Shown: piece by piece, positions 1 to 64,000 of the stretch
How positions within the stretch are numbered: the stretch's first letter is position 1
How the letters are laid out: every line of letters begins with the position of its first letter
Virus record (IMG/VR): IMGVR_UViG_3300009431_000004
Reading direction: 5' to 3' (one strand)
Length of the DNA stretch: 64,000 nt
Source of the DNA: a virus
The notes under the pieces: model-generated
The model's input: only the letters and a program-made list of their open reading frames with translations
What the model was told of the DNA's origin: nothing
The model's database searches: none
Made by a program: the position numbers and the translations under genes

Positions 1-26
1 CCCGCATAGGAGGGCAACTGAGGCTA

Positions 27-290
27 CTAGAAATTGACTATCACGTTGACCTGCACATCACTGGGCTGGGTGGCCTTGTCGAGCCAGTTTTCGAGTGTCC
101 CTTTGTAGACCGACATCATCTCGGCAGCGTCTTCGAGAGTCCCGCCTGCGGCCCACACATCCGACAGAAACTCGACGGCCTCCAATCGGAGTGACTCGGC
201 GGGGTAGTGGCAGCGCCGACGACGGCTGCGACTCTCTCGGGCGACCTTCCGCATCCGCAGGAGAAATCCAAGGTACTTGCTTTCGTTCAT
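27..290 (-). CDS. small helix-turn-helix protein (transposase-HTH-like fold)
   Basis: YP-x-LR-x-EAV...TLEDAAEMMSVYKGTLENW HTH pattern; GGAGG RBS upstream; no transposase catalytic gene nearby. Confidence 0.6.
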   Translation of the reverse strand: MNESKYLGFLLRMRKVARESRSRRRRCHYPAESLRLEAVEFLSDVWAAGGTLEDAAEMMSVYKGTLENWLDKATQPSDVQVNVIVNF

Positions 291-322
291 GTGTCCTCCT
301 CTCGTCTCGACCTATATGGGAC

Positions 323-339
323 AGCAAGCTCCGTGCCAA
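323..339 (-). promoter_or_regulatory. sigma-54 (-24/-12) promoter
   Basis: Minus strand TTGGCACGGAGCTTGCT matches YTGGCACG-N4-TTGCW exactly, about 33 nt upstream of the HTH gene. Confidence 0.7.
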
Positions 340-490
340 GCTCACCCCCTTCTATAAGTAGTCGGAATCAGTGACATCCGATAAGTAGACGCGGGCCGTT
401 GCAATCGTTTTCGTACACACCTATTATTCCTTCCGTCACACGAAAGTACACAGGGGTCTGGCCGGTTTTCAGGACGGCGAATGCCGTTTT

Positions 491-1066
491 TCAGGCGGCA
501 AGTGCCGCCGCCCGCCGAAGGCGCTCGACGGAATCCTTGGCGATTTCCTTGCCGTGGGAGGACCTGCCCTGTCGTTGCAGGTACGAGGGGTGGTAGAGGG
601 GGATGACCGGGATGTCGAGGTCGCCGTGCTGGTAGCGTGGGTCTTCGAGCTTCACCAGCTCGCCCATGGTCGTGAAGACCAAGGACATTCGACAGCCTGC
701 GAACTTGCCGAGGGTCACGATGACCTTCGGGGCGAGGGCTGCCACCTGCTTGTGGAGGAACGGGACGCAGGCCGTCATCTGGATGGGTTCGGGGTCCGCG
801 TTACCCGGTGGCCTGCACTTGAGGATGTTCGTGATGTAGAGGTCCTCTCTGGACAGCCCGGCATGGTGCAGTAAGCGGTTGAAAATCTTGCCCGCCTGAC
901 CGACGAAAGGCTCACCTGCTGCGTCCTCATCCGCTCCGGGCGCTTCGCCCACGACCATGATGCGGGCGTCGTGGGGGCCGACCCCGAACACGAGATTCTG
1001 TCGGGTCTGGTGGAGGGGACACCGGGCGCAGTCCCCCAGCTCCGCCCTGACTTCGGCCAGCGTCAC
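491..1066 (-). CDS. uracil-DNA glycosylase, family 4 (Fe-S)
   Basis: CARCPL, GEAPG, KCRPPGN and HPSY motifs. Confidence 0.93.
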   Translation of the reverse strand: MTLAEVRAELGDCARCPLHQTRQNLVFGVGPHDARIMVVGEAPGADEDAAGEPFVGQAGKIFNRLLHHAGLSREDLYITNILKCRPPGNADPEPIQMTACVPFLHKQVAALAPKVIVTLGKFAGCRMSLVFTTMGELVKLEDPRYQHGDLDIPVIPLYHPSYLQRQGRSSHGKEIAKDSVERLRRAAALAA

Positions 1067-1728
1067 TCGTACACCTTCTGCCTGATATTCCCGTCGAGGC
1101 CAATGAGCGAGGGGCCGACACGAGCCGTCTCAGGCTTCCGTGGCGAGACGGTCCCATCGACACCCACGAGCTGCACCTCGGAATTCTCGTTGAGCATGTC
1201 CCGCGCTCCTTCTTCGGACAGCTCCATGATGAACTCGTCCTCCTCGGCGTACCCGAGAAAGTGGTTGTCGTGGGTGCGCCGGATGGTACGTATCATGGCG
1301 AAGGGGCCTTTGGCGCGTCGAACAGTCCGTCCCTTCCACTCGTCGTCCCGATAGCACACACCCCTGAAACCCACCCGGCCTACGACCCCGGTGCCGTGAG
1401 CCAGATACATCTTCGCCCGGTCGAATTGCACGAACTCCCCGTTCTGCTCAGTCCAAGGGATTTGGAAAAGGTCGGCGGTGTATTTCATGATGAGTCTGGC
1501 CAGCCGTTCCGTCTCGTTACGGACGGAAGCCGACAGTAAAACTTCCGTGCCGGTAGCGAGAGTCATGGCCGCCCGGACGCACATCCACGTCGAGGCCCCG
1601 ATTTGACGGATGGAAGAAGCAAGCAGGTCGGGGCCAGCGTGCGCCATCAGGTTTTCTTTCACCCGCTGCGCGATGTACTCGTCGAGCGGGGTCAGACCGA
1701 GGTTCTGATAGGCTTCGTCCAGCGTCAT
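1063..1728 (-). CDS. hypothetical protein
   Basis: Start moved to MTLDEAY; stop overlaps UDG start; GC3-rich codons. Confidence 0.7.
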   Translation of the reverse strand: MTLDEAYQNLGLTPLDEYIAQRVKENLMAHAGPDLLASSIRQIGASTWMCVRAAMTLATGTEVLLSASVRNETERLARLIMKYTADLFQIPWTEQNGEFVQFDRAKMYLAHGTGVVGRVGFRGVCYRDDEWKGRTVRRAKGPFAMIRTIRRTHDNHFLGYAEEDEFIMELSEEGARDMLNENSEVQLVGVDGTVSPRKPETARVGPSLIGLDGNIRQKVYE

Positions 1729-1760
1729 GCCTTGTCTACCCCAATGAGGGGCTGACGAGG

Positions 1761-1979
1761 CTACTCGGGAACCTCGTCGAACTCGCTGTACCAGTAGGGG
1801 GCCAAGGTGTCGTCGTCGTGACGAATCCACCACTGCCCCCGCATCTGCATCTCCTTCTCGACCGTACCGAGAGCCTCCCGGCGGTTGTGCAACAGGTCGG
1901 GCCGGGCGAGAATTCTGTGCCTCTGCCGCAGGTCACGGGTCTGCACCCGCAGCCCCGGCATAATCTCGGTGATGTTCAA
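1761..1979 (-). CDS. hypothetical protein
   Basis: TTG start after GGAGAAAGGGG, overlapping the upstream stop. Confidence 0.55.
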   Translation of the reverse strand: MNITEIMPGLRVQTRDLRQRHRILARPDLLHNRREALGTVEKEMQMRGQWWIRHDDDTLAPYWYSEFDEVPE

Positions 1980-2209
1980 AGCAGCCCCTTTCTCCATGCC
2001 GACCGGCTGGCGTAGACGCCTGTGGGAGCAGCAATCAGGCCACCGACGACGAGAACGAAAGGCGGTCCCCATCCGTCTCGTCCGAGCCAGTAGCTCCCGA
2101 GGGTGAGCCAAAGCAGCCCGCCAATCAGGAGCGCCCAACGCCCGAGGGTGCAATCGAACTCGTCAGGGGTCAGGCTCAGGTAGAGCCGCAGTTTGAGGTT
2201 GGTCAGCAT
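1976..2209 (-). CDS. small membrane protein
   Basis: Two hydrophobic segments; start MLTNLK. Confidence 0.55.
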   Translation of the reverse strand: MLTNLKLRLYLSLTPDEFDCTLGRWALLIGGLLWLTLGSYWLGRDGWGPPFVLVVGGLIAAPTGVYASRSAWRKGLL

Positions 2210-2217
2210 GTCGCTCC

Positions 2218-2622
2218 CTAGCGGAAGTGGTAGCCCCTTGCGGTCTTCGAGTCGAGCCACGGAGCCAGCGCCGGGTTGTCCTCCGGGTACGCATTGGAGA
2301 GGGTGGGGTGCCAGTCGGGGTTGTCCCGAATGTAGGCAGGGGCCACCCACACGGCGTTGTGATTCCCGGCGATGGCCTCCTCGCAGCGGGGGTCCAAGGC
2401 AGGGACTTCAATCCAGCTCGTCTCGGCGGTCGAGCAGCCGACCACTTCCTCGGTGCCGGAGTCGTACATGACGTTGGGCATGTCCGCGTGCAAGGTCATC
2501 AGCCCCGCAATCACAAAGACGGCCAGAGCCACCCCGAAGATGCCGACCACCCAACGGGTCACGGTCCGCATCCGGGTATGGAGTCGCTTGCCGGGTCCGG
2601 GAAGTGTGTCTTTCAGACTCAT
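2218..2622 (-). CDS. membrane-anchored hypothetical protein
   Basis: Single TM segment; GGAGG RBS; class-I motif upstream. Confidence 0.7.
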   Translation of the reverse strand: MSLKDTLPGPGKRLHTRMRTVTRWVVGIFGVALAVFVIAGLMTLHADMPNVMYDSGTEEVVGCSTAETSWIEVPALDPRCEEAIAGNHNAVWVAPAYIRDNPDWHPTLSNAYPEDNPALAPWLDSKTARGYHFR

Positions 2623-2649
2623 CGCGTTTCCTCCGTCTTCCAGTTTACC

Positions 2650-2678
2650 CTACTCGTCAGGCGGCCTCCCTAAGCCCC
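2650..2678 (-). promoter_or_regulatory. class-I phage promoter-like motif (14-nt spacer variant)
   Basis: GGGGCTTAG-N14-GAGTAG. Confidence 0.7.
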
Positions 2679-2852
2679 CCTCGGAGCGAGGAATGCGCGG
2701 AGGGCGGCGCGACGAGTCTCCTCGCGGAGACGAGCGCGGGCGCGGCGGCGGAGAGCCTTGCGGTCCTTGCCGGGAGCCGGTCCGCAGCAGTGACAGCTCA
2801 TGCCACCGTGGCCGACATCCTTGCGGGTCTTGGTCTTGAAAGCGTCGCGCAT
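2670..2852 (-). CDS. small Arg-rich protein (paralogue of 2976..3158)
   Basis: MRDAFKTKTRKDVGH...CHCC...RRRARARLR; GAGGAG RBS. Confidence 0.7.
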   Translation of the reverse strand: MRDAFKTKTRKDVGHGGMSCHCCGPAPGKDRKALRRRARARLREETRRAALRAFLAPRGA

Positions 2853-2880
2853 CTTCTTCTCCTCATGCCTCCTGAAGTCT

Positions 2881-2908
2881 CAACTCGTGGGAGTCGCTTC
2901 TAAGCCCC
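2881..2908 (-). promoter_or_regulatory. class-I promoter-like motif
   Basis: GGGGCTTAG-N13-GAGTTG. Confidence 0.8.
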
Positions 2909-2929
2909 TCTATAGAAATAAAAAGAAAG

Positions 2930-2957
2930 GGGGCTTAGAGTCACGCCCCCGGAGTAG
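2930..2957 (+). promoter_or_regulatory. class-I promoter-like motif
   Basis: GGGGCTTAG-N13-GAGTAG, back-to-back with 2881..2908 across an A-rich spacer. Confidence 0.8.
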
Positions 2958-2975
2958 AGGTGGTGGAGGTGACAG

Positions 2976-3158
2976 ATGCGGGACGAATTCAAAAGCAGGA
3001 CTCGCCGGGACATTGGCCACTTCGGCCAACGGTGGCTGGGCGGACCGGCTCTACGGAGCCGCAAAAACAGCGACCGCATCCGTCGCCGCGCCCGGAACAG
3101 ACTCCGGGCCGCCACCCGTCGGGAATTCCGGGCCGTGGGGGAACGATGCCAAAACTGA
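2976..3158 (+). CDS. small Arg-rich protein (paralogue of 2670..2852)
   Basis: MRDEFKSRTRRDIGH...RRRARNRLR; GGAGGTG RBS. Confidence 0.7.
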   Translation: MRDEFKSRTRRDIGHFGQRWLGGPALRSRKNSDRIRRRARNRLRAATRREFRAVGERCQN

Positions 3159-3382
3159 AGGCCATCACGTACCGCTACCGGGGGATGATTGAGAGAGCGC
3201 GTGGCGGTGTCTTCCGCTGGCGCGTTGGCTACTCGGAGGATTCCCCGGAGGGAAGACCTTACTACCCGTGGATGACCGTGGCCGAGTGCCGTGACGATGC
3301 GAAGGCGCAGGGAGGCCGGGCGGTCTTCGATAGAGACTGTGACCCGGTTGGGGCCAAGGAGTCGAGGAGGCAATATGGGTGA
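3146..3382 (+). CDS. hypothetical protein
   Basis: Start MPKLKA, overlapping both neighbours. Confidence 0.6.
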   Translation: MPKLKAITYRYRGMIERARGGVFRWRVGYSEDSPEGRPYYPWMTVAECRDDAKAQGGRAVFDRDCDPVGAKESRRQYG

Positions 3383-3719
3383 GCGCATGTTCGAGGACCG
3401 CAAGCCGGAGGCAGCCGCCCGTCAACTGTCCGTCGTGCTGGCATGGCTCGTCGAGTGCGAGCTGGCCACCTACGCGGGGCTGCTGATGCTCAAGCGTCCG
3501 GGCGCGGGCAACCTGCGACGGCACCGGGACATCTGTGCGAAGGCCGTGTTCCACGCCTTCGACCTGCGGGTCGAGCCGAAGGGACTGTTGGGCCGCGAAT
3601 GCCCCCGGCTTAGTCGTCTGCTGGACGACTTGAACGCGATGATTCTCCCGAGCGGGCGCATGGAGTCGCTCGGAGTGGTCGGGGCCGTCCTCGACCGCCA
3701 CCACAGGAGAGACACATGA
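3375..3719 (+). CDS. hypothetical protein
   Basis: GAGGAGG RBS; ATGA overlap with the next gene. Confidence 0.7.
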   Translation: MGERMFEDRKPEAAARQLSVVLAWLVECELATYAGLLMLKRPGAGNLRRHRDICAKAVFHAFDLRVEPKGLLGRECPRLSRLLDDLNAMILPSGRMESLGVVGAVLDRHHRRDT

Positions 3720-4309
3720 CCGAAAACACCAAGCTCGACGTGGGGTTCAACAAGTTCGTGAGGCGTCAGACGCCCGACTCGAAGTTCTCCCACTGGACGT
3801 TCAGCGACGAAGAGATGCTGAAGCGCATCCACGACGCATGGGTCCAGCGGACGCCGGGTTACAGGCCCGACGTGGTGTTGGTGCCGGTGGACCCGACCGG
3901 GTTCTTCACGGGCGTCGTGGTCCTGAACGAGGGGGACAACCTGCGTGGCTCCTTCATGCCGCGTCAGAAGGGTGAGGCCCCGCGCAAGACCTTCTGCCTC
4001 GACACGAGGGACCGTGACGGCAAAGCGGGCAGCCCCCGGCACCGCAAGGCTCCCGCCGTGAGCGTGGAAATCGTGCTGTACTCGCGGGAGGCACTGGCCG
4101 AGGACGGCGAGACTGCCGAGTTCGACTGGAACATCATCAGCGTGAACGCCAACCCGGTCGAGGGCAAGATGCCCATCGAGCCTTTCACCCTGATGTCCAA
4201 CCACTTCCACGACTCCGGTGGGACACAGACGGGCATGACCAACGACGAGTTCGTGGAGGCTCTCCGCGACGCCTACTTCTTTTGGAAGGACAAGACATTC
4301 ATCGGGTAG
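3716..4309 (+). CDS. DUF3228-like protein
   Basis: IVLYSREAL...WNIISVN...PIEPFTLMSN...SGGT pattern recalled from this family. Confidence 0.6.
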   Translation: MTENTKLDVGFNKFVRRQTPDSKFSHWTFSDEEMLKRIHDAWVQRTPGYRPDVVLVPVDPTGFFTGVVVLNEGDNLRGSFMPRQKGEAPRKTFCLDTRDRDGKAGSPRHRKAPAVSVEIVLYSREALAEDGETAEFDWNIISVNANPVEGKMPIEPFTLMSNHFHDSGGTQTGMTNDEFVEALRDAYFFWKDKTFIG

Positions 4310-4335
4310 GCCCACACCACACAGCATTAGGGTAG

Positions 4336-4554
4336 AGTGGGAAGTGTCCTGTTCTTGAGGTGCCTCTTGTGCCAAACGCAGGGGGAAACACAGCGAGTCC
4401 TTACAGTCCTTCACTAGACCGTTTTGACCTTTCAAAGGGGTACATTGTGGGAAATGTTGCAGTGGTCAGCCATCGAGCAAACGGCCTCAAAAGGGATGCT
4501 TCACTTTTAGAAATGGAGGCCCTCCTGCTGTATATGGAGAAAAAACTACAATGA
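4336..4554 (+). pseudogene. C-terminal remnant of an HNH-type endonuclease
   Basis: KCPVL...SPSLDRFDLSKGYIVGNVAVVSHRANGLK; AT-richer; in-frame stop just upstream; same family as 21967..22542. Confidence 0.75.
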
Positions 4555-5174
4555 AATCGAGAGGTTCATACGTTGTGGTAGAGGGAGGAGATGGGTCGGG
4601 CAAGGACACCCAAGCGGACCTCCTCTGTGGCTGGTTCCGGTCGAAGGGGCTTGACCCTCTCCGCTTGAACGAACCCGACGACACGCTCCCCACCGGGAAA
4701 CTCATGCGGCAGATGCTCAAGGACGGCAGCTACGTCAAGGCCCATGCCGTGATGTTCCTCGCGGACCGGATGGCCATGCTCCCCGAGCGCGTCACCCCGG
4801 CCCGAGATTCTGGAAGACCTGTCGTGTGCTGTCGGTCATTCCTCTCAACGCTGGTGTACCAGCAGGAGAACTGGCCCCTCGACTGGCTGTTCGCCATCCA
4901 CAAGCAGCTCCCCGAGAAGCCGACCCACCTCGTCATTCTCGACGTGCCGCCCGAGGTCGGGATGGCCCGAGTCGGAAAGCGCGTGGGCCACACCGAGTAT
5001 TACGAGAAGGTGGGAGTCCAGAAGCGTGTCCGGGAGCGTTACCGAGAGCTGGCCAGCAAGGACCCACGACTCGAAGACATGATGGAGCCACGCCACGTCA
5101 TTGCGACCCTCGACGGTAGTCGGCCCATCGCGGACGTGCAGAGGGACATTCGCATGATGTGGAGTTCACTGTGA
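4551..5174 (+). CDS. tmk: thymidylate kinase
   Basis: EGGDGSGKDTQ P-loop, EP, FLADR, STLVYQ. Confidence 0.92.
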   Translation: MKSRGSYVVVEGGDGSGKDTQADLLCGWFRSKGLDPLRLNEPDDTLPTGKLMRQMLKDGSYVKAHAVMFLADRMAMLPERVTPARDSGRPVVCCRSFLSTLVYQQENWPLDWLFAIHKQLPEKPTHLVILDVPPEVGMARVGKRVGHTEYYEKVGVQKRVRERYRELASKDPRLEDMMEPRHVIATLDGSRPIADVQRDIRMMWSSL

Positions 5175-5674
5175 GCAAGAAGAACGACCCGAAGCGCATG
5201 AAGCGGAAACAGAAGAAAGCCCTCAAACGGACACGCCGCACCAAAGCCCGTACCCCGAAGGCCCCGGTGTCCCGGAAGGCACCGACCGTCAACTGGCCCG
5301 CCGACGAGTTTCTGTTCTGGGTCGCGCACGGGGCCAACTACATCCTGAGCGACTACGCCAACGGGACATGGCAACCGCTATTCGAGAACATCTACGAGGG
5401 CGGGGCACCCCCTTCGCTGAACAAGATGCAGTCCGCCATCATGGCCAAGTTCGGGCCGGACAACGGTGACTGGCCCCCAGAAGGCAGGGCCGTCCTCGCG
5501 TGGACCGTCCAGACCGTTCAGGCGGTCTACACCTTCTATCAGGACTCCAAGAGGCGGGCCGAAGGTCACGACCCCGAGGGCGACATCGAAGCCCTCGTGC
5601 GTCAGCCCCACTACAGCCCGGTGTGGGAGGCGTTCGACTTCCTCAAGCAGCAACTCGCCGCGAGGAGCGCATGA
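5171..5674 (+). CDS. hypothetical protein with basic N-terminus
   Basis: GTGA overlap with the tmk stop. Confidence 0.7.
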   Translation: MSKKNDPKRMKRKQKKALKRTRRTKARTPKAPVSRKAPTVNWPADEFLFWVAHGANYILSDYANGTWQPLFENIYEGGAPPSLNKMQSAIMAKFGPDNGDWPPEGRAVLAWTVQTVQAVYTFYQDSKRRAEGHDPEGDIEALVRQPHYSPVWEAFDFLKQQLAARSA

Positions 5675-6561
5675 GTGGACCGATGCCCGAAGAACTCCAA
5701 CCCGTTCAGCCGGTGGTGGAACCGGCATTGCGGTGGCCACAAGTTCGTGCCGGACCCCGGCAAGAGGCCGACGGAATCTTTCGGGAAAAGCTGTGGGACA
5801 GCCCCGTATCACTGTGCGAAGTGCGGATACGAAGTGGATGCGGTTATCACGCCGTTCGGCATCGACCGTTACCTGCCTCCGAAGCCGCCCCCGGACCTCG
5901 TGGGAGAAGGGCAGGGACGAGAGCTTGAGAAGGTCTGCTTCTTCGGGGGTCGTAACTCGACGGAGCTGTACCAGAGGTTCCTCGATTTGGTGGGAAGACC
6001 CATGAACGAAGCAGCGACAACCCTTCGGGCCATGCGTGAGGCAGCCAAGACCATCGAGAGGGCCGCGACCCCGGTGACGGGCAACGTGGCCCTGACCACC
6101 GACACGGTAGACCGGGCGTCGGCGCTCGTTGACAGGCTGCTGGAAGGTTCGGCAGGCCGGGACATCCCGGTAGGCACCGTGGATGTCGTGCGATTCGCCC
6201 TGAAGCAAGCACGGGACACCGACCTCACGGTCACGAAGCGCCGCTGGCACCTCGCCAATGCGGCAAGCGAGATTGCCTTCTGGGAGGACATAAGCCCACT
6301 ACAGGCCCAACGCGGATGTCGTTGCTCTGCTGGACGACTTCAAGGAACTCGAAGACTTGGTGAAGAAGATACGCCGGACGGCTGAGAGCCGAGTCTCCGA
6401 GTCCCGAGAGAGTTCTCGACGAGATTGCCGAAATCCTCGACGGCAAGAAGCCAAAACCCCCGGTCCCGGAACACTCCGTTGGCACGGCACGGGGCGGACG
6501 GGTCAATCGGATGCCCGTGGAAGGCACCGAGTCCGAGAACGACGACCCCGGCTGCGACTAG
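5671..6561 (+). CDS. hypothetical gene(s) with apparent single-base frameshifts
   Basis: Coding-like GC3 frame switches near 5677, 6293 and 6387. Confidence 0.4.
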
Positions 6562-6569
6562 GAGGAGCC

Positions 6570-6990
6570 ATGAACCTTGACGAAGCCATCACCCAAGCGG
6601 AAGAAGCCGCTGCACGGAGCGAGGCGGACAACGGGCCGTCCGACGACGACACCGTGGGGTATCGCCAGCTCGCCGCGAGGCTCAAAGAGCTGAAGGAGTA
6701 CCGGGCGAGGTACGGGAAAGGCATCACGCAGGACGAGATGGACGAGGCGCTGGCAGCCAACGAGGCCATCAACTTCGACGGCTTCGAGGACGCTGTGGTC
6801 GGCGTCGTCGAGCGGTTCAGCTCTGGTCCACTCATCCTCTACAACCGCGCCCGCTGCATCGAGATTCTGCGGGAGCAGTCCGAGATGAACCACGGCGAAG
6901 CTGAGGAATTCTTCGAGTTCAACTCCATCGGGTGCTGGGCCGGGGACGGGACGCCCTGCTTCCACCTTCCTCGAAGTCAAGGCACCCTGA
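6570..6990 (+). CDS. phage hypothetical protein (DGFEDAVVG...EEFFEFN...GTPCF type); 3' end uncertain
   Basis: GGAGGAG RBS; probable indel near 6963. Confidence 0.65.
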
Positions 6991-7090
6991 TGGACACCGT
7001 GACCATCATATTCCTGTTGGTCGTACAGTTGTGGATTCTTGGACCCTATCTGGCCGCATGGCTTCTCCGCCCATTGATAAAAGACGTGGA

Positions 7091-7118
7091 GGGGCTTAGA
7101 ACACCTCCTTCCGAGTAG
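7091..7118 (+). promoter_or_regulatory. class-I promoter-like motif
   Basis: GGGGCTTAG-N13-GAGTAG; its TAG is also an ORF stop. Confidence 0.8.
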
Positions 7119-7140
7119 AGAACATAGGAAGGAGGCAATC

Positions 7141-7458
7141 ATGGCACTCGGTATCCAAGTCGCGCACGCGAAGAACCCGACCTTCGGGTTCATGGACCTG
7201 CCGGACAGGCCCGCCCCGAAGTACCCTGATGACTTCATCATGGTGGCCATCGTAGAGGTGCCGCCGGGGACGGAGCCGGACCCGGACTTCGCGTTCCAAG
7301 CGACGAATCATATCGACGGCCACTGGTGGGACAACGAGTCCGTCACGCTCGTAGGTGAGCCGACGCATCGCTCGACCAGCGTCGGAGACGCTGTGGCCAT
7401 GCCGGACGGGCGTGTCCTGATGTGCGCCAACACAGGCTGGAAGGAGCTGAAATCATGA
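7141..7458 (+). CDS. YodL-like phage protein
   Basis: F-x-x-TN...HRSTSVGD motif. Confidence 0.6.
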   Translation: MALGIQVAHAKNPTFGFMDLPDRPAPKYPDDFIMVAIVEVPPGTEPDPDFAFQATNHIDGHWWDNESVTLVGEPTHRSTSVGDAVAMPDGRVLMCANTGWKELKS

Positions 7459-8081
7459 GTAAACCTTGGAAGGAAGAAGAACTGACGGCCATCCTGACCG
7501 AAGCGGACAGGCTGACCATCGCCACGACTCCCGACGCAGCCGGTGGCCCTCTCGTCGGGCGTATCCTGAGCGCCGCCGACAAGACATGGGACTTCGCCAA
7601 TACCTCGTGGCTCGGTGGTCTGCCCTTGTGGGTGGGGACCATCTTGGAGAGGCTGTCCGACGACTGCTTCACCCTCCCCCGTGTCACGCGGCCCCTCAAG
7701 CCCCTGACTTTCGAGGGACTCAAGGACAAGTTCTTGAGGGACGCGGACGACGCGCTCGGAGAACATCAGGATTGGTGGGAGCAAGACCCGGACGACTATC
7801 GTATCAACTTCCACCGGGACTTCGACGGCAAGCACCCGTGGGGCGACGAGAACGTGGCCGCGTGCAAGAAGTGGCTCGACACCGTGACCCCCTACAGCGT
7901 GTGGCGGATTGCCAACGCGGTGCAGGAGGCCGTCCATGTGGAGGTCGAAGACCACCTGCTCACGCTGTCCATGGACGGGTCCGGCAGCCACAAGCTCACG
8001 GACGCCGCCCAACGGACCTTCGACGAACAGGTCACGGCGCTCTGGGAGACACTCACCAAGGCAGAGCAGCCGACCGGCTGA
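7455..8081 (+). CDS. hypothetical protein
   Basis: AAGGAG RBS; ATGA overlap. Confidence 0.7.
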   Translation: MSKPWKEEELTAILTEADRLTIATTPDAAGGPLVGRILSAADKTWDFANTSWLGGLPLWVGTILERLSDDCFTLPRVTRPLKPLTFEGLKDKFLRDADDALGEHQDWWEQDPDDYRINFHRDFDGKHPWGDENVAACKKWLDTVTPYSVWRIANAVQEAVHVEVEDHLLTLSMDGSGSHKLTDAAQRTFDEQVTALWETLTKAEQPTG

Positions 8082-8099
8082 CACGCTGAACAGCAGCCT

Positions 8100-8531
8100 T
8101 CACGGCGTTCCTTCAAGTGGGTTCGGGAGGGCCACTACAGAAAGCCAGTAGTGGTGCAGTTCCTTCAGCACTTCCTTCATGGCCTCGAAGGTGACGGGCT
8201 TGAGGACATACGAGTTGGCCCCCTTCGAGTAGGCCGAGAATATGTCGGCCTCGGTCCGGGAGGTCGTCATTATCACCACGGGGATGTGGCGGAGCCGCTT
8301 CGAGGCGCGGATGGCTTGCAGGGCTTCGCTCCCATCCATCCGGGGCATCTTGAGGTCCAACATGACAAGGGAGGGCGTGGGTTTCGTGTCGTCTTCGAGA
8401 CGCGCCAGTAGCTCCTCCCCGTCCTCGACCCGTTCCACGGAACACTGGTCTTCACACTCCTTGAGGGTGTCTTCGACTAGAATCCAGTCCTCGTTGTCGT
8501 CTTCTGCAAAAATCAACAGGGGTACGGCCAT
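8100..8531 (-). CDS. single-domain response regulator (Rcp1/CheY-like)
   Basis: AEDD, MLDLKMPRMDG, MTTS, GANSYVLKP. Confidence 0.93.
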   Translation of the reverse strand: MAVPLLIFAEDDNEDWILVEDTLKECEDQCSVERVEDGEELLARLEDDTKPTPSLVMLDLKMPRMDGSEALQAIRASKRLRHIPVVIMTTSRTEADIFSAYSKGANSYVLKPVTFEAMKEVLKELHHYWLSVVALPNPLEGTP

Positions 8532-10187
8532 CTAGTTCTCCGCAGGTCGCAATGGGATTGTCACAGTGAAGGTCGCCCCTTTTCCGGGTTCCCCCTTAGC
8601 AGAAATATAACCTCCGTAGTGGGAAATAATCCTGCGGCACAGCGCCAGCCCGATTCCGGTCCCCGGATAGGCAAACCGAGTATGCAACCTCGTGAAAACA
8701 CTGAATATTTTGTCCGCGAACTTCTGGTCGAACCCGATGCCGTTGTCTGCCACGGTCACGAATGCAAGGTCCTCCTCGACAGTGCCGTCGATGCGGACGA
8801 CGGGAAGGACATCGGGTTTCCTGAATTTGATGGCGTTCGAGAGAAGATTCTGGAACAGGATGCGGAACTGCGCCGAATGACCCCGGACCGTTGGGAGGTC
8901 CCCAACGATGACCTCGGCCTTGGCCTCGTCGAGGACCAGCTCCAAGTCGGTCAGCACTTCGGCCACGACGACGTTGAGGTCCACGTCCATGAAGGGGACC
9001 TGTTCCCCGCCGCCCGCCTTGGAGTAGCTCAGGAGGTCGTCGATGAGCTTGGTCATCCGCGTGGACGCGCTCTGCATAACTTCGAGGCACTCTTGCACTT
9101 TGGGTTCGGCCTCCTCGCGCAGCAGTCCTGCTAGTCTGTTGCCGAAATTGGTGATTTTGTTCAGAGGCTCCCGCAAATCATGGGAGGCCGCGTAGGCAAA
9201 GGACTGAAGTGCCTCGTTCGATACTTCGAGCTGGTGGGTTCGATTCAGGACCATGCCTTCGAGACGGGACATGACTTCCTTGGCCCGCGTGATGTCCCGG
9301 ATGACCACCAGAACCTCATCCGGGCCGGACGGGCTGAACCGGGCCTCGAAGGTGTACCCCGGCACCTTCGGGAGACGGTACTCCCATTCTTGGATGATCC
9401 CCGTGTCCAGAGCCTTCCCGATGCACTTCATCGCGTTGGCTGCGAACTCCGGCGGGAAGACCTCTTGGACGTTCTTCCCGAGGTACTGGGATGGCCGCAT
9501 GGCCACCGGCACAGCGCCGGGGTGACTGTCGATGAACACCCCCTCGCGGCAGATGAGATGCAGCATGTCCGGGGTCGCCTCCAAGAAGGCTCGGTAGCGA
9601 CCTTCAAGGGTCTGGGTCTGTTTCTCGTGCGTGTCGTGGAGAAAGTCCTCCATACGGTGTCGCTGGATGGAGGCCCCAAAGAGTCCGCTCAGGAGGTGGA
9701 CAATCCACAGGTCCGCATCGGAGTAATCTTTCGGCTTGTTAGCCACTGCGAGTTGGCCCACCAGCTCGTCCCCGATGAGTGCAGGTGCGCCAAGGAAGTT
9801 GGTGAGTTGGATGTGGCCCTCTGGGGCACCCTTCGAGGCCGGGTGGGAAGCCGGGTCATTCGTGAAGAAGGCCAGCTTGGTTGTCATGGCATGGCCCCAC
9901 AACTTCGGGTAGGTGCCGTCGGGAAGAGGCGGGAACACGATGCGCTCCTCCTCGGGCTGAAGTTGGCACTCCTTTCCCATCATGTCCGTCAAGGAGTAGC
10001 AGACGAGTTCCTTCGTCACGGGGTCCACGGCACCAGCGAAGGCATGGAGGCTCCCGGTCAACTGCCGGGCGCAGTCGGTGGCAGTCCTCGACAGGGATTC
10101 GAGGGAGACGTTGTTCTTGATGAGTTCCTTGGCCACCTCTGCGACGGCAGAGAGGACCTCGACCGGGTTGTCTAGCCTGTGGAGCAT
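8532..10187 (-). CDS. soluble GAF-PAS sensor histidine kinase
   Basis: H-box ASHDLREPL, N-box QNLLSNAIKF, DNGIGF, GTGIGL; GAF (LWGH...PEGH...GQLAVAN) and PAS domains. Confidence 0.95.
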   Translation of the reverse strand: MLHRLDNPVEVLSAVAEVAKELIKNNVSLESLSRTATDCARQLTGSLHAFAGAVDPVTKELVCYSLTDMMGKECQLQPEEERIVFPPLPDGTYPKLWGHAMTTKLAFFTNDPASHPASKGAPEGHIQLTNFLGAPALIGDELVGQLAVANKPKDYSDADLWIVHLLSGLFGASIQRHRMEDFLHDTHEKQTQTLEGRYRAFLEATPDMLHLICREGVFIDSHPGAVPVAMRPSQYLGKNVQEVFPPEFAANAMKCIGKALDTGIIQEWEYRLPKVPGYTFEARFSPSGPDEVLVVIRDITRAKEVMSRLEGMVLNRTHQLEVSNEALQSFAYAASHDLREPLNKITNFGNRLAGLLREEAEPKVQECLEVMQSASTRMTKLIDDLLSYSKAGGGEQVPFMDVDLNVVVAEVLTDLELVLDEAKAEVIVGDLPTVRGHSAQFRILFQNLLSNAIKFRKPDVLPVVRIDGTVEEDLAFVTVADNGIGFDQKFADKIFSVFTRLHTRFAYPGTGIGLALCRRIISHYGGYISAKGEPGKGATFTVTIPLRPAEN

Positions 10188-10969
10188 GACGGTTCTATTC
10201 CCCCACCCCCCAGCCTCAGCAGGGTCGTGGCCTTCAGGGCTTCAACCGTTGCCGGGTCGAGGGAGTTGATGAGGATGACCGCAAGGACCGCAATCGTTAC
10301 CAGACAGAGGAAGATGACAATGGCCACAATCGGATTCGATTTTATCCAGTCGAGCAACCACCTGAATCGAGAAATGTCACGGACTTCGGAGAGGACGGCA
10401 TCCCGCATCGACCTGATGTCTGCCCGTATCGCCGCGCTCTGCTCGGTGCTGGCCGCCCGCGATGCCTTCAGCTCCTCGGTCGCGTGTGTCTGGGCGATGA
10501 CCGACTCTCTCGTGAGGCTCACCAGAGTCTCGATGTTCACGCCGACGCCCGGCCCGCTGCCGTTACGGGTCTGCTTCTCGTACAGCCCGATGGCGTAGAT
10601 GCAGGTGCGTTCCAGAATCTCGGTGTTGAAGGTGCCTTTTTCGAGGTACTCGGCAGCCCCAGCTTCGATGGCGCGGGCTTGCAGGCTACGGTCCCCGTGG
10701 CTCGTGATGATGACCACTGGAATCTTGAAATACAGCTCCTCGTAGATGCGTTTCAGGAAGGACAGGCCGTCGAGGTCAGGGAGCTTGTAGTCCAGCAGGA
10801 CTACATCGAACTTGGACTCTTCCAGCTTCGTCAGACCGGCGTCCGCTGTCTCCGCCTTCTCGACCGCGAACTTCGCCCGTTTGCCTTCCCCGAGCAGGTC
10901 GGAGACGAGCTTGGCATCCTCCCGGTCATCGTCGATGATGAGGACACGGACGCTGGTTGCAGGAGGCAT
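10172..10969 (-). CDS. response regulator receiver fused to coiled coil and C-terminal TM helix
   Basis: IIDDD, LLDYKLPDLDG, YLEK; hydrophobic tail IVAIVIFLCLVTIAVLAVILI. Confidence 0.88.
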   Translation of the reverse strand: MPPATSVRVLIIDDDREDAKLVSDLLGEGKRAKFAVEKAETADAGLTKLEESKFDVVLLDYKLPDLDGLSFLKRIYEELYFKIPVVIITSHGDRSLQARAIEAGAAEYLEKGTFNTEILERTCIYAIGLYEKQTRNGSGPGVGVNIETLVSLTRESVIAQTHATEELKASRAASTEQSAAIRADIRSMRDAVLSEVRDISRFRWLLDWIKSNPIVAIVIFLCLVTIAVLAVILINSLDPATVEALKATTLLRLGGGGIEPSCSTG

Positions 10970-10978
10970 TGGACCTCC

Positions 10979-12025
10979 TTAGTGGCAGAGCGAGAGCTGC
11001 TTCTCGATGTACGTGAACAGGGTGTTGAGTTCCTTCAGGAGCGCCTTGCCCTCGGGGTCCGGCAGGAAGCGGGGCTTCCCCTGCACCCGGCGGAGCGGCC
11101 TGCTCATGAGCTTCATGAGCTTCTGACCCATGGTGCTGTCCTCGCTGGTCAAGGCGCGGATGAGCCGGACGCCACGGTCGAGGGCGGCCTCGATGGTATC
11201 GGACTTGCCCTCACGGGTGATTTCCATGCGGGCCTTGGCGACTTCTTCTTGGAGTTGGCGCAGGCTCGGGGAGCAGTAGGCCGTGGACTGACTTCCCCAG
11301 CCGAAGCCCACCTGCCGGGCGAGGCCCACCGGGTACTCGCCCATCTTGAGCTTCTTGCCGTCGGGAGTCTTGTGGTTCGGCCCGAAGGCGTCCACGTAGC
11401 CACGGGAGATGCGCTTGGCGTAGTGCTGGGCCAGCTCCCTCTTGGCCCCGTTCAGGGTCGGGAACCAGAACCTCGGGTCCGAGTCGAACTTGGCCCCGTC
11501 GATGCGCCCGGTCTTGCCCGAATCGGTCAGAGCGCCCCAGCGCCGGACGACCCGGTGGCCGCCATCGTCGTCCTTGATGACGCCTTCGTAGAACTTGGAG
11601 TGCTTGGCGTCCGGGTCCACGTTGTAGACCATGAAGCCTTCGCCCGCCCGGACACGGCTCTTGTTCAGGCCGTCCTTCTCCATGATGGGCTTGTGGGCCA
11701 TCTTCTGAAGGAGGGCCTGCTTCTCGAAGCAGGTGAGGGAAGCCCACCGATGCCTCGACATCTTGTCCCCGTAGAAGTGGCACGCGACACGGACCGCCTC
11801 GGCGGCTTCCCGCCTCATCTCGGCAGCCTGCCGCATGAGGGGGACGAGGTGCTTCCGCGTCTCAGGATGCTGGGCCGCGCACTTCTCCATCTCCGCGAGA
11901 AGCCCCTCGTCGCGCATGTCCGACATCTCGTCGAACTGCCGTTGGTCGAAGTGTTCTCCGAGTTCGTCTGTTTCCAAGAGAACTTCCGGGGGCTTGCGTT
12001 CTCCGAGGTCGCACGTCGGGTCCAT
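10979..12025 (-). CDS. WGR-domain protein
   Basis: NVDPDAKHSKFYE...VVRRWGA...KRISRGY; start moved to MDPTCD. Confidence 0.7.
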   Translation of the reverse strand: MDPTCDLGERKPPEVLLETDELGEHFDQRQFDEMSDMRDEGLLAEMEKCAAQHPETRKHLVPLMRQAAEMRREAAEAVRVACHFYGDKMSRHRWASLTCFEKQALLQKMAHKPIMEKDGLNKSRVRAGEGFMVYNVDPDAKHSKFYEGVIKDDDGGHRVVRRWGALTDSGKTGRIDGAKFDSDPRFWFPTLNGAKRELAQHYAKRISRGYVDAFGPNHKTPDGKKLKMGEYPVGLARQVGFGWGSQSTAYCSPSLRQLQEEVAKARMEITREGKSDTIEAALDRGVRLIRALTSEDSTMGQKLMKLMSRPLRRVQGKPRFLPDPEGKALLKELNTLFTYIEKQLSLCH

Positions 12026-12088
12026 GATGTCTACTCCCTGCAAGGCCAAAAGGCATGAAGCCACGCTCTCATCTATAGGGAGTATTTA

Positions 12089-12643
12089 CTAGCTACCGAG
12101 AAACTCCTCGTCGGAGAGCAACCCATCGAGAAGGTCGTCGATGGCGTCGGGGGCTTCGGGGTTGTCCGCAGTGGTCATTTCGGCAGGGGTCATGTCGGTG
12201 AGGTCGTCGAGGTCGTCGTCGGCACCCGTCTTGTCCTTCGCGGGGGGTGCCCCAAGCGTGGGGGTAACGCCCGGAAGCTCGGGTTCGCCGCAGACTTGGA
12301 GGAACCCGGCTGCCAGTCCGAGGAGCTGTGCCTTGGCCTCGACGAGGGCTTCTCTCAGGCCATCGAGGCCCTTCCCCTTGTGCTGCCACAGAACCGTTGT
12401 AGAGCCATCGACGACCTCCCGTACCCCGCGAATCTCCACGTTGATGTCCCCGGCGTTCTTGCGTTGGGAGCCAATCCCGGCTTTCCTGCGATGCAGCTTC
12501 GTGTAGACCTCGATTTCCAACTGGATGAGTCCGATGTCGATGTGGTCCACGTAGCCCGTGTCCCAATGCTTCCGGTGGGAGGTTGTCCCCGGCAGAATCT
12601 CGGTGAGGAGGGCATCAAACTCTGCTGGTGTCGGGGTGTCCAC
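12089..12643 (-). CDS. hypothetical protein with acidic tail
   Basis: AGGAG RBS; Asp-rich C-terminus. Confidence 0.7.
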   Translation of the reverse strand: MDTPTPAEFDALLTEILPGTTSHRKHWDTGYVDHIDIGLIQLEIEVYTKLHRRKAGIGSQRKNAGDINVEIRGVREVVDGSTTVLWQHKGKGLDGLREALVEAKAQLLGLAAGFLQVCGEPELPGVTPTLGAPPAKDKTGADDDLDDLTDMTPAEMTTADNPEAPDAIDDLLDGLLSDEEFLGS

Positions 12644-12682
12644 GCTCCTACTACTCTATTTCGGGCGAAGGTGGGGCGGGGG

Positions 12683-13441
12683 CTACGAGGCGGCGTCCAG
12701 TACGCCGATGATGCTGTCGTTCACGATGAAGCCCTGCTGGCAGGCTTCGACGGCGGCGGTTCCACCGGCACGGAGGATGAAGTCGGTGCCGGGTTCCAGC
12801 CGGTAGCTGACGTAGCGGCTCGTGGGCAGGTTGCGGGTCAGCGCCTTCTTGGCCAGCGTCTTGGGCTTGCTGTTGGCCTTGGGAGCCGGGCCGTTCGGCG
12901 CGGGTTCCAGCACCTTCGAGAAGATGCGGAGTCCCTGCACGTAGATGGTGCCGGGCTTGGGGGCGCGGGCTTCGTCGCTGCAATCCCGGCAGCGGCAGTT
13001 GGCCTTGCCGGAGCAGCGGTACACGCGACCGCCTCGGACCGTCTCACCGTTCACGACCAGCGGCTCGAACACACCCGCCGTGGTGGACTTGGACTCGGTG
13101 TCCGGGTTCAAGGTGTCCTCGAAGCTGGCGACCTGCTCGGCCAGTGCGGTCCGCACGTCCGCTTCGGTGAACTCGCCGTTGCCGTCCGCGACCAGCTTCG
13201 CCACGTCCGCATCCGTCAGCGCCTTGAGGGCTGCCAGCGAACGCTCGACCAGCTTCTCGTAGCGGAAGCCGGTGAAGATGACGGTGTGAATCCGGTCGTT
13301 GCCGTAAACGACCTTGTTGCCCTTGGGGCCGCGCTCCACACCGCGCTTCGTGGTGATGAGTCCGGTGAAGGTTCCCACGCGGGCATCCTTCAGGAGCATG
13401 GCCAGCATGTCCGAGCTGGCATTGGTCTTGACGTTTCCCAT
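12683..13441 (-). CDS. hypothetical protein (paralogue of 16213..17028)
   Basis: Shared blocks GVxRGP, LVERS, EPLVV, GTIY, PAPNG. Confidence 0.8.
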   Translation of the reverse strand: MGNVKTNASSDMLAMLLKDARVGTFTGLITTKRGVERGPKGNKVVYGNDRIHTVIFTGFRYEKLVERSLAALKALTDADVAKLVADGNGEFTEADVRTALAEQVASFEDTLNPDTESKSTTAGVFEPLVVNGETVRGGRVYRCSGKANCRCRDCSDEARAPKPGTIYVQGLRIFSKVLEPAPNGPAPKANSKPKTLAKKALTRNLPTSRYVSYRLEPGTDFILRAGGTAAVEACQQGFIVNDSIIGVLDAAS

Positions 13442-13485
13442 CTTCGTTCTCCTTTTCAAATGCGGGTCTGTCCCGCTCATGTACC

Positions 13486-13513
13486 CAACTCGCATCTTTC
13501 GGTTCTAAGCCCC
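13486..13513 (-). promoter_or_regulatory. class-I promoter-like motif
   Basis: GGGGCTTAG-N13-GAGTTG. Confidence 0.8.
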
Positions 13514-13554
13514 CTCCGTGCGAAAATATTTTCCGCCCTTTTATTAAGGTAAAG

Positions 13555-13582
13555 GGGGCTTAGGACCGCGACGAGCGAGTAG
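13555..13582 (+). promoter_or_regulatory. class-I promoter-like motif
   Basis: GGGGCTTAG-N13-GAGTAG, divergent pair with AT-rich spacer. Confidence 0.8.
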
Positions 13583-13630
13583 TCAATGTGTGGACGGGGC
13601 AGACGGCCCCATTGACAGGAGGATGAGACG

Positions 13631-14425
13631 ATGGCCAAGGTAACGAAGATGACGCGCCCGGTGGCCAAACGCATCGCGGCGGACGTGGCGGCAGCCCTCA
13701 AGCCCGTGGCCGAGAAGTACGGCATGTCCTTGTCGGAAGGCGGGTGGAGCTACTATGACACGGACATCACTTTCAAGCCGAAGTTCGCGGTCGTGACCGA
13801 CTCCGGCGTCCCGGCGGACTTCGAGAGGCTGGCCCCCAAGTACGGGCTGGAACCGAGCGACTTCGGCAAGACCTTCACCAGCCTCGGTCGCCAGTTCCGC
13901 ATCACGGGCATCAAGCCCACGAGGCGGCAGTACCCCATCAGCGGGGAGAGGGTGCCGGACGGCAAGAGCTACAAGTTCACGGCACAGCAGGTCGTGACCG
14001 GCCTCGGCAAGACCAGCAAGGCCAAGTTCTCCAAGGGCGACCGCGTGACCTTCAAGGACTTGTTCGCTGGCAAGACCGGCGCGAAGTCCCACGGGACCAT
14101 CGAGAATGCACTGCCGGTCGGAACGGACCAGCGCGTGGAGGTCTTCACCGGGGGCCAAGTCCTGACCCTCAAGCAGGACGAGCTGACCCTCTTCAAGGGT
14201 AAGAGGACCGAAGACGACATCATGGCGGACATCTGCTGCGCCTACGGCGGCCTGTCCCCCGAGAACCTCACCTGCGATGGCGAACTGCCCCGGTCGCGGG
14301 TCCGCGCCAAGGCCAGCCGCCTGAACCGCTGGCTCAACGAACTGCAAAGGGAGTTGGGCCGCTCCGTGAGCGAGGAAGAGTCCTTCGACTGGTGGGACAA
14401 GCAGCGCAAGGCCAAGGCCAGCTAG
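13631..14425 (+). CDS. multi-module phage hypothetical protein
   Basis: AGGAGG RBS; C-terminal LSPENLTCDGEL module. Confidence 0.8.
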   Translation: MAKVTKMTRPVAKRIAADVAAALKPVAEKYGMSLSEGGWSYYDTDITFKPKFAVVTDSGVPADFERLAPKYGLEPSDFGKTFTSLGRQFRITGIKPTRRQYPISGERVPDGKSYKFTAQQVVTGLGKTSKAKFSKGDRVTFKDLFAGKTGAKSHGTIENALPVGTDQRVEVFTGGQVLTLKQDELTLFKGKRTEDDIMADICCAYGGLSPENLTCDGELPRSRVRAKASRLNRWLNELQRELGRSVSEEESFDWWDKQRKAKAS

Positions 14426-15066
14426 TGGTGGGCAACTCGACCATCGCAAGCGGCGCTCTCTGGATGACCATCGGTTGCGGGGTGGGCCTCTCGCTCACCA
14501 TCATCGAACAGGTCGTGGCCCGGATTCGCGGCCCGGAGTGGGTGACGTGGCTGCATGAGGACGCGGTGGACGGCCAGTTCGCCACCGTCAAGGACTACCT
14601 CGCTGTCGCAGCCTTCTGGCCTCTGTTCCTCGGCATGGCCGTCTTCGCAGCCTTTCACAGGCAGACCCTATTCGAGAGGATGGCACACAAAGACCCGGCG
14701 CGGCAGGACGGCCTCCGGCGTCTCGGGGACATCGCTCAAGGGAGGCTCCCGTACAAACGAGAGTGGCGGGACATCCCCTCGGAGGACGGTCAGATTTACC
14801 TGTACGTGGCCTATTACCGCAACGGAGAGGACCCGATTCGTGTGACCCACACCATCACCCGGCCTCCGGGCGGGATGTTCATGTGCTGGCGCTATATCGG
14901 GTCCGACGAGAGGTCCATCCCGCTGTCGGCGGTGGATTCCCTTGGAGACGCGAAGACGGCATGTGAAGGGGACGAGCAGTGGCTCCCACTATGTGACCCC
15001 GGACGTGAGGGTCAGCAGGACGCCTTCTTCAAGGCCCAACAGGCCAAGCTCGACGAGGGTGACTAA
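14425..15066 (+). CDS. membrane-associated hypothetical protein
   Basis: Two N-terminal TM segments; start uncertain. Confidence 0.6.
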   Translation: MVGNSTIASGALWMTIGCGVGLSLTIIEQVVARIRGPEWVTWLHEDAVDGQFATVKDYLAVAAFWPLFLGMAVFAAFHRQTLFERMAHKDPARQDGLRRLGDIAQGRLPYKREWRDIPSEDGQIYLYVAYYRNGEDPIRVTHTITRPPGGMFMCWRYIGSDERSIPLSAVDSLGDAKTACEGDEQWLPLCDPGREGQQDAFFKAQQAKLDEGD

Positions 15067-15428
15067 ACTTCGTCGCGTCGCCAGACGCACTCGAACGGAG
15101 CGCCGTACCCGCACGCCGCCTCGACCAGAGATTCTGTGACCCGCATGACGGACTTCCTCGGCAAGGAATCCGGGGGGAGCTGGGCAATCATCAAAGCCGT
15201 GTCGAGGGGAGGGCCGGGGTCGTAGTCCATCTGGATGATGACCTCGGGTTTCGTCCAGTCCAGCATCCGGGCGTAGACGGCGTTCCTGAACTTGATGGCG
15301 GCGGAGAGCGGGGTGTCCTCCGGCAGCCGGTCCATCCACCAGTTGGCGGCGAAGATGCAGGCTGTGATATTCAACGTATCTCCGACATCATGGCATCCCT
15401 CTCCCGCTTTACCCGCTCCAAGTCCCAC
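15063..15428 (-). CDS. hypothetical protein
   Basis: ORF track; start uncertain. Confidence 0.55.
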   Translation of the reverse strand: MGLGAGKAGEGCHDVGDTLNITACIFAANWWMDRLPEDTPLSAAIKFRNAVYARMLDWTKPEVIIQMDYDPGPPLDTALMIAQLPPDSLPRKSVMRVTESLVEAACGYGAPFECVWRRDEV

Positions 15429-15712
15429 ACGCCGGTAGGCTTGGGCTTCAGGCGCAGGCCGAGGGTGAAGTGCCGAACGCTGTCGTTCCGAAAGTCGAGG
15501 GCGTTGGAAATCAATGCTATCCTGCGACCGCGCTGTTCGCCTTCCGGCTCCTTCATCAGCATGTCCAAGGTGTTCAGGAATCCCAGCACGTTCTTCGTGA
15601 GGCCGTGCAGGTCTTTCTTCAACTGACGGGCTTCTCGGGATGCCTTGATGGCGTCCTCGCGGGCCTCCTTGAGTTCACGCCGGAGGGTGTCCATCTCGGA
15701 TTCTGTTCCCAT
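15371..15712 (-). CDS. coiled-coil hypothetical protein
   Basis: Heptad-like N-terminus. Confidence 0.65.
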   Translation of the reverse strand: MGTESEMDTLRRELKEAREDAIKASREARQLKKDLHGLTKNVLGFLNTLDMLMKEPEGEQRGRRIALISNALDFRNDSVRHFTLGLRLKPKPTGVWDLERVKRERDAMMSEIR

Positions 15713-15715
15713 CTT

Positions 15716-16009
15716 TCAATCCCCTATGCGAATGTAGGGTGGTCGGTCATCTACAAAAACCTCGACATGGTATTCTGTAGCCCCGACGTGGACAATCTTG
15801 GTCAATGAAACCATCTTCCCGGTCTTGTTGTTATACATGGGGAAGTCTACCAAACAGGGCAGCCCCTTCTTGCGCCGGTCTTCGTAACTGCGGTCCCGCC
15901 TCTTCAGGGCGGCGAGTACCTTCTTGCGAATCTTGGGGTCAGTGACTTCCATCATCCTCCGGGCTGCCCACCTGTCATTGGGGCAGCTCCTCTTTCCAGC
16001 GATGCCCAC
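15716..16009 (-). CDS. hypothetical protein
   Basis: ORF track; likely start MMEVTD. Confidence 0.5.
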   Translation of the reverse strand: MGIAGKRSCPNDRWAARRMMEVTDPKIRKKVLAALKRRDRSYEDRRKKGLPCLVDFPMYNNKTGKMVSLTKIVHVGATEYHVEVFVDDRPPYIRIGD

Positions 16010-16212
16010 AGTGAGGGCATTCGTAGGTCACGATGTCACCGCCGGGATAGCCGGGTTCCTGCTCCCCGACTTCCTTTGCATCCGGGTGGCAAGCCCGCCC
16101 ACCCTTCTCGGGGTCCAAGGGTCGTCAGCGGTGCAGGTGTGGCGACCGGGGTACACCCGTTTCAGGACGCCGTGGGACTCCATGAGGTCCAGAACGTCTT
16201 GGGGATGGCCGC

Positions 16213-17028
16213 TCACGGCGCAATCTTGAACAGGGACCGGATGGCCTCGGGGTCCACGGGGACACCCTCTGCCTTGGCATGGTCGCTGGCGTCGGACCCG
16301 ACCTTGATGGACAGGAGTCCCTCCTTCTCCAACGAGTACCGGGCGTAGAGGCCGACAGGCAGCCACGACCGCAGGATGTTCTTGACGACCGTCTTGGGCT
16401 TGTGCTTGGCCTTCCAGTCACCGTTCGGCGCGGGTTGCAGAACCTTCTCGCCCAGCTTCACGCCGTCGATGTAGATGGTCCCGGTGAGAGGTGCGCGGGG
16501 GTCCATCAGGTTCCCTGCGCCCACGTAGACCTTGGCCCCGTTGACCGTGGTCCCGTCCACCACGAGAGGCTCCCATACGGGGGCCTTCTCCCGGTCCGCC
16601 TCGGTCTGGTCCCGGTCGGCAGAGGGGTCGCCGTCATCGACGAGCTGGTCGGCCCGGATGACCTTCATGAAGTTGTCGTCGAGTTCCTGCACGGCCACGG
16701 CGATGTCCGTCATGCTGACCCCGGTATGACCGGCAGCCACACAGGCGTCGTGGAGCCTCTTGAACAGGTCGCCCTTGCCCCACATCTGGTGGAGCTTCTT
16801 GAAGCTCCGCTCGACGAGTGCCTGATAGTAGAACCCCGTCCAGAGGAGGACGTGAACGAAGTCGTCACCGTAGATGGTCTTGTTGTCCGCCGGGCCACGG
16901 GCGACCCCCTTCTTGCGGACGACGATGGAGGCGACGGTTCCTTCACCGATGTCATCCCCCATGCCGTCCATGATGGCGGCTGCGAGGTGCTTGTCGGTTG
17001 CGTTTACAGTCGGTGCTGAGGCTCCCAT
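16213..17028 (-). CDS. hypothetical protein (paralogue of 12683..13441)
   Basis: AAGGAG RBS; shared sequence blocks. Confidence 0.8.
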   Translation of the reverse strand: MGASAPTVNATDKHLAAAIMDGMGDDIGEGTVASIVVRKKGVARGPADNKTIYGDDFVHVLLWTGFYYQALVERSFKKLHQMWGKGDLFKRLHDACVAAGHTGVSMTDIAVAVQELDDNFMKVIRADQLVDDGDPSADRDQTEADREKAPVWEPLVVDGTTVNGAKVYVGAGNLMDPRAPLTGTIYIDGVKLGEKVLQPAPNGDWKAKHKPKTVVKNILRSWLPVGLYARYSLEKEGLLSIKVGSDASDHAKAEGVPVDPEAIRSLFKIAP

Positions 17029-17141
17029 GGGCTTCTCCTTTCAATCTCTATTTCTACTACCCGAACTCGACCGGGTATCGACCTAGTGGATTTGGTCTGC
17101 TACCATTGTCCGCGTGAATTACTCCTTGGACATACTTCGAG

Positions 17142-17190
17142 CCTTCAAGCCAATCGTGCGGGTGACGCCCGCATCTCGTCAGCTTGGAGG
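17142..17190 (+). promoter_or_regulatory. leader hairpin sequestering the Shine-Dalgarno sequence
   Basis: CCTTCAAGC pairs with GCTTGGAGG (9 bp, one G-U); inner stem TGCGGG/CCCGCA. Confidence 0.55.
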
Positions 17191-17195
17191 TCGGC

Positions 17196-17531
17196 ATGGA
17201 CCGAGGAGAACGTCGCGCACGCACACTGCGTATCTGCGCCCGTCGTCGTAAGCTCTGGCTCTGGTCAACGGGCGGTAATCACATCCGCCCGGCTACTCTC
17301 GAACCTTTCTACTTCACCAAGGCAAAGCCGCTGGACTGCGACTGCCGCCGGAGCCGGAGGGGGAATCCCAAGGTCGGCAAGGGACTCTGCAACAACGCCT
17401 ACGACCGCATCCGGGTCGTTCACTGGCGGCAGGCTCGCCGGACGCTCCGGCAGTTGGTCCGGGACGGTCGCTCCGACTGGGATTCTGATGAAGTGGCGCT
17501 GGTGACGGAGCCACGGGTCGAAATCGAGTAG
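17196..17531 (+). CDS. Arg-rich Cys-containing small protein
   Basis: MDRGERRART...DCDC...GLC; GGAGG RBS. Confidence 0.7.
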   Translation: MDRGERRARTLRICARRRKLWLWSTGGNHIRPATLEPFYFTKAKPLDCDCRRSRRGNPKVGKGLCNNAYDRIRVVHWRQARRTLRQLVRDGRSDWDSDEVALVTEPRVEIE

Positions 17532-17759
17532 CTACTTGAGGTAGACGGACACCCCGTACCAGCCCTTCTCGCCGTAGCCGATGTCGATGTCCTTGATGGC
17601 GGACATGAAGGATTTGAGACGGGCAGACAGGAGCTTGTGGGCCTCCTTCGTGGTGGTGTCCGCAGTTTCGTCACGCTGCCACTCAGCGAGAGACTCCAAA
17701 CGCTCCTGTCGGAAGCCCCCGTCGATTCGCAGGTTGTCGTCGGTGATGTCCTTGGGCAT
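17532..17759 (-). CDS. hypothetical protein
   Basis: TGATG coupling to the upstream gene. Confidence 0.65.
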   Translation of the reverse strand: MPKDITDDNLRIDGGFRQERLESLAEWQRDETADTTTKEAHKLLSARLKSFMSAIKDIDIGYGEKGWYGVSVYLK

Positions 17760-18292
17760 CAGCGCGTCCTCTGCCGGAGGAGGTACTGGTGCGTCTCGTG
17801 GGTGTTCGCCATCGCGGCGAGAAAGTCGTTCATCCCCAAGGACAGCTCGCTCCGCGATTCAATCTCCTCGAATATCGCCTTCAGGGCGTCTTGAAGGGCG
17901 TCCTCCATGAACAGCGCCCGCCTGAAAAGGTCGTCCGGCACTGCGTCTGTCGCCATCGCTACGAGCCGGTCCATGAGGTGCGACTGCACGGCAGCGTTGA
18001 CGGCACTGGCACCGTACCCGGACACGAGCTTCTCTGCCAGAGCGTCGATTTCGTCGGTGACTCCACTGTAGAGGCGCTCGAACAGCAGGTGGTCGCCGTA
18101 CTGGGGGTCGCCCTTGGCCTGCCAGTGCGCCGTCCAGTGGCAGAAATGGAGCGCCCGCAGGTAGGCGAGGAGATTCTGTAGCATCTCCTCGGTCGGGACA
18201 TCCTCGCCACTCCACAGCGCGAGCTTCTGTGCCGCGACGCGGCGGGCAGTGTACCGGAGGGCCACTCTTCGTGCTGACTGGGCGATGTCCAT
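17759..18292 (-). CDS. Dps/ferritin-like protein with N-terminal RVAxR leader
   Basis: HWTAHWQAKG...DHLLFERLY...EIDALAEK...HETHQY. Confidence 0.8.
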   Translation of the reverse strand: MDIAQSARRVALRYTARRVAAQKLALWSGEDVPTEEMLQNLLAYLRALHFCHWTAHWQAKGDPQYGDHLLFERLYSGVTDEIDALAEKLVSGYGASAVNAAVQSHLMDRLVAMATDAVPDDLFRRALFMEDALQDALKAIFEEIESRSELSLGMNDFLAAMANTHETHQYLLRQRTR

Positions 18293-18301
18293 CGTCTACT
18301 C

Positions 18302-19852
18302 CTAGTTGGGCTTGTAGATGCCTTTCTTTCGCGCCCACTCCCGCAGTTCAATCTCGAACATCTTGAACTGCGGGCCGTGGTTCATGTGCCGGATATGGGC
18401 CAGCTCGTGCAGCATCGTCGCCATGACGGCGCTGTACTTGCGGAGCTTCATCGGAAAACGCTTCTGCCGGACGTTCAGGGCGATGATGCCGCCCCCTCCC
18501 CGGTTGAACCCCAGCGACCCCTCGGCCACGGACTCCTTGAGCGTCTTGAACTTCAAGCCGAACTCTCGAAGGAGCGGCTGCACCTCCCGCTTCACCTTGG
18601 CGAGGATGGCGGCCACCTCCTCCTTGCCTTCGAGGTCGTACACGGAGAAGCCACCCACGACCGTCCGCGCCCACTCCTTCTTCTGCTGGACCCGCTCGGA
18701 CTTCTGGCCGAGCTTCTTCTTGGCCCAGTTGACCCACTTGGGCAGGTACTTCTTGCGGACGAAGCCACCCTCGGGAGCGTCCTGCCCCCACTTGATGAGG
18801 AGCTTGTTGCCCCGGATGGAGGCTGAGGACCGCATCTTGTCGGAATCGACCTGCGTGACCTTCAAGCCGTCGATGACAGAATCCACGTAGGGGCTGATGG
18901 CCTTGGCCTGCTTGGCCTCGGGATGACGGGAACGCCAATCGGCCATCTGCTTGTCCTGCCAGAGGCGCTTGAGGACAGGGTTGCTGTTCAGCAGTCTTTC
19001 CGCATGGTTGGAAGGCGTCCCCGTTGCGGGCGAGCTGCCCGGTCGAGGATTTCCTTCATGGTACGGGATGTCCGTCTTGAACTGCTCGGGGGTGGCGTCG
19101 AGGACAGCTCCTCTGGGGCTGCGGAGGAACCAGTGGAGGATGCCCTCGTGCAGAACCTCCAACGCCTTGTAGCCAGCCTTCTCCCCGCCCAGCAGGTGAT
19201 AGAGGACCTCGGCGGAAATCCAGCAGCTACCTTTGCAGACCGGCAATGCTTTCTTCACGAGCTGAAGGGTCTTGCGTTCCTCGGATGTCAGCGAGGCGGC
19301 CTGCCGGGCGAGCCAGCGGGCAGCGACACGGGAGGCGGCCTTCGGGGCATCCGCCAAGTCGTACACATCGACTGACTGGTAGAGCCACTCATCCCTTTTT
19401 CTTCCCACCGCCCTCGCCCTGTGGACGGCCAGAACCTCGCCTTTTCGATAGGTCGCGGTGCCGTTGTTGAAGCCCGCTCTCCGCCACCCGGACATCTGAG
19501 GGAAGACACCCCACTTGAAGTCGTTTCCAGACCCTCTGGCGGGGGTGAGCCGGAACCGCCATCTTTTCTGGCCGCTGTCAAAGGAGAAGACTGCCTTGCC
19601 GTTCAGCTTTATCCCCTGCTTCTGAAACGCTTTTTCAATCTCGTCAACGGCCTTCCGCAGCTCGGAGGTGAAGTTGTCCGGCACCGTGAGGGCGGCCTTC
19701 TTCGCATCCGGGCCACTCTTGAACTCGTAATCGGGGTTCATCTTCTTGTAGATGCCCATGATGTAGGCGTAATTCTCGGCTTCGCCCTTCTCCTTGGCGA
19801 TTTCCTTGGCCTTCTCCCACTTCTCTTCGTCACGCTTAGTCTTGACTGGCAT
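18302..19852 (-). CDS. multidomain protein with C-terminal WLM/SprT-like zinc metalloprotease
   Basis: TMLHELAHIRHMNHGPQF (HExxH...H); internal ASRVAARW motif. Confidence 0.75.
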   Translation of the reverse strand: MPVKTKRDEEKWEKAKEIAKEKGEAENYAYIMGIYKKMNPDYEFKSGPDAKKAALTVPDNFTSELRKAVDEIEKAFQKQGIKLNGKAVFSFDSGQKRWRFRLTPARGSGNDFKWGVFPQMSGWRRAGFNNGTATYRKGEVLAVHRARAVGRKRDEWLYQSVDVYDLADAPKAASRVAARWLARQAASLTSEERKTLQLVKKALPVCKGSCWISAEVLYHLLGGEKAGYKALEVLHEGILHWFLRSPRGAVLDATPEQFKTDIPYHEGNPRPGSSPATGTPSNHAERLLNSNPVLKRLWQDKQMADWRSRHPEAKQAKAISPYVDSVIDGLKVTQVDSDKMRSSASIRGNKLLIKWGQDAPEGGFVRKKYLPKWVNWAKKKLGQKSERVQQKKEWARTVVGGFSVYDLEGKEEVAAILAKVKREVQPLLREFGLKFKTLKESVAEGSLGFNRGGGGIIALNVRQKRFPMKLRKYSAVMATMLHELAHIRHMNHGPQFKMFEIELREWARKKGIYKPN

Positions 19853-19860
19853 TGCAACCC

Positions 19861-20535
19861 CTACAGTCTCTTGAGGACCACCGACGCATCGGTGAGGTTC
19901 AAAACGCCCCCGGTATCTTGCAAGGCCACTACCTTCAACCGCGCCCCGGAAGCGTAGTGCCGGACTCCGCTCTGAAGGACCAAGGCGGGGTTCACCGGGT
20001 CGAAGGCTGGTACATACCAGCCCGCCCAGTCATCCGAGTACGACTTGAAGGTGCCTATCTGCTCGACGAAGAATCGCCAGTCCGCCCCAACGGGCCAGTC
20101 CGGGCCGAACAGGAACGCTCGATATGTGCCAGCGGCGCTGGGGGCGAAAGTGAGGGCCACCGACACAACGTACTGACCTGTTGTCGGCACGACAAGATGC
20201 GGGACAGAATATGGGATGCCGCCGTCAACATCCGATGTCGGCAGAGGCACATCGGTCGGGGTGGCATCCGGGAGGGCCAAGACTCCACTGAACGACCGGG
20301 AGGCGTTTTCCAGCACCGGACCTCCAAGTAGCTCATCAGTCAGGAACCCTTGGGCGATGAAGCCCCTGATGGTTCCGTCCACATAGGACTTGGCGACCTG
20401 AGTCGTGTAGTTGAGGTCGATGGTGCCGTTGACAGCCACGTAAACCGGGCCAGCGTTGGCGTTCTGAAGGTCCGCCAGAAACAGGGCGGTTGCCACTAAG
20501 CCGGTGTGAGTCAGTCGTAAAGTGAGGGCTGCCAT
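19861..20535 (-). CDS. putative virion protein with beta-rich (C1q-like) C-terminus
   Basis: VPTTGQYVVSVALTF pattern; class-III motif upstream. Confidence 0.55.
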   Translation of the reverse strand: MAALTLRLTHTGLVATALFLADLQNANAGPVYVAVNGTIDLNYTTQVAKSYVDGTIRGFIAQGFLTDELLGGPVLENASRSFSGVLALPDATPTDVPLPTSDVDGGIPYSVPHLVVPTTGQYVVSVALTFAPSAAGTYRAFLFGPDWPVGADWRFFVEQIGTFKSYSDDWAGWYVPAFDPVNPALVLQSGVRHYASGARLKVVALQDTGGVLNLTDASVVLKRL

Positions 20536-20592
20536 GTGCCCCTTCCGACATGGGCAGACACGCCTGCCCACCATTCTTGCTTATCGGAGGGT

Positions 20593-20604
20593 ATAGAAGG
20601 GCTA
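20593..20604 (-). promoter_or_regulatory. class-III (late-like) motif
   Basis: TAG-CCCTT-CTAT. Confidence 0.55.
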
Positions 20605-20925
20605 CCGTCGGAAGGGGTGTCGGCCTCGGGCCATGTCACGCATGATTCGACGCGGGTGGTGGGGTTTGTTGCGGTGGGCCAGCATCTCCATGTGGCTCAC
20701 CATGCGAAGCCAGAGCTGGTAATCCCCCATGTCCACGGAGCCACCTTCCTGCGCTATCCGGCGCAGTTCGGCGGGGTCCGGGACAGTTCGGCGGTCGCGG
20801 CCACCGGGGAGCAGTTGGGTCAGCTCCAAGTCGTCTGCGGGGGACCAGCCGTGCCGTCGGGCGCACTGTAGCGTCTCGATTCGGACAGCCAGTTGTTGCA
20901 GGTGCAGGGGATTCAACATCGTCAT
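20602..20925 (-). CDS. hypothetical protein
   Basis: AGGAGGAG RBS; class-I motif upstream. Confidence 0.65.
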   Translation of the reverse strand: MTMLNPLHLQQLAVRIETLQCARRHGWSPADDLELTQLLPGGRDRRTVPDPAELRRIAQEGGSVDMGDYQLWLRMVSHMEMLAHRNKPHHPRRIMRDMARGRHPFRR

Positions 20926-20940
20926 CTCCTCCTACGTACA

Positions 20941-20968
20941 CTACTCGGAGAAGACGGCTCTAAGCCCC
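20941..20968 (-). promoter_or_regulatory. class-I promoter-like motif
   Basis: GGGGCTTAG-N13-GAGTAG. Confidence 0.8.
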
Positions 20969-20971
20969 CAT

Positions 20972-21970
20972 TTATCCGTCGCCATTCTTGGGTTTGTCGA
21001 TGAACCAGCCGGTGTCCTCGGCGCGGGCGTCGCCACCGTCGAAGTCGAAGAACTCGTTGAGGACATCGGCCTGTGCGTCGGAGACGGCCTCGGGTTCGGG
21101 GGTGTCGTAGGAAACGGGGAACGCATCTTCCAGTTGCCCGTCCAGCTCTCGCAGGAAGTCGTGGCCCCAAGGACCGTTCTCCAACGAGTTGGTGAGCGAC
21201 TTGGGGAGATTGTTCTCGATGTCAGGGTGCAGGGAGGCAGCGGCCATTGCGATGCCTGCAACGCCGTCTACGTCGCCCGAGAAGGCGACCGCCGCCTTGA
21301 GGATGGTGGAGAGCTTGAAACCGCTCTGGATGGCTGTGAGGGCCGCCCTGACGGCACTTACGCCCTTGCCGTTGACATGACCCTGCCACGGAGTCTCCCA
21401 CGGGTATCCGGGCAGTTGCTCGGTCAGGAGCGGGGCGATGCAGTCGAGGTCGAAGCCGTGGCGGCACGCCCAGACCATGAGGGCGCTGGCCGCAGCAGAG
21501 GCCATGCCGTCCTTGGTCGCGTGGGTCAGGCTGGCTTGCCACATGGCCGTGTCGATGACTTCCTGCTCCCTCCCCAAGAAGCCGCAGACCACGGCCCTTT
21601 CCGCTGCCCCGGACTTGTCGCTGTGTGGTTCGATGAGCTTCAGGAACTCCTCGCCGCCTCTGTCAGGGTCAATCATGGTCAGGAACTCATGAAAGCCCTT
21701 GGCGTAGCCCACGCGAGGGTTGGCCTTGAATGTGTCCACGAGGCAGTCAGCCCACGCCAGAGGCGTCCGGGCTGCGTCGGACAGAAGCAAATGAGCCAGT
21801 GCAACCGCCATCTGCACGCCGTCGGTGTACTGGCCCGGCAGCAGCTCGGTATGGGACGGGTGCTGCCGGTACTTCAGGTCGTTGTTCAACTTCACGACAC
21901 CCGGAGCGACGTACTCGAAGCACGCCCCGTAGCTGTCCCCGAGGGCCATGGAAACCAGCATCCCCATCAT
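20972..21970 (-). CDS. ADP-ribosylglycohydrolase (DraG/ARH family)
   Basis: ALGDSYG, GQYTDGVQM, SGAAER, ASLTH, GDVDGVA. Confidence 0.88.
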   Translation of the reverse strand: MMGMLVSMALGDSYGACFEYVAPGVVKLNNDLKYRQHPSHTELLPGQYTDGVQMAVALAHLLLSDAARTPLAWADCLVDTFKANPRVGYAKGFHEFLTMIDPDRGGEEFLKLIEPHSDKSGAAERAVVCGFLGREQEVIDTAMWQASLTHATKDGMASAAASALMVWACRHGFDLDCIAPLLTEQLPGYPWETPWQGHVNGKGVSAVRAALTAIQSGFKLSTILKAAVAFSGDVDGVAGIAMAAASLHPDIENNLPKSLTNSLENGPWGHDFLRELDGQLEDAFPVSYDTPEPEAVSDAQADVLNEFFDFDGGDARAEDTGWFIDKPKNGDG

Positions 21971-22542
21971 GCCCTCCTATGGGCCGTGACGGCCTCGCAG
22001 AGTTCGAGGAATCGGGCCATGGAGAATCGGCCTTTCATCCAGTTGATGTCTTTGTGGACCCACTGGACGTTCCCTAAGACATACCCCTTGTCGTTGTCGA
22101 TACGATCCAAGGATGCGGACTCCGCGTTGGGGCCTCTCTCCTTGGGGGTCGTCAAGGAGAGAGGCAGCCCGGTGAGGGCGCACTTCCCCAACTGGCCCTC
22201 GAACAACTCCCATACTTGAGCCTTCGTGAGCCGGAAGGGCAGTTCCCGGTTTCGGGCATGGGCTTTGATGTGGCTCCACAACCTCCCGCTGATGCCGCCG
22301 TGGCCGGTCCAGCTCGGGTGTTCCGACCCCTTCCTGCTTTTCAAACATCCGCACGAACTTGTATGGCCGGTGATGAGATTGGACCGGACAACTCGAACGA
22401 GCTGGCCGCAGTCGCAACGGCAGGAGTAGAAGTAGGTGTACCGCCGCTTGTACGGCTCACGTCCGTCGTACCCTTCAACCACGAGCTGACCGAACCGCTC
22501 TCCTACGATGTCTGTCGGACCATGGAACGGGCGTCTTGCCAC
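21967..22542 (-). CDS. free-standing HNH-type homing endonuclease
   Basis: RFGQLVV...CRCDCG...TSSCGC N-domain; KCALTG...SLDRIDNDKGYVLGNVQWVHKDINWMK; GTG start after GGAGGAG. Confidence 0.85.
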   Translation of the reverse strand: MARRPFHGPTDIVGERFGQLVVEGYDGREPYKRRYTYFYSCRCDCGQLVRVVRSNLITGHTSSCGCLKSRKGSEHPSWTGHGGISGRLWSHIKAHARNRELPFRLTKAQVWELFEGQLGKCALTGLPLSLTTPKERGPNAESASLDRIDNDKGYVLGNVQWVHKDINWMKGRFSMARFLELCEAVTAHRRA

Positions 22543-22615
22543 GCGATACTCCTCCGTAGGGGGTTGCAGTCCCCCACAGAGTATCACAGGCAGGAGCATC
22601 CCGCAAGCTCCCATT

Positions 22616-23281
22616 TCAACCAGCATCCGGGCCTCCTCCCTTCCGAGCTTCCGAAAGGTGGTAGAGCAATTCGTACTGGCAGAGCAGCAGGATTTTCAGG
22701 TTCTCGTAGGCTGCATACTGCCGGGGGAAGCGGTGTCTGGCTTCCTTAATCATGGGCATGAACCACTTTTTCAGCTCAGTGGCGTAGGCTTCCTGCTTCT
22801 CCGGGGTGAACACGCCTTGCATGGTGTGGAGGTTGTGCGCCCGGTCGCAGAGCTTGGTGATGGAAGCGATGGGACAACGAGCCAGTTCCGCGAAGTAGGA
22901 TTCGGTGGACTTGGAGGTGCCGCCGTGCTTCTTGGACATCTTCCAGACGGCGCTGGCCACTTCGTGGCCGAACTGGTCTTCGAGCATCGCTCTGGTGACG
23001 GCCTCCGCGTGGTCTTCCAGCACGTCGTGGAGGAAGGACACCGTGATGCACTCCTCGGGGAATTGCAGATGCGGCAGCAGTGTCGCTGCCAGACGCGCCA
23101 CTTGGAGCTGATGATGGAAGCGGGGCGTTTCGCCGTCCTTGCGGACCTTGCCGACTTCGAGGCGGCAGGCGAACTCCAACGCCTCAAGGGCGCAGTAGTA
23201 TTTCATCCCGTCAAGCATCCCACGCATGTACGTGAGCTGCTTCGCATGATGTCGCTCCATGTTGTCCAGCACGCTCTCCAT
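22616..23281 (-). CDS. HD-domain (p)ppGpp hydrolase-like protein (Mesh1/SpoT small alarmone hydrolase)
   Basis: RKDGETP-x-F-x-H, LHDVLED, KLCDRAHNL. Confidence 0.85.
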   Translation of the reverse strand: MESVLDNMERHHAKQLTYMRGMLDGMKYYCALEALEFACRLEVGKVRKDGETPRFHHQLQVARLAATLLPHLQFPEECITVSFLHDVLEDHAEAVTRAMLEDQFGHEVASAVWKMSKKHGGTSKSTESYFAELARCPIASITKLCDRAHNLHTMQGVFTPEKQEAYATELKKWFMPMIKEARHRFPRQYAAYENLKILLLCQYELLYHLSEARKGGGPDAG

Positions 23282-23302
23282 ACCGAATCTCCACCTCTTA
23301 TA

Positions 23303-23330
23303 CTACTCGGTGGAGGCGGCTCTAAGCCCC
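23303..23330 (-). promoter_or_regulatory. class-I promoter-like motif
   Basis: GGGGCTTAG-N13-GAGTAG. Confidence 0.8.
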
Positions 23331-24521
23331 CTACCGGAGCAGCGCAGTGAGAATCATGCCGGTGTTGGCCCAGTCCACGTTGTCCGGGCCGATGAGTTCC
23401 CGCACCGTGGTCATCTCGACGTAGGTCTTTTCGGTGTCTTCCGTGACCCCGTGGGTCTTGCCGGAGCCAACCTCGTCCCGGATGGTCTTCATCTCCTCGG
23501 CGGTCAGCTCGACCGTGAAGACGTGGCCGAAGTGGGAGGACAGGGTGCCGGTCACTTGACGGGCGTCCACGAACTTGAAGCGGTTGGCATCGACCTTGAG
23601 GCCCGTCTCTTCGTGCAGCTCCTCGGAGGCGACCACCAGCGCGTTTTCTCCGGGCTTCCACGAGGAGCCGCCGGGCAGCTCCCGGATGAACCCGTCGGGG
23701 GTCACTGCGGGCGACCGGAACTCGCGGACGAGGACGATGGGGGTGTCCATGAAGGCGTTGTGCGGCGCACATGCGTCGTCGTCTTCGGCACGGATGGGCT
23801 GATAGGCCACGATGGTCGAGATGTCCGGGCGGCCCAGCACGACCTCGTTGGTCTTGTGACGGTCCTCCTCCTTGATGTAGACATCGACGTGCAGCGCCCA
23901 GAAGAATACGAAGGTCTTTTCCGGCCCGACCCGGAAGGTCCAGACCACCTTGGCCCCTTCGAGCCTGTTCCCGGCCCCTTCCTGCGCCTTCAGCCACGCC
24001 TGAAAGCTCGGCGTGTTCCAGATGTAGAGGGGGACTTCGCGCTGGCCTCCGGCCCGGAGCGACCCGGCCCCGAGGGAGTTGACCACCCAGCCCAGCATCG
24101 AGGGCAGCGAGTGGAAGCTCGGGACTTTCTCCATGTCCGCGAGGTGCTGAAGGTAACGCATGGAGGGAGCATCTTCCGGGTAGCCGAGGACGCACTTGCC
24201 GGTCCCGTTCCACATCCCGAACTCGGTGTTGGTGGACAGGGCCGGGAGCTTCTCCTTGTCACGCGGAACCCAGAACACGATGAGGTCCGCCATGTTCAGG
24301 TGCTTGGCTTCCCAATCCACTTGGTCGGAGTACGTCTTGGGCCATTTCCCGTCACGCGGGATGGGGACGAAGACCACGCCGTCGTAGCCCAGTTCTTCCA
24401 GAATCTTGAGGGCTTCTGGCCGCCAGTTGGGATGGTCCTTGTCTCGCGGCGACGGCCCTGCGAGAAAGAGGCTCTTGGTCATGAATTCGGGGGCGTTCTC
24501 TTGCGAGTAAATGACGTGCAT
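23331..24521 (-). CDS. nucleoside 2-deoxyribosyltransferase-like domain fused to NUDIX hydrolase
   Basis: SLFLAGP...WR...QVDWE...ADLIVFW...TNTEFG; NUDIX box ELPGGS...EELHEETGL. Confidence 0.85.
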   Translation of the reverse strand: MHVIYSQENAPEFMTKSLFLAGPSPRDKDHPNWRPEALKILEELGYDGVVFVPIPRDGKWPKTYSDQVDWEAKHLNMADLIVFWVPRDKEKLPALSTNTEFGMWNGTGKCVLGYPEDAPSMRYLQHLADMEKVPSFHSLPSMLGWVVNSLGAGSLRAGGQREVPLYIWNTPSFQAWLKAQEGAGNRLEGAKVVWTFRVGPEKTFVFFWALHVDVYIKEEDRHKTNEVVLGRPDISTIVAYQPIRAEDDDACAPHNAFMDTPIVLVREFRSPAVTPDGFIRELPGGSSWKPGENALVVASEELHEETGLKVDANRFKFVDARQVTGTLSSHFGHVFTVELTAEEMKTIRDEVGSGKTHGVTEDTEKTYVEMTTVRELIGPDNVDWANTGMILTALLR

Positions 24522-24542
24522 GGCATACCTCCATGCGTCACT

Positions 24543-25640
24543 TTACCCGCCCCAATCATCTTTTTCTTCCTCGAAGCGGTGTTCACGACCCCGTGCGTTT
24601 ACGATGGCCCCCATGTCCCGGTAGACAGGAGCGGTCCACTTCAGCACTTGCTTGTCGCCCTTCACCCGGTTGCCGTCTGCATCGGTGCGCGGGCCGGTCC
24701 AGTAGTTGTGCCAGTGTCCCTTGCGGAACCGCCAGTTGCCCCTCTTGGATGTCTTCGCGCCGCTGCCCTTGGGGAGTGGCTTCGTCTCGATGGCCTTGCC
24801 AATCCAGACGATGGTCGCTTCGGTGAACGCAGCGAGAGTCTTCTTGAGCTGCGCCTTGGCCCGTTCCCGCTTCTTGCCCTGCTTGTGCTTCTCCATCGCG
24901 GCCCGGTGCTTCTTGAGGGCGGCCTGACGAGCTTGCTCGTCCGGGTCGTACTTCGCCTGTTCGGCCTTGAGGCTGCTGAGGTACAGGATGAGATTGATGG
25001 CCGTTCGGACGATGGACCGGGCATCCTGCTCCGCCTGCCGGTGGTCGTCCCCGGCCAATTCCAACAAAGGGTCCGAGTTGTCCCTCTCCGGGTTTGCAAA
25101 CTGGTTCTCGCTGAACGTCTCGAAGTCCAACAGGGCCGTTCCATCCGGCGCTTTCGTCTGTGGCACCATGTCGAAGGGGATAGACATCCAGAGGGAGGCG
25201 TCATCCTCCGGGAACCGGGCCTTCTCGTTGGGCATCCCCCACGCGGCGACCATGAACTCGTCGCCCCGTTCGTAGAGGTAGAAGCCCGTGACCTTGTGCA
25301 TCCCGGTCACGCTGCCGCCGAAAATTTCCCACTTGCACTCGGGGAGGGCTACGTAGATGCAGGTGTGCGGGGACTTCAGGAAGTCGAGGGGAACCTTCGA
25401 GCAGTCGGTGTCCGCGAACATCTGTTGGAGCCGGGGACCGATGCAGTAGACCTGCTGGCCGCACTCCGCGTAGGTCAGGGAACATTGCAGGAAGACGCCA
25501 TCCGAAGGAGCCAGCAGCCGCGAGGTCTTGACCTCTTGGTTGAACAGCCGGGCATCCCCGGCAAGGGCAGTGGAGAGCGTGGTCCTCCACCGGGGGTTGA
25601 CCCCCATCATGTGGTCGTAATGTAGGACGGGTCGTTTCAT
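24543..25640 (-). CDS. phage hypothetical protein with C-terminal RKGHW motif
   Basis: AGGAGG RBS; class-I motif upstream. Confidence 0.8.
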   Translation of the reverse strand: MKRPVLHYDHMMGVNPRWRTTLSTALAGDARLFNQEVKTSRLLAPSDGVFLQCSLTYAECGQQVYCIGPRLQQMFADTDCSKVPLDFLKSPHTCIYVALPECKWEIFGGSVTGMHKVTGFYLYERGDEFMVAAWGMPNEKARFPEDDASLWMSIPFDMVPQTKAPDGTALLDFETFSENQFANPERDNSDPLLELAGDDHRQAEQDARSIVRTAINLILYLSSLKAEQAKYDPDEQARQAALKKHRAAMEKHKQGKKRERAKAQLKKTLAAFTEATIVWIGKAIETKPLPKGSGAKTSKRGNWRFRKGHWHNYWTGPRTDADGNRVKGDKQVLKWTAPVYRDMGAIVNARGREHRFEEEKDDWGG

Positions 25641-25656
25641 CGGACCTCCTGCCTCT

Positions 25657-25684
25657 CTACTCTTTCAGAGGGGGTCTAAGCCCC
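25657..25684 (-). promoter_or_regulatory. class-I promoter-like motif
   Basis: GGGGCTTAG-N13-GAGTAG. Confidence 0.8.
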
Positions 25685-25722
25685 CTCTCCGGCGGGTAGG
25701 GTAGATGGGACAGGAGGTGCCT

Positions 25723-26439
25723 GTGAAGAAAGTCATCATCGTCGAGGGACTCATCAGCGGGGGCAAGACCACGCTGACAAAAGAGCTGGGAGCGGCGCTG
25801 GGGGACACGACCCTCATCCTCATCGAGCCGGACGAGAAGGAGGATGCCAACCCCTACCTTTCCGACTACTATGGCTCCCCGGAACGGTGGTCCTTCACGA
25901 TGCAGTGTCACCTGCTGGCCGTCCGTTACCGGATGCACCTCCACGCCCAATGGCACGCCATGGAAGGCCGGGGTCACTCGGTTCTAGACCGCTCCTACTT
26001 CGGGGACACAGCCTTTGCCCGCCTTCAGCTCGCCCTCGGGTTGATGCCTCCACGAGAATTCGACACTTACGCCCGGCTCTACCACGCCATGACGGCTACG
26101 GTCCTGCTGCCTACGGTGTGCCTGCGGGTTCTGGTGTCGCCGGAGGTGGCAGCCCAGCGCATCGTCAAGCGGCAGGAGAAGCAGACAGGCCGCAAGTGCG
26201 AGAGCGCCATCGACCTCGACTACCTGCGCGGCCTCGACCGCGAGATAGACCACATGGTCAACGTCCTGCGCCAGCAAGGCGTCACCGTGCTGGACGTGCC
26301 TTGGGACGAGGACCGGGACTCCCCTGAAACGCGCCAGTCAGCCGTTGAAGGACTGGCCTCCCGCATCAAGGGATTGGAGCCGACGGACCTGTTCCTCGAC
26401 ATGCACCGACGGGCCGTCACAACCCCCTCTGAACCATAG
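25723..26439 (+). CDS. deoxynucleoside kinase (dNK family)
   Basis: EGLISGGKTT, NPYL-x-DYY, DRSYFGD-x-x-FA, R-x-x-E...YL. Confidence 0.9.
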   Translation: MKKVIIVEGLISGGKTTLTKELGAALGDTTLILIEPDEKEDANPYLSDYYGSPERWSFTMQCHLLAVRYRMHLHAQWHAMEGRGHSVLDRSYFGDTAFARLQLALGLMPPREFDTYARLYHAMTATVLLPTVCLRVLVSPEVAAQRIVKRQEKQTGRKCESAIDLDYLRGLDREIDHMVNVLRQQGVTVLDVPWDEDRDSPETRQSAVEGLASRIKGLEPTDLFLDMHRRAVTTPSEP

Positions 26440-26752
26440 GGGTTTTCAACCTCCCGATTGTAGAGAATTTTCTCGGGAACTTGACAAGAATGGTACTAGA
26501 AAACCGATTCGGCGCTTTCTGGGCCGAGTCTGGCTGCAAAGTTGTCCTCTGGAAAGTTTGCCAGCCCTTAGACAAAACTTTCAGGTGATTCTTTCGCCCG
26601 CCCTAAGCTATTGACCGTATTGAGATTTCATTGGCTGATAGGTTTCAGGAAATCTGACCGCAGGGGGGTCCTCTCCAACTCCTCTGGTTTTTCGTCGAAA
26701 TGCGGAAATCAGGCCAAATCGTCCTTCGAGCAACGGGGGGGTTATCCACCCC
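26440..26752. other. AT-richer non-coding gap between convergent genes
   Basis: About 310 bp without a credible ORF; phased A/T tracts. Confidence 0.55.
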
Positions 26753-27493
26753 TTATGGGTCAGTTGGGGGAGAAACTTCCCCGAAAGTCAGGCGGAGTTC
26801 CGCTCCATTGGCCCTTGCCAGCAGGGCTTCGAGAGTCCTCAAATCCGGCACCCCTTTGGTCAGAGAACCCCCGTCAAGACGCTCCTCTATGGCGGCCATC
26901 CGTTCCACGAGAGGGGCCAATAATCCGGTGAGTTCCTTCCTGACCAGCGCCGGGATGTCGAGGCCCATCGTCTCAAGGTCCGGCACCGCCAGAGCTGCTA
27001 CCGTGTGCAGCTCTCTGAACGTCTTGGCCGGGAGGCTGACCTTGGTCCCGAAAGCTCGCTGGGCCGCCCCGTTCACCTCGTCACGCTTGGGCATCCGGCC
27101 CTTGTGACGTTCCGTGACCAGATAGGCCAAGGCCACCTCGCGTACATCTTCAGGTGGAGCGGCCTTGCCACCACCCTCGGCAGGTCCGAGAATCCCCTCC
27201 ACCCGCATGATTCCCTCGGCCACCTTCCACACGCGGGGGACTGCGGCGAATGGGACGTTCCCGTCTTTGCAGGCTTGGGCCACGGCCCAGAATGTCGAGC
27301 GGCTCGTCATGTCCCGGAGGCAGACGGCACCCGCGCACCCGTCGGGGAGGCTCGTGAACGGAACGCTCTCCCCGTCCGTGTCCGCTACGTGCCACTCGAC
27401 GGTGAGATGGCACAGGGCCATGTTGCGGGCGAGGTTCCCGAACACGAACGACTTGGTGCCACCGACCACGAGGATTCGTTTCTTGGGCGTCAC
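26753..27493 (-). CDS. hypothetical protein with DUF2325-like N-terminal domain
   Basis: ILVVGG...LPDG...DMTS...ACK...VPF; GGAGG RBS. Confidence 0.6.
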   Translation of the reverse strand: MTPKKRILVVGGTKSFVFGNLARNMALCHLTVEWHVADTDGESVPFTSLPDGCAGAVCLRDMTSRSTFWAVAQACKDGNVPFAAVPRVWKVAEGIMRVEGILGPAEGGGKAAPPEDVREVALAYLVTERHKGRMPKRDEVNGAAQRAFGTKVSLPAKTFRELHTVAALAVPDLETMGLDIPALVRKELTGLLAPLVERMAAIEERLDGGSLTKGVPDLRTLEALLARANGAELRLTFGEVSPPTDP

Positions 27494-27550
27494 GGTTCCT
27501 CCGACAGATACCACTGTATCTACGCCATTTGTGACGGCAGCAGACCCACG

Positions 27551-28615
27551 TCAGCCGAAGAGGTCCGTGATTGGGTCGGGTTCCGGGTCCGCCGCCCGAG
27601 GTGGTGCGCGGCCTTCGAGCCGGGCGCGGGCCAGACTCAGGTCGGGGTCCAAGTCGAGGCCAATGTAATCCCGGCCCTCTGCCAGAGTGACATCCCCGGT
27701 CGTGGCCGTCCCGGAGAAAGGGTCGAGGATGGTGCTGCGGGCAATGCCCGCGCCGCACTGGCAGGCTGGTTCCCAGCCGACCGTCTGGTGGAGCTGCTGG
27801 GTGATGTTCTTCTGGGGTATCTCACGCCCGTCCTTGTGCCAAGGCTTGGTGGTCCGGTCGGCCCACTGGTACTCGGCCTTCCCGATGACCTCCGTGACCC
27901 GCCGTAGAGGCGTCCCACAAGTCGCACAGCAGCCTTTCTCACTCGTGCCTGCCCGGACCATCAACCGGACCAGCTCAGACGGCCACACGGCGCAATGAGC
28001 GCCCGTGTACGATTCTGTGGCCATCGTCCAAACCGACCGGCGGGCGCGAGTCGTGGGGGCGTCCCCCTTCTGGGCCTTGTCCGGCGGCGCGGCTGTCTCC
28101 CTGATGGCGAAGCCGTCGTAGTAATAGTTATCCGTCGGGGTCAGCAGGAACAGGTACTCGTGGGATGTCGCCGGGCGGTCCCCTACCGATTCCGGGATGG
28201 GGTTGGTCTTCTCCCACACGATGTCGCGGCGCAGCCACCAGCCGTCGGCCCGGAGCGCGAAAGCCGCGAGCCACGGGATGCCGGTAATATCCTTGGGCTT
28301 GAAGTGGCCCTGCTTCGGTGTCGTCCAGAAGGAGTCCCCGAGGTTGAGCCACAGGCTGCCGTCCGGGCGGAGGACCCGCTTCACCTCGCGCATGATTCTG
28401 ACGAGCCGGTTCACGTAGGCCCGAGGTGTTGGTTCGAGGCCGAGCTGCCCCTCCGCGTCGTAGTCGCGGTGGCCCCAGTATGGAGGCGACGTGGCGACCA
28501 TGTGGACCGAGGCAGGCGGGAAGGTTCGCAAGGCGGACTCCGCGTCCACCCCGTGCCAAAGGGCGGCCTTCGGGGAGCTGTTCCCGATGTCCCGGTGAAT
28601 GATGACCGGCTTCAT
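27551..28615 (-). CDS. DNA N4-cytosine/N6-adenine methyltransferase (beta class)
   Basis: TSPPY, LWLNLGD, W-x-K-x-N, ILDPFSGTATT. Confidence 0.92.
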   Translation of the reverse strand: MKPVIIHRDIGNSSPKAALWHGVDAESALRTFPPASVHMVATSPPYWGHRDYDAEGQLGLEPTPRAYVNRLVRIMREVKRVLRPDGSLWLNLGDSFWTTPKQGHFKPKDITGIPWLAAFALRADGWWLRRDIVWEKTNPIPESVGDRPATSHEYLFLLTPTDNYYYDGFAIRETAAPPDKAQKGDAPTTRARRSVWTMATESYTGAHCAVWPSELVRLMVRAGTSEKGCCATCGTPLRRVTEVIGKAEYQWADRTTKPWHKDGREIPQKNITQQLHQTVGWEPACQCGAGIARSTILDPFSGTATTGDVTLAEGRDYIGLDLDPDLSLARARLEGRAPPRAADPEPDPITDLFG

Positions 28616-29175
28616 GTAGTCTCGGGGTCGATGGAGTGGTGCGCCCGGCAGCGGGCGGCGTACTTGTCCCCGGCCCCCACCTCGACGAGTTCCGTTGACG
28701 GCACGAGCCGCTGGGACCGGGTGGCGTCGTCACCACAGATGGTACAGATGGCGGAGAGCTTCTTGACCTTATCCGCGAGGGCCAGTAGTTGGGGCATCGG
28801 GCCGAAGGGTTCACCCCGATAGTCGAGGTCCAGCCCCGCCACGATGACCCGGAGGCCATGGTCGTTGACGAGCTTCTCGCAGACGGCGGGCAACCCGGCC
28901 CCGAAGAATTGGGCCTCGTCGATGACCACGACCTGAGCATCCTTTTCGAGGTGGTCCAAGATGCTGAAAGGTGTCGTCTCCGGGACGCGGATGGCGTCCA
29001 GCTCCTCCCCGGAGTGGGCCTTGACCTTGCCCTCGTGATACCGGGTGTCGAGCGTGGGCTTGAACACCACCAATTCCTGCTTGGCGATGAGGACGCGGCG
29101 GGCGCGTCGCAACAGCTCCTCGGACTTGCCAGAGAACATGCAACCGCTGATGACTTCGAGGATGCCTGTCGCCAT
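28612..29175 (-). CDS. tdk: thymidine kinase
   Basis: GCMFSGKSEEL, IDEAQF, AGLDLDYRGEPF, Zn-binding Cys pairs. Confidence 0.96.
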   Translation of the reverse strand: MATGILEVISGCMFSGKSEELLRRARRVLIAKQELVVFKPTLDTRYHEGKVKAHSGEELDAIRVPETTPFSILDHLEKDAQVVVIDEAQFFGAGLPAVCEKLVNDHGLRVIVAGLDLDYRGEPFGPMPQLLALADKVKKLSAICTICGDDATRSQRLVPSTELVEVGAGDKYAARCRAHHSIDPETT

Positions 29176-29226
29176 TGTGCCTCCGAGGAAAGGTCGCTCT
29201 TATCCTACCCGGCGAAGGGCCGGAGT

Positions 29227-29685
29227 CTACTGATGAGGACAGGGAAAATTTCGGATGATGAAGCGGGAGGCAACCCGCTCGTTCGAGGGGCGTGGGTCGT
29301 GGAAATCCTCGGCCATTTGCTTGCGGATGGTCCGCACGTCCTTGGCGATGTCCGGGACGGGCCGGTCCTCGTCCACGATGTTGACCATCCATGCTCGGGC
29401 AAGCTCTCCGAGCATCTCCCCGGTCTTGGCCACCACGGTTCCGGGTTCGAGCGCCGGTATCTCCTCCGCCAGTGCCTCGACGGTCATCAGGTGTTTACGG
29501 ATGCAGTCGAGGCAGAACTTGTAGGGGTGGACGAGGTGGTCTTCGAGCAGGATGAACTGCTTGACGATTTCACGGAGGTTGAACTCGGGGTCCGTCAGAG
29601 CCGGGCGCTCCTCGGCGGTCATGAAACGTCGTGCGACCCGAGTCGCTGAGGCAGCCAGCCTTCTGCGGGTGACGTGGCGTTCCAT
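29227..29685 (-). CDS. hypothetical protein flanked by two RVAxRF motifs
   Basis: TRVARRF near the N-terminus, ERVASRF near the C-terminus; core LLEDHL...C-x-DCI-x-KH. Confidence 0.75.
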   Translation of the reverse strand: MERHVTRRRLAASATRVARRFMTAEERPALTDPEFNLREIVKQFILLEDHLVHPYKFCLDCIRKHLMTVEALAEEIPALEPGTVVAKTGEMLGELARAWMVNIVDEDRPVPDIAKDVRTIRKQMAEDFHDPRPSNERVASRFIIRNFPCPHQ

Positions 29686-29714
29686 TGGACCTCCAATCCC
29701 TACAGATGGACGGG

Positions 29715-29726
29715 ATAGGCCAACTA
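29715..29726 (-). promoter_or_regulatory. class-III (late-like) motif
   Basis: TAG-TTGGC-CTAT; 15 bp (GCCTATCCCGTCCAT) identical to 48936..48950. Confidence 0.6.
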
Positions 29727-29731
29727 ACGCA

Positions 29732-30349
29732 TCACTTGGGGGCTTCCTTCTCGGCTTTCTTCACAGCGGCATCGTCCCCCGCCCGGACTTCGGCGGCCCC
29801 TTTGTCCACAGCGGCCAGAGCGCCCTGTTGGGTCGAGTCGAGCTGCATGTTGCCGCGCTCGGAACGGTGGCCGGTATCCTTGTCGATGCGCCGGGAGGTG
29901 AGGCCGAAGGCTCCGGGTTTGACGGACTTGACGAACTGGGGGTCCATGTGGTCGATGGCGATGTCCCACTGAAAGTCGAAGAATGCCCCGCCTTGGGCCA
30001 TGAGGGGCTTCCCGCCGACCGTGATGGCCTTCTTCTGGCGGAAGATGGTCTGCCCACTCTCCCGTTGCAGTTCGAGGTCGAGGAAGTGGAGGGGTGTCGG
30101 GAGCAGGCCGTCCGCGAAGGCGAGCCGGAACTGGATGCCCACGCGGAGGTCGCCCACGATGAGGTGGGGCTTCCGAAGGACTGCCCAGTTGTGGATGACG
30201 AGAATGAGGTCGTCTGCTTCAACGAGACGGGCGATGACCTCCTGTTCGTCATCGGACATGGGGACGTAGAGGCCCTGCGGGTTCTTGCCCCCGAGGATGT
30301 TGGTCCCGTCCCCTTTGGGTTCCAGTATCCCTTTCTTCGGCTTACTCAT
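29732..30349 (-). CDS. hypothetical protein
   Basis: GC3-rich ORF overlapping the upstream gene. Confidence 0.75.
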   Translation of the reverse strand: MSKPKKGILEPKGDGTNILGGKNPQGLYVPMSDDEQEVIARLVEADDLILVIHNWAVLRKPHLIVGDLRVGIQFRLAFADGLLPTPLHFLDLELQRESGQTIFRQKKAITVGGKPLMAQGGAFFDFQWDIAIDHMDPQFVKSVKPGAFGLTSRRIDKDTGHRSERGNMQLDSTQQGALAAVDKGAAEVRAGDDAAVKKAEKEAPK

Positions 30350-30845
30350 TTGGACACACCTTCACATGACAAGCACGGGGGCGCTTCTTACGGACCCCCG
30401 CATAGAACATTACCCGCTGACCGACCCGAGGGATTCTACCGTCGAGCAATTCGCACCTGTGAAGGTGATAGGAGGTGCCGTCGTCCACCTTGATAAAACC
30501 GAAGCCGCGCTGGGTGTCGAGCGCCTCGACGGTCCCCTGCAACGGGATAGGGGCGATGAGACGCTTGACAGAGATGGCTCTGGGCGATGGTCCCCTGCTC
30601 GGGGCACCCTCCTCCACGACCACTTCCACGGCCTCCCCGAGTATGGGGGCCGGGGCGGTGGTGGCCCACGTACATCCTTCCTTCGGACAGGACTTGCACC
30701 GTAGGTGCATCATCCATGGGCCGCCGGGCTGAAAGCCCCCGAGATGGAAGAAGACCTCGCCCTCTTCATCTCTGGCGAAGCCATAGAGCTTGTCCGGGAT
30801 GTACTTATACACCCGCATCCGCCGTGGCGGCACGGAACCCGGCAT
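30342..30845 (-). CDS. tandem cold-shock (OB-fold) domain protein
   Basis: YGFA...VFFH and GFGFI...YHLH RNP-like motifs with a Cys-rich insert. Confidence 0.75.
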   Translation of the reverse strand: MPGSVPPRRMRVYKYIPDKLYGFARDEEGEVFFHLGGFQPGGPWMMHLRCKSCPKEGCTWATTAPAPILGEAVEVVVEEGAPSRGPSPRAISVKRLIAPIPLQGTVEALDTQRGFGFIKVDDGTSYHLHRCELLDGRIPRVGQRVMFYAGVRKKRPRACHVKVCPNE

Positions 30846-30864
30846 GGCCTCTCCCCGGCCCGTC

Positions 30865-31224
30865 CTACTTGGACGCTGCCCTGAGTGCGGCGAGGATGAC
30901 AGCCTTGGTGTCGTCCTTCGACACCTTCAGCTTCATCTTCTGGGCGACGCCCAGCAGCTCGGCCTTGGTCATCTTCTGGTTGAAGGCTGCGACCTTCCGA
31001 GCGGCCTTGGGCTTGATGGTGGTCTTGTCGTCGGCGGTCCCCAGAATCTCGTCGGGACCGGCCTTGACCGTTGCGGTCATGGCCCCGACATCGACCTGCA
31101 TCTTCTTGGGCCACGGACGGGCAGCTTCCGCCCGAGCGGCGGCCCTCAATTGCCGCCGCTTGCGGCGGCCCAGATAGGCGGACCACTGTTCGGCGGTCCA
31201 GTTCGCAGGTTTCTTTCTCGGCAT
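30865..31224 (-). CDS. basic protein with C-terminal Rho-N/SAP-like motif
   Basis: MTKAELLGVAQKMKLKVSKDDTKAVIL. Confidence 0.65.
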   Translation of the reverse strand: MPRKKPANWTAEQWSAYLGRRKRRQLRAAARAEAARPWPKKMQVDVGAMTATVKAGPDEILGTADDKTTIKPKAARKVAAFNQKMTKAELLGVAQKMKLKVSKDDTKAVILAALRAASK

Positions 31225-31236
31225 GGTGTCCTCCTC

Positions 31237-31623
31237 TCAGGCGATAAGACCCTTGATGAGCGCGGAAAGGACGCTCCCCAGCGTATGGGAGAGCTTCGCA
31301 AGGAAGTCCCCCCACTTGGTCTTCTCGTCCGCCTCCACGTTCTGAAGATGCGCCAGAATGTCGCTGGCCACTTCGAGGTCCGCCCAGTCAATCTCCGGGG
31401 GCGTCTCCCCCGCGAGTACCTTGTTGATGTAGTCCATGCCGATGTCGATGCCCTTGGCACCGTGGACCTCGACAGCGTTGGCGATGAGTGCCAGCACGGA
31501 CTTCTTCCAGCCCTCCTGACCCCCGGCGACATCGTTCAGTTCCCCGGCGAGGGCGTCCACTCCTGCCTGTCCGAGAACGGGCAGGAAATCATCCAGCAGT
31601 TTCTTCAGGTCGAATCCAGCCAT
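31237..31623 (-). CDS. hypothetical helical protein
   Basis: AAGGAGG RBS. Confidence 0.75.
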   Translation of the reverse strand: MAGFDLKKLLDDFLPVLGQAGVDALAGELNDVAGGQEGWKKSVLALIANAVEVHGAKGIDIGMDYINKVLAGETPPEIDWADLEVASDILAHLQNVEADEKTKWGDFLAKLSHTLGSVLSALIKGLIA

Positions 31624-31635
31624 CGGTCTTCCTCC

Positions 31636-31998
31636 TTACTGGTCGTGTGGGGGGCAAAGGGTCGAAGTCTCCGGCACCACGGGTGGCGTCTTCGGGGGCC
31701 TCACCTTCAGCAGACCGGCGTTGTAGAGCGCCATGGCCTTGTGGTAAGGCACCCGTGCCTTGACGACCAGCGCCTTCTTGGCGGCCTCCTCGCAGGCGTC
31801 CGTGACGAAGTTCTTGTCGGCGTCACAGGTGCAGAATTTCCCGATGAACCCCACCAGAGCATCGGCGGTCTGGACAGACGCCTGCTCCCAGAAGTTCAAC
31901 TCGGTCTTGTAGACCATTTCGTCCCGTACCACCGAGCCGCCGCACGCCATGGCCATCAGGACAGGCAGGGCCAACATGAGCAAGAGTCCGCGTTTCAT
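31636..31998 (-). CDS. lipoprotein
   Basis: MKRGLLLMLALPVLMAMA-C signal and lipobox. Confidence 0.75.
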   Translation of the reverse strand: MKRGLLLMLALPVLMAMACGGSVVRDEMVYKTELNFWEQASVQTADALVGFIGKFCTCDADKNFVTDACEEAAKKALVVKARVPYHKAMALYNAGLLKVRPPKTPPVVPETSTLCPPHDQ

Positions 31999-32046
31999 GT
32001 CCTTCTCCTTTGAGAGCTGTCGTGTCACTCTACCCAATGTCACCTC

Positions 32047-32388
32047 TCAGGGGTCCACCATGGGCGGCGGGAACCAACTCCCTCCGCCCCGTGGCCCGCA
32101 GGTTCTCACTCCGGCGGTGTTCTGGACCTTCTGAAAGTCGTCGCTGGCCTTCTTGTAGTCGATGGCCACGTCTACGGCGATTCCTTGGTCGCGCAGGCCG
32201 TAGAGGCGGGTCTGTTCGTCGGGGAGCATGTTGGGGACGATACGGTCGAAGGAGGCCCGTGATTCCGGGACGGTGGTCAGCAGGTTGATGATGAGCCAAT
32301 CTCCCAGAACAGGAGGGTTATCAGGGTCGCCTTCGACCCCAGCGAGTGCGTTCTCCCCGTTCTCGTAGTACCACCACTCGGCAGCCAT
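32047..32388 (-). CDS. hypothetical protein
   Basis: ORF track; CTAT-type motif upstream. Confidence 0.6.
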   Translation of the reverse strand: MAAEWWYYENGENALAGVEGDPDNPPVLGDWLIINLLTTVPESRASFDRIVPNMLPDEQTRLYGLRDQGIAVDVAIDYKKASDDFQKVQNTAGVRTCGPRGGGSWFPPPMVDP

Positions 32389-32448
32389 ACCAGTCCATCC
32401 GGCCAGTCCTACTTGGGGGAGCTATAGAAGAAAAAGTGGTGGGGGAGC

Positions 32449-33258
32449 CTAACCGTCGCTTCCGTCGTCCTCGTCGCCATCGTCTTCGTTCCCGAAGTCG
32501 AGGATTTCGTCGATGTTCAGTTCGTCGGCGTCGTCCACAATCTGGCGGAGGTCCGGCTTGTCGTCGCCCTCCTTCTCGTCCTCGCTCGGCTCGGGGGTGG
32601 GCTTGCCGTTGGTCGGTTCCTCTGCGGGAGCCTCCGCCTCCGGCTCGGGGGTCGGGGCGGGTTCCGTGAGGTCGTCCGGCAGCACCGGGTCGTCGAAGGG
32701 GAGGTCCGTGTTCGGTTTGGGGGCCGCATCGGCCTCGGGGGTGGGCTTGATGATTGTGACCGGGCCGATGGCCGGGGCGGTCTTCCGCATCTTGCGCTGT
32801 GGGTTCTTGTGCTTCCCTTCCTCCGCCTCGATGGTCTGCAACAGCTCCCGGCGTCTGCGCCCGAAAGGCTTGGGGTCGAGGCCCACCTTCTCCGCCCGTT
32901 CCCGCAGTTCCTTGAGGGAGGGCAGGACAGAGGTCCACCCGCGCTTGTCGGAGTCCTCCGCCTCGGCCTTCTGGCCGTAGGTGATTTCGAGCAGGACCAC
33001 CCCGCCGTCATCAACCAAAATGTGGGGCTGGCCCCTGCGCCCGATGGCCCGTGCAGCGGCCTGTGCAACCGTCGGGGTCAATGGGTTCTTCTCGATAACG
33101 TCCCGTGCCAGCTCCACCGCTCCCCGTAACTCCTCGCGGGCGGCTTCGAGCCGTTCGGCTACGCTGCGGGCGTCGGGGTAGGTGGGGTCCGGGGCTGAAA
33201 GCAGACTTTCAGCCCAATCGCTCCGCAGGGTTTCTCGATGTGGTTTCGCGTGTCCCAT
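32449..33258 (-). CDS. hypothetical protein with acidic Pro-rich tail
   Basis: GGAGGAG RBS. Confidence 0.75.
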   Translation of the reverse strand: MGHAKPHRETLRSDWAESLLSAPDPTYPDARSVAERLEAAREELRGAVELARDVIEKNPLTPTVAQAAARAIGRRGQPHILVDDGGVVLLEITYGQKAEAEDSDKRGWTSVLPSLKELRERAEKVGLDPKPFGRRRRELLQTIEAEEGKHKNPQRKMRKTAPAIGPVTIIKPTPEADAAPKPNTDLPFDDPVLPDDLTEPAPTPEPEAEAPAEEPTNGKPTPEPSEDEKEGDDKPDLRQIVDDADELNIDEILDFGNEDDGDEDDGSDG

Positions 33259-33420
33259 GAATCTCCTCCGGTTGCCCGGCCTGTAACTTTTACCCCATCG
33301 AGTTAGGGATGGACCCCCCAGAAAGTCGGAGAAGGCACGATTCTATTGTAAAAGTTTCTGCTAGGGGGTATCACCGGCCAGATTTTGGGGTAGATTAGAT
33401 GAAACTTTGGAGGAAACAGG

Positions 33421-34047
33421 ATGCCTCGTTACCCGGACCTCGCTCATCGCCCCCTGTGCTTCTTGGACACGGAGACGACGGGCCTTGACCCCGAAGTCCA
33501 TGAACTCCTCGAAGTCGCGTGCGTCCTCGACAACCCGCGCACGAGCTTCCCGATGGCGTTCTTCGAGAAGAAGGTCAAGCCGGAGCGCATCGAGGATGCC
33601 AACCAGAAGGCACTGGAAATGAATGGGTACACCGAGGCGGAGTGGGCGAACGCCACTCCTGTCGGGGAGATGCTGAAGGAACTCGCCTGCTTCGCCTCCA
33701 TCGCGGTCGTCATCGGTCACAATGTCCGCTTTGACATGAGCTTCATCAACGCCGCCTTCAAGCGGAAGAACATCCAAGGCCGCTTCGACTACCACCTCGT
33801 GGACACCGTGACGCTGGCCTACGAGCATCTCGTCCCGCTGGGCCTCATGAGCCTGTCTCTCACCAACATCTGTATCTTCCTCGGCATCAAGCCGGGAGGC
33901 CACAGGGCGATGAGCGATGCGAAAGCCTGTCGGGAGGTCTACTACGCGCTGGTGCGTGCTGGCTGGCTCCGGCGGCGCTGGTGGTGGTTCAGGAACAAGG
34001 TCCGCAACGTCATCACGGCCCAGAGAGAGCTATTCAAGCCCAAGTAG
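33421..34047 (+). CDS. DEDDh 3'-5' exonuclease (DnaQ-like)
   Basis: LDTETTG, GHNVRFD, HRAMSDA. Confidence 0.92.
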   Translation: MPRYPDLAHRPLCFLDTETTGLDPEVHELLEVACVLDNPRTSFPMAFFEKKVKPERIEDANQKALEMNGYTEAEWANATPVGEMLKELACFASIAVVIGHNVRFDMSFINAAFKRKNIQGRFDYHLVDTVTLAYEHLVPLGLMSLSLTNICIFLGIKPGGHRAMSDAKACREVYYALVRAGWLRRRWWWFRNKVRNVITAQRELFKPK

Positions 34048-34272
34048 CTTGCGTCTTTCCGCTGCTTGCGTCGGGTCTTCCTGCTCGGTGAACACCTCGA
34101 CCTTGGCCCCCAGAGTCCGCATCATCTTGGCGACGGCATTTGCCACCTTCGAGTCCCCGCAGAGCTTCCAGACGGTTGTGCGTCCTTCGTGGACGAGGGG
34201 CGGGTTCTGGGGGAGGGTGATTCGGAACTCTTGACCGCCGATGATGCGAAAAGTCCAGACTTTCGCGCTCAA
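34030..34272 (-). CDS. hypothetical protein
   Basis: TTGA overlap with the upstream gene. Confidence 0.55.
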   Translation of the reverse strand: MSAKVWTFRIIGGQEFRITLPQNPPLVHEGRTTVWKLCGDSKVANAVAKMMRTLGAKVEVFTEQEDPTQAAERRKLLGLE

Positions 34273-34616
34273 GCCTCACCTATCTGGATGCTGCCTGTGG
34301 ACTTGTTCTCCCACATCGCAGCTTCTTTGGGTGTGACGGTCCCGTCCCAACCCAGATAGGCGATGTAGAAGGGCTGGTCGTCCGGCACGAACACCTTGTC
34401 TGTCGCGGCAGCCACGGAAACTTTGCCGGTGGCCAGCTTGGCGGTCCTCCCGGAGAACGGGGCTTCCCCCACGAGCGCCGACAGAATCTTAGCTGCGCTC
34501 ATAGCGACATCTGTAGAGGGACAGAGGACGACAACCCAGCCGCCATAACGCTTGGCGTGGGAGAGGATGTGGTTCAGGTCGGTGGTCAGGTTCATGTTCT
34601 GTGTGTCTTGGGCCAT
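34269..34616 (-). CDS. hypothetical protein
   Basis: AGGAGG RBS. Confidence 0.7.
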   Translation of the reverse strand: MAQDTQNMNLTTDLNHILSHAKRYGGWVVVLCPSTDVAMSAAKILSALVGEAPFSGRTAKLATGKVSVAAATDKVFVPDDQPFYIAYLGWDGTVTPKEAAMWENKSTGSIQIGEA

Positions 34617-34639
34617 GACAACCTCCTGCCCTGTCTACC

Positions 34640-35728
34640 CTATTGGGGTGCCCCGGCACCCAGTAGACGGCCCCGCCAGCCCACGGCGCGGTCCTCCAAG
34701 CGGTCGGCGGTGGTGACTTCGAGGATGAAATCCTTAGTACCTTCGGGTACTTGCTTGATAAGCGCCGCGACCAGCACGCAGGCAGCCGTGTCCACGATGG
34801 AGAAAGATTCCTGATGTGCAGCGGCTCCGCCCAGTGAGACTGTCCACTCGTGCAGGGCAACCGGCTCCTCTGCGGGGGTGGCCTTGTCGAAGTCGCGCTC
34901 GGTGATGGCCAGTCCTTTCTTCCGCAGGCCCTCGGCCACGAGATGCCGGACAGTAGCGACACCGGACCGACGACCTTGCGTCGTGGACAGGAACCCCCAT
35001 GCGGCTTGCTGGCGTTCCTTGGGGGTCATGAGCAACAGCTCTGCTCCCGTGGGCTTGGCGGTCTTGACAGGGGCCGGGACTTGACCCCGCCGGTACTCGG
35101 GGAGGTCCGTTTCGGCAGACCCCCTCAGCATGGCCGCTGTGTCGGGTGTCCCGTCGGCGGAGCGGACCAGCTCGCCATGTTTTTCAACGAGGGCGAGAGC
35201 TTGCTTGTCCCCCATGGCGACTTGCTCGATGAGCTGGCGGCGTCCGCCTTCGTGGGCCGCGACCTTCTCCCCCATCTCGTCGGCGGCCTTGTCCAGCATC
35301 CGGCCCACGGCGACCGGGTTCCGTGCGTCGGTGTCTACGGAGACAGAGGGGCGCACACCCTCTGTCATCTGTCCGGTTCGCAGTTCTGGCATGTCGCCGT
35401 CGAACTGGGCGCGTTCCGCGAGTGCCGCCTCGACGAGTGGGTTCATCCGCAAGAGGCCGTCGGGGCGGGACTGGAACAGGCCCTTGGGTACTTCCGAAAG
35501 CTCGTCAAGGGTCATCGTCGAGTACGGCTCGGTCAGAGCCAGCGCGAGCAGCTCTGACTCGACAGCGGGGTTCTCAATGGTGAAGGTGGCTATCGCCGCC
35601 ATGGCCTCCTCTTCGGTGATGAATCCTTCGGCTGCCCTGTCCATGATGTCTTTCAGGGCAGGGTGATTCTCGATGATTTTCTCAGCCAAAGCCGAGATAG
35701 TCCGGTAGAGGTCTTCATTCTTTAGCAT
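34640..35728 (-). CDS. hypothetical protein
   Basis: Start moved to MLKNED; GC3-rich. Confidence 0.75.
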   Translation of the reverse strand: MLKNEDLYRTISALAEKIIENHPALKDIMDRAAEGFITEEEAMAAIATFTIENPAVESELLALALTEPYSTMTLDELSEVPKGLFQSRPDGLLRMNPLVEAALAERAQFDGDMPELRTGQMTEGVRPSVSVDTDARNPVAVGRMLDKAADEMGEKVAAHEGGRRQLIEQVAMGDKQALALVEKHGELVRSADGTPDTAAMLRGSAETDLPEYRRGQVPAPVKTAKPTGAELLLMTPKERQQAAWGFLSTTQGRRSGVATVRHLVAEGLRKKGLAITERDFDKATPAEEPVALHEWTVSLGGAAAHQESFSIVDTAACVLVAALIKQVPEGTKDFILEVTTADRLEDRAVGWRGRLLGAGAPQ

Positions 35729-36461
35729 CACCATCTCCCATGCGAACGGTTGCTCCGGGGGCGACCTTCTTGGTTCCTTTCTTGGGCGTCCACGCATCCC
35801 CATCCGCTCCGGGCTTCTTCTTCGCCGTCGGAGCCGGGCCGTCCCCGATGACGATACCCCGGTCCGGGACGGGGGTGTTGCCACGGCCCATGGTGGCCGG
35901 AGGGGGAGCCGCTTCGGGGCGTGCCTGCGGTTCGGGTTCCGGCTCCGCCGGGGCTTCCTCCTCGGATGGTTCCGCCCCGGCTTCTTCCTCCATGAGAGTC
36001 TCAGTCTCCGCCACGAAGTCCTGTGTGGCGGCCTCTGCCGGGTCCGGGAGATTAGGTTCTGCCTGCCCTTTCACCTTGGCCAGTTGCCGGACGGCATCGT
36101 CTACGTGGTTCGTGACCCCCACCTTGGCGACCTCGGACTCCCCGTCGTCGATGTCCACTTCGGGGACTTCCCAGTCGCCCGCCCGGTCGGCGGCTTCGAG
36201 CCGGATGGCCTCGCGGAAGCAGTCCTGAAAGTCCACAATCTTGGCGTACTTGGGATTCTCGCCTGCGGCAATCTGGGGCGAGCCGAAGAAACGGTCCACC
36301 TGTGTCGCCACACGGGCGCTGAACTTGTCGTCCGCCCACTTGGCATGGATGCAATCCGGGTTGCGGCAACGCTTACAGAATGTCTCCTGAAACGCATTGA
36401 AGTCACGTTCCGAACCGGGCGCGGACAGGTCGTCGATGCACTGGTCGAGGAGGTCAGCCAT
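35715..36461 (-). CDS. hypothetical protein (Cys motif, acidic tail)
   Basis: FCKRCRNPDC; overlaps both neighbours. Confidence 0.75.
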   Translation of the reverse strand: MADLLDQCIDDLSAPGSERDFNAFQETFCKRCRNPDCIHAKWADDKFSARVATQVDRFFGSPQIAAGENPKYAKIVDFQDCFREAIRLEAADRAGDWEVPEVDIDDGESEVAKVGVTNHVDDAVRQLAKVKGQAEPNLPDPAEAATQDFVAETETLMEEEAGAEPSEEEAPAEPEPEPQARPEAAPPPATMGRGNTPVPDRGIVIGDGPAPTAKKKPGADGDAWTPKKGTKKVAPGATVRMGDGDAKE

Positions 36462-36867
36462 CTTTACCCCCTACGGGCTTCAGCGGCAACTGGGCCGTTC
36501 TGGACTTCTTCACCGTCAAGTGGGTGGGCGCTCTCCGACTCCGATTCTCCAAGGTCGGCAGGTCCACGATGGGGACAGGACCACTCCCGTCGAGCTTCCT
36601 CAGTGTCGGGTTTCCGTTGGCATCTAGAAAGCGGACATGCGGGCATTTTCGGCATCTCCTCCTGTTCATCTTCAGCAGGCCACAGATGCGTTTCCAGACC
36701 AGATACCGCTGGTAGTCTTCCTCCTCGATTTTCTTCGAGGCCCGGAGTTCCTCGATGGGAAATTCCAGCTCCATGATGGCGGCCTTCGGGGGGAAGGTTC
36801 GCCAATGGACACAGACGAGCCGGACACTCCCGAACTTGGCGATGGCCGCCCCCACTGTCCTCATCAT
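36454..36867 (-). CDS. hypothetical protein
   Basis: ATGA coupling. Confidence 0.65.
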   Translation of the reverse strand: MMRTVGAAIAKFGSVRLVCVHWRTFPPKAAIMELEFPIEELRASKKIEEEDYQRYLVWKRICGLLKMNRRRCRKCPHVRFLDANGNPTLRKLDGSGPVPIVDLPTLENRSRRAPTHLTVKKSRTAQLPLKPVGGKDG

Positions 36868-37316
36868 TTGGAAAGCTCCTCAAGCTCCCGCCGCAGGCGA
36901 GCCTGTTCCTGTTTGAGTGCCTCCGCCCCAGCTCCGAGAGTCTGCTGCACAATCCCCCCAGACGCCACAGTCAGGAGAGCCTCGTCACTCTGGCGGAGGT
37001 CCTCCTGAACTTCCGCCAACCGAGCCAGCAGGGCCGCCTTACGAAGCATCTCGGGCTTGATGACCCCAGCGCCCTGCAAGACCTCGACGAGGTGTGTAAG
37101 GAGGGTCAAGTCCTTGGATACTTTACCAAGAGTGCGGGCCATTTGCTGCGGGGTGTTGTTGAAAAGCGGGCATCGGTCCGTGCTGCATGGGTCGGCGTCG
37201 CAATTCTCAGGGTCGCCCGAACAGGCGTCCGTACTGTCGAGGTCGATTCCGAGCGCCCCTTCCAGAATCCGAACCCGGCGTGTTAGCTCGGCTACATCAA
37301 GTGGCTCAGAGTCCAT
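36864..37316 (-). CDS. hypothetical protein
   Basis: Overlaps the polymerase stop; Cys cluster and coiled coil. Confidence 0.65.
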   Translation of the reverse strand: MDSEPLDVAELTRRVRILEGALGIDLDSTDACSGDPENCDADPCSTDRCPLFNNTPQQMARTLGKVSKDLTLLTHLVEVLQGAGVIKPEMLRKAALLARLAEVQEDLRQSDEALLTVASGGIVQQTLGAGAEALKQEQARLRRELEELSK

Positions 37317-40194
37317 CCAGCTCCGCCAATGACATGAAATGATTGTAGTGGACCTGCACCTCTTCCCCGAAGGCTGCGGAGAGGTCCAGCGGGGTGCCGT
37401 CGTTGGCCAACAGCTTCAAGATGCGGGTTCCTCGGTCACGGGTCCGGGCAAGCACCCCTGCCAGTCTCTCCATTGTACCCACGGTGAGCGGTACGGTGAG
37501 ACGGAACTCGAACGCTTCACCCTCCGGGACGGGGATTTCCTCTGCCACTTGTGCGCCCGTCGCGGCTGTCTCCGGTGCGGGTTCGGCTGGACCGGAAGGG
37601 GCGCTCGGCGGGGGCTGGTCATCGTCTTCCCCGCCCACCCTGTTCATGGTCGAGGCAAGACTGGCATCGGCTGAAGCGGCTTCCTCCTCCCCGAACCACG
37701 GCACCAGCTCGTCCGGGTAGCATTGCAGGTCTTCCCAGCGGTGGCCGTCGGGGGTCTTCTTCGCGCCCTTGATTTTCTTGTTCCCGATGAACTTGACCTC
37801 TCCGAAGTGCATGGAGTTCAAGTCCCACGGCACCGTCCAGTCGTGGCCGATTTCCACGTCACAGGTGAGCGGGATGGGCCACTTGCGGTTGAGGACGTAG
37901 GGGTTGCGGGTCATGACCGGGATGATGGCCTTGATGGCTTCCTGCATCACGTCGCCGTCCATCTCGAAGACCAGCTCATCGTGCATGGTGATAATCATCA
38001 TCACCTTGTCGAGCCAGCCACGCTTCTTGCAGAGCTTGTAGACGAGGACCATGGCGGTCTTGGTGATGTCGGCGCTGGTCCCTTGAATCGGGCCGTTCAC
38101 GGAGTTGCGCTCGGCCTTGGACCGGAAGCCGCCATCTTGGTTGTTGATGTCCGGCACCGGATACTTGCGGCCCATGGCCGTCCGCACGAACCCGTGCTGC
38201 TTGGCGAAGGTGTGCTGGGTGTGCCACCAGCGTTTGAGGCCCAGATAGGTCCGGTCGAAGGCGTTTTTTATGCGCCAGCCCTCGTTCTTGTCCACGCCGG
38301 TCCTGCGGGATACAGCGGCCCCACCTCCGCCGTAGCACAGGAGGAAGTTAGTGGCCTTGGCATCGCCCCGGAGCGCCTTCCAGTTGTCCTTGGACATGGC
38401 GTCATCCCCGAACAGGGACAGAGCGGTCAGGGTGTGAAGGTCGCCAATCTTGTCGGAGCCGCAGTTGGGGCAGCGGGCCGGAGGGGGCATCGGCGTCCCT
38501 TCACCGTCACCCTTCTCGAAGGTCCGGTCGCATTCGGCGCAGTGGAAGAATTCCGCCAGCCACAGCGGCTCGTAGGACAGGTTGGTAACGAGGCGAAGCT
38601 CGACGCCCGCGTAGTCGATGGCCACGATGTACGCACCCTTCTTGCGGGCCGTGATGCACTCCCGCAGTCGGGTCATACACTCCGGGCGGTTCGGGTCGTA
38701 GGTGGCCGGGATGGATTGCAGGTTGACCTGCGGCCAGCCCTGAAGGTGGCCCCGGTTCTTGTCCTTGGCCGGGGTGGAGAACCGGCCCGTATCGACCTTG
38801 TGGCCGTTGAAGTTGATTCGCATCGTGTGGTTGTCGGGGTCGCACGCGAGGAGCATCGGGTTGAGGTAGCCGGACAACGCCTTGCTGACTTCCCTGAACC
38901 GCTTGATGAGGCCCATGAACGGGAACTTCTTGCCCGCCTCCTCGATGACGCGCTCGATTTCGTCCTTCGAGGTCTTGATTTGGCCACTCTTCTCCGTCAG
39001 GCGCAGACCCGGCACACCCATCTCGTCGAACATCTGCCCCAGTTGCTTCGGGGCGTTCACGTCGTAGATGAGCGGGAAGGTCTTGTTCCGGTTGTCGTCC
39101 TTGATTTTTCCCGGCGGGTCCGGGTACTCCGCCTTGCCTCTCGCCTCTGCCCGCTTGAGCTGCACCGGCAGAAGACTGTGGGGGTCGGTGGCGTCGAACT
39201 TTTTGGTGAGTGCCTTGTACTTGCCGGGCATCACGTTCCGGCCAAGGAGTTCGCTGGCCGCCCGGTAGACCTCCACGATGGAGTCGAACCATTCCTGCTG
39301 GCCGAGATTGACCAGTTCACGGACCTTCCCGATGTCAACGTGAATCTGGTTTCGCTCCATCCACCGGGTCGCGGCAACGCATCCCTTCTCAATCTGGTAG
39401 ACGATTTTCTGGTTGCGCCCGTCGGTGTCGTTGTTGAGGACCGGCGGGGCCAGCACGTCGTAGAGCAGCCACGTACAGATACCGTCGCCCCCGCCGTACC
39501 AGAGGACGCCTTGGTCGGTCGGGTCGAGGGTCGAGAAGTCGAGCTTATCCTTCGGCGTGTCCTCCGGGAACAGCTCGACCAGCTCCACTTGGTCGATTCC
39601 CAGCTCCACCTTGGACAGCGACTTGAGCCTCTTGTCCCGTTCACGGGAGTTGCGGAGGTAGGCGAGGATGAGGGTGTCCTCCCAGTGGCTCGGCTTGTCC
39701 CACTCGCCGTAGGGCTTTCCGCCGGGGAACTGAAGGAACTCTTGGTCGAACTTTCCGTTGTGGAAGATGGCGACCGTCTCGCCCGCATCGACGGCAGCAA
39801 TAAGCCGTCGGAACTCCTTGTCGAAGAGGGCCATGGGGATATTGCATTCGAGGGGAGTCCGACCACCAGTCTCGCTCACCCGGACGTGCCGGAGCGGAAC
39901 GTAGTAGCCGTTCACACCGTCCGGGGACAGGCAGACCCCCGCAATCTGGTCCACGGTCCGCCGGGTGCCATCGTCGAAGCACAGCACCCGGTTGTCGAGG
40001 CCCGACGTTTCCAAGTCGAGGGAGAATCGGTCAGCCGCGATGCAGGTGTCGATGAGGGCCGTGAGATTGTCCACCGTGGCAAGGGTGAACACCTTTTCGT
40101 CCATCCAGTCCCGATGCTTGACACCGGGGTTCTGGTAGTGGTCTGTCACCTCGAACGCTTCAGGAATCTGGGCATCCCGGTCATCGCCTGCCAT
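37306..40194 (-). CDS. polA: family A DNA polymerase with 3'-5' exonuclease domain
   Basis: DLETSG, HNGKFD; TGRFS; motif A DYAGVELR, motif B R-x-x-AK-x-x-NF-x-x-x-YG, NGPIQGTSAD, motif C HDEL. Confidence 0.95.
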   Translation of the reverse strand: MAGDDRDAQIPEAFEVTDHYQNPGVKHRDWMDEKVFTLATVDNLTALIDTCIAADRFSLDLETSGLDNRVLCFDDGTRRTVDQIAGVCLSPDGVNGYYVPLRHVRVSETGGRTPLECNIPMALFDKEFRRLIAAVDAGETVAIFHNGKFDQEFLQFPGGKPYGEWDKPSHWEDTLILAYLRNSRERDKRLKSLSKVELGIDQVELVELFPEDTPKDKLDFSTLDPTDQGVLWYGGGDGICTWLLYDVLAPPVLNNDTDGRNQKIVYQIEKGCVAATRWMERNQIHVDIGKVRELVNLGQQEWFDSIVEVYRAASELLGRNVMPGKYKALTKKFDATDPHSLLPVQLKRAEARGKAEYPDPPGKIKDDNRNKTFPLIYDVNAPKQLGQMFDEMGVPGLRLTEKSGQIKTSKDEIERVIEEAGKKFPFMGLIKRFREVSKALSGYLNPMLLACDPDNHTMRINFNGHKVDTGRFSTPAKDKNRGHLQGWPQVNLQSIPATYDPNRPECMTRLRECITARKKGAYIVAIDYAGVELRLVTNLSYEPLWLAEFFHCAECDRTFEKGDGEGTPMPPPARCPNCGSDKIGDLHTLTALSLFGDDAMSKDNWKALRGDAKATNFLLCYGGGGAAVSRRTGVDKNEGWRIKNAFDRTYLGLKRWWHTQHTFAKQHGFVRTAMGRKYPVPDINNQDGGFRSKAERNSVNGPIQGTSADITKTAMVLVYKLCKKRGWLDKVMMIITMHDELVFEMDGDVMQEAIKAIIPVMTRNPYVLNRKWPIPLTCDVEIGHDWTVPWDLNSMHFGEVKFIGNKKIKGAKKTPDGHRWEDLQCYPDELVPWFGEEEAASADASLASTMNRVGGEDDDQPPPSAPSGPAEPAPETAATGAQVAEEIPVPEGEAFEFRLTVPLTVGTMERLAGVLARTRDRGTRILKLLANDGTPLDLSAAFGEEVQVHYNHFMSLAELDGL

Positions 40195-40238
40195 CTCATC
40201 TCCGTGGTGTGGGGTGTCTCACAGTCCTCCTACCCGAA

Positions 40239-40673
40239 TTAGAGGCTGAACTCATCCCCTTCTACGATTACAATATACCGCCCTTCCCTCCACGCCAGCA
40301 CAACCACGCTGGCGGCGGCCTGAGCGTCCATATCCAGCCCCGGAGCCAGATAACAGTCCGGGACTTTCTTGCAGGGGTGGCATTTCTTCTCTGCCCGCAT
40401 CACGCAGGTCTTGATGTCCGCGCACAGTCGAGGTTCTGGGACGAGCCTCATCAGGCTGCGGGGGTCCGGCCCGATGGACTCCATCAGGGGCTTGGCGTGG
40501 CCGTGGATGGCGTTGGACAGGTTCTCCCCGGTCACAGTCGGGAAGAGGCTCTCCCACGCGGTCCCTCGAAGCGGCGCGAGGCATCCCCACGAGTCGCCCG
40601 CGACAGGGAGGGGCCGACCCAACAGCACGATGCCGAACTCGGGGGTGTCGAGGGTGTACTCGACGATTCTCAC
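40239..40673 (-). CDS. Cys-rich hypothetical protein
   Basis: GTG start overlapping the upstream stop. Confidence 0.7.
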   Translation of the reverse strand: MRIVEYTLDTPEFGIVLLGRPLPVAGDSWGCLAPLRGTAWESLFPTVTGENLSNAIHGHAKPLMESIGPDPRSLMRLVPEPRLCADIKTCVMRAEKKCHPCKKVPDCYLAPGLDMDAQAAASVVVLAWREGRYIVIVEGDEFSL

Positions 40674-41272
40674 ATCGCTTCCTTGGCGGCCAGCTCCAAC
40701 CGTCCGTAAAGTTCCTTGAGGGCCAGCCGTGCCTTCGTCTCGGGTATCAGCTCCTTCGTCAGCCAGTAGCAAAGCTGGTCAAGTCCCTCCCAGAACCTCA
40801 AAGTCATCGTCATCGGGAGGTCACGGTCCATGGTCAGGCTGTTGAGGAACGCCCGGTACTGCTTGGCGTCATCCTCGAAGCTCTTGGTCGTGTCCAATTT
40901 TGCAGCGAGGTCTTTCTGGGCCTGCTGGACCGGGGACAGCTCGTAGTCCTCCGGCTCGAAGGACATGGGGGTGAGGCCGTACTTCTTCTCCAACCAGTCG
41001 AGGGCCTGCATGAAAGTGAGGTCGTGCTTGGCCTGCACGGTGTCGATGGTGTCACGGGCGACACCACAGGCGAAGCAGTACCACGAGTTGCTTTCGGGGT
41101 AGATACGGGCGGAGGGCTTGTTGTCCAGCCCGTCCCCGTGCATGTCGCAGGGGAACTGCTCCTCCCGGTCGCCGCTGTCGCCTCGAACGGGGTATCCGAG
41201 GTCCAACAGAAGTTGGGCGATGGGAATGTCGTTCTTGACCCTATCCTTGCGTCGTTCGTTGCGTGTCGCCAT
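40670..41272 (-). CDS. primase CHC2 zinc-finger protein (no TOPRIM domain)
   Basis: CDMH...D-x-x-PSA...WYCFACG...DTID. Confidence 0.85.
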   Translation of the reverse strand: MATRNERRKDRVKNDIPIAQLLLDLGYPVRGDSGDREEQFPCDMHGDGLDNKPSARIYPESNSWYCFACGVARDTIDTVQAKHDLTFMQALDWLEKKYGLTPMSFEPEDYELSPVQQAQKDLAAKLDTTKSFEDDAKQYRAFLNSLTMDRDLPMTMTLRFWEGLDQLCYWLTKELIPETKARLALKELYGRLELAAKEAM

Positions 41273-41299
41273 CGTCTTGCCCGGTAAGAGACATCTCTT

Positions 41300-41737
41300 C
41301 TACCCCTTGGCAGAAGGACTCGGCCCCCCTGACTTTGCCGGGGGTTTCAGCAGCCGCGACGCCGCTATCAGCTCGTCCGGTGGGGGCATCGTAGCGGGGT
41401 CGATGACCCGTACCTGCGAAAGGGGGATTGGCACGAAGACGCTGAACTGGAAGCAGTGCATCCCCTCCGGCGGGTCGAACCCGTAGTTGTCGATGCCAAC
41501 GCCATCCGGCCCATCAATACCGACCGGCGTGTACTCGACTTCAAGGACGACATCGAACTTGGGGTCGTCGTAGAACAGGGTCGGGGAGAGGTAGGTGTAG
41601 CGGTATCCCCCTTTCTCTCCCGTCCGCCAGAACAGGGGGCTGCCCCAGAGGACACCCTCGCGCTGTATCTCCGCCCACCGCTCAGAGGTGGTCTGGTGGT
41701 AGAATCTTGGCCGCTCTAGTCGGTCGGAGGCTCCCAT
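41300..41737 (-). CDS. hypothetical protein, possible ADP-ribosyltransferase-like fold
   Basis: FYHQT...I-x-x-EGV...YLSP...VLEV. Confidence 0.45.
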   Translation of the reverse strand: MGASDRLERPRFYHQTTSERWAEIQREGVLWGSPLFWRTGEKGGYRYTYLSPTLFYDDPKFDVVLEVEYTPVGIDGPDGVGIDNYGFDPPEGMHCFQFSVFVPIPLSQVRVIDPATMPPPDELIAASRLLKPPAKSGGPSPSAKG

Positions 41738-41982
41738 GTGCGGCACTCCCTCCGGCACCGCTTCTTCAGCGCCGCAGCTTCCCTCTTGGCGGCTGCCAGC
41801 GCCCTCTTGAGGCTCTCCGCCCGGTCCTGCGCCAGCACGTACTCCTCGCACAGCGGGGAGCCGCACTTGTACTTGGTGGACTCGATGGAGCGCACCACGA
41901 CGCCGGGCTTGGGAGGGTTAATCTTCGCGTGCAGCTCGCCAGACCAGCACACGAGGACGAGTATCAGAATGGCCCATTTCAT
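41716..41982 (-). CDS. small secreted or membrane protein with coiled coil
   Basis: Signal-peptide-like N-terminus; AGGAG RBS. Confidence 0.6.
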   Translation of the reverse strand: MKWAILILVLVCWSGELHAKINPPKPGVVVRSIESTKYKCGSPLCEEYVLAQDRAESLKRALAAAKREAAALKKRCRRECRTWEPPTD

Positions 41983-41991
41983 CTCTGGCTC

Positions 41992-43734
41992 CTAAACCTC
42001 GTCCAAGTCCAAGTTCTTCATCTCCTGCTCGTCGATAGCGTCCCCGACCGCCGCGTTCTCTTGCGGCGTCATCGTCACCTCGTGGCATGTCAGGATGCGG
42101 CGACAGGGCCACTCCACCCGTGCGTCGAACATCTCGAACGGCGCTCCGTCCCGGTTCTTGAGATTTTGGTACTGCACCCGGTTCGCCTTGATGAGGTCCT
42201 TGTCAATCCACGAGGTAGTCACGATGTCGGCACTCCGCTCCGCCTCGTTCGCGTAGGACAGGTGGGTGAGGTCGTAGGACGGCCTGCCGCCCTTCTCCTT
42301 CCGCTTCGTCGCGGCCTTGTAGCCCTCGCGGTTAATTTGGAACAGGGCCACGGTGGCGATGCCCTGCCCACGGTGGAACGACATGGCCAGCCGCTTGAGG
42401 TCACGGATGATTTCGTTCAGCCGGTCGGTCGTGCTGGACACCCACTTCCGGGGGGACATAAGGCCCACATGGTCCACGAAGATAGTGCGGAACGGAGTCT
42501 GGGTGTAGATGACCTCTGCCCGGTGCCGCAGGTCCGCCAAGGTGAAGTCGGACTTGTCGGGGTCGGCCACCTCGATGTGAATCTTGCCGTAGGGCCACGG
42601 CCACGGCTTACCTGTGGATGCTTGAAGGCTGGCCTTGAACGGCATCTTGGACTCGGGGTCGATGAAGTCCTCGCCCGTGTCGGGATGGTGGTCCACGTCC
42701 ACCAGCGGCAGCCCGGTGTCCTTGCCCTTCACCTTCTTCGTCTCCCCATTGAAGTCGGGGATGACGTAATCCATGAGGAACCGTCGGGCCGGGGACATGG
42801 CGACGGCTTTCTTCTTGTTGCCGTTGCACTTGAGGAGGCTCCCGTCCCATTCGTGGAGGGTGCCGTCCCGAACGTCCTGATAGGGCAGTCCCACGCAGGC
42901 CGTCGGGTCTTTTTGAAGGCCGAGGCCAAACCGGATGAGCTTGAACTTGTCGTGGGCGGAGTGCATGGCGTAGAGCATCCGGCGACACTGGTTGTAGGGC
43001 ATTTCCAGCGAGAAGCACAGCGAGCTGTAGCGGTAGAAGACCGCCTGATTGTAGGCCCAGTTGAGCATGAACGTGGACTTCATGCCCCCGGTGAAGGCGG
43101 CGTGAATCCACAGCTCGAACTTCTTGGCCCCGTTCAGGGCGTTGTCTATCTGCTCGATGCCGGTATGGGAGCCGACCCCGGCCAGCGGGTCCTCCTCGAC
43201 CCGGATGTACTCGTTCTTGAGGTCATCCCCGTCCGTCGTGGCCTCCCCGGAGAGGCGCGTCCCGAAGGTCGGGGCCACAATGTCGTGGCTCCGGTCGAGG
43301 ACGAAACGCACGGCGTCAATCTCACCCTGAAGGTGCGTGACCTTGCCCTTGGCGTCCTTGATGTCGATGCCGGACGTGAGGATGGCGTTGGCCTCCTTGA
43401 ACATCTCGGTGGCTGCCCTCCACCGCCGGTCCTTGGCCTTGTCCTCTACCCGTGTCTCGAAGTCTCCCAGCACGAACAGCGGGAGGTCTTCGAGTACCCC
43501 GAGGCGACTGACGATGGCGTCTTCCCCTTGGAGCTTGAAACGGCTCTTGAGGGTGGTCACGTCGGGGACATGGTTGTGCTGAAGAACGAAGTCCCGGACC
43601 TCGTTCCAGACGATGCCGTCTTCCGGCACCTCGAAGGGCAGCCCGCTGGCGTTCAGGAGCCGATAGTTGCGGAGCAAAAGCTCTTTGTCATCCGTGGGTT
43701 TGCTGGCGAAACAAGAGCGCAGGAGGGTTTTCAT
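41992..43734 (-). CDS. DnaB-like replicative helicase
   Basis: AFTGGMKST Walker A, FSLEM, IFVDHVGL, QINR, ERSADIV, KNRDG. Confidence 0.9.
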   Translation of the reverse strand: MKTLLRSCFASKPTDDKELLLRNYRLLNASGLPFEVPEDGIVWNEVRDFVLQHNHVPDVTTLKSRFKLQGEDAIVSRLGVLEDLPLFVLGDFETRVEDKAKDRRWRAATEMFKEANAILTSGIDIKDAKGKVTHLQGEIDAVRFVLDRSHDIVAPTFGTRLSGEATTDGDDLKNEYIRVEEDPLAGVGSHTGIEQIDNALNGAKKFELWIHAAFTGGMKSTFMLNWAYNQAVFYRYSSLCFSLEMPYNQCRRMLYAMHSAHDKFKLIRFGLGLQKDPTACVGLPYQDVRDGTLHEWDGSLLKCNGNKKKAVAMSPARRFLMDYVIPDFNGETKKVKGKDTGLPLVDVDHHPDTGEDFIDPESKMPFKASLQASTGKPWPWPYGKIHIEVADPDKSDFTLADLRHRAEVIYTQTPFRTIFVDHVGLMSPRKWVSSTTDRLNEIIRDLKRLAMSFHRGQGIATVALFQINREGYKAATKRKEKGGRPSYDLTHLSYANEAERSADIVTTSWIDKDLIKANRVQYQNLKNRDGAPFEMFDARVEWPCRRILTCHEVTMTPQENAAVGDAIDEQEMKNLDLDEV

Positions 43735-44543
43735 CTCTTCCCTCCCTTCTTCGGATTCTCGGTCACGGTCTGGTCCAGCATGGATGTCGCTGACTCATCC
43801 TTGAACCCTTGGCTCATGGTCGGCGCGACTCCCGTAGTCCCGGCTGTCGGGAACGCAGGCTCGACCCCTTCAGGAAGGGTTGAGCCTTCCAGCTCGATTG
43901 CAGGCCACAGGCAGAGGGTGTTCTCGACGTGGGAATCCCACGAGATATGTTCGTGGTTGAGCCTCTTGAGAGGGTGGTCCACAACCCATGTCGGCTTGTC
44001 GAGATGGAGCCGGTGGGTGATGGCTTCGAGCAACACCTCCGGCATTGCCGCGTTGCGGGCCACCTTGACCCCCACAATGATGATTAGCAGCTCGGGAGGC
44101 TCAGTGAGGTCCGCGAGACTTCCAAATCGGTTAGAGGGGCGTCTACGGCGGCTCACGTCCACATCTGGGTCTACGACTTCGTTGGCCCCGGAGAGCCACG
44201 CATCCATGAGGTCGGTGTCCGAGACGACGGCGAAGTACCACCGAGGCCCCATGCGGATGGCCACATGGCGCAGATGCTCCTTCAGGGCCACGTCCGGGGA
44301 CGTGATACGCAGGCACTCCTTGTCACGTCCCCAGAGAGGTGATTCGGGGATGGGCCGGGCGTCCCCAAGACCCTTCCAACCGCGCTCGACGTTGGCCTTC
44401 ACGTCCCTGACGACGACGCAGGTGCAGATACGGGTCTGACCGCCCGTGATGCCGGTCTGCTCCTCCGCCGGGATGGGTATAACCCCCCTGCCGTGGCAGT
44501 GAGGGCAATCTACCTTCCCGTCACCTTGCGGATAGTCGCTCAT
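43731..44543 (-). CDS. Zn-finger protein, possible degenerate DnaC/IstB-like helicase loader
   Basis: CPHCHGRG...CTC; PELLII; PTWV; no intact Walker A; coupled to the helicase gene. Confidence 0.55.
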   Translation of the reverse strand: MSDYPQGDGKVDCPHCHGRGVIPIPAEEQTGITGGQTRICTCVVVRDVKANVERGWKGLGDARPIPESPLWGRDKECLRITSPDVALKEHLRHVAIRMGPRWYFAVVSDTDLMDAWLSGANEVVDPDVDVSRRRRPSNRFGSLADLTEPPELLIIIVGVKVARNAAMPEVLLEAITHRLHLDKPTWVVDHPLKRLNHEHISWDSHVENTLCLWPAIELEGSTLPEGVEPAFPTAGTTGVAPTMSQGFKDESATSMLDQTVTENPKKGGKR

Positions 44544-47506
44544 TGGTCCTTGGCGTCCTCACGGAGCGCATGGAACAGGTCTGAAATCTCGTTCTCGGCG
44601 GCGATGATGGTGTCGTCGTCTTCGCCCTTGATGCGTTTCCCCAAGACGGCCTCTACCAGCTTCATCTTCTTCCGCAACACTTCCATTACCCGATGGTCAA
44701 CGGTCTTCGACCTACCCTTGGCCACAAGGTGGATGACGTAGCAGCGGTCGTGCAGCGACCCGATGCGAATCATCCGGCCCACGAGCTGAAGGAAGTCTCC
44801 GGCAGACCACGGGGTGTCCACACAGATGACTGCCTTCGCCGCTTGCAGGTTGATTGCCTCGGACCCGGCGGCGGTGATGCAGCATACTCGCGTCCCGCTC
44901 TCCGGGTTCTGGAAGGTGGCCATGGCGTCCTGCCGCTGGGCTTCGTTTTCGGACCCGGTGATGCGGACGGCCTCGACTTTCTTGGTCTTGAGAGTGGGCA
45001 TGATGATGTCAATCATCTTGCGGAACCGGGAAAACACGATGACGTTCTCTTCGGCAAGGTCGCCTTCGGTCAGCATGTCGGTGAGCTGGGTCAGCTTGGG
45101 GGACTCGGTTTCGATGCCGAGGAGTTCGAGGTCATTGCATATCTGCTGGCAGTAGGTGATGGCCGTCAGCTTCGTGACCTCGGTGACTTCCCCGGTCCCC
45201 TTCTCCAACAGACCGGCCAGAGCCTCGTCGTACTTTCCCTGCTGTTCGTCGGTGAGGGGGATTTCCACGACCTGCGGAATCAGGACGGGCAGCTCGGAGG
45301 CCACCTCGTGCTTGGGCCTGCCGAGGAAGTAAGGGTCGATGACATCCTTGAACTCCTGAATCCGCTCCGGGGTGTACCCGATGATGACCGGCACATGCCG
45401 GTTGGACCGGGGAATTTGCTGCATCCGAACGACGCAGTAGTACATCATGAACTTGTTGTGGTTCATGCCGAACAGGCCGGGCATGACCACCTGATAGATG
45501 CCGTAGCCCTCCATGAGATGATTCTTGATGAGGGTCGCGGTCAACCCCCATGCCCGCTTGGCACTGGCGGCCATGAACTTGCAAACCTGATGGACCTGCG
45601 TCCGGGGGTTCTTGAAGGCCGTGGCTTCGTCGAAGACCACGATGTAGTCCGTCAACCCCTGAATCCGGGAGATGTCCCTGACGGCGCTCCTGTAGCCCAT
45701 CACGACGACGCACGGACCCGTGGACTTCTCCCAGTAGTCGATGGCCTTCATGCGCTGGGTGGGTGTCCCACGGCACCCGATGACCCGGACGTTCCGGGTG
45801 AACTTGGAGAACTCCCGGACCCATTGGGTAGTGCCTGACTTGGTGGTCAGGACCACGACCTTCTGCGTCGGGTCCTTCTCCCAGATGTGGCAGAGCGCCG
45901 CGATGGTTTCGAGGGTGTTGTGGTTAATGAGGCCATTGCCGACGAAAGAGTGAGCGGGGTCATCAACTTCAATGTCAAAGACCTCTTTGAAACCCTCCGT
46001 GACCTTTTCTATAGGGTCGTAAAAAAACTTTTGTTGGCAGACATTCCGAACAGCTACAACTGACGGATGGTCAGAAGGAACATCGACTTCAGCGGCCACT
46101 TCCAGCATCTTCTCCAAATAGGCATAAGTGGGATTCCGAGTTCCCTGCCGGATGTGGCCCATAGTAGTATAGAAACCACTCCCCCACCGAGTTGAGATGC
46201 CTTCTCCACTATGCCCATGAAGACCGGCTTTCTCGTAAATCTCTGCCCTCAGATTTTCGACAAGCTCCTTGGCAAAAGGAATCACATCATGATTCGGATT
46301 CGAGAGGTCAGGCAATATCCCTTGCAGCCGTTCTTGTTTCCGGGGCGAGATAAACCCGATTACTTTTTGGAATTGCCGGGCATCATTTCCAAAGATGGTC
46401 AGTCTCCAATACGTATGGGCGTGACCAGTCGCTATCTTTGTGCTTCGTTTAGCCACTATGCCGAACTTGAGCAGGAGAATTTGAACCTCTCGGGCAAGTT
46501 GTTCCGAAGCTGTGGAATACTCAATACCCCCAGTGGACACGGCTCCCCCGTCTCCTTCAAACAACCCCCGCAGGAATTCCCGGACGGACCTCTCCGTTGC
46601 CCTCAAAATTGGGTCCGGCACCCTCTTGTCTGCCGAGAGGGTGTAATCCACACCCATCCCCTCTAAATACCGGCGAAGAAAAACACTGTCGATATTGGTG
46701 TCCGTCTGAACACGCCGAGCATCAAAACCAAGTTGAACCCCCAACAAGCGCCGGATGTCTTTCCACACCATGGGATTTTTCACTGGGGATTGTGATATGG
46801 TGAACTTATACCGATTATTGACCCAGCCTTCCGCCACAATGTAACCGAGAAGACGGGCCAATTCTGGATTCATTACATCAGGTACATCAAAGACACGAGC
46901 GTTTCCCGCCACTGACGGAAGTTGCAAAGCGGGTTCTTGCATTGGGAACACCCCCCGGCTTCGGGGAATACACACATAATCCCCTCGCTCAAGGTGTTGA
47001 AGCTGCTGGAATTCCTCACCAGAACTACCACGCATATATAAGGGATGGACAAAGGAACCCTCAACTTCAAACCCGTACCGACTTCTTACTCTACGAGTGG
47101 GCTTGTATCCCCCGTAATAAAAAGCCCGGATAGGGGCGGTGCGCCCCTCTTCCCCTACGCGGATTCGCCAATTACTACTTGACGGTGCGGGGCAAAAGGT
47201 ATCCGGCTTCATCCCAGCGGGGCACAGGTCACGGATACGCACTAAACCTTGATTTGTTTCCATCAGGGTCGGCCCTGTCACGCACTTGCCCAGTCCCGTG
47301 TCGTCTCCGAGGACGAACCGGCGCATCCCCACGAGGTGCATGATGCCTTGCGCCTGATAATAGCGGATGCGGAGAGGCTTCTCCGTCCCGTCGAAGTCCG
47401 TGTACGTCTCCTTGAGGTGCGTGGTCCGCTTCAACTTCAGGTCGGTCCGCGTCCGCATGGTCTTGAGCTTCTTGTAGGTCTTCGCAAGCTGAGAGTCGGG
47501 GTCCAT
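44540..47506 (-). CDS. SNF2-family helicase containing an intein
   Basis: YQ...GDDTGLGK|T, DEAT, LTATL, FSRF, SEAINLQ, QLVGRMIRIG. Confidence 0.93.
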   Translation of the reverse strand: MDPDSQLAKTYKKLKTMRTRTDLKLKRTTHLKETYTDFDGTEKPLRIRYYQAQGIMHLVGMRRFVLGDDTGLGKCVTGPTLMETNQGLVRIRDLCPAGMKPDTFCPAPSSSNWRIRVGEEGRTAPIRAFYYGGYKPTRRVRSRYGFEVEGSFVHPLYMRGSSGEEFQQLQHLERGDYVCIPRSRGVFPMQEPALQLPSVAGNARVFDVPDVMNPELARLLGYIVAEGWVNNRYKFTISQSPVKNPMVWKDIRRLLGVQLGFDARRVQTDTNIDSVFLRRYLEGMGVDYTLSADKRVPDPILRATERSVREFLRGLFEGDGGAVSTGGIEYSTASEQLAREVQILLLKFGIVAKRSTKIATGHAHTYWRLTIFGNDARQFQKVIGFISPRKQERLQGILPDLSNPNHDVIPFAKELVENLRAEIYEKAGLHGHSGEGISTRWGSGFYTTMGHIRQGTRNPTYAYLEKMLEVAAEVDVPSDHPSVVAVRNVCQQKFFYDPIEKVTEGFKEVFDIEVDDPAHSFVGNGLINHNTLETIAALCHIWEKDPTQKVVVLTTKSGTTQWVREFSKFTRNVRVIGCRGTPTQRMKAIDYWEKSTGPCVVVMGYRSAVRDISRIQGLTDYIVVFDEATAFKNPRTQVHQVCKFMAASAKRAWGLTATLIKNHLMEGYGIYQVVMPGLFGMNHNKFMMYYCVVRMQQIPRSNRHVPVIIGYTPERIQEFKDVIDPYFLGRPKHEVASELPVLIPQVVEIPLTDEQQGKYDEALAGLLEKGTGEVTEVTKLTAITYCQQICNDLELLGIETESPKLTQLTDMLTEGDLAEENVIVFSRFRKMIDIIMPTLKTKKVEAVRITGSENEAQRQDAMATFQNPESGTRVCCITAAGSEAINLQAAKAVICVDTPWSAGDFLQLVGRMIRIGSLHDRCYVIHLVAKGRSKTVDHRVMEVLRKKMKLVEAVLGKRIKGEDDDTIIAAENEISDLFHALREDAKDQ
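45917..47284 (-). mobile_element. intein with LAGLIDADG endonuclease, inserted in Walker A
   Basis: GK|CVTG...NGLINHN|T; LLGYIVAEG and FLRGLFEGDG; AT-richer than the host gene; 456 codons. Confidence 0.93.
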
Positions 47507-47560
47507 TTGTCACTCCGAGGGCGTCTTTATCTTTACCCGATGCGCTGGGAAATGAGTCCC

Positions 47561-48160
47561 CTACAACAGGACGTAAAGTACGTCCCAGAGGAGAAGACCG
47601 TGCGGAAACTGCGTAGGGCGTGTTTCGAGGGCCAGCATGACGGCTGCCCGCAGGTAAATCGGACCTCGCCTCTTGGGGACATCGGGGCGCAGCTTCTCGA
47701 TGGCCTTCGCGTACTTTTTGAAGATTTTGACGAGTCCCTGCCCGATGGTCGAGGCCAGAATCGTCTGGCACCACAGGGCCAAGTTCTGAAAGGCCGTGTC
47801 CACAGCCTCCTCGATTTCGCTCGGGGGCAGGCGGAGGGCAGCGTGGTACGGGGGTGTGTCTCCGGCGGCGTCCATGATGTCACGCCCGACTGCGAGCGCC
47901 CGCTCCTGCTTCTTCGGCATGTCGGGCCAGTTTTTCCGTTGCTCTTTGAGGAGGAAGAAGATGTAGGGGAGCCACTCCATCGGGACGCCCGCTTTGTCGG
48001 ACTCGATGGCGACCTGCCGGACGAAGGCTTTGCCCTGCTTCAGGACGACTGCCTCAAAGTCCTTCATGATTCTGGCGAGGAGCTTGTTCTCTTCCGTCTC
48101 GGGCTGGCCGATGCCACGGCCAAAGAGCTTCTGATGGATGGCTTTCCAGTTGGTCTTCAC
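47561..48160 (-). CDS. hypothetical protein
   Basis: GTGA coupling. Confidence 0.7.
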   Translation of the reverse strand: MKTNWKAIHQKLFGRGIGQPETEENKLLARIMKDFEAVVLKQGKAFVRQVAIESDKAGVPMEWLPYIFFLLKEQRKNWPDMPKKQERALAVGRDIMDAAGDTPPYHAALRLPPSEIEEAVDTAFQNLALWCQTILASTIGQGLVKIFKKYAKAIEKLRPDVPKRRGPIYLRAAVMLALETRPTQFPHGLLLWDVLYVLL

Positions 48161-48921
48161 GACGGCTCCCCGATGTCCACAATGACCCGTCCCGGCTGGT
48201 CCACCACCAAAGAAGCACCGTGCATCGTCCGGGTCACTTTGATGCCCTCGGTGGGCGTCACTGCCACCTGACGGCCCGGAACCGTGATGTGGCCCACCCG
48301 GCGGTCCTGCCGGGACGGCAGCGGTGTCTCCCGCTCCTTCAGATGGGCCAGCACTTGGGCGAAGGAAGACCGTTCGAGTCCGAGCGAACGGATGGACTCT
48401 GCCGTCCGGGGACCGATGATGCCGTCGATGGGGCCACAGTTACGACCAACCCGGTGGAGCTGGGCCTGCGCGAACCGCTCGTCCGGCTTGTCTCCCTTCC
48501 ACTGGCCCACGTCGCACTGGGCGGCGCAACAGACCGAGGGCCACGCCAGATGACCCCGACCTTCGGCCAACAGGCGGTCGTAGAGTGGCTGCCACGGACC
48601 GAGGAAGTGGTAGATGTAGTTGATGTCCCCGACGATGGGATAGCGGTCCCAAGGAGTGACCCCGAGGGGTACGGCGTAGCCCCAGAGAGCGTTCAGGGCG
48701 CTCTGGGGGTCGTGTTCTTCTTTCCGGGTCAACGTGAGATGCAGCTCCCGCCCCGCCGGAGCGAGAGACAGAATCTCTCCATCGGCGCTGCCTGCTTTGG
48801 GGCCGAGCAGCTCCAACTGCCAGCCGGTCGCACCCGCGTTGGCTTCGAGCGATTGCACGAGATGGGCGGTATCTTGGGTCAGAAGCAGACCCCGGAAGTT
48901 GATGAGAGTCTCGCGCTGCAT
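48157..48921 (-). CDS. peptidoglycan-binding domain protein
   Basis: QAQLHRVG...GPIDGIIGPRT. Confidence 0.7.
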   Translation of the reverse strand: MQRETLINFRGLLLTQDTAHLVQSLEANAGATGWQLELLGPKAGSADGEILSLAPAGRELHLTLTRKEEHDPQSALNALWGYAVPLGVTPWDRYPIVGDINYIYHFLGPWQPLYDRLLAEGRGHLAWPSVCCAAQCDVGQWKGDKPDERFAQAQLHRVGRNCGPIDGIIGPRTAESIRSLGLERSSFAQVLAHLKERETPLPSRQDRRVGHITVPGRQVAVTPTEGIKVTRTMHGASLVVDQPGRVIVDIGEPS

Positions 48922-48944
48922 TCACGCCTCCTCTAATGGACGGG

Positions 48945-49004
48945 ATAGGCTGCCTACCGACGGCGACACTCCATTTTACCCCGTGCGGGCAATAGAGAGT
49001 CTAT
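48945..49004. promoter_or_regulatory. divergent pair of class-III (late-like) motifs
   Basis: TAG-GCAGC-CTAT on minus (48945..48956) and TAG-AGAGT-CTAT on plus (48993..49004). Confidence 0.6.
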
Positions 49005-49047
49005 CCGCACCCTCTAATGAGTTCGGTGTCTTCAACGGAGCCTTGAT

Positions 49048-52000
49048 GTGAGTAACGCCTCCAAACGAGTCGCCCGACGCTATCTGGCCTCGAAGATGTC
49101 CGCGACCCCCGACCCCAAGCCGGTCGGCGCGGGCCGCCTCATCGACCTTGCCAATTTCGCTCTGGCCTTCAGAGCCTACGGCAACTGGCTGGTCGAAGCG
49201 GGCCAAGACGGGAGCAAGGACGCGCTCTACGGTGCCGGGTTCAAGTTGGGTCGCCGGTATATGGTCGAGCTGGTCAACGGCACGTCCCAGCACATCGCCC
49301 CACTGATGGACGACAGCAAGGCGGCAGCCGTCGCGCCCGCCATCCGAAAGTCACAGAGAGCAGGAAATCCGGTGGTCACGATGGGCCGCCACGCGGATAT
49401 GTTCCAGACGGTTCTCCCGTGGATGTTGACGAAGCAGGCCATCTTCCGGGGGATGTTCCAAGGGAAGGTGGCCAAGGCTGCCCGCATGGTCGCCAACGCG
49501 GCCCAAGAAGAGTCCTTCCCGGCGCTCCTGAACAAGTCCGCCAACATCATGCCGGTGTCCGGCCTGCGAATCCCCTCCCAGTGGATTACGAAGGCAGCCA
49601 AGGCCGCCGGGGCGGAGCTGACCAGCACCGAGCTGACGATGGTGGACGCGAAGCTGGCCAAGGCACTCGGAGAGGACCTCAAGTCCGCCGAGACGGACCT
49701 CGCCGTTGCCCAACCCAACACACCCGAAGCCGCCGCGCTGGAAGAAAGGCGGACCGAGATTCTGGCCCGTATCGAACAGATGGCGGAAGAATCCGACAGC
49801 CCGGATACCGTCCGAGCCGTCGCCGGGTCTGTCCAGCAGATGTCGGACCACGCCACCGAAACGGGCCGCCGTCTGGGTCACACCATTGACCAAGAGGCGG
49901 CGATGATAGCGCAGGGGAGGGCCATCATCGCTGCGGGCGCAGGCTCCGGCAAGACCCGCGTGCTGGCCTCGAAGGTCGCCTACCACATCAATGAGCTGGG
50001 GGTTGACCCCACGGCCATCCTCGCCACCACCTTCACCACGAAGGCCGCAGGCGAGCTGAAGAAGAGGGTGGCCGACTACGGGGCCGTCATCGAGGGTGTC
50101 GCGGACGACAACTTCGGGACCACCCACTCCATCGCTGGCAAGATGCTCAACCGCCGGGCAACCGCGTTCCGGCGTCCCAAGTACATCGGCAAGAAGGAGA
50201 TGTGGAAGCAGTCCCTCCTCATCCGGCTGGCCATGGAGCAGGTCCAGATGACCGGCGGCGGGGAGCATCTCGCACCCCAGCCCAAGGGTTTCTGGGAGGA
50301 CGCCTTCGTGCCGGACACCCCGCCGGGGCAGGATACCGACATGGCGGACTACCAAGCCGCCGTTGACGACGCCATCGGGTTCTATCGCTGGGCTTCCGAG
50401 AACTGGCAAAAGCCGTGGAGGAACCGGCCCGGCAACCAGAAAGCTGCCGACTGGGCTGGGCGTGTCGCCGCAGACCTCATGGCCATCCGCAGCACGCCGC
50501 CCAGCCAGCTCACTCCTCGGCAGAAAGACTGGCTCAACAAGAGTGTGTTCCCCAAGGTCAAGCGGGTCCAATACCGTGTCGCCGCCAAGAAGAAAGAGGA
50601 CGAGGCACCCCCGGAGCCGAAGCAGCAGAAGAAGAAGCTCGACGACTACACCTACTACAAGAGGCCCGCAGGGCAGTGGTTCAACCTCGGTCGCAAGCTC
50701 ACCCGAGAAATCGGGGAGGGTGCCGAGATGGGCATCCCGCTCGGGGAGTTCAAGAACGCCATCTCCATCCTCAAAGGCAAGGGCATCTCCCCGTCCGAAG
50801 CATGGACCGGACAGGACGGCCCCTACGGTGAAGCGTCTGACGCCGCAGCCGTCTACGCCGCCTACGAGTGGCTCAAAGGCAGCAACGGGGAGCCGGAGTT
50901 CCAGTCCACGGGCGACATGGATGACATCCTCATCGACACCGTGAAGGCACTGGTGGGAAGCCCGACCCTCCGTCGGCAGATGGAGGCCCAGTACAAAGTT
51001 CTGCTCATTGATGAAGCCCAAGACCTCAACCGTGTGCAGCATCTCCTGTTCGGCCTGATGGCGGGCTACCTCGACGCCGAGACGCTCGAACCCCACGCCG
51101 ACAAGCACATGAGCGCCGACACCTACTGCCTGATTGGCGACGATAAACAGGCGATTTACGAGTTTCGCGGCGCGGACCCCGGTGAATTTATTGACAAATC
51201 CAACCTCACCGAAGGCGGCGACAACTTCTCGACCAAGATTCTGGACCTGAACTTCCGGTCCGGCGAGGCCATCGTTCAGGGGGCCAACCGGCTCATCGCC
51301 CACAACTGCATCGAGGAGGCCACCCCCATTAACACCCCCCAAGGGGACCGAAAAGCCTCTGACCTCCAAATCGGGGATTCAATCCTGACCTACCGGAATG
51401 GTGAAGTTGTCACGGGACAGGTATCTGAGATACATGAGTCCCTATGGACTGAAGGGTTTTGTATACGCACCCACAAAGGTCATGAGATTGTCATGTCTCC
51501 GAACCATCGCCTGTGGGCATCCGAACCTCTAATCCCGGACAACATGGTTTCGGTATACCTGATGTACCGGGAGGATTTCGGGTATCGCATTGGGACCACT
51601 TCTTGCGGGGGGCGTGTTTCTCAAGGTTCTAATTATCCTCAGTCTTTAGGGGCTAGGGCTGCGATGGAACATGGAGAAAGAATGTGGATTATCGGGGTAT
51701 ACCCCACAGTAGATGAAGCACTCCATCAAGAAAGCATCCTATCCCTTCGGTACAGCATCCCTATGACGGTATTCCGCAACAGGGGGAGGACGCCTTCGGA
51801 TGACCGAATTGTTCGCATTTTTCAAGAGTTTGGGAGTAATGGATTACGCCTATTGGAAGAACGGCACCTGTCCCCTGAGTACCCCCATTGGGCTGCCCGT
51901 TCCCAACGCGGGCATGGCCGCAACCGGGAGGTGATTTCCTTCATCGCTCACGGCGCACGGGGGAGTCAGGTTTACCTCCGAGGAGTAGATGGGGATATTC

Positions 52001-53514
52001 ATACCCGGAAACAGTTTGCGGTCTACGAGGAAGCCCAACAATTTGTTTGGGGCCTAAGTCGGGGAACTGGACATACCATCATCGAGAAAATGCAAATCGA
52101 GGACGCCGAGTTGCACCTGATGACTGCTTCAGCCTTAATGGAAGGGATGATGATTCCGGTGTTAGATGAGGGTATGGTGACACTCCAACGTATCCAGTCT
52201 ATCCAAAGAACAAAAGGCACCTTCTTGGACTTAGGCATCGAAGGAACTTGCAATTTCTTTGGAGGGGGAATCCTGAGTCATAATTCCAAACAGGTGCCGA
52301 TGGTCTGCAAGGCCAACGTGGACCGCAACGGCACAGGGCAGCTCATCAGCCGTCCAGCGGAAGACTCCGCCGAGGCCGGTGTGCTGGTGGCCGAAGAAAT
52401 CGAGTCCATGATGGAGACGGCAGAGGACGATGCCTCGAAGTACATCGACTTCGGTGTCGCTGTCCGCTCGAACGCCGAGGCATACCACTACGGGTTGGAG
52501 ATGCTCAAGCGGGGCATCCCCTTCAAGTCCAACGCCCGGTTCTTCAGCGACCCGAACACCAAGGCGCTCATCGGCTGGCTCACCATCGCGGAGAACGGTA
52601 TCGACGGCCCTCCGGCCATGATGGAGCAGGCGGTCAAGGATGCCATGAAGGCTCCCTACAGCCGCCTCGGAAAGGCTCTCCTGAACACCTTGATGGAGGA
52701 CGCGGGCGGCACTCCGTGGACCAAGTACCTCGTGGACAACGCCTCCACCATCTACCGGCGCGACCCGTGGAAGGGATTTCTCGAACACTTCGCAGAGAAC
52801 ATCAAGGCTGCCTCGAAGCTCACCGGCACACCCCCGGACATTCTGGGGAAAATCATGCTGTTCAACGGGGTGGATGGAACCTCGATGCAGACCGGAATGA
52901 TTCGCAGTGTGGCCGAGAACGAGGACATCATGGCCGAGCTGGCCGCCGCCTCCGAGGGGGGCGTTGTCACACAGGAGCAGCTCGACGAAGCGGCCCTCGC
53001 GCCGGTCGAACCTCTCATCGGCCTCATGTCCGGCAAGGAGGAACTGGGGCCTGCGATGACCTTCGTCCGCAAGCTCCGGGCGGTCAACGACAAGGTGACT
53101 TCCAAGGACACCGAGGAGGAGCTGGACCGCGACGCCGTGACCATCGGGACCATGCACTCGTGGAAGGGCCTCGAATGCCCCAACGTCTACGCCCCCATGG
53201 TCGGCGGCAAGTTCCCCCGGACCGGGCCGGATGGTACGGCGCTGGAAAGCCCGGACCTGTGGTCCGAGCGTCGTCTTGCCTACGTGGCCATCACCCGCGC
53301 CGAGCAACGCTGCTGTGTCCTCGACATCCCCAACCCCAAGACCGGCCACCGGAGCCAGTTCCTCGCAGAAGCCTGTGTGCAACCGGAGGGGATGCCTGCC
53401 GACGGTGAGGGGAAGGTTCCGAAGACAGCCGCGTGGCAGCCTGCTCGGGATGAGATAGAGGAGCTGATGGACCTCGGCTACGCCATCGAACAGAAGCTCA
53501 CAGGAGGACAGTGA
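49048..53514 (+). CDS. UvrD/PcrA SF1 helicase with long N-terminal extension and an intein
   Basis: AGAGSGKT, TFTTKAA, IDEAQD, GDDKQAIYEFRGA, NFRS, TMHSWKGLE, ERRLAYVAITRA. Confidence 0.93.
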   Translation: MSNASKRVARRYLASKMSATPDPKPVGAGRLIDLANFALAFRAYGNWLVEAGQDGSKDALYGAGFKLGRRYMVELVNGTSQHIAPLMDDSKAAAVAPAIRKSQRAGNPVVTMGRHADMFQTVLPWMLTKQAIFRGMFQGKVAKAARMVANAAQEESFPALLNKSANIMPVSGLRIPSQWITKAAKAAGAELTSTELTMVDAKLAKALGEDLKSAETDLAVAQPNTPEAAALEERRTEILARIEQMAEESDSPDTVRAVAGSVQQMSDHATETGRRLGHTIDQEAAMIAQGRAIIAAGAGSGKTRVLASKVAYHINELGVDPTAILATTFTTKAAGELKKRVADYGAVIEGVADDNFGTTHSIAGKMLNRRATAFRRPKYIGKKEMWKQSLLIRLAMEQVQMTGGGEHLAPQPKGFWEDAFVPDTPPGQDTDMADYQAAVDDAIGFYRWASENWQKPWRNRPGNQKAADWAGRVAADLMAIRSTPPSQLTPRQKDWLNKSVFPKVKRVQYRVAAKKKEDEAPPEPKQQKKKLDDYTYYKRPAGQWFNLGRKLTREIGEGAEMGIPLGEFKNAISILKGKGISPSEAWTGQDGPYGEASDAAAVYAAYEWLKGSNGEPEFQSTGDMDDILIDTVKALVGSPTLRRQMEAQYKVLLIDEAQDLNRVQHLLFGLMAGYLDAETLEPHADKHMSADTYCLIGDDKQAIYEFRGADPGEFIDKSNLTEGGDNFSTKILDLNFRSGEAIVQGANRLIAHNCIEEATPINTPQGDRKASDLQIGDSILTYRNGEVVTGQVSEIHESLWTEGFCIRTHKGHEIVMSPNHRLWASEPLIPDNMVSVYLMYREDFGYRIGTTSCGGRVSQGSNYPQSLGARAAMEHGERMWIIGVYPTVDEALHQESILSLRYSIPMTVFRNRGRTPSDDRIVRIFQEFGSNGLRLLEERHLSPEYPHWAARSQRGHGRNREVISFIAHGARGSQVYLRGVDGDIHTRKQFAVYEEAQQFVWGLSRGTGHTIIEKMQIEDAELHLMTASALMEGMMIPVLDEGMVTLQRIQSIQRTKGTFLDLGIEGTCNFFGGGILSHNSKQVPMVCKANVDRNGTGQLISRPAEDSAEAGVLVAEEIESMMETAEDDASKYIDFGVAVRSNAEAYHYGLEMLKRGIPFKSNARFFSDPNTKALIGWLTIAENGIDGPPAMMEQAVKDAMKAPYSRLGKALLNTLMEDAGGTPWTKYLVDNASTIYRRDPWKGFLEHFAENIKAASKLTGTPPDILGKIMLFNGVDGTSMQTGMIRSVAENEDIMAELAAASEGGVVTQEQLDEAALAPVEPLIGLMSGKEELGPAMTFVRKLRAVNDKVTSKDTEEELDRDAVTIGTMHSWKGLECPNVYAPMVGGKFPRTGPDGTALESPDLWSERRLAYVAITRAEQRCCVLDIPNPKTGHRSQFLAEACVQPEGMPADGEGKVPKTAAWQPARDEIEELMDLGYAIEQKLTGGQ
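51307..52284 (+). mobile_element. intein in UvrD with a non-LAGLIDADG central domain
   Basis: HN|CIEEATPI...SPNHRLW...GGILSHN|S; AT-richer; 326 codons. Confidence 0.9.
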
Positions 53515-53515
53515 C

Positions 53516-55264
53516 ATGGCGAAACCCTTGAATCCCAAAGCCATAGCCGCTCTGATTGCCAAGATGGACAAGTTCGAGAGGAAGAACCCAAATGTCGAAT
53601 TCCCCCGAGCTGCGGGACTTCTTCAGTTGTTGAAAGACCTCGAAAAGGCGAAGAGTTCTCGGGCAGTCAAGAAAGTCACCGGGGACATCGACAACTACAT
53701 CAAGCGGGGCATCGGGTGGGGGGAACCCAATACCCCTTGGTACGCGGCGACTAGGGCCTTGTACGAATATGCAATGGCCCGGAGGAGAGCCACCTCCGAG
53801 GCTTACGACACGACCAATGTGGACGCGGCCATTGCCTATTTCAAGAAGTACCTGACGGGTTCCACTTTGAAAGAAGTGGTCAAGATATTGGAGGACATCA
53901 GGGGTCTTATGCTCGACCCATCGTCTTTGGGCCTCTACGAGGAAACAGAATTCAGCACCATGCGGGAGGAGATGTCTTGGCCTCTGCAACGCATCAGGAA
54001 GATACTGAAAAGAGAAGTGTACGGTTGGCTGATTGAAAGGGGTTCCAAGGGCCATGCCATCTTTGAAGGGGTCAAGAAACTCAAGAAAATCAAGAAGAAA
54101 TCCCACATGGCCAACCCCGTTGAATGGATGACCTACCGGACCTACCTACGGGACCACCCGCAGGCCGTCAGGGAAGCCCGTCGCCTGCTCACCGAGAGGT
54201 ACGGGGAAGCCTTCGCAGACGCACTGATGGAGTTCATCCGCACCCACAGAGAGGTCCCCTCCGAGGACACCTTCGCAGACCCGCTGTTTCAGGTCCGGCC
54301 CGAGATATTCTCGCAGGCATGGGCCGAACGGCGCGACCTCAAAGGACGGCCCATCGGGGACCGGGTGGACGTGACGACCGACGCGGTGAGCGACCTCTGG
54401 GCGCAGCTCGACACGACCCTCAACCGGGACGGGTGGGACGCCGAACTGGACCGGATGGACGAGACGGACATGCTGTGGAAGTTCGCCGCCCCCGACTCAT
54501 TCGTCGAAATCACCCGCGAGGACTTGGAGGCATGGCTGAACACGCTGCCCCTGAAGGGGAAGTGGAAGCTCAAGACGGGCCGCGTCAGCATCTACCTCCT
54601 GCCCATCAGCAAGTCGGTCGGTATCTCCTTGTCCTCGACCATCGGCTCGAAGGACACCGGCATGGGCCGTGGCAAAGCCAGCATGAATCTGGCCCTCGTC
54701 TCCCTCATCACCGGCAAGGTTCTGAACAAGAAGGCGATGGGCCAGTCCTACTTCAAGCGGACGACGAACTGGAAGAAGACGTGGAAGATCGGGTTCGACC
54801 GGATGGTAGCCGCCTACAAGAAGTCGCAGGGGTTCTACGACGCACTGGCCGAAATTGACGACCGGGACAAGTACAGGGAGGACATCCTTGACAGAATCGT
54901 GGCCTTCGAGGGCTGGGAGTCTGACAACACTCTGTCCGACTTCTATTCACGGGTGCAACGGGGCGGCGTCCTGACCATGAAGCAGTTGGCCCTGCTGGAA
55001 AGCACCCTCAAGCACGACGCCAAGTCCTCCCCGGCCAAGCCTGTTATCGACCAGAAGATGGTTGAGCGACTTCGGTTGCTGTGGACCGTGGCCAAGAAGA
55101 AGGGCGACCCGTGGTTGATGGACTTCGCACAGAGTATCGGGGAGCGTCTCAAGAAAGGGTTGGAACTCAGCTCGAAGCAGGAAGCCGCCCTCGAACGAAA
55201 CCTACGCCAGCACCGGGTCGGGGCCGACGAGCTTCGGGCCATCATTCATGCTGCTGCCGAATGA
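53516..55264 (+). CDS. mosaic hypothetical protein
   Basis: AGGAGG RBS; AT-richer 5' third; repeated L-[TS]-x-KQ motifs near the C-terminus. Confidence 0.75.
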   Translation: MAKPLNPKAIAALIAKMDKFERKNPNVEFPRAAGLLQLLKDLEKAKSSRAVKKVTGDIDNYIKRGIGWGEPNTPWYAATRALYEYAMARRRATSEAYDTTNVDAAIAYFKKYLTGSTLKEVVKILEDIRGLMLDPSSLGLYEETEFSTMREEMSWPLQRIRKILKREVYGWLIERGSKGHAIFEGVKKLKKIKKKSHMANPVEWMTYRTYLRDHPQAVREARRLLTERYGEAFADALMEFIRTHREVPSEDTFADPLFQVRPEIFSQAWAERRDLKGRPIGDRVDVTTDAVSDLWAQLDTTLNRDGWDAELDRMDETDMLWKFAAPDSFVEITREDLEAWLNTLPLKGKWKLKTGRVSIYLLPISKSVGISLSSTIGSKDTGMGRGKASMNLALVSLITGKVLNKKAMGQSYFKRTTNWKKTWKIGFDRMVAAYKKSQGFYDALAEIDDRDKYREDILDRIVAFEGWESDNTLSDFYSRVQRGGVLTMKQLALLESTLKHDAKSSPAKPVIDQKMVERLRLLWTVAKKKGDPWLMDFAQSIGERLKKGLELSSKQEAALERNLRQHRVGADELRAIIHAAAE

Positions 55265-55896
55265 CCCCCTGACGGGCGTTTCACGGCCTTCCGGGTCTTC
55301 GGCTTCCCGTTGCTCTTGCCGTTCCCTTTGGATGCCTTCTTGGGGGTGTCTCCGCTCATCGTGGCCGCAGCCTTGAGTTCTGCCACCCTCGCTTTCCGGG
55401 CTGCGGCCATCTGGGCCTTCCGCAGCTTGTCCTGCTTCGCCTTGTAGGCGATGGCCTTCTTCCTGCGACGTTCCTCGTCGGCGGCCTTGAGCGCGGCCAG
55501 TTTCTCCTGCTGTGCCTTCTTCTTCGCGCTGACCTCCGCAGCCTTCTGGTTCTCTTCCGCCAACCGCTTCTCCATCGCCTTGTTGTCGATGGGGCGCAGG
55601 ACTTGAGTGATGCGGTCGAAGGTGACGACCACGGAGGGGTTCATCACATGGTTGCCGTACTTGCTGACGACCGTCTTAATCTTCCCGGCTGGCACAGCGG
55701 CGTTCTGGACATAGGCCGAAGCCTGTGCGCCGTTGCCGTCCCAATAGGAAACCACGTCCCCGACCTGCACATCGTTGATGTCGCCTTGGGCCGGGACTGC
55801 GTTCTTGGCTCTGGGGTCGCGGAAACCTTGCCGGTAGACAACGAGGTACTTGCCCTCCTGCTGCATTTCCGGCTTGCTGGCTGCTTTTTTCTTCAT
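55246..55896 (-). CDS. Lys/Ala-rich basic protein
   Basis: Start MKKKAAS; histone-like tail. Confidence 0.7.
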   Translation of the reverse strand: MKKKAASKPEMQQEGKYLVVYRQGFRDPRAKNAVPAQGDINDVQVGDVVSYWDGNGAQASAYVQNAAVPAGKIKTVVSKYGNHVMNPSVVVTFDRITQVLRPIDNKAMEKRLAEENQKAAEVSAKKKAQQEKLAALKAADEERRRKKAIAYKAKQDKLRKAQMAAARKARVAELKAAATMSGDTPKKASKGNGKSNGKPKTRKAVKRPSGGHSAAA

Positions 55897-55933
55897 GTCA
55901 CTACTACCCCAATCGTATCGAAGCTCTACCCAC

Positions 55934-56566
55934 CTACACGCCCTGCGGAAGCAGGTCGATGATTTGCACGCCATGTTCACGGGAGAATTCGATGCCGCCC
56001 ACGGAGTCGAAGTCGAACAGCTTGTCGCCGTTGGCGTCCTGCGCCTCGTACCCCTGCACGGTCGTCCCGTGCCGGTTCATCTTGAGCGCGTGGACCAGCG
56101 ACCACGGCTCGCCCAACGCGACCTGTGCCGCCGTGGGCGTGAAAGCCACCGGCTGACCCTTCACGGTTGCCGGTGCCGGGGGCGGAGCCGCCACGACCGC
56201 TGCCGGAGCAGGAGCCGGGCCGGTTCCCGTGGCTACCGCCGAGGCGACGGCCCCGCCGAGCTTCGCAATGCTCTTGGGGGACATGCGCCGGTAGGGGGCA
56301 TCCACGTAGCCGTAGCCCTTGTTCAGCTTCTCTTCCACCTTGTCACGGAGCTTGGACCACGTAATCAACGTGGTCTGGGCGCTCGAACCAACGGCTCCCC
56401 AACCGACCTCGACCATCTCGTCATGGGCGCGTCCGGTGGCGAACCAAAACTTCTCCGACCATCCCCCGGCGTTCGCAGAGTTCGGGCCTCGGAATTCCAG
56501 CCTGAAGGACCACGGGCGTTTCCGCGTCGCCAGCCCTTCGGCATCGGTGATTGTCAAACTGGCCAT
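55934..56566 (-). CDS. WGR-domain protein
   Basis: SEKFW...VGWGAVG...EKLNKGY. Confidence 0.7.
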   Translation of the reverse strand: MASLTITDAEGLATRKRPWSFRLEFRGPNSANAGGWSEKFWFATGRAHDEMVEVGWGAVGSSAQTTLITWSKLRDKVEEKLNKGYGYVDAPYRRMSPKSIAKLGGAVASAVATGTGPAPAPAAVVAAPPPAPATVKGQPVAFTPTAAQVALGEPWSLVHALKMNRHGTTVQGYEAQDANGDKLFDFDSVGGIEFSREHGVQIIDLLPQGV

Positions 56567-56595
56567 CGTCAAAAACCTCTCTCGCCTCAAGCACT

Positions 56596-56623
56596 CAACT
56601 CGCCAGTTTCGGCTCTAAGCCCC
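56596..56623 (-). promoter_or_regulatory. class-I promoter-like motif
   Basis: GGGGCTTAG-N13-GAGTTG. Confidence 0.8.
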
Positions 56624-56654
56624 CCGATTGTAGTTTATTTTTCTTTTATGAAAG

Positions 56655-56682
56655 GGGGCTTAGAGTCGCGTGACGCGAGTGG
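56655..56682 (+). promoter_or_regulatory. class-I promoter-like motif
   Basis: GGGGCTTAG-N13-GAGTGG, divergent pair with T-rich spacer. Confidence 0.8.
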
Positions 56683-56746
56683 GGTACGTAGGAAGATGAG
56701 GTGATGACGATGTTGCCGTTTCCTCGGGGTCGTCTTCGGGATTCTC

Positions 56747-57091
56747 ATGTCCGGCTTCACGGAGTTCCCGTGGAGGTCGGTCGTCGTGGGCGGAGCTGCC
56801 GGTCTTTTCTTGGCCGCCATGGACATCATCCAACCCTACGTCCGCGAACGGACATGGGACATCACGAGGTTCTCCACCCTGCTCCTGAGCTGGGCGTTGA
56901 TAATGGCCATCGAGTTCGTCCCCGCCGTTCGGAGCGCCGTCCCGTGGATGGACGAAACGCCTGCCTTCCACATCAAACACCCCGTTTGGGGGACGCCCCT
57001 GATGCTCGTCGGCATGGCTCTGGTATTGGCCATCATCATCTACTTGCTGGTGGGGGCCATCAGGAGGAAGGACTATGACGACTCACGTTGA
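56747..57091 (+). CDS. membrane protein
   Basis: Three TM segments; true start may be near 56704 across an indel. Confidence 0.65.
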   Translation: MSGFTEFPWRSVVVGGAAGLFLAAMDIIQPYVRERTWDITRFSTLLLSWALIMAIEFVPAVRSAVPWMDETPAFHIKHPVWGTPLMLVGMALVLAIIIYLLVGAIRRKDYDDSR

Positions 57092-57203
57092 CCACGCTGC
57101 CATCGCGCAGGTCACGGCGACCAACTGCTGTGTCTGCCGGGCGCACCTGACCGACGCCGAGTCCGTGGAGCATGGTATCGGAGGGAGGGTTCGATGCCTG
57201 TAA
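57075..57203 (+). pseudogene. orphaned original 5' end of the gene at 59118..60083
   Basis: MTTHVDHAAIAQVTATNCCVCRAHLTDAESVEHGIG, then 6 unrelated codons and TAA; AGGAGG RBS; GC3-rich. Confidence 0.85.
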
Positions 57204-57415
57204 TCTTATTGCCCGTGGTCATTGTGGCTACATCGGTTTGGGTATGGGCGGATGCCCGCGCCCTTGGTGTTCCCAAATTGTACGACCGAGGACAAGTTCA
57301 GCTTGCCCCTTTCGAGTGGTTTGTTCTTTGCCTACTGTTCTGGCCCATCACATTCCCGGTCTATCTTGCAAGAAGACGTAGCTTCAGGGAATTGCGGAAA
57401 TCTGAAGAAAGTTGA
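57194..57415 (+). CDS. small two-TM membrane protein
   Basis: WVWADA...W...LLFWPITFPVYL; GGAGGGAGG RBS. Confidence 0.7.
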   Translation: MPVILLPVVIVATSVWVWADARALGVPKLYDRGQVQLAPFEWFVLCLLFWPITFPVYLARRRSFRELRKSEES

Positions 57416-57446
57416 CCACGGCATCGGACCCTGATACCATCCAACC

Positions 57447-57578
57447 ATGAGTATCGACCTCGACAACATTCGGTGTCGGGACTGCGGACGACGAGTTAAG
57501 AATCCGGGTTACAGAATCACGTATAAGGATTTGGCAAACCGGCTCTGCCCTGAATGTAAAGCAACAAATAACGACTAA
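57447..57578 (+). CDS. 43-aa zinc-ribbon peptide (below the ORF-track cutoff)
   Basis: MSIDLDNIRCRDCGRR...LCPECKATNND; no clear RBS. Confidence 0.45.
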   Translation: MSIDLDNIRCRDCGRRVKNPGYRITYKDLANRLCPECKATNND

Positions 57579-57613
57579 AGTTAACCCGCTGGCCAACGCC
57601 CGAAGTGAGGAGC

Positions 57614-58423
57614 ATGAAACAACTACTACTTTTTGATAGCGCACCAAAAGATCGCAACTGCTCGCCAGTCGGCGTTGAACGTCTTGTTGGGAGTCGTAGC
57701 ACCCAAGCCAGAACCCACCTAGATTTATTTAGTGGTATTGGTGGCTTTGCTCTTGCTGCAAGATGGGCAGGGCTTAAAACTGTGGCGTTTTGTGAGATAG
57801 AAGATTTTTCCAGGAGGGTATTAAGCAAGAACTTTCCGGGCATACCGATACACAAAGACATTAGAGAATTAGAAGGGAGCAAATATGAAGGGATTGGCAT
57901 CATCACAGGGGGATTCCCATGTCAAAACATTAGCAGAGCCGGGACCGGAGCGGGCTTGTCTGGGCATAGATCCAGTCTTTGGTCGGAAATGTTCAGAGTT
58001 ATTGGAGAAGTTCGGCCAAAATGGGTCATTATTGAAAATGCCAGCTCCCTGCGAGGTAATGGGCTTGCGTCCATCCTGCAAGATTTATGGACGCTCGGGT
58101 TCGATGCGGAATGGCATATTATATCAGCAGCCTGCGTTGGTGCCTCACATCAACGGGAAAGAACGTGGATTATTGCAAACTCCGACGGTGGAGGATGCGA
58201 AGCGGCAAGGATCACAGAGAGCTTGGGTAAAGTATTTGCAGGAGAAACATACAAGCAGTTGCCGCCTGCGGAATCAGGCCGCTTTCTTGGACGAGAAGGA
58301 TGGGTACCTGAACCCAGAATGGATCGGATTACTGATGATGTACCCGGCAGGATGGGCGAAATTAGCGGCTACGGAAATGCGATAGTCCCACAGGTTGCTT
58401 ACGAAATACTGAGATGTATTTAG
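57614..58423 (+). CDS. DNA (cytosine-5) methyltransferase, large polypeptide
   Basis: DLFSGIGG, GGFPCQ, IIENA, HQRERTW, GNAIVPQVA. Confidence 0.92.
   Translation: MKQLLLFDSAPKDRNCSPVGVERLVGSRSTQARTHLDLFSGIGGFALAARWAGLKTVAFCEIEDFSRRVLSKNFPGIPIHKDIRELEGSKYEGIGIITGGFPCQNISRAGTGAGLSGHRSSLWSEMFRVIGEVRPKWVIIENASSLRGNGLASILQDLWTLGFDAEWHIISAACVGASHQRERTWIIANSDGGGCEAARITESLGKVFAGETYKQLPPAESGRFLGREGWVPEPRMDRITDDVPGRMGEISGYGNAIVPQVAYEILRCI
57885..58385 (+). CDS. nested alternative-frame second polypeptide of the C5 MTase
   Basis: SGSMRNG, LLQTPT, LNPEWIGLLMMYPAGW (motif IX-like); lies fully inside the MTase gene; start uncertain. Confidence 0.7.
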   Translation: MKGLASSQGDSHVKTLAEPGPERACLGIDPVFGRKCSELLEKFGQNGSLLKMPAPCEVMGLRPSCKIYGRSGSMRNGILYQQPALVPHINGKERGLLQTPTVEDAKRQGSQRAWVKYLQEKHTSSCRLRNQAAFLDEKDGYLNPEWIGLLMMYPAGWAKLAATEMR

Positions 58424-58453
58424 ACACCCAACAGGCGCGTGGGCCGCTTCCCC

Positions 58454-59098
58454 ATGGAAGCAAATGCCAAAATCGTCGTCTCCCCGGCAATGGACCAAGT
58501 GATAATGGGGTCCATCTTGGGAGACGGGCATCTTGAAAGACCTCCTCCCGGAAGCCTGAATTGGGGATTGGGTATTAAGCACGGCCTGAAACAAGAACCT
58601 TATGCCCTGCACAAAGCCAACCTACTCGGCCCCCTAGTTTCAAAAGTAGACCACCCAACGGAACGGGTACGAGTCAGAACAGTGAGGCACCCGCACCTCA
58701 CAGAATGGGCTTCTCTGGCAGTCCCGGCCAAGAAGAAAATCGTCCCGCCGGAACTGATTTCCCAAGTCGGACCTTTGGCTCTCGCTATCTGGTACATGGA
58801 TGATGGGTCATTTCTGACTAAATTGAACAAAGATGGCACCGTCTACAAGCTCATCCGAATCGCGTCCTTCTCATTCACCCCGAAAGAAAACAAAGCCTTG
58901 ATAACCATGCTACAAGAGCGTTTTGAGATTGAGGCACATATCTGGAAACAGCCCAACAAGCGAAAACCGAAATCCCCTTACAAAGGGATTTGGATGTCAA
59001 AAGGTGAAGCCGAGAAGTTCCTGTCCATCACACACCCCTATCTTGAACCAACCTGCATGGCCCACAAATGGGGGCTTAGAGAGCTTTCTACAGAGTAG
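58454..59098 (+). CDS. LAGLIDADG homing endonuclease (two-motif, LAGLIDADG_2 type)
   Basis: IMGSILGDGHL and LAIWYMDDG. Confidence 0.9.
   Translation: MEANAKIVVSPAMDQVIMGSILGDGHLERPPPGSLNWGLGIKHGLKQEPYALHKANLLGPLVSKVDHPTERVRVRTVRHPHLTEWASLAVPAKKKIVPPELISQVGPLALAIWYMDDGSFLTKLNKDGTVYKLIRIASFSFTPKENKALITMLQERFEIEAHIWKQPNKRKPKSPYKGIWMSKGEAEKFLSITHPYLEPTCMAHKWGLRELSTE
59071..59098 (+). promoter_or_regulatory. class-I promoter-like motif embedded in the endonuclease 3' end
   Basis: GGGGCTTAG-N13-GAGTAG; the TAG is the LAGLIDADG stop codon. Confidence 0.8.
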
Positions 59099-59117
59099 AA
59101 ACTGTAGGAGGTGTCAC

Positions 59118-60083
59118 ATGAAACCCTCAACAAGAGCGCAACTTGACCGTATCGCCCTGATGACCGCCACAAATTGCTGTGTTTGTCACGCCCGATTGAC
59201 TGATGCAGAGTCCTTAGAGCATGGCATAGGTCCTGTATGCTCCAAGAAATACTACAACCCCGAGCATCAGCCGACCGACGACATGGTGCTGGACGCCCTC
59301 GGCCTCGTGGCCGTGTCAGGGCTGCCGGACAACATCGTGGATGGCTTCCTTCAGCTCGTGAACAACGACAAGGTGAATGCTCGGAAGGGCTGCAACCTGC
59401 TCATCTATTGGGCCTCATGCAACTACGACAACCGGGAGGAGGTCTTCCGCTGCTCCGCCATCATCCGCACCCTCGGGTACACGGAGCTGGCGGACAAGCT
59501 CGAAATCGACCGCACTGCTGCCCGGATGGTGGACACCGGCACCGAGTGGGTGGTCTACGTCGGCACCAAGTACAAGTTCGAGAAGGACATGGGCTTCGTG
59601 CAGGGCGCGACCAAGGACGAGAACTCCAAGGTCGGCTCGAAGGTCAAGTGGACCATCCCCTACGCGGAGAAGGACCACTTCTTGGCCGTCCTCGGCCTCC
59701 ACTACGGACGGGAACTGGCCTGTGGGGACAACCCCACCGGGGCCAAGGAACGGGTCTGGACCATCGCCAAGACCTACTGGCGCAACGTGCTGGCCTTCCG
59801 CCACCGGACCGCACAGCCGACATCCATCCCTGCCCCGTCCACCGGAACGACCGGGGCAGGCAGCGGGTTCGTGCCGGGGGAAGTCTGTGTGAACCTCAAC
59901 GGACAGGGACTCCTCGAAGTCATCACCCCCTACGATTCGGGGTTCGTGGCTGCCCTCAAGAACGCGGTCCCCTACCGCGACCGTGCATGGGACACCGTGA
60001 ACAAGCACTGGCGGGTGAAGGCGAAACACTTTGTGACCGTCGCTGGCCTCATCGGTCAGTTCTACGGACAGTATTTGGCTTAA
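59118..60083 (+). CDS. DUF6011-like Zn-finger protein with C-terminal HARP-like domain
   Basis: CCVC...LTDAESLEHGIGPVC; TPYDSGFVAALK...RAWD...W; AGGAGG RBS. Confidence 0.75.
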   Translation: MKPSTRAQLDRIALMTATNCCVCHARLTDAESLEHGIGPVCSKKYYNPEHQPTDDMVLDALGLVAVSGLPDNIVDGFLQLVNNDKVNARKGCNLLIYWASCNYDNREEVFRCSAIIRTLGYTELADKLEIDRTAARMVDTGTEWVVYVGTKYKFEKDMGFVQGATKDENSKVGSKVKWTIPYAEKDHFLAVLGLHYGRELACGDNPTGAKERVWTIAKTYWRNVLAFRHRTAQPTSIPAPSTGTTGAGSGFVPGEVCVNLNGQGLLEVITPYDSGFVAALKNAVPYRDRAWDTVNKHWRVKAKHFVTVAGLIGQFYGQYLA

Positions 60084-60166
60084 CAGGGAGGTGCGATGAA
60101 AGCAGGAATCGGGAGGTCCAGCCGGACGCCATCGTCTCGGCCTCTACCGGCTGGGCCTCCTAGCCC

Positions 60167-60721
60167 TCACTGAGGGGCCGGGACCGGCGGCTTCTTCGCC
60201 GGAATCTTCTTGTCTACGTGCTTGAACGCCATCTCCCAGTACGCGATGCCCTGACCACCGGCAAGGAAGGCGAACACCGCTGCGTTCTCGATGCTGTACC
60301 CCGCTGCCAGATAGCTGGCGAACGTGGCGAGGCCCCCGACCACGAAGGAAATCCACGGGACGGACTTCTTGAGCTGGCCCAACCACCCTCTTCGACGGAT
60401 GACCCAGATGCAGACCATGATGATAAGCCCGGCGAGGACTGTCCAACTCCCTCCTCCGGCGAGGACCTGCCCCATCATCTGGGCTGCCTCCTCGGGTGTC
60501 TCGGGCGGCTTCACCGCAGCGGGGACGGGTGGAGGTTCTGGGGCTGCCGGAGCTTCGACCTTTTCGGGGGCAGCGGCCACGACCGGGGCTTCGTCAGCGA
60601 CAACGGCTGCTGGTTCCATGACCTCGACAGCCGTGACCCCCGCGTCGGGGTCTGTCTCCTGTGCGATTGCCGGTACGGCCAGCATCATCATGATGGCCAC
60701 GGTAAGGATGAGACGTTTCAT
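60167..60721 (-). CDS. signal-peptide membrane protein (holin-like C-terminal TMs)
   Basis: Signal peptide, Pro/Ala linker, three TM segments. Confidence 0.65.
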   Translation of the reverse strand: MKRLILTVAIMMMLAVPAIAQETDPDAGVTAVEVMEPAAVVADEAPVVAAAPEKVEAPAAPEPPPVPAAVKPPETPEEAAQMMGQVLAGGGSWTVLAGLIIMVCIWVIRRRGWLGQLKKSVPWISFVVGGLATFASYLAAGYSIENAAVFAFLAGGQGIAYWEMAFKHVDKKIPAKKPPVPAPQ

Positions 60722-60732
60722 GGAGTAACCTC

Positions 60733-61116
60733 CTACTTGGACTTGATACGGTCAAGCAAGTCCTTCTTCGTCCCCGAAACAGGGACGTGAAGGCGCTTGG
60801 CCAGCTTCACCAGTTCCGTCTTCTTGAGCGCGGACAGTTCTTGCGCCTTGGAAGGAGCGCGACGCGGGGTCGCGGACGCGGCACGCTTGGGTGCCTCAAT
60901 GGGGTGGGGTTCGAGCTTGATAGCCCCGGCCTTGGGCGGTTTCTTGTCCGTGTAGACCCGAGCGTAAGGCACCGAGTTCAGCTCCTCTTGGATGGCCTTG
61001 ACCTGCGCCGGAGAGAGGCCCGGCAGGCGGAGCTGCTGCTTGAGCTGACGCTGGTGCTTCTTCTCGTGCAGAACCCGAACCTTGGGGTCCGCTTGTTGTC
61101 GTGACACGAAAGGCAT
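60733..61116 (-). CDS. basic protein with C-terminal SAP/Rho-N-like motif
   Basis: LKKTELVKLAKRLHVPVSGTKKDLLDRI. Confidence 0.7.
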   Translation of the reverse strand: MPFVSRQQADPKVRVLHEKKHQRQLKQQLRLPGLSPAQVKAIQEELNSVPYARVYTDKKPPKAGAIKLEPHPIEAPKRAASATPRRAPSKAQELSALKKTELVKLAKRLHVPVSGTKKDLLDRIKSK

Positions 61117-61117
61117 C

Positions 61118-61516
61118 TCACTCCTCCTTGTGCACTGTCCGGGCGAAGTGGGTCAAGTCCCCGACTTCGAGGGGCTTCCCGCAGTTGGGACATAGTTCGC
61201 CTTCCTGCAAGTCCCCGATTTCCTCGGGCGTCACCATGCAGCCCTTCATGGTGCAGACGACATCGAAGTGGGCCGAGATGGGGCCGTAGTCTTTATCGTC
61301 GATGCCCCCGATGCCGTTCACGACGCCCAGAAGGCCCACAGAGTAGCTCTCCGGGTTGTTGGGGTCTGTCAACACCTGAACGGTGGGATGGGCTGCCATG
61401 GTCGCATTGCACGGCACTCGCGTCTCCACGAGTGCGCGGGTTGCAACCGGGTCCGCCTCCAACATGGAGTTCAGGACTTCGATAAAACGGTCAATGGAAC
61501 AAGGGTCGTGAATCAT
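61118..61516 (-). CDS. phage hypothetical protein with Zn ribbon
   Basis: HPTVQV...GLLGVVNG; CPNCG. Confidence 0.7.
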   Translation of the reverse strand: MIHDPCSIDRFIEVLNSMLEADPVATRALVETRVPCNATMAAHPTVQVLTDPNNPESYSVGLLGVVNGIGGIDDKDYGPISAHFDVVCTMKGCMVTPEEIGDLQEGELCPNCGKPLEVGDLTHFARTVHKEE

Positions 61517-64000
61517 TCCCGCCTCTCAGGGCTGCGGTCGTTCGGGTGAGGGGCGACCTGAACCAAGGCCGGGTTCGGGGTTTCCTGAGTGAAAGCCCGA
61601 ACCATGGGCCGTCCATCAATGCGGTAGCGGTCTGCCGCCGCGTACCCCTCGCCATACCCTGACGGCCCGATGAGTCCCCGGAGGAGGATGCCGTCCTCCT
61701 GCTCGCCGGGGTGTCCCAGAATCCCGTAGGTGAGAACGACCATCTGGATTTCGTCGCCGTCGGACACCTTGTAGGGTCCGCCCGCCGGGTTCGCTTCCTC
61801 GTAGAAGTTCCGCACCAGCATGGCCCGGCAGGCCAGCACGCCGCCCTTGAGGACGGGCAGGCTTGCCGCCGGGAAGGTGTCGGACACCCAGTCGATGGGT
61901 CCACCGGGATTGTCCCCGGACAGAATGTAGGCCGAGCCTCCTCCACGGAAGATGCGGAAGCGTCTCGAACCCGTCGGGGTTGCCTCTGTCCACGCCGCGA
62001 AGCTGGACACCGAGACAGAGCCGTCGGCCAACGCGATGAGTTCGCCCGGTTCGCCCATCGAGCGCGTGTACTCCACGCCGCCCGTGGTGAGCGGTATCTG
62101 GGTCTGGACCGGCCTTGGGCCAGCCGGACGTGCGTTCATCGCCGTGGCGTTGTCCCGCAGCGGGTTCTCACAGATGAAGTCGCTGTCCTGCAAGAGGACA
62201 CCCATGGGCAGACGTTCGGTCATGCCCGTGAGGGAGAGTTGGCTCGTGCCTTCACCCCCGTTCATCGGGATGTCCTCTCCGCCTTGGAGGTGGCCGAAGG
62301 TGGTCAGCCCGGTGTACGGGAGCTGGTTCGGCCACTCGGTCATGACCGTGATGTAGTGGGCCATCGTGTCCGGGAACACACCTTCAGACCGCACCTCGAC
62401 CGAGATTCCGTTGCCTTCGGCTCCTGTCGGCACAGCCCGGAGAGTGACCTTGGCATCCCCGGCATCGTTCTCGCCCCAGAGCGTCTGGTACAGGTCCGGG
62501 TGCTGCCAGATGAGGTCGTTGAGGTTCCGCATGGTCCCCGCGATGTTCTCCTCGCGGTGAATGACTGTCACTTCGAGGTCGTAGTTGTTCAAGTTCACCC
62601 GTCGGGTCGCCTGTTCGGACTCCTTCAGGATGCAAATGTGGAAGGTCTGGTCTGGCCGCCCTGCGCTGACTACAGCCGCATTCGTGAGGTTGTGAACCAC
62701 GAGGGTCACTTCGTCAGTGCCGGGGTTGGTCACGGATGCCGTGAACACCAGACCGTCCGCCAGAGTCCCCGTCTGGGGGTCTGCAACGATGAGAGCCGTG
62801 TTGGCTTCGGCCCCGATTCCCGTGATGGTGGTGGTCCCGACCACGGAAGACCCGACTGGAATGTTGCCCGGAGCGGGGAAGATGAGACTGAGGTCGAAGT
62901 TCTGGTCGAACACGGAGTCGTAGACGCTGACCTCCTGCTCGAAGGCACAGCCCCAACGATTGACCATGTAGATGCTGACACCCCCGGCCCCGGCCCGCCC
63001 GACGAAGTACATATCATCCAGCGTTGCGACACGGGGGTTGACGATGACGGCATCCCCGACTGCCGCGTTGGCCAGTTCGCCCGTGGCGGTCCCCACCATC
63101 AGAACTTGGCCCGGCTCAACAGTTGTGGGACCGGCAATGTTGACCGTCTCCTTGTAGGTCGTCAGTTTCCCGAACTCGTCCACGAGGAAGATGTTGCCCG
63201 CAGGTACGTTGTAGGGCGCAGCAGTCAGGACCGCCACGTTGTCCGGGGTCGAGGCGTAGAGGTCCACGGCTGTCCCGTCGAGCTTGTTGATGCGGACGAT
63301 GAGGTATTGGGTGTCGGACGGGTTCCACCCCTCTGTCCAGCCCTGAAGACCGATGGATGCCCGGTTGGGGTTCGTCACCTGCCCCTCGGTGTATGCCCTC
63401 GGCAGAATGCGCCACGCCGGGGAGTCCGTCGCGTCCGGGGCGCGGTAGTCGGGCAGCCCGTTGGCACTCTGCATCTCGGTGTACCCGATGTCGAGGGAGG
63501 TGCCGGGGCGCATGATGCCCCCGATTTTCCCGGTCCCCATCGTGGTGTAGAAGTCCATCGTCGCCAGAACCTCGAAGGCGCGGGCGTTCGGAATTTCCGG
63601 GACGAAGTTGCCGTTCGAGTCGTACTGCTGGATGACCGTCTCCACGGCCCACTGGTGCGACATGGCGAGCTGGCCATAGCGATGCTCGTAGTCGGAGTTG
63701 GTCTTGGCGTCGCCGGAGCGGGTCATGTAGGGGTCGCCCTGATAGACCGTCCGGTCGTAGGCGGCGTAGCACTGGTGGTTGTACCCGGCAGCCGTGGGTA
63801 CGACCATGTGAACGCCCTCGATTTCCATGTCCGTGCCGTCGATGTTCGGAGGAGTCCCTGCGCCGTTGAAGTGGCGCACGAGGACGTAGTTGTTCTCGTC
63901 GATGAAGCCATGGGCGAAGCCGAAGATGGTCGCCTCGACCACGTAGTCGTAGTCCTCGAACTCATCGCCGTCCGCGTACTGAAGGGCGCGGGTGATGTCG
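61513..64000 (-). CDS. large putative virion structural protein (5' part outside the window)
   Basis: Open frame of more than 800 aa, Gly/Thr/Val/Pro-rich and beta-like; frame appears open to the window edge. Confidence 0.65.
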   Translation of the reverse strand, partial: DITRALQYADGDEFEDYDYVVEATIFGFAHGFIDENNYVLVRHFNGAGTPPNIDGTDMEIEGVHMVVPTAAGYNHQCYAAYDRTVYQGDPYMTRSGDAKTNSDYEHRYGQLAMSHQWAVETVIQQYDSNGNFVPEIPNARAFEVLATMDFYTTMGTGKIGGIMRPGTSLDIGYTEMQSANGLPDYRAPDATDSPAWRILPRAYTEGQVTNPNRASIGLQGWTEGWNPSDTQYLIVRINKLDGTAVDLYASTPDNVAVLTAAPYNVPAGNIFLVDEFGKLTTYKETVNIAGPTTVEPGQVLMVGTATGELANAAVGDAVIVNPRVATLDDMYFVGRAGAGGVSIYMVNRWGCAFEQEVSVYDSVFDQNFDLSLIFPAPGNIPVGSSVVGTTTITGIGAEANTALIVADPQTGTLADGLVFTASVTNPGTDEVTLVVHNLTNAAVVSAGRPDQTFHICILKESEQATRRVNLNNYDLEVTVIHREENIAGTMRNLNDLIWQHPDLYQTLWGENDAGDAKVTLRAVPTGAEGNGISVEVRSEGVFPDTMAHYITVMTEWPNQLPYTGLTTFGHLQGGEDIPMNGGEGTSQLSLTGMTERLPMGVLLQDSDFICENPLRDNATAMNARPAGPRPVQTQIPLTTGGVEYTRSMGEPGELIALADGSVSVSSFAAWTEATPTGSRRFRIFRGGGSAYILSGDNPGGPIDWVSDTFPAASLPVLKGGVLACRAMLVRNFYEEANPAGGPYKVSDGDEIQMVVLTYGILGHPGEQEDGILLRGLIGPSGYGEGYAAADRYRIDGRPMVRAFTQETPNPALVQVAPHPNDRSPERRE

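Follow-up and report, generated by a model that had tools for sequence, protein, structure and literature searches.

A predicted two-component operon of huge phages whose membrane-anchored receiver carries a tail related by sequence to proteins encoded beside endolysins

Holin timing is the textbook protein clock, and the known modulators of holins are separate antiholins that sense superinfection. In XhlA, from the lysis cassette of Bacillus PBSX, the N-terminal part is a coiled coil and a transmembrane (TM) segment lies at the C-terminus. The holin T of phage T4 has a single TM helix, with its N-terminus in the cytoplasm and its C-terminus in the periplasm (PMC11413866; PMC9671378), and in the holin gp11 of mycobacteriophage D29 a cytoplasmic coiled coil matters for both oligomerisation and lysis timing (PMC9671378). 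LytSR is a sensor kinase pathway that governs the holin-like LrgAB/CidAB membrane proteins (PMC5717393). Here we analyse a phage operon in which a sensor kinase is encoded beside a receiver fused to a membrane tail; we found no paper describing it. The window, that is the whole stretch of DNA analysed, comprises 64 000 nucleotides of IMG/VR virus record IMGVR_UViG_3300009431_000004. The reading that we favour, with a probability of roughly 0.45, is one in which lysis is gated by the phage sensor kinase, through phosphorylation of a receiver to which a holin-family membrane protein is fused.

The operon comprises four tightly packed, co-directional genes on the minus strand:

10979..12025 (-), WGR-domain gene; the probable start is Met14 at 12025, where the orthologues begin
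10172..10969 (-), REC-TM (receiver, tail and TM helix), a membrane-anchored response regulator of 265 aa
8532..10187 (-), cytoplasmic sensor histidine kinase of 551 aa
8100..8531 (-), single-domain receiver (small REC) of 143 aa, with Asp59 at 8355-8357

The longest open reading frame of the WGR gene is 10979-12064(-), of 361 aa. There is a gap of 9 bp between the WGR and REC-TM genes, the REC-TM and kinase genes overlap by 16 bp, and the gap between the kinase and small REC genes is 0. The first-pass annotation had described this set of coupled genes (WGR, receiver with coiled coil and TM segment, GAF-PAS kinase and lone receiver), with the phospho-His and both phospho-Asp residues intact, no DNA-binding or enzymatic output domain on either receiver, and a codon style like that of the flanks. 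The open reading frames and Pfam assignments agree, with WGR just under the cut-off, and the remaining points hold: the residues are present as H336, D60 and D59, Pfam finds no domain beyond Response_reg in either receiver, a domain search finds neither LytTR nor another DNA-binding domain in them, and GC3 of the four genes (0.77-0.88) lies inside the range of the flanking genes.

The kinase matches GAF_2 (5.7e-16), PAS_4 (2.9e-6), HisKA (3.9e-14) and HATPase_c (6e-22) in Pfam, and its domains are placed as follows:

9666-10106 (-), GAF domain, with Cys74 at 9966-9968 and His125 at 9813-9815
9279-9584 (-), PAS domain
9009-9209 (-), HisKA domain, with His336 at 9180-9182
8547-8873 (-), HATPase domain

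The phospho-acceptor H336 lies within SHDLREP, and the N, G1 and G2 boxes are present, the motifs reading NLLSNAIKF, DNGIGF and GTGIGL. There is no strong hydrophobic segment in the kinase, the small REC or the WGR protein, and thus the kinase is expected to be cytoplasmic. The first-pass annotation had proposed a Cys and the PEGH His of the GAF domain as possible haem or redox ligands. Among 10 homologues Cys74 of the GAF domain is invariant and His125, of the PEGH motif, nearly so; this conservation is compatible with a ligand site, and we read no more into it. The small REC matches Response_reg (3.5e-20, residues 9-122) and nothing else in Pfam. Its residues D11/D12, D59, T89/T90 and K112 are intact, and it is a single-domain response regulator of the CheY/Spo0F/Rcp1 type. 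On sequence, the kinase domains and the residues of both receivers are those of a two-component system (TCS) of the HisKA class.

REC-TM can be divided into three regions:

10589..10957 (-), receiver domain, with the phospho-acceptor Asp60 at 10790-10792
10337..10564 (-), Gly-rich linker (NGSGPGVGV, 10538-10564), then the LTRESV.AQ motif and a long helix
10175..10333 (-), TM helix (residues 213-236, 10262-10333) and C-terminal tail, the last ~29 residues predicted to be periplasmic

Residues 9-120 match Response_reg (Pfam, 3.4e-22), with D13-D15, D60, T89 and K111 intact. In an AF2 model the receiver (1-135) is followed by a disordered linker (136-145), one helix (146-211), the TM helix (213-236) and a short helix (239-253). 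The segment 146-211 is thus modelled as a single long helix, predicted to be cytoplasmic, the LTRESV.AQ motif is conserved, and 213-236 is the sole strong hydrophobic segment of the protein (KD 3.4).

How general is this operon? Single-sequence searches with REC-TM, the kinase and the WGR protein against GenBank phages and IMG/VR returned generic receiver or kinase-core matches or nothing, and a profile-based scan was needed to find its relatives. The carriers form a clade of uncultured phages of 380-436 kb. Their phage identity is based on IMG/VR terminal repeats and CheckV, PHROG replication genes and DNA polymerase identity; L005 and L006 are IMG/VR records with direct terminal repeats, of 436 kb (CheckV 100%) and 402 kb, and the DNA polymerase is 50% identical to that of the uncultured huge phage LR745208. 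Terminase_6N, Phage_sheath_1 and GPW_gp25 gave no match in five related virus records, which we read as divergence of huge-phage structural genes and count neither for nor against phage identity. The order REC-tail, kinase, REC is kept in at least 10 related contigs (L002/3, L004, L005, L006/7, L008, L009, L010 and the contigs of P0022, P0025 and P0013). A WGR orthologue lies directly upstream of REC-TM in six of these (L002/3, L004, L005, L008, L009 and L010). The other four (L006/7 and the contigs of P0022, P0025 and P0013) have no WGR gene adjoining the module, from which we infer that the WGR protein is a frequent, dispensable accessory and not part of the core. The module proteins are 44-65% identical among relatives, compared with 40-58% for neighbouring genes; such similar divergence points to vertical descent, and hence to a two-component operon that this clade of huge phages has inherited vertically.

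This conservation bears on the idea that the operon is a passenger TCS of host origin with no phage-specific role, or a decoy draining host phosphorelays. The PAS domain and kinase core are indeed cellular-like, being ~41% identical to Hyalangium and Cystobacter proteins, and the receiver domains alone match many bacterial proteins. Yet gene order has been kept across phage genomes at the above level of protein identity, the composition matches that of the flanks and the catalytic residues are retained. Moreover, a search of cellular genomes did not turn up the fusion, the tail HMM having 0 matches in the best 80 loci from 185 579 cellular species genomes. A passenger or decoy is thus very improbable. 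The first-pass annotation had taken the module to be phage-encoded, a view to be given up if the fusion were common in the same operon of bacterial chromosomes and absent from related phages; synteny gave the opposite result, and the module is best read as phage-borne and not recently acquired from a host. Its further suggestion of a drain on host phosphorelays finds nothing in this analysis to support it.

There are exceptions to the conserved order. In L001 the kinase and small REC are missing while REC-TM is retained. In this group without the kinase (L001, the P0017 clade) the relatives P0024 and P0128 have an asparagine in place of the phospho-Asp, as expected if this receiver is the target of the kinase. 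Like the fixed order and close coupling of the genes, this is an indirect sign of phosphotransfer.

Could the small REC be the real output, diffusing to the WGR protein as a nucleic-acid-binding partner or to host targets, with REC-TM as a phosphate sink or scaffold? The domain in question lies centrally in the WGR protein:

about 11381-11647 (-), WGR domain, with N-terminal helices before it and a C-terminal four-helix bundle after it

Its Pfam score (3.4e-4, 21.1 bits) is just below the cut-off of 22, but the RRWG...TGR motif is kept in 7 orthologues, and that of L002 is annotated WGR on its record. In a fold search the PARP1/2 WGR ranks first, but with E 1.5e-3 and low TM-scores. In jumbo phages, MolR-like factors are described as binding DNA through their WGR domain (PMC7824862), which together with the adjacency in six relatives would suit such an output, as would the small REC showing the highest conservation among the four (46-65% identity) and being present wherever the kinase is. 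Against this, the contigs in which WGR is not adjacent mark it as outside the core, the persistence of REC-TM in L001 indicates an independent function of the tail, and the tail is conserved along its full length, TM helix and periplasmic motif included. Output through the small REC is therefore improbable, though less so than a passenger or decoy.

The tail itself suggests a link to lysis. Its family is small and uniform in architecture, the tail profile picking out only ~50 clusters in a set of 1.84 billion proteins. An alignment of the tails alone varies too much to yield a usable search pattern. By profile comparison the tail is homologous to stand-alone proteins encoded next to endolysins. 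The free tails P0138, P0140 and P0143 match the tail profile with E values of 1e-14 to 1e-17, and hhalign of free tail against tail gives 99.2% (E 6e-20, 107 columns). These three diverged members of one small-phage lineage lie directly upstream of a PG_binding_1+Amidase_2 endolysin. In L099 the stop codon of the tail and the start codon of the endolysin overlap as TAATG, and the tail is the only protein beside the endolysin with a clear internal TM helix; two positions upstream, a 61-aa gene encodes a hydrophobic, signal-like N-terminus. In a second, unrelated small-phage lineage P0163 (hhalign 95%, E 3.7e-8) is directly upstream of a DUF5675 candidate lysin, DUF5675 having been proposed as a C82-like lysin domain (bioRxiv 10.64898/2026.04.11.717860). 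The endolysin adjacency of free tails is known from these two lineages only. P0147, considered as a free tail beside a kinase, was rejected: its reading frame runs off the end of the contig, so that it probably represents a truncated REC-tail. The contig of P0142 is 1.5 kb long and offers no neighbouring genes to read.

Matches to named holin families are lacking. The window's own tail matches 0 Pfam families at E<=1, XhlA is absent among the 25 most-matched of 59 Pfam families over 28 tails, and the stand-alone P0138 has no XhlA match at E<=0.1. A PHROG scan of the tails gave no meaningful lysis-family match, its lone 'holin' match being at E 0.21, and protein-atlas look-ups gave no usable match. 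Where the first-pass annotation saw a resemblance to XhlA and holins, the architecture stands: the layout of coiled coil and C-terminal TM segment is present, and the lysis-cassette position is found in the stand-alone homologues and in L010, not in this window. Membership of XhlA, or of any holin family in Pfam or PHROG, does not. Its proposal that the output is a membrane event, for example lysis timing, likewise gains from L010 and the free tails of two lineages, and not from family matches. In being small TM proteins encoded beside an endolysin, the free tails of both lineages resemble holins, and the L010 protein nearly does.

The distance from operon to endolysin varies within the clade. 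In L010 the gene immediately ahead of WGR, REC-TM, kinase and REC encodes an amidase endolysin; operon and endolysin are 6-19 kb apart in L009, this genome and G001. Here the endolysin is just before the window start, about 10 kb from REC-TM, which has an extra 127-residue receiver. Most of the huge-phage relatives have operon and endolysin apart, by ~30 kb in G003 and by ~52 kb in G002, if the weak endolysin match of the latter counts. Two small membrane proteins, alternative holin or spanin candidates, are encoded ~2 kb from the endolysin of this genome (1979..2571, minus strand):

1979-2209 (-), 77-aa protein with two hydrophobic segments
2221-2571 (-), 117-aa protein with an N-terminal TM segment

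Both are nearer the endolysin than is REC-TM, which counts against a role for REC-TM in lysis.

The membrane receiver might serve a function other than lysis, the free tails being accessory membrane proteins and not holins. It could recruit or regulate phage PspA/ESCRT-III-like proteins of membrane maintenance, act in superinfection exclusion, or bring the kinase to the membrane. A PspA-like gene is found 0.6-5 kb from the module in L001, L002, L006/7 and the P0022 contig, and in L006 an 873-aa signal-peptide/TM/coiled-coil protein lies between the two; the lack of a holin-family match and the position of the operon among genes that do not look late tend the same way. But there is no PspA homologue within this window, so that the link to PspA is not obligatory, and a non-lysis function leaves unexplained why free tails should directly precede endolysins of two different kinds. 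We consider it somewhat unlikely.

The sequence ahead of the operon has a bearing on when it is expressed:

12089..13495 (-), two co-directional upstream genes, of 270 aa (12683-13495) and 184 aa (12089-12643)
13505..13513 (-), GGGGCTTAG motif upstream of the 270-aa gene, with a divergent partner copy at 13555-13563(+)

The 270-aa and 184-aa genes are possibly the head of the operon's transcription unit. GGGGCTTAG recurs between genes and is a candidate phage promoter element; scans for sigma-70, terminator and CTATAG-type motifs gave no informative signal. The operon stands amid nucleotide-metabolism genes and has the same motif ahead of it as those genes, an arrangement that hints at expression earlier than the late phase. 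Such timing would fit a regulator or antiholin better than the lethal holin itself.

Gating of lysis by the kinase might proceed as follows. Through its GAF/PAS input the soluble kinase would sense a signal in the cytoplasm, and it would then phosphorylate Asp60 of the membrane-anchored receiver, altering the hold of the receiver on the flexible linker, conserved helix and TM tail. The tail would be a holin-family or holin-partner module of N-in/C-out topology, and its alteration would permit or block its own oligomerisation in the inner membrane, and thereby set when the endolysin reaches the wall. The small REC would be a rival acceptor of phosphate, serving either as a sink or as a second, diffusible output. 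More tentatively, REC-TM may itself be a phosphorylation-gated holin or antiholin, the kinase reading the state of the infected cell such that lysis timing is a signalled decision in this clade; the loss of kinase and phospho-Asp in one subclade would then be a return to unregulated function. If true, a receiver fused to a holin-family protein would be a new output class of response regulator, a direct membrane effector, and a new viral way of deciding when the host dies, by signal and not by a concentration clock. It would also account for one conserved block in 400-kb phages, in which many genes lack an explanation, and offer a compact ligand-to-lysis switch of four small genes that is directly testable. 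Should the link to lysis fail, there is still a conserved, virus-specific, tail-anchored response regulator at the membrane.

The closest parallel is the class III holin T of T4 with its antiholins RI and RIII. REC-TM shares its single TM helix and, by prediction, its N-in/C-out topology, and in T4 regulators acting on the soluble parts of the holin set lysis timing; here the regulated part would be cytoplasmic. There is no sequence likeness between T and the REC-TM tail. T is small on the cytoplasmic side and has its large domain in the periplasm, whereas REC-TM has a large cytoplasmic part (the helix, with or without receiver) and ~29 periplasmic residues, and where T4 senses superinfection through separate antiholins, REC-TM would use a fused phospho-receiver fed by a phage kinase. 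XhlA shares its layout and cassette position with the stand-alone tail homologues, but there is no profile match, no XhlB-like partner here, and the tail is here fused to a receiver. Holin gp11 of D29 differs in having two TM helices, a C-terminal coiled coil and no receiver, and is not homologous to REC-TM. As in LytSR, a sensor kinase pathway would act over holin-like membrane proteins. However, LytR acts transcriptionally through a DNA-binding output, whereas the phage receiver has no such output and is fused to a membrane protein, and LytS is a multi-pass membrane kinase whereas the phage-encoded kinase is soluble and lacks a TM segment. As in class I HisKA systems with receivers of the CheY/Spo0F/DivK/Rcp1 type, a GAF-PAS kinase adjoins a stand-alone receiver, and as in branched phosphate-sink pathways two receivers accompany one kinase. 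What sets the phage operon apart from these is that one receiver is anchored to the membrane by a module that also exists free, and that the whole is carried in the genome of a virus.

The region 8100-12064 is filled by four minus-strand ORFs running in the same direction, with junctions of a 9-bp gap, a 16-bp overlap and zero gap. In order of transcription these are:

10979-12025 (-), WGR protein
10172-10969 (-), 265-aa receiver-tail-TM protein (REC-TM)
8532-10187 (-), 551-aa kinase
8100-8531 (-), 143-aa small receiver

Pfam identifies Response_reg in both receivers, and GAF_2, PAS_4, HisKA and HATPase_c in the kinase; the WGR match, in a 361-aa ORF, is slightly below the curated cut-off. Orthologues begin at Met14 of this ORF, so that the gene probably starts at 12025, as the first-pass annotation gave. 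Among the module proteins a strongly hydrophobic segment is limited to REC-TM (residues 213-236), and we therefore take the kinase to be cytoplasmic. Thus ORF map, Pfam and hydrophobicity agree with the four tightly coupled genes described in that annotation, and the phospho-His and both phospho-Asp that it read as intact are present. The kinase has H336 and all of the N, G1 and G2 boxes; REC-TM has D13-15, D60, T89 and K111, and the small receiver D11/12, D59, T89/90 and K112. As to codon style, the GC3 of all four genes lies within the flanking range. An AlphaFold2 model of REC-TM (28-sequence alignment, mean pLDDT 84.6) places the receiver domain at 1-135 and a disordered Gly-rich linker at 136-145, followed by a single long helix at 146-211, the TM helix at 213-236 and a short helix at 239-253.

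How general is this arrangement? There are about 28 full-length relatives of REC-TM, with 39-63% identity and the tail included in the matches. Their alignment reveals a family-specific junction, LERTC.YAIGL ... NGSGPGVGV ... L..LTRESV.AQT, followed by a helix of variable length, F/K-RW.LDWI..NP with an invariant Trp, the TM segment and a short D..K.K.LKDA motif. A tail-only profile searched against 1.84 billion representative proteins gave 50 clusters, nearly all of them 230-290 aa long and carrying the tail in their C-terminal half. The order WGR, REC-TM, kinase, receiver is found at loci L002/3, L004, L005, L008, L009 and L010, and the last three genes occur without an adjoining WGR at L006/7 and on the contigs of homologues P0022 (346 kb), P0025 (266 kb) and P0013 (126 kb). 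At L010 a 139-aa SWIM zinc-finger protein (13039-13458, +) overlaps the end of the small receiver gene. The input region of the kinase varies (GAF+PAS, one or several PAS, or none, sometimes with a C-terminal receiver), and such sensor swaps are seen in orthologues from L004, L005, L006, L009, L010 and P0165-P0203, while the REC-tail partner is constant. At L001 (377 kb) REC-TM stands alone without a kinase, and in two members of its clade, P0024 and P0128, Asn replaces the phospho-Asp, as expected if the kinase targets REC-TM and the tail can function without it. Identity to the window's proteins is 44-65% for the module and 40-58% for neighbouring genes; being about as diverged as its neighbours, the module appears to have descended vertically within the phage lineage.

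We scanned one genome for each of 185,579 prokaryote species, using the pattern LERT[CL][ILV]YAI[GS] and a generic receiver pattern. The family-specific REC-tail was not found in these genomes, which gave receiver-domain matches only (best 80 of 169). A REC-TM fusion common in bacteria and absent from related phages would speak against a phage-borne module; the opposite was found, since the tail HMM matches all of the phage or metagenome loci L001-L010 but no cellular locus among the best 80 of 169. The module is a real, conserved, virus-specific two-component operon. The window encodes DNA polymerase (sharing 50% identity with the enzyme of the uncultured 485-kb phage LR745208), helicases including a DnaB-like helicase, primase, thymidine and thymidylate kinases, UDG, ADP-ribosylglycohydrolase, HNH endonucleases and endonuclease VII. 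Relatives of the module are carried by IMG/VR viruses of 436 kb (CheckV 100%, with direct terminal repeats), 402 kb (also with terminal repeats) and 381 kb. Pfam models confirmed no structural genes in the relatives; we take the replicon to be a huge phage. The nearest named cellular relatives of the kinase core (8532-10187) are from Myxococcota, with Hyalangium and Cystobacter proteins (P0241, P0265, P0270) about 41% identical over PAS and kinase, perhaps a faint hint of the host.

The architecture of the tail had been likened to that of XhlA/holin-like proteins; membership of such a family is not borne out, as the tail matched no Pfam or PHROG family, those of XhlA and holins included. The tail profile also recovered short proteins that are nothing but a tail. 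Three of these, P0138 (120 aa), P0140 and P0143, align to it from the LTRESV.AQ motif across the TM helix to the periplasmic motif (hhalign 99.2%, E 6e-20, 107 columns). The slot just upstream of the endolysin gene is normally that of holins and their partners. Three diverged members of this lineage share one fixed gene order, 61-aa, 59-aa, tail protein, endolysin and 356-aa, and the lineage includes an IMG/VR virus contig. The endolysin (PG_binding_1+Amidase_2) matches PHROG endolysin families. At locus L099 the stop of the free tail overlaps the endolysin start (TAATG), and no protein beside the endolysin other than the tail shows a clear internal TM helix. The 61-aa gene two places further upstream has only an N-terminal signal-like hydrophobic segment, and the endolysin has none. 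For the conserved 356-aa gene (L099:9259-10329, +), PHROG gives a weak hit to a family of phage protein kinases (E 3e-5). P0163 is a more distant free tail (hhalign 95%, E 3.7e-8) and lies on an AT-rich virus contig unrelated to that lineage, right after a tail-fibre-like gene and with a DUF5675 gene directly downstream; DUF5675 has been grouped with C82 peptidases as a candidate lysin (2026 preprint, bioRxiv 10.64898/2026.04.11.717860). At the level of profile alignment, the tail is shown to be homologous to lysis-cassette proteins.

In L010 a PG_binding_1+Amidase_2 endolysin lies directly upstream of the WGR gene of the module. The distance is ~6-8 kb in L009, ~10 kb in the window's genome (L104), ~17-19 kb in the complete 436-kb genome and ~30 kb in related genome G003; G002 has a weak endolysin match only. 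The L104 endolysin neighbours a GIY-YIG gene and large glycosyltransferases, and two small membrane proteins without PHROG matches, candidates for an alternative holin or spanin, lie ~2 kb from it:

L104:5258-6256 (-), 332-aa PG_binding_1 endolysin, ~29-1027 bases before the window start
1979-2209 (-), 77-aa protein with two hydrophobic segments
2221-2571 (-), 117-aa protein with an N-terminal TM helix

The motif GGGGCTTAG has 12 exact copies in the window against ~1 expected by chance:

2670-2678, 2900-2908, 2930-2938, 7091-7099, 13505-13513, 13555-13563
20960-20968, 23322-23330, 25676-25684, 56615-56623, 56655-56663, 59071-59079

On the gene map most copies are a few tens of bases 5′ of gene starts, often in divergent pairs. 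The motif heads nucleotide-metabolism genes as well as the operon with the module, and may be a phage promoter or leader element. Two paralogous ~270-aa proteins (12683-13495 and 16213-17028, both -), one of which heads the module-containing operon, both match the same regions of the relatives (33-36% identity), and each also has a separate orthologue (47-59%) in L002, L004, L005, L008 and L009.

The proposal of a membrane event such as lysis timing stands in part. Gene context in the two free-tail lineages, where the tail is upstream of endolysins, and in the close relative L010 supports a putative link to lysis, but the window's operon has nucleotide-metabolism genes around it. Transcription of the unit apparently begins at the motif that these genes share, which fits a regulator or antiholin better than a lethal protein; this, and the small membrane proteins nearer the endolysin, argue against a simple holin. 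A wider membrane-maintenance role is a serious rival, because a PspA-like gene adjoins the module in several relatives. PspA/IM30-like genes, none of which was found within the window, lie within a few kb of the module in several huge-phage relatives:

L001:15285-15962 (-)
L002:14846-15610 (+)
L006:15415-16203 (+)

In L006 a protein of 873 aa (12696-15317) separates the module from PspA; it has a signal peptide, a TM segment, a coiled coil and a Gly/Ser-rich end.

In the proposed mechanism, the soluble kinase would read a cytoplasmic cue via GAF/PAS and pass phosphate to D60 of the membrane-anchored receiver. In ten homologues Cys74 of the GAF is invariant and the PEGH His nearly so, which goes no further than being compatible with a GAF ligand site. 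Because the linker is flexible, docking of the receiver on the conserved helix motif, or its release from it, seems likelier than torsion of one continuous helix. This might alter how the tail oligomerises in the membrane, and with it endolysin release; the small receiver could be a sink or second output. Single-TM N-in/C-out holins are known, as are cytoplasmic coiled coils setting holin timing (PMC9671378, PMC11413866). Our full-text literature searches found no paper linking a phage kinase or receiver to a holin. WGR, frequent in the module and not part of its core, has been described in jumbo phages as a DNA-binding domain found in MolR-like factors (PMC7824862). The same survey mentions receivers solely in a divergent form that falls outside kinase signalling. 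REC-TM would be a new kind of response-regulator output.

What the first reader, a model, noticed from the sequence alone, without database searches (positions are those of the whole stretch)
17759..53514. Shared R-V-A-x-R-[YFW] peptide in unrelated proteins: candidate capsid-packaging or maturation signal
Seen: SARRVALRYTARRVAAQK (Dps-like N-terminus, about 18277), KAASRVAARWLARQAA (metalloprotease multidomain protein, about 19320), ASATRVARRFMTA and ERVASRF (29227..29685), and SNASKRVARRYLASK (UvrD N-terminus, 49060). These proteins share no fold and the motif sits outside their catalytic cores. All four genes lie in units headed by the TAG-N5-CTAT motif. Short [KR]-x-A-A sites (KKAA, RQAA, RVAA, KTAA, KFAA) mark apparent domain boundaries. 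Established analogy: T4 internal proteins have an N-terminal capsid-targeting sequence removed by the prohead protease. Inference: a portable tag that loads enzymes (helicase, Dps, protease) into the head for ejection into the host.
Basis: partly seen in the sequence, partly recalled or inferred. Interest (0 to 1): 0.85.

Follow-up and report, generated by a model that had tools for sequence, protein, structure and literature searches.

The report
Portable RVAxRY address tag, huge phages
A clade of uncultured huge phages attaches the same six-residue peptide (R-V-A-x-R-Y/F/W) to either end, or between the domains, of about 15-25 unrelated DNA/RNA enzymes per genome; it is a real, selected docking tag, most plausibly for loading these proteins into the virus head, though its partner has not been identified.

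Summary
RVA.R[YFW] occurs five times in the window. All five are in real genes, against 0.05 expected. Codons differ at synonymous sites, so selection acts on the peptide.

The window belongs to an uncultured huge-phage clade. Complete relatives are G001 (436 kb, syntenic) and G002 (536 kb). They carry 14 and 13 strict tags against about 0.3 expected. Of 38 tags, 24 lie in the first 25 or last about 18 residues (P = 8e-10).

In the Dps-like family, 22 of 120 homologues carry the tag, some N-terminal and some C-terminal. The window's Dps has it at the N-terminus, while its G001 and G002 orthologues have it at the C-terminus.

Internal copies sit in giant "polyvalent" proteins (Topo IB, 2H, CCA/poly(A) polymerase, HAD, InPase, ParB). 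In three genomes these are encoded between the portal and prohead protease genes.

Two cultured capsid-protein relatives, phage G and Tunturi_5, have no in-frame tag.

The function is inferred, not shown. I favour capsid loading at about 0.45. Rivals are another phage hub, a protease recognition site and nucleic-acid binding. The [KR]xAA sub-claim is near chance. The TAG-N5-CTAT motif is real but not late-specific. The scan has noted different-sequence tags in other huge phages.

The parts
49066..49083 (+). Tag RVARRY, residues 7-12 of the UvrD-like helicase
   Evidence: The position is conserved in orthologues: G001 has KRVSKRYL and G002 has a degenerate N-terminal copy plus KVASRW near its C-terminus.
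49048..53514 (+). UvrD-like helicase, 1488 aa. It has an N-terminal tag, a 280-aa extension of unknown function and an intein.
   Evidence: Pfam UvrD-helicase 7.6e-46, UvrD_C, and weak Hint/Intein_splicing hits. A GGAG box lies 7 nt before the GTG start.
18251..18268 (-). Tag RVALRY, residues 9-14 of the Dps-like protein, followed by a half-copy RRVAAQK (18224-18244)
   Evidence: AGGAG lies before the ATG. The database gene call also uses the long form.
17759..18292 (-). Dps-like / DUF5856 ferritin-fold protein, 177 aa (cargo)
   Evidence: DUF5856 at 1.4e-4. There are 183 homologues, several of which sources name DNA-binding ferritin-like protein. Of the 120 listed, 22 carry the tag at either the N- or the C-terminus.
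19313..19330 (-). Internal tag RVAARW, residues 175-180 of the multidomain WLM protein, between an N-terminal domain and a YunG-like domain
18302..19852 (-). Small polyvalent-type protein, 516 aa: N-module, unknown domain, tag, YunG-like domain, C-terminal WLM/zincin peptidase
   Evidence: Pfam WLM 2.7e-16 and YunG 3.7e-5. The WLM half is 66% identical to a G001 ORF that is preceded by a tagged ORF.
19718..19852 (-). Second portable element: the N-terminal module MPVKTKRDEEKWEKAKEIAKEKGEAENYAYIMGIYKKMNP
   Evidence: The same module heads Dps homologues P0129 and P0238, P0003 fusions in L043, L046 and L060, and proteins of G002 and G005. It is usually followed directly by the tag. It has no Pfam family.
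19682..19702 (-).
   Evidence: The homologous position reads KKVANRYF in P0376 and ERVARQW in G002.
29623..29640 (-). N-terminal tag RVARRF, residues 16-21 of P0003
   Evidence: Family-wide consensus is RRxAAxxxR[VI]AxR[HYF]. It lies within predicted helix 3-22.
29260..29277 (-). C-terminal tag RVASRF, residues 137-142 of P0003
   Evidence: R137 and A139 are nearly invariant in 47 homologues. It lies within predicted helix 134-146.
29227..29685 (-). P0003: 152-aa four-helix-bundle protein with invariant CxxC..KH and CPH residues and a tag at each end. It is an obligate tag bearer.
   Evidence: 402 homologues; alignment A1; AF2 model with pLDDT 89.6. It lies beside the portal gene in LR745208 and is fused into or adjacent to Topo IB polyvalent proteins in L032-L038.
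55214..55231 (+). Decayed C-terminal tag RVGADE of the helicase's 582-aa neighbour (53516-55264)
   Evidence: The G002 orthologue ends ...SRFRVASRYYLDFLRRLA with a strict tag at the same position.
20593..20604 (-). TAG-N5-CTAT promoter-like site heading the unit that contains the WLM and Dps-like genes
29715..29726 (-). TAG-N5-CTAT site heading P0003, thymidine kinase and DNA methyltransferase
48992..49004 (.). Palindromic TAG-N5-CTAT pair. The + copy lies upstream of the helicase.

Best explanation
R-V-A-x-R-[Y/F/W] is a short amphipathic basic helix that works as a portable docking ('address') tag. It is usually capped by S/A-A-x and followed by L/M-x-A. It operates in one clade of uncultured huge phages.

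Shown here:
- It is under peptide-level selection.
- It is about 50-fold enriched.
- It sits mostly at the extreme N- or C-terminus, or between domains.
- It has moved between ends within single protein families.
- It marks about 15-25 proteins per genome. Nearly all that can be annotated are nucleic-acid enzymes of the 'polyvalent protein'/Dar type: Topo IB, 2H, CCA/poly(A) polymerase, HAD_SAK, InPase, ParB, GNAT, SWIM, WGR, WLM peptidase, UvrD helicase and Dps-like.

Inferred: all tags are read by one highly conserved partner. Most likely this is the inner face of the procapsid, meaning the major capsid protein, which is 86-92% identical across the clade, or its acidic scaffold. Tagged proteins would then be built into the head. 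Multi-tag proteins would be held multivalently. The proteins that can unfold would enter the host with the DNA.
For: Enrichment and sharpness:
- Window 5 against 0.05 expected.
- G001 14 against 0.24, and G002 13 against 0.30, with every position dominated by one residue.
- In 80 IMG/VR loci (1.34 Mb), 50 hits, all on the strand of the P0003 match.

Peptide-level selection: synonymous codon differences between copies.

Portability:
- Dps-like homologues carry the tag either 5-11 residues after Met or in the last 8-12 residues.
- The syntenic Dps orthologues have it C-terminal in G001 and G002 but N-terminal in the window.
- Terminal bias is 24 of 38, P = 8e-10.

Helical: both P0003 tags lie in predicted helices.

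Capsid link:
- In G001, G002 and LR745208 the gene order is TerL, portal, (P0003), multi-tag polyvalent protein, acidic proteins, prohead protease, MCP.
- Further tagged small proteins lie in that module.
- The domain repertoire matches that of polyvalent proteins predicted to be encapsidated (PMC5512222).
- Precedent: the N-terminal 30 residues of the P1 helicase/methylase DarB suffice for capsid loading (PMC9024508).

Conserved receptor argument: the tag is nearly invariant between genomes whose median orthologue identity is 53% and 41%. The MCP is the one outlier, at 92% and 87%.

Lineage specificity: phage G and Tunturi_5, whose MCPs are 38-49% identical to the clade's, have no in-frame tag.
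Against: - There is no virion proteome, and no cultured phage carries the tag.
- Many tagged genes sit in replication or nucleotide-metabolism regions. The window's are co-transcribed with thymidine kinase and a methyltransferase, and G001's 61-84 kb cluster lies beside a ribonucleotide reductase and helicases.
- The shared promoter-like motif also heads replication genes, so late co-expression is not shown.
- A Dps dodecamer could not pass through a tail channel, so 'ejection' cannot hold for all cargo.
- MCP conservation has other possible causes.
- The scaffold-like and protease proteins of G001 carry no strict tag.
Confidence: 0.45

Rival explanations
1. The tag docks its bearers onto another phage-encoded hub inside the infected cell, for example a genome-associated repair/replication body or the P0003 four-helix core itself. 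Two-tag and multi-tag proteins would act as cross-linkers and single-tag enzymes as clients.
For: - Nearly all annotated cargo act on DNA or RNA.
- Many tagged genes lie in replication regions.
- P0003 keeps a tag at both ends family-wide, unlike the sporadic tags of Dps.
- P0003 and the tag are both absent from phage G and Tunturi_5.
Against: - The multi-tag polyvalent protein and P0003 map to the head module beside the portal gene.
- No hub candidate was identified.
- P0003-like folds also occur in giant eukaryotic viruses, with no tag system known there.
Confidence: 0.25
2. The motif is the recognition or cleavage site of a phage protease, either the prohead protease or the WLM/zincin peptidase of the polyvalent proteins. 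It would trim termini and cut polyvalent proteins into their domains.
For: - Internal copies lie between domains of polyvalent proteins, for example about 30 residues before every Topo IB domain.
- A WLM peptidase is itself tagged.
- T4 and phiKZ prohead proteases recognise short motifs repeated across many head proteins (established knowledge).
Against: - Tags that leave only 2-9 residues at a C-terminus, or 4-7 at an N-terminus, give no sensible product.
- The same family keeps the tag at either end.
- The motif is helical in a confident model, whereas protease sites are normally extended.
- Not every domain boundary has a tag.
- The MCP and scaffold-like proteins lack the strict motif.
Confidence: 0.1
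3. The tag is a small nucleic-acid-binding peptide that tethers enzymes to phage DNA, like the basic N- or C-terminal tails of bacterial Dps proteins.
For: - Two arginines plus an aromatic residue.
- The cargo are nucleic-acid enzymes.
- Bacterial Dps proteins bind DNA through a basic tail that is N-terminal in some species and C-terminal in others (established knowledge).
Against: - The invariant Val-Ala and the sharp definition of every position point to a protein-protein interface.
- Acidic residues often follow the tag, as in LKAQEDAE and LQAQDEG.
- Lys rarely replaces Arg.
Confidence: 0.07
4. Chance recurrence in Arg/Ala-rich high-GC proteins.
For: The motif was defined after it was seen. 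The hexapeptide does occur elsewhere, for example as 15 tandem copies in a moth trypsin-like protein.
Against: - Enrichment is 40- to 100-fold in four independent genomes.
- There are zero hits in non-coding frames.
- Terminal bias has P = 8e-10.
- The tag is conserved at orthologous positions.
- There are no in-frame hits in 806 kb of two related huge phages.
Confidence: 0.02

Closest known systems
Capsid-targeting sequences of phage T4 internal proteins (IPI-III, Alt) and of phage P1 DarB
   Same: A short peptide on otherwise unrelated proteins that directs them into the head. DarB is a helicase-containing antirestriction protein whose first 30 residues suffice for loading (PMC9024508). That mirrors the tagged UvrD-like helicase here.
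   Different: - Those signals are strictly N-terminal.
- T4's is removed at an adjoining LxE site.
- P1's Dar proteins share no consensus (PMC9024508).
- Here one sharply defined hexapeptide works at the N-terminus, at the C-terminus and internally, often in several copies, on about 15-25 proteins per genome and across a whole clade.
Encapsulin cargo-loading peptides (and the C-terminal targeting tail of the HK97 prohead protease; from my own knowledge)
   Same: A short terminal peptide on diverse cargo, including ferritin/Dps-like proteins, that binds the interior of an HK97-fold shell. It is portable between cargo.
   Different: - The consensus is different (GSL-type against RVAxRY).
- Encapsulin cargo genes lie beside the shell gene, whereas most tagged genes here are dispersed.
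- Binding to the shell is not shown here.
Polyvalent proteins of phages and conjugative elements (Iyer, Burroughs, Anand, de Souza, Aravind 2017, PMC5512222)
   Same: The internal tags lie in giant proteins that combine Topo IB, 2H, nucleotidyltransferase, HAD, InPase, ParB, GNAT and zincin peptidase domains. These proteins are encoded beside the portal and terminase genes. The window's tagged proteins look like a disaggregated version of such a protein.
   Different: That paper defines domains, not a shared short motif. Term searches of its text found no mention of one. The tag links polyvalent proteins with single-domain proteins encoded elsewhere in the genome.
Shared compartment-targeting motifs such as the Rubisco-binding motif of pyrenoid proteins or microcompartment encapsulation peptides (from my own knowledge)
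   Same: One short helical motif, terminal or repeated, brings many unrelated proteins to one abundant partner. Multi-copy bearers act as scaffolds.
   Different: The biology and sequence are different. This is an analogy of logic only.

Membership tests
Short linear docking motif (portable tag) | Significant enrichment over composition, in coding frames only | tested here: met
   5 against 0.05, 14 against 0.24 and 13 against 0.30. The 50 hits in the 80 loci all lie on the strand of the P0003 match, and none lies in another frame of the window.
Short linear docking motif (portable tag) | Occurs on unrelated folds and changes position within a family | tested here: met
   Found in at least 12 Pfam families. 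In the Dps family it is N- or C-terminal.
T4-type capsid-targeting sequence | Located at the extreme N-terminus of the precursor | tested here: not met
   Of 38 tags, 11 are N-terminal, 13 C-terminal and 14 internal.
T4-type capsid-targeting sequence | Followed by a prohead-protease cleavage site and removed on maturation | tested here: inconclusive
   No conserved site was seen after the tag. The specificity of this protease is unknown.
T4-type capsid-targeting sequence | Bearers are present in virions, and the tag suffices to load a reporter | not testable with these tools
   No cultured member was found. Phage G and Tunturi_5 lack the tag.
Encapsulin-type cargo-loading peptide | Short terminal peptide shared by diverse cargo, including ferritin-like proteins | tested here: met
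Encapsulin-type cargo-loading peptide | Binds a pocket on the inner face of the HK97-fold shell protein | not testable with these tools
   This needs binding or structural data. Only circumstantial MCP conservation is available.
Encapsulin-type cargo-loading peptide | Cargo gene lies adjacent to the shell gene | tested here: inconclusive
   The polyvalent protein and several small tagged genes lie in the head module. Most others are dispersed.
Polyvalent proteins (PMC5512222) | Many disparate enzymatic domains in one polypeptide | tested here: met
   The G001 2493-aa protein has 2H, PolyA_pol, Topo IB and GNAT domains. L034 has Topo IB and InPase. L062 has HAD_SAK and Topo IB. The window's P0002 is a small version.
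Polyvalent proteins (PMC5512222) | Encoded with the portal/terminase packaging genes | tested here: met
   Seen in G001, G002 and LR745208. This is not the case for the window's own four genes, which lie in the replication region.
Prohead-protease substrate motif | Motif is also present in the MCP or scaffold precursors | tested here: not met
   The MCP has only a variant, RVARVY. The acidic scaffold-like proteins and the protease have no strict tag.

The most novel reading that the evidence does not exclude
This huge-phage clade runs a capsid cargo-loading system that works like that of encapsulins. A single position-independent hexapeptide helix binds the ultra-conserved HK97-fold capsid protein and loads a repertoire of about 20 DNA/RNA repair and modification enzymes, and even Dps cages, into the head. 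If so, the packaged and injected proteome can be read from sequence, and the tag could be used to load foreign proteins.
Probability: 0.3. Interest if true: 0.85.

Novelty: new variant of a known kind. Interest (0 to 1): 0.7.

Why it matters
If the tag is a head-loading signal, it gives a sequence-only read-out of which proteins huge phages carry into the cell. It would show that these phages deliver a whole nucleic-acid repair and modification toolkit with their DNA. It would tie single-domain proteins and 'polyvalent' giants into one system. It would also offer a six-residue handle, usable at either end, for packaging foreign proteins.

It would be a mechanistic bridge between phage capsids and encapsulins, because Dps/ferritin-like cargo would be loaded by a terminal peptide into an HK97-fold shell.

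Even if the partner is something else, a sharply defined motif conserved across genomes whose other proteins are about 50% identical is a clean entry point. A peptide pull-down could find a central hub of an uncultured phage lineage.

Tried and rejected
- **Complex prediction, MCP plus helicase tag.** I ran the clade MCP (alignment A2) with the first 40 residues of the window's helicase. The verdict was 'no answer', score 0.00, and controls were not run. This is neither for nor against binding.
- **Fold searches of the P0003 model.** PDB Foldseek and VIA-wide gave only generic four-helix-bundle matches. BFVD gave uncharacterised giant-virus proteins.
- **Direct searches for relatives.**
  - Megablast of the window against phage records found nothing.
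  - P0001 patterns found nothing in IMG/VR.
  - An exact 40-mer of the window was absent from IMG/VR.
  - No whole genome is held for the window.
- **Pfam capsid and terminase families on G001 and G002.** These gave nothing or only weak hits. PHROGs then identified the head module.
- **DNA-level explanation.** A shared nucleotide element or upstream regulatory sequence is rejected by the synonymous differences, the ribosome-binding sites and the orthologue N-termini.
- **Tat signal, clamp-binding (APIM/PIP) and degron readings.** I considered these from memory and dropped them. There is no hydrophobic h-region. Relatives do not fit APIM. The variable tails after C-terminal tags, and the internal copies, do not fit degrons.
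- **Profile search of the tag over 1.84 billion proteins.** Only multi-copy bearers reach significance, so it gives no census. One hit is an unrelated moth protein with tandem repeats.
- **Promoter motif as evidence of late expression.** Rejected, because the motif also heads replication and nucleotide-metabolism units.
Full report
**What the window is**

The 64-kb window has 62% GC. It encodes a replication and repair region: family A DNA polymerase, a DnaB-like helicase, an SNF2 helicase with a LAGLIDADG intein, a UvrD-like helicase with an intein, a two-component module, thymidine kinase and a methyltransferase.

The nearest public record is the uncultured 485-kb phage LR745208.1, whose PolA is 50% identical. 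Through homologues of the 152-aa protein P0003 I reached 80 IMG/VR loci. I then fetched two complete relatives:
- G001: 435,804 bp, direct terminal repeats, 62% GC, syntenic with the window at about 50% protein identity.
- G002: 536,053 bp.

Yes. RVA.R[YFW] occurs exactly five times in the six-frame translation, all in GC3-supported genes and at the stated places. Residue shuffling gives 0.047 expected.

The motif is sharp. Every VA.R[YFW] is preceded by R, and 5 of 6 RVA.R are followed by an aromatic residue. Copies use different synonymous codons, so this is not a DNA repeat.

The N-terminal copies are translated:
- GGAG or GGAGG boxes precede the long starts.
- 47 P0003 homologues conserve the N-terminal extension.
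- The helicase orthologue of G001 starts MNKPNAKRVSKRYL.

**Is it more than chance elsewhere?**

- G001 has 14 strict tags in called genes against 0.24 expected.
- G002 has 13 against 0.30.
- At each of the five fixed positions one residue dominates.
- In the 80 loci (1.34 Mb) there are 50 hits, all on the strand of the P0003 match.
- Two cultured huge phages share the capsid-protein family: Bacillus phage G (38% identical) and Tunturiibacter phage Tunturi_5 (49%). Together they give 806 kb with no in-frame tag and no P0003 homologue.

**Portability**

Among the 120 listed homologues of the Dps-like protein, 22 carry RVA[SAQ]R[YF][LM]. It lies either 5-11 residues after the initiator Met or within the last 8-12 residues. 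One homologue has both, and the rest have none.

The syntenic Dps orthologues end ...RVAAWYLAKGK in G001 and ...RVASRYMK in G002, whereas the window's copy has the tag at its N-terminus.

Over the complete genomes plus the window, 24 of 38 tags lie in the first 25 or last about 18 residues. The expected share is 18%, giving P = 8e-10.

The usual context is S/A-A-x-RVA-[SA]-R-[YFW]-[LM]-x-A. In the confident P0003 model (pLDDT 89.6) both tags lie in helices.

**Who carries it**

Single-domain bearers:
- Dps-like protein
- UvrD-like helicase
- HAD_SAK
- SWIM and WGR proteins
- a C39 peptidase
- several small proteins of unknown function

Internal copies lie in giant proteins that combine Topo IB, 2H/2'-5' ligase, poly(A)/CCA nucleotidyltransferase, GNAT, HAD_SAK, InPase and ParB_N domains. 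These are 'polyvalent proteins' in the sense of Iyer et al. 2017 (PMC5512222), who predict that the phage versions are packaged in the head. Term searches of that paper found no mention of a shared short motif.

The window's P0002 is a small polyvalent protein. Its parts, in order, are the N-module, an unknown domain, the tag, a YunG-like domain and a C-terminal WLM zincin peptidase.

A second portable element is the N-terminal module MPxxxKTxxDExKWxKAKxxAxEQGxxxNYAYIMGIYKKMNP. It heads P0002, some Dps homologues and some P0003 fusions, and is normally followed directly by the tag.

One is KKAA after the N-module. The other is HRVGA at the C-terminus of the helicase's neighbour. Both are identified by comparison with P0376 and the G002 orthologue. 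As a class, [KR]xAA is barely above expectation, at 34 against 23.

**Context that bears on function**

PHROGs identify the G001 head module. The gene order is:
1. TerL, 19990-21864
2. portal, 17704-19401
3. a 323-aa protein with RVASKY
4. the 2493-aa polyvalent protein with three tags, 9266-16747
5. two acidic proteins, with a Zn-ribbon protein bearing RVARAF between them
6. prohead protease
7. a hyper-acidic 543-aa protein with EF-hand loops
8. a 230-aa protein
9. the 291-aa MCP

The order is kept in G002 and LR745208. In LR745208 the P0003 orthologue lies between the portal gene and the Topo IB protein. In loci L032-L038 the P0003 domain is adjacent to, or fused into, the Topo IB polyvalent protein.

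The MCP is the most conserved protein of the clade. It is 92% and 87% identical between genomes whose median orthologue identity is 53% and 41%. The 120 best of about 2000 database homologues are all at least 88% identical. A tag that stays nearly invariant across such divergence needs an equally conserved reader. That nominates the MCP, and then the portal at 70% and 64%, but it does not prove either.

**What argues the other way**

- The window's four tagged genes, and G001's 61-84 kb cluster, lie among replication and nucleotide-metabolism genes.
- TAG-N5-CTAT is real: 5 sites against 0.73 expected in the window, and 22 sites in G001, mostly upstream of genes. It heads all four tagged units. 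It also heads the replication operon, a clamp-loader gene and the MCP operon, so it does not mark a late class.
- No cultured phage has the tag, so no proteome can be consulted.

**Verdict**

I regard the portable, selected docking tag as established, at about 0.9. Its purpose is inferred:
- Head loading is the best-supported reading, at about 0.45.
- An intracellular hub is next, at about 0.25. P0003 is a candidate because it alone keeps a tag at both ends family-wide.
- A protease site is about 0.1.
- Nucleic-acid binding is about 0.07.

Relative to print, the closest systems are the T4 and P1 DarB capsid-targeting sequences (PMC9024508) and the encapsulin cargo-loading peptides. This one differs by being position-independent, multi-copy, sharply defined and clade-wide. 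The scan has noted analogous tags of different sequence in other huge phages (e1-370441, e1-5323741, e1-5336059, e1-5340821), so address tags may be a general habit of very large phages.

Noticed in passing
G001 locus L094:2891-3766 (-); homologues P0244-P0363: The 291-aa HK97-type major capsid protein is extraordinarily conserved. It is 92% and 87% identical between genomes whose median orthologue identity is 53% and 41%, and the 120 best of about 2000 database homologues are all at least 88% identical. It also contains an invariant tag-like RVARVYM at residues 180-186.
   Followed up: partly
window 19718-19852 (-): An N-terminal ~45-aa module (MPxxxKT..W.KAK..A.EQG...NYAYIMGIYKKMNP) is itself portable. 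It occurs on the WLM protein, on Dps-like proteins and on P0003 fusions. It has no Pfam family and is usually followed directly by the tag.
   Followed up: partly
window 49048-53514 (+) and 44540-47506 (-): Both the UvrD-like helicase (Hint/Intein_splicing, about residues 754-1079) and the SNF2 helicase (LAGLIDADG_3 plus Intein_splicing) carry inteins.
   Followed up: no
G001 4704-6335 (-), locus L094: A hyper-acidic, low-complexity 543-aa protein with EF-hand calcium-binding loops lies between the prohead protease and the MCP. It may be a calcium-binding scaffold or internal head protein.
   Followed up: no
G001 179199-180500 (-), locus L102/L103: The orthologue of the window's WLM peptidase half is preceded by a 142-aa ORF with an N-terminal tag that overlaps it in another frame. 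This could be two genes, a frameshift or an assembly error.
   Followed up: no
window 20593-20604, 29715-29726, 48945-48956, 48992-49004; G001 genome-wide: The TAG-N5-CTAT promoter-like motif is conserved between the window and G001, where it has 22 sites, most of them 30-60 nt upstream of genes. It heads structural, replication and tagged units alike.
   Followed up: partly
P0371 (Operophtera brumata KOB75155.1): A moth trypsin-like protein has 15 tandem copies of AANRVAARYSNT. It is an unrelated eukaryotic repeat that matches the tag profile by accident.
   Followed up: yes
model m8fca1a2fe9b6 (P0003): The P0003 four-helix core, with invariant CxxC..KH and CPH residues that probably form a metal site, has weak structural and sequence look-alikes in giant eukaryotic viruses (Tetraselmis virus 1, Fadolivirus, Yasminevirus). 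Three of the IMG/VR loci that carry it are labelled GVMAG.
   Followed up: no
G005 24207-27278 (-); G004 165135-165554: In some relatives the Dps-like domain is fused into much larger proteins (open frames of 1024 and 554 aa) that begin with the N-module. The Dps-like protein can therefore itself be a polyvalent-protein domain.
   Followed up: no

Follow-up and report, generated by a model that had tools for sequence, protein, structure and literature searches.

A DUF6011 gene is split in the phage genome represented by the 64,000-nucleotide stretch of DNA analysed here (the window), and a second, foreign 5′ end reads into its gene body. The observation is confirmed: a GC3-rich 5′ fragment breaks off, an AT-richer insert follows, and a second start leads into the gene, points on which sequence and GC3 agree and which the preliminary description had stated. 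We consider it probable that the arrangement arose by conventional intronless homing with co-conversion of the 5′ end, and that one-sided repair without homology, in this phage only, stranded the old 5′ end. The earlier interpretation, a self-repairing endonuclease cassette of an unrecognised kind, is supported in part by comparison with related loci. The features of the region are as follows.

56747–57091, + strand: native small upstream gene, 114 aa, membrane-like (ORF list; GC3 0.83)
57075–57182, + strand: stranded native 5′ fragment of the DUF6011 gene (DUF6011 match; GC3 0.81)
57183, + strand: left junction, GGA/GGGAGGG (sequence; GC drop; left ends of six cassettes)
57194–57415, + strand: 73-aa membrane ORF with strong ribosome-binding site GGGAGGG (GC3 0.50, donor composition)
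57411–57440, + strand: conserved left end of the endonuclease cassette (sigma-70-like promoter and half-site)
57447–57578, + strand: Zn-ribbon ORF, 43 aa (alignment; weak Zn-ribbon Pfam matches)
57614–58423, + strand: C5 cytosine DNA methyltransferase gene (PF00145, phrog_363; SD GAGGAG, ATG 57614)
58439–59098, + strand: LAGLIDADG core of the homing endonuclease, GTG 58439 or ATG 58454 (PF03161)
59072–59098, + strand: phage-family promoter motif GGGCTTAGAG-N13-AGTAG (11 copies in the window; relatives)
59118–59237, + strand: donor 5′ end of the DUF6011 gene (GC3 0.47 versus 0.86 downstream; N-terminus unlike relatives)
59238–60083, + strand: native body of the DUF6011 gene (GC3 0.86; homologues; clusters with L096/L100)

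The first reading frame (57075–57203) encodes MTTHVDHAAIAQVTATNCCVCRAHLTDAESVEHGIG followed by GRVRCL and a stop codon; the gene fragment within it ends with GAG CAT GGT ATC GGA, after GIG, and the frame continues to the stop at 57203. The second (59118–60083), whose translation starts MKPSTRAQLDRIALMTATNCCVCHARLTDAESLEHGIGPVCS, is the whole gene of 321 aa, for which 43 full-length homologues of ~300 aa were found. Pfam DUF6011 (PF19474) matches the full gene above the curated cut-off of 26.6 bits (E = 8.5e-9, 35.2 bits) and the stranded fragment below it (E = 4e-5, 23.4 bits), the lower score being due to truncation. Judged by composition and by its 76% identity to the N-terminus of the nearest gene-body relative (P0005), compared with 60% to the window's second copy, the stranded fragment is the native one. 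Its start is overlapped by the small upstream gene, which has a family promoter motif of its own at 56656–56682; in relatives, too, a small plus-strand gene abuts the DUF6011 gene, and synteny around the locus is conserved. Flanking synteny is preserved on both sides of the inserted region.

The two 5′ copies, separated by ~2 kb of lower-GC DNA, are identical at 57 of 81 nt of the duplicated stretch (70%), with identical runs of at most 8 bases. At the protein level the second differs from the first at 5 of 27 residues, has an unrelated N-terminus and includes the variant site CAT GGC ATA GGT CCT GTA. GC3, which the preliminary description had proposed to plot, is 0.81–0.86 in the native genes and the fragment; the inserted ORFs have 0.43–0.58 and the new 5′ end 0.47. 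The value switches at 59232–59238 and is back to 0.8–1.0 from about 59238. In a motif-pattern search of 48 related loci, including the eight other endonuclease-bearing lineages, a second motif copy was found in the window alone. Relatives carrying both 5′ copies without the endonuclease, which would have spoken against the earlier interpretation, were thus not seen. The endonuclease gene is present elsewhere without a duplication, so duplication of the 5′ end is not its regular mode of insertion; the stranded fragment is unique to the window phage.

The endonuclease cassette and its promoter motifs

Native DNA stops and lower-GC donor DNA starts at the left junction (57183). The native break falls no more than 2 nt from the end of the conserved cassette half-site (GGACC), the native fragment ending in GGA. 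The 73-aa membrane ORF that follows is probably the donor's flanking gene: no match was found in Pfam or PHROG, the Atlas matches were to unnamed viral and bacterial clusters only, and the ORF was absent from all related loci.

Next comes GAC CAC GGC ATC GGA CCC, a half-site of the sensitive-type target that reads DHGIGP. It sits within a sigma-70-like promoter, TTGACC-17-TACCAT, in which TG precedes the second hexamer. This is the sole such site within 56500–60300, and an ATG lies 6 nt past the predicted promoter, which is leaderless geometry. TTGACn-N16/17-TAnAnn with the half-site as spacer recurs in L085, L086, L119, L125 and L127. We therefore read the inner HGIGP stretch not as a scar but as a conserved cassette end overlapping a promoter-like sequence, which would serve as the promoter of the endonuclease gene and possibly as an operator.

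The Zn-ribbon ORF aligns with the N-terminal domain of fused Zn-ribbon/LAGLIDADG ORFs (L085, L086, L119, P0044, P0047, P0049). On this alignment it is the homing endonuclease's own severed N-terminal domain, cut off by the C5 methyltransferase gene that lies nested within the endonuclease gene's linker; the insertion point was taken from alignment A2. Contrary to the preliminary description, the Zn ribbon is thus not cargo. The methyltransferase was assigned by a PF00145 match together with the motifs FxGxG, PCQ, ENV, QxRxR and a C-terminal GN(A/S). PF00145 covers its N-terminal half (E = 1.4e-37, 130 bits, cut-off 22), phrog_363 matches over the full length (at 32–271), the motifs FSGIGG, FPCQ, IIENA, QRERTW and GNAIVP are all present, and the protein is colinear with phage methyltransferases of about 240 aa.

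LAGLIDADG homing endonucleases cut site-specifically within a long target and leave 4-nt 3′ overhangs. Residues 20–174 of the core in the window match PF03161 (LAGLIDADG_2; E = 1.7e-25, 90.4 bits, cut-off 25), and the core also matches PHROG 11023, 'homing endonuclease with LAGLIDADG motif'. Both LAGLIDADG motifs are present with their acidic residues (ILGDG and YMDDG, the single-chain form), and alignment A2 shows D34 and D126/D127 to be almost invariant. With the endonuclease genes that adjoin DUF6011 genes in L085 and L086, the core shares 52–58% identity. It is split from its N-terminal domain by the methyltransferase gene and has no clear ribosome-binding site; the enzyme of the window may thus be inactive, in which case an intact one acting in trans may have been required for the invasion.

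At its 3′ end the LAGLIDADG ORF overlaps a perfect copy (59072–59098) of the motif GGGCTTAG-N15-GTWG, which lies 20 nt upstream of the target gene's ATG. This had been noted before and is borne out, the window holding 11 copies against 0.21 expected by chance. The further claim that the element re-promotes the gene needs correction. Many endonuclease-free relatives, as well as L085 and L086, have this motif ahead of the DUF6011 gene, and the promoter is therefore no invention of the element; from its distribution, it is the donor's native target-gene promoter.

Distribution, altered sites and the recombination boundary

The suggestion of a homing element at this site is strengthened by the linkage of the LAGLIDADG gene to the DUF6011 site in many lineages. 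L085, L086-88, L119, L120/121, L125/126, L127 and L128 each have a homologue of the endonuclease (35–58% identity) directly 5′ of a DUF6011-motif gene, which with the window makes eight lineages with the endonuclease in that place; in a ninth, L130, the homologue adjoins the DUF6011-motif gene but points away from it. The linked targets include three other DUF6011 gene families. On the target-protein tree, 5 of 27 alleles bear the endonuclease, requiring 5 gains or losses, and 3 of these 5 have close sisters without it. The endonuclease is thereby scattered among uninterrupted alleles with a single motif copy (at least 22 distinct ones). The empty alleles that the preliminary description had called for are accordingly the rule, but a search for a near-identical empty allele or donor of the window phage found none, the best relative being 62% identical in protein. 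Being sporadic at one conserved locus among related genomes, the endonuclease gene appears mobile. It is free-standing, outside any intron or intein, with its own start and stop codons.

Nearly all endonuclease-free alleles read GAG CAC GGC ATC GGN CC. When the endonuclease lies directly 5′, the Ile codon is changed to Leu, Val or Met in 7 of 8 alleles; the window has ATA. The association of site change with endonuclease linkage gave a Fisher p of 5e-5, or 0.002 within the 300-aa family, uncorrected for phylogeny. Beside these statistics, which ignore shared ancestry, three independent sister pairs agree: EHGIGP is replaced by E[LI]GLGP in the endonuclease-linked allele in 3 of 3. Of the earlier idea of immunisation by recoding, comparison supports that linked alleles have an altered site; the 'recoding' itself corresponds to a divergent donor allele, as the residue changes and unrelated N-terminus described above indicate. 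Since the window's variant, GGC ATA GGT CC, also occurs in the endonuclease-free L003/L099, and ATA in L110 too, immunity of the window's own site is doubtful.

Between L119 and its sister L115, identity is 63–73% 5′ of the site and 93–100% from the TGC just 3′ of it; two other sister pairs show a similar step, and the GC3 switch of the window falls at the same place. The proposal that the 5′ end beside the endonuclease is foreign up to the GIGP codons is thus backed by the window's GC3 and by an independent sister pair. Such a pattern fits co-conversion of everything from the cut to the endonuclease gene, and the breakpoints point to the likely position of the cut.

Proposed homing route and alternatives

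Free-standing endonucleases cleave at a distance from the gene that encodes them, and the DNA in between is co-converted; in T4, experiments have demonstrated one-sided homing with illegitimate repair of the double-strand break (both reviewed in PMC2988022). By this route, a free-standing homing endonuclease gene would have invaded the phage from a related phage of the same family with lower GC. Its enzyme would combine a Zn ribbon at the N-terminus with a LAGLIDADG core and is usually encoded just upstream of a gene that starts with the DUF6011 motif. Endonuclease-free alleles would be cut within the most conserved motif codons, ...CAC GGC ATC GGA/CCN GTN TGC; the putative sensitive-type target is ...GAGCACGGCATCGGACCNGTNTGC..., with the cut predicted at GGA/CC. 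A donor carrying the endonuclease gene would then serve as template for repair: the right end would invade the homologous gene body beside the cut, and copying would proceed leftward through the donor's variant site, the 5′ coding end and the native promoter into the endonuclease gene. Resolution of the left side would rely on homology in most lineages and leave no duplication. In the window phage, whose upstream genes would not have been homologous to the donor's, copying would have continued through the cassette promoter/half-site and the donor's membrane ORF, and the left end would have been sealed at the break without homology, leaving the native 108-nt 5′ fragment stranded. The methyltransferase gene would already have been nested between Zn ribbon and core in the donor cassette.

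A considerably less likely reading, though the strongest competitor, is that of a dedicated end-replacing cassette, the phage counterpart of fungal mORFs, which regularly inserts with one-sided homology. It would always bring its own promoter and a replacement 5′ end and hop between unrelated DUF6011-motif genes, the stranded fragment of the window being a fresh state that later decays. Six cassettes conserve the half-site (VDxGIGPS) at their left end although identity among their endonucleases is only 35–58%, which suggests an ancestral insertion inside the gene; this conservation can, however, be explained by use as promoter or operator of the endonuclease gene instead of as a scar. The cassette precedes DUF6011 genes of at least four unrelated families, which share too little DNA for two-sided homologous repair, and fungal mORFs behave in this manner at 3′ ends (PMC3630166). 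In L085 a possible decayed fragment, MDADWTATADELRALLTHGIGP, lies between the upstream gene and the endonuclease gene, yet a recognisable second motif copy is present in only 1 of 48 loci. Also against this reading, the promoter ahead of the new 5′ end is the gene family's own, and between L086 and L110 the left side resembles an exchange in the shared promoter and 5′ UTR that carried the family-typical upstream gene along.

Ordinary mosaic recombination between related phages, with one crossover in the conserved DUF6011 motif DNA, the other illegitimate, and the endonuclease gene an uncleaving passenger, is improbable. Phage genomes are generally mosaic, conserved motif DNA is a natural crossover point, and the split endonuclease may be inactive. 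Such recombination nevertheless leaves unexplained why a LAGLIDADG clade adjoins a DUF6011 gene in nine lineages, why the linked alleles of all 3 sister pairs have altered core codons, why no more than 2 nt separate the end of the native fragment from that of the conserved half-site, and why the similarity step between L119 and L115 falls at the same codons. Still more remote is an assembly chimera of two related phages in the sample. The contig is metagenomic and the protein was found on one contig only, but it would take two joins, one out of and one back into a single genome, with the frame kept. At the left join (GGA/GGGAGGG) there is no shared sequence for an assembler to collapse, identical runs between the copies do not exceed 8 bases, and synteny is intact on both flanks. 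Least credible of all is a self-splicing group I/II intron or an intein restoring the gene at the RNA or protein level: although insertion into a conserved motif is typical of both, an Rfam search of 56900–59400 gave no family match even at E ≤ 1, a Pfam search of the inserted ORFs found no intein splicing domain, the copies are separated by several distinct ORFs with stops, and the second one comes with a promoter motif, SD and ATG of its own and a complete N-terminus, in line with the preliminary description.

Comparison with known systems

Conventional homing with one-sided repair fits known intronless homing and illegitimate repair (PMC2988022) and mirrors the mORFs of fungal mitochondria (PMC3630166); it therefore calls for no new class, which the preliminary description had suspected. 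T-even free-standing endonucleases such as SegF, SegG and MobE undergo 'intronless homing' with co-conversion (PMC2988022). As there, the gene in the window is intergenic, the cut would fall in a conserved neighbour in genomes that lack the gene, the repair proposed for the window would copy the endonuclease gene and the DNA up to the cut, the linked allele has a different site, and distribution is sporadic. One-sided events with non-homologous junctions, known experimentally in T4 (PMC2988022), are proposed for the window. Unlike the T-even enzymes, which are GIY-YIG or HNH, the window enzyme is LAGLIDADG with an N-terminal Zn ribbon; its target encodes a protein motif common to several unrelated gene families, the stretch apparently co-converted is the promoter and 5′ end of the gene, the stranded native fragment would preserve a natural one-sided footprint, and the endonuclease gene is split by a methyltransferase gene.

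In I-TevI autorepression, the operator, which resembles the homing site, lies across the promoter of the endonuclease itself (PMC2988022). Similarly, a copy of the target half-site, a putative operator, lies in the sigma-70-like promoter spacer directly before the endonuclease ORF in six lineages, though the enzyme family differs, as does the origin of the site, which would be a target-gene remnant. 'Fractured genes' are described as having a free-standing endonuclease gene between gene halves that carry split inteins (PMC2677866). They resemble the window in that an endonuclease gene interrupts a conserved gene at a conserved site in environmental phage-like DNA; there, both halves are needed and are joined by protein trans-splicing, whereas the window has a redundant upstream piece and a gene that is made whole in the DNA itself.

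Fungal mORFs, described from atp6 of Allomyces macrogynus and from atp6, atp9, cox2 and nad3 of Glomus sp., consist of an inserted, mostly LAGLIDADG ORF with a foreign gene end, the native end remaining as a remnant (PMC3630166). In both systems an endonuclease ORF travels with a foreign gene end that replaces the native one, the remnant is unexpressed, and the duplicates are diverged in DNA (63.5% identity there, 70% here) while similar in protein. The window differs in that no in-frame fusion joins its endonuclease ORF to the host gene, the genome concerned is that of a phage and not of an organelle, and the duplication, found in only 1 of 9 lineages, is not the rule. It is also reversed: mORFs replace the 3′ end, and replacement of a 5′ end means that a promoter and start codon must be supplied. 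With its stranded start and its foreign replacement start and promoter, the window presents a phage mirror image of the fungal mitochondrial mORFs (PMC3630166).

Two 5' ends of one gene

The gene carrying the DUF6011 motif begins twice in the window. An ORF at 57075–57203 codes for MTTHVDHAAIAQVTATNCCVCRAHLTDAESVEHGIG, after which the codons are unrelated (GRVRCL*), and a second ORF at 59118–60083 (321 aa) opens with MKPSTRAQLDRIALMTATNCCVCHARLTDAESLEHGIGPVCS and continues to the full-length protein; Pfam DUF6011 was matched by both. The 81 bases common to the two 5' ends, or heads, are 70% identical, with a longest identical run of at most 8. GC3 lies at 0.81–0.86 in the upstream gene, the stranded fragment and the gene body. 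The four intervening ORFs have 0.43–0.58 and the new 5' end has 0.47; values of 0.8–1.0 are regained from ~59238. The intervening ORFs are as follows.

ORFs between the two heads
73-aa membrane ORF
43-aa Zn ribbon
C5 methyltransferase
LAGLIDADG_2 protein

The stranded fragment overlaps the upstream gene, precisely where the native start is expected. Its identity to the N-terminus of P0005, the allele closest to the window's gene body, is 76%, and to the window's own second copy just 60%, which argues that the fragment is native and the second head foreign. Every particular noted in the preliminary description (two gene starts, GC3 contrast, intervening ORFs and a perfect promoter-motif copy) was borne out. 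Identity of the interruption as an intron or intein was rejected. No match to INPHARED phages was obtained with 55000–61500 as a DNA query, no near-identical empty allele or donor of this phage was found, and a search for the donor lineage with the N-terminal 42 residues alone gave nothing significant.

The window belongs to a 170,835-bp phage contig and codes for a family A DNA polymerase, a DnaB-like helicase and two further helicases.

Helicase genes with features of interest
44540–47506 (−), SNF2 helicase with an intein carrying a LAGLIDADG_3 domain
49048–53514 (+), long UvrD-like helicase, 1488 aa, N-terminal helicase domain spread over residues 282–716

The stretched UvrD-like domain suggests an insertion within it, and selfish elements abound in the genome. 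The window also encodes, at 8532–10187 on the minus strand, a complete sensor histidine kinase (GAF, PAS, HisKA, HATPase_c). Forty-three full-length homologues of the target, of ~300 aa, were found (top identity 62%), and the largest phage contig carrying a relative of the gene measures 536 kb. When IMG/VR was queried with the single target protein, no relative came back; alignment-based scans did find relatives. Synteny is kept among these: a small plus-strand gene abuts the DUF6011 gene, and beyond it lie conserved opposite-strand genes for a small protein, a SAP-domain protein and a giant protein of ~2100 aa. The gene family is carried by three viral contigs from IMG/VR and JGI (L089, L090 and L106; 435, 536 and 528 kb), which places the window's phage in a group that includes very large phages.

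The endonuclease lineage and its nested methyltransferase

On two other phage contigs, L085 and L086, the closest homologues of the LAGLIDADG protein (58% and 52% identity) are each encoded directly upstream of a DUF6011 gene. Motif scans of related sequences gave ~30 distinct target alleles, and like endonuclease genes lie directly 5' of the target also at loci L119 and L120/121. Similarly, homologues of 41–43% identity are found directly 5' of DUF6011 genes from other families (L125, L127 and L128), and a 35% homologue adjoins a fourth such gene, oriented away from it. The sole homologue located elsewhere is the most distant one (29%).

The Zn ribbon and the LAGLIDADG core form a single ORF in these relatives. 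The window has the methyltransferase gene precisely within the linker between them (left edge ...CKATNND*, right edge *TPNRRVGRFPME), at the position where L086 has CKTTINRRVGCLPMATN. The Zn ribbon, previously counted as cargo, is therefore the endonuclease's own domain, severed by the nested methyltransferase, and the window's split enzyme may be inactive. As all inserted parts share the donor composition, the methyltransferase was probably nested in the cassette already before the invasion. The remaining ORF, that of the 73-aa membrane protein, belongs to no Pfam or PHROG family, matched only unnamed clusters in the Atlas and has no copy at any related locus.

Reading the methyltransferase as a doubly frameshifted pseudogene, with the typical motifs 'TPT..D' and 'LNPEW...GW' in the +1 frame, was rejected because frame 0 aligns colinearly, from end to end, with phage methyltransferases and phrog_363. 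No close relative was found; the best matches among cluster representatives had 53–60% identity, and their context was uninformative. The +1 frame of the gene (57614–58423) is open for 166 codons, and its segment at 58170–58385 encodes LLQTPTVEDAKRQGS...LNPEWIGLLMMYPAGW. In a tblastn search this peptide hit phage MW202483 within its methyltransferase gene (59% across 34 aa, E 6e-7), likewise in the +1 frame of the annotated CDS; the same stretch's +1 frame also has WPTPKASDGEGG. Frame 0 over the same DNA is only ~32% identical between the two (hand count). Over this segment, conservation thus seems higher in the +1 frame than in the annotated one; programmed frameshifting or a nested ORF could account for this. 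The methyltransferase insertion lies between the copies of an imperfect 9-bp direct repeat, ACAAATAAC (57566–57574) and ACACCCAAC (58424–58432), which read T-N-N and T-P-N. The repeat may reflect duplication of the target, microhomology or chance.

The two ends of the cassette

The LAGLIDADG ORF ends in a perfect copy of the motif GGGCTTAG-N15-GTWG. Across the window this promoter-like motif, given also as GGGCTTAGA-N12-GAGTWG, is present in 11 copies where 0.21 would be expected; most stand ahead of genes in pairs set back to back, often divergently.

Locations of the motif in the window
2881–2957
7092–7118
13486–13582
20941–20967
23303–23329
25657–25683
56596–56682
59072–59098

Its core, GGCTTAG, also precedes genes of distant, low-GC relatives such as L119, and the motif is likely the promoter of this phage family. 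GGCTTAG...GAGTAG stands ahead of the DUF6011 gene in many relatives without an endonuclease gene (L003, L094, L096, L102–105, L110 and L116), and in L085 and L086 at the end of the endonuclease gene. The perfect copy is there as first described, but it is not the element's own promoter: what the cassette (the endonuclease gene with its ends) therefore brings in with the 5' end is the ordinary promoter of the donor's target gene. Through a 2-nt difference from L085, the window's endonuclease ORF extends 8 codons into the motif. A 113-aa ORF with an L110-like promoter and 5' UTR was observed on the plus strand of L086 (4084–4424), where the collection's gene call is a minus-strand ORF (4098–4541); its C-terminus resembles the small genes that precede the DUF6011 gene in L001 and L091.

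At the left, six cassettes share an end of the form TTGACn, 16–17 nt, TAnAnn. The spacer, ACGGYATCGGACC, is a sensitive-type left half of the target and reads (V)DxGIGP(S). The endonuclease ATG follows 6–8 nt beyond this element in four of the six, and the window's copy (57412–57440), with TG ahead of the second hexamer, is the sole sigma-70-like site in the scanned 3.8 kb. Since the left end has been conserved while the proteins diverged to 35–58% identity, we read it as a predicted functional promoter, presumably derived from an ancient insertion at the cut. Possibly it is also an operator, for which I-TevI gives a precedent (PMC2988022). The idea that the inner HGIGP is a neutral 'third scar' of serial insertions was rejected, given its conservation in six lineages whose endonucleases are 35–58% identical. 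The native fragment ends at GGA and the cassette half-sites at GGACC, so the old and the recent event broke the target no more than 2 nt apart.

Mobility, mechanism and comparison with known systems

When 27 target proteins are placed on a maximum-likelihood tree, five gains or losses are required to explain the five alleles linked to an endonuclease gene. Close sisters without the gene exist for three of them (linked/unlinked: L119/L115, L085/L107 and L086/L110). The site in unlinked alleles is nearly always GAG CAC GGC ATC GGN CC (EHGIGP), and the linked allele is E[LI]GLGP in all three sister pairs. Other linked alleles have GLGP (L120, L127), GVGP (L125) or GMGP (L128). The statistics for this association are uncorrected for phylogeny. 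The window's linked allele retains GIGP with ATA as the Ile codon, and this variant site occurs in unlinked alleles too. The metagenome contig Ga0265297_10089675 (L113; motif at 535), without an endonuclease gene, has the IGLGP form within SVEIGLGPICS, as in the L086 linked allele; it looks like a lineage in which the endonuclease gene was lost after invasion and the variant site kept.

DNA identity between L119 and L115 is 63–73% 5' of the site and 93–100% from the TGC just 3' of it. The two other sister pairs have a similar step over a lower background, and the window's GC3 switch falls at the same boundary. These steps argue that, in each of four independent lineages, transfer of the endonuclease gene brought with it the target gene's 5' end up to and including the site.

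The simplest account of these patterns would be intronless homing by a free-standing endonuclease, in which the enzyme would cut the neighbouring conserved gene of genomes lacking the endonuclease gene and the DNA from the cut to the endonuclease gene would be co-converted (PMC2988022). On the left side, L086 and L110 show apparent resolution inside the shared promoter and 5' UTR, with the family-typical upstream gene carried along. In the window, the recipient genome lacks a counterpart of the donor's upstream 73-aa ORF, and identity between the heads is just 70%; closure of the left end at the break therefore seems not to have relied on homology. Such closure would be one-sided illegitimate repair, as known from T4 experiments (PMC2988022). 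The native head is intact and unameliorated, which argues for a recent event.

The feature is real, and known mechanisms explain most of it. The new twists are an endonuclease clade predicted to target a motif-coding sequence, replacement of the 5' end and promoter, a preserved footprint of probable one-sided repair, the predicted half-site promoter and a methyltransferase-split endonuclease gene. In the paper library searched, no phage example turned up in which a stranded gene end adjoins a homing endonuclease gene, and DUF6011 was not mentioned.

A wider reading, which we consider rather unlikely as it stands, is that the Zn-ribbon/LAGLIDADG clade is specialised on DNA for the EHGIGPxC core of DUF6011, not on one gene. 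Among unrelated phage genes and among phage families it would then travel as a self-sufficient cassette for which homology on one side may suffice, a 5'-end counterpart of fungal mORFs. The cassette would comprise the half-site-containing promoter, the endonuclease gene, the target gene's promoter and the replacement 5' end; it might regulate itself through the half-site and could pick up passengers such as the methyltransferase.

On the intronless-homing account, the window holds a natural, datable homing footprint from an uncultured large phage, with old head, presumed cut position, donor tract and junctions legible in one sequence. It points to a free-standing lineage of LAGLIDADG enzymes, not described before, that has a Zn-ribbon domain and a putative target of ~20 bp in the DUF6011 motif, and to a route of spread among different genes by aiming at a short motif-coding sequence near the 5' end. 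Annotation and phylogeny of phage genes can be misled by such events, which leave chimeric N-termini and stray pieces of genes behind.

The T-even seg and mob genes are functionally alike as free-standing endonuclease genes, but the window's enzyme differs in being a LAGLIDADG protein with a Zn ribbon. In fungal mitochondrial mORFs, a foreign C-terminus and an endonuclease ORF replace the native 3' end, which is left as a remnant, and the duplicates have 63.5% DNA identity (PMC3630166). The window is their structural mirror image, with the 5' end replaced instead of the 3' end, and would extend the end-replacement logic of mORFs to phages and to 5' ends.
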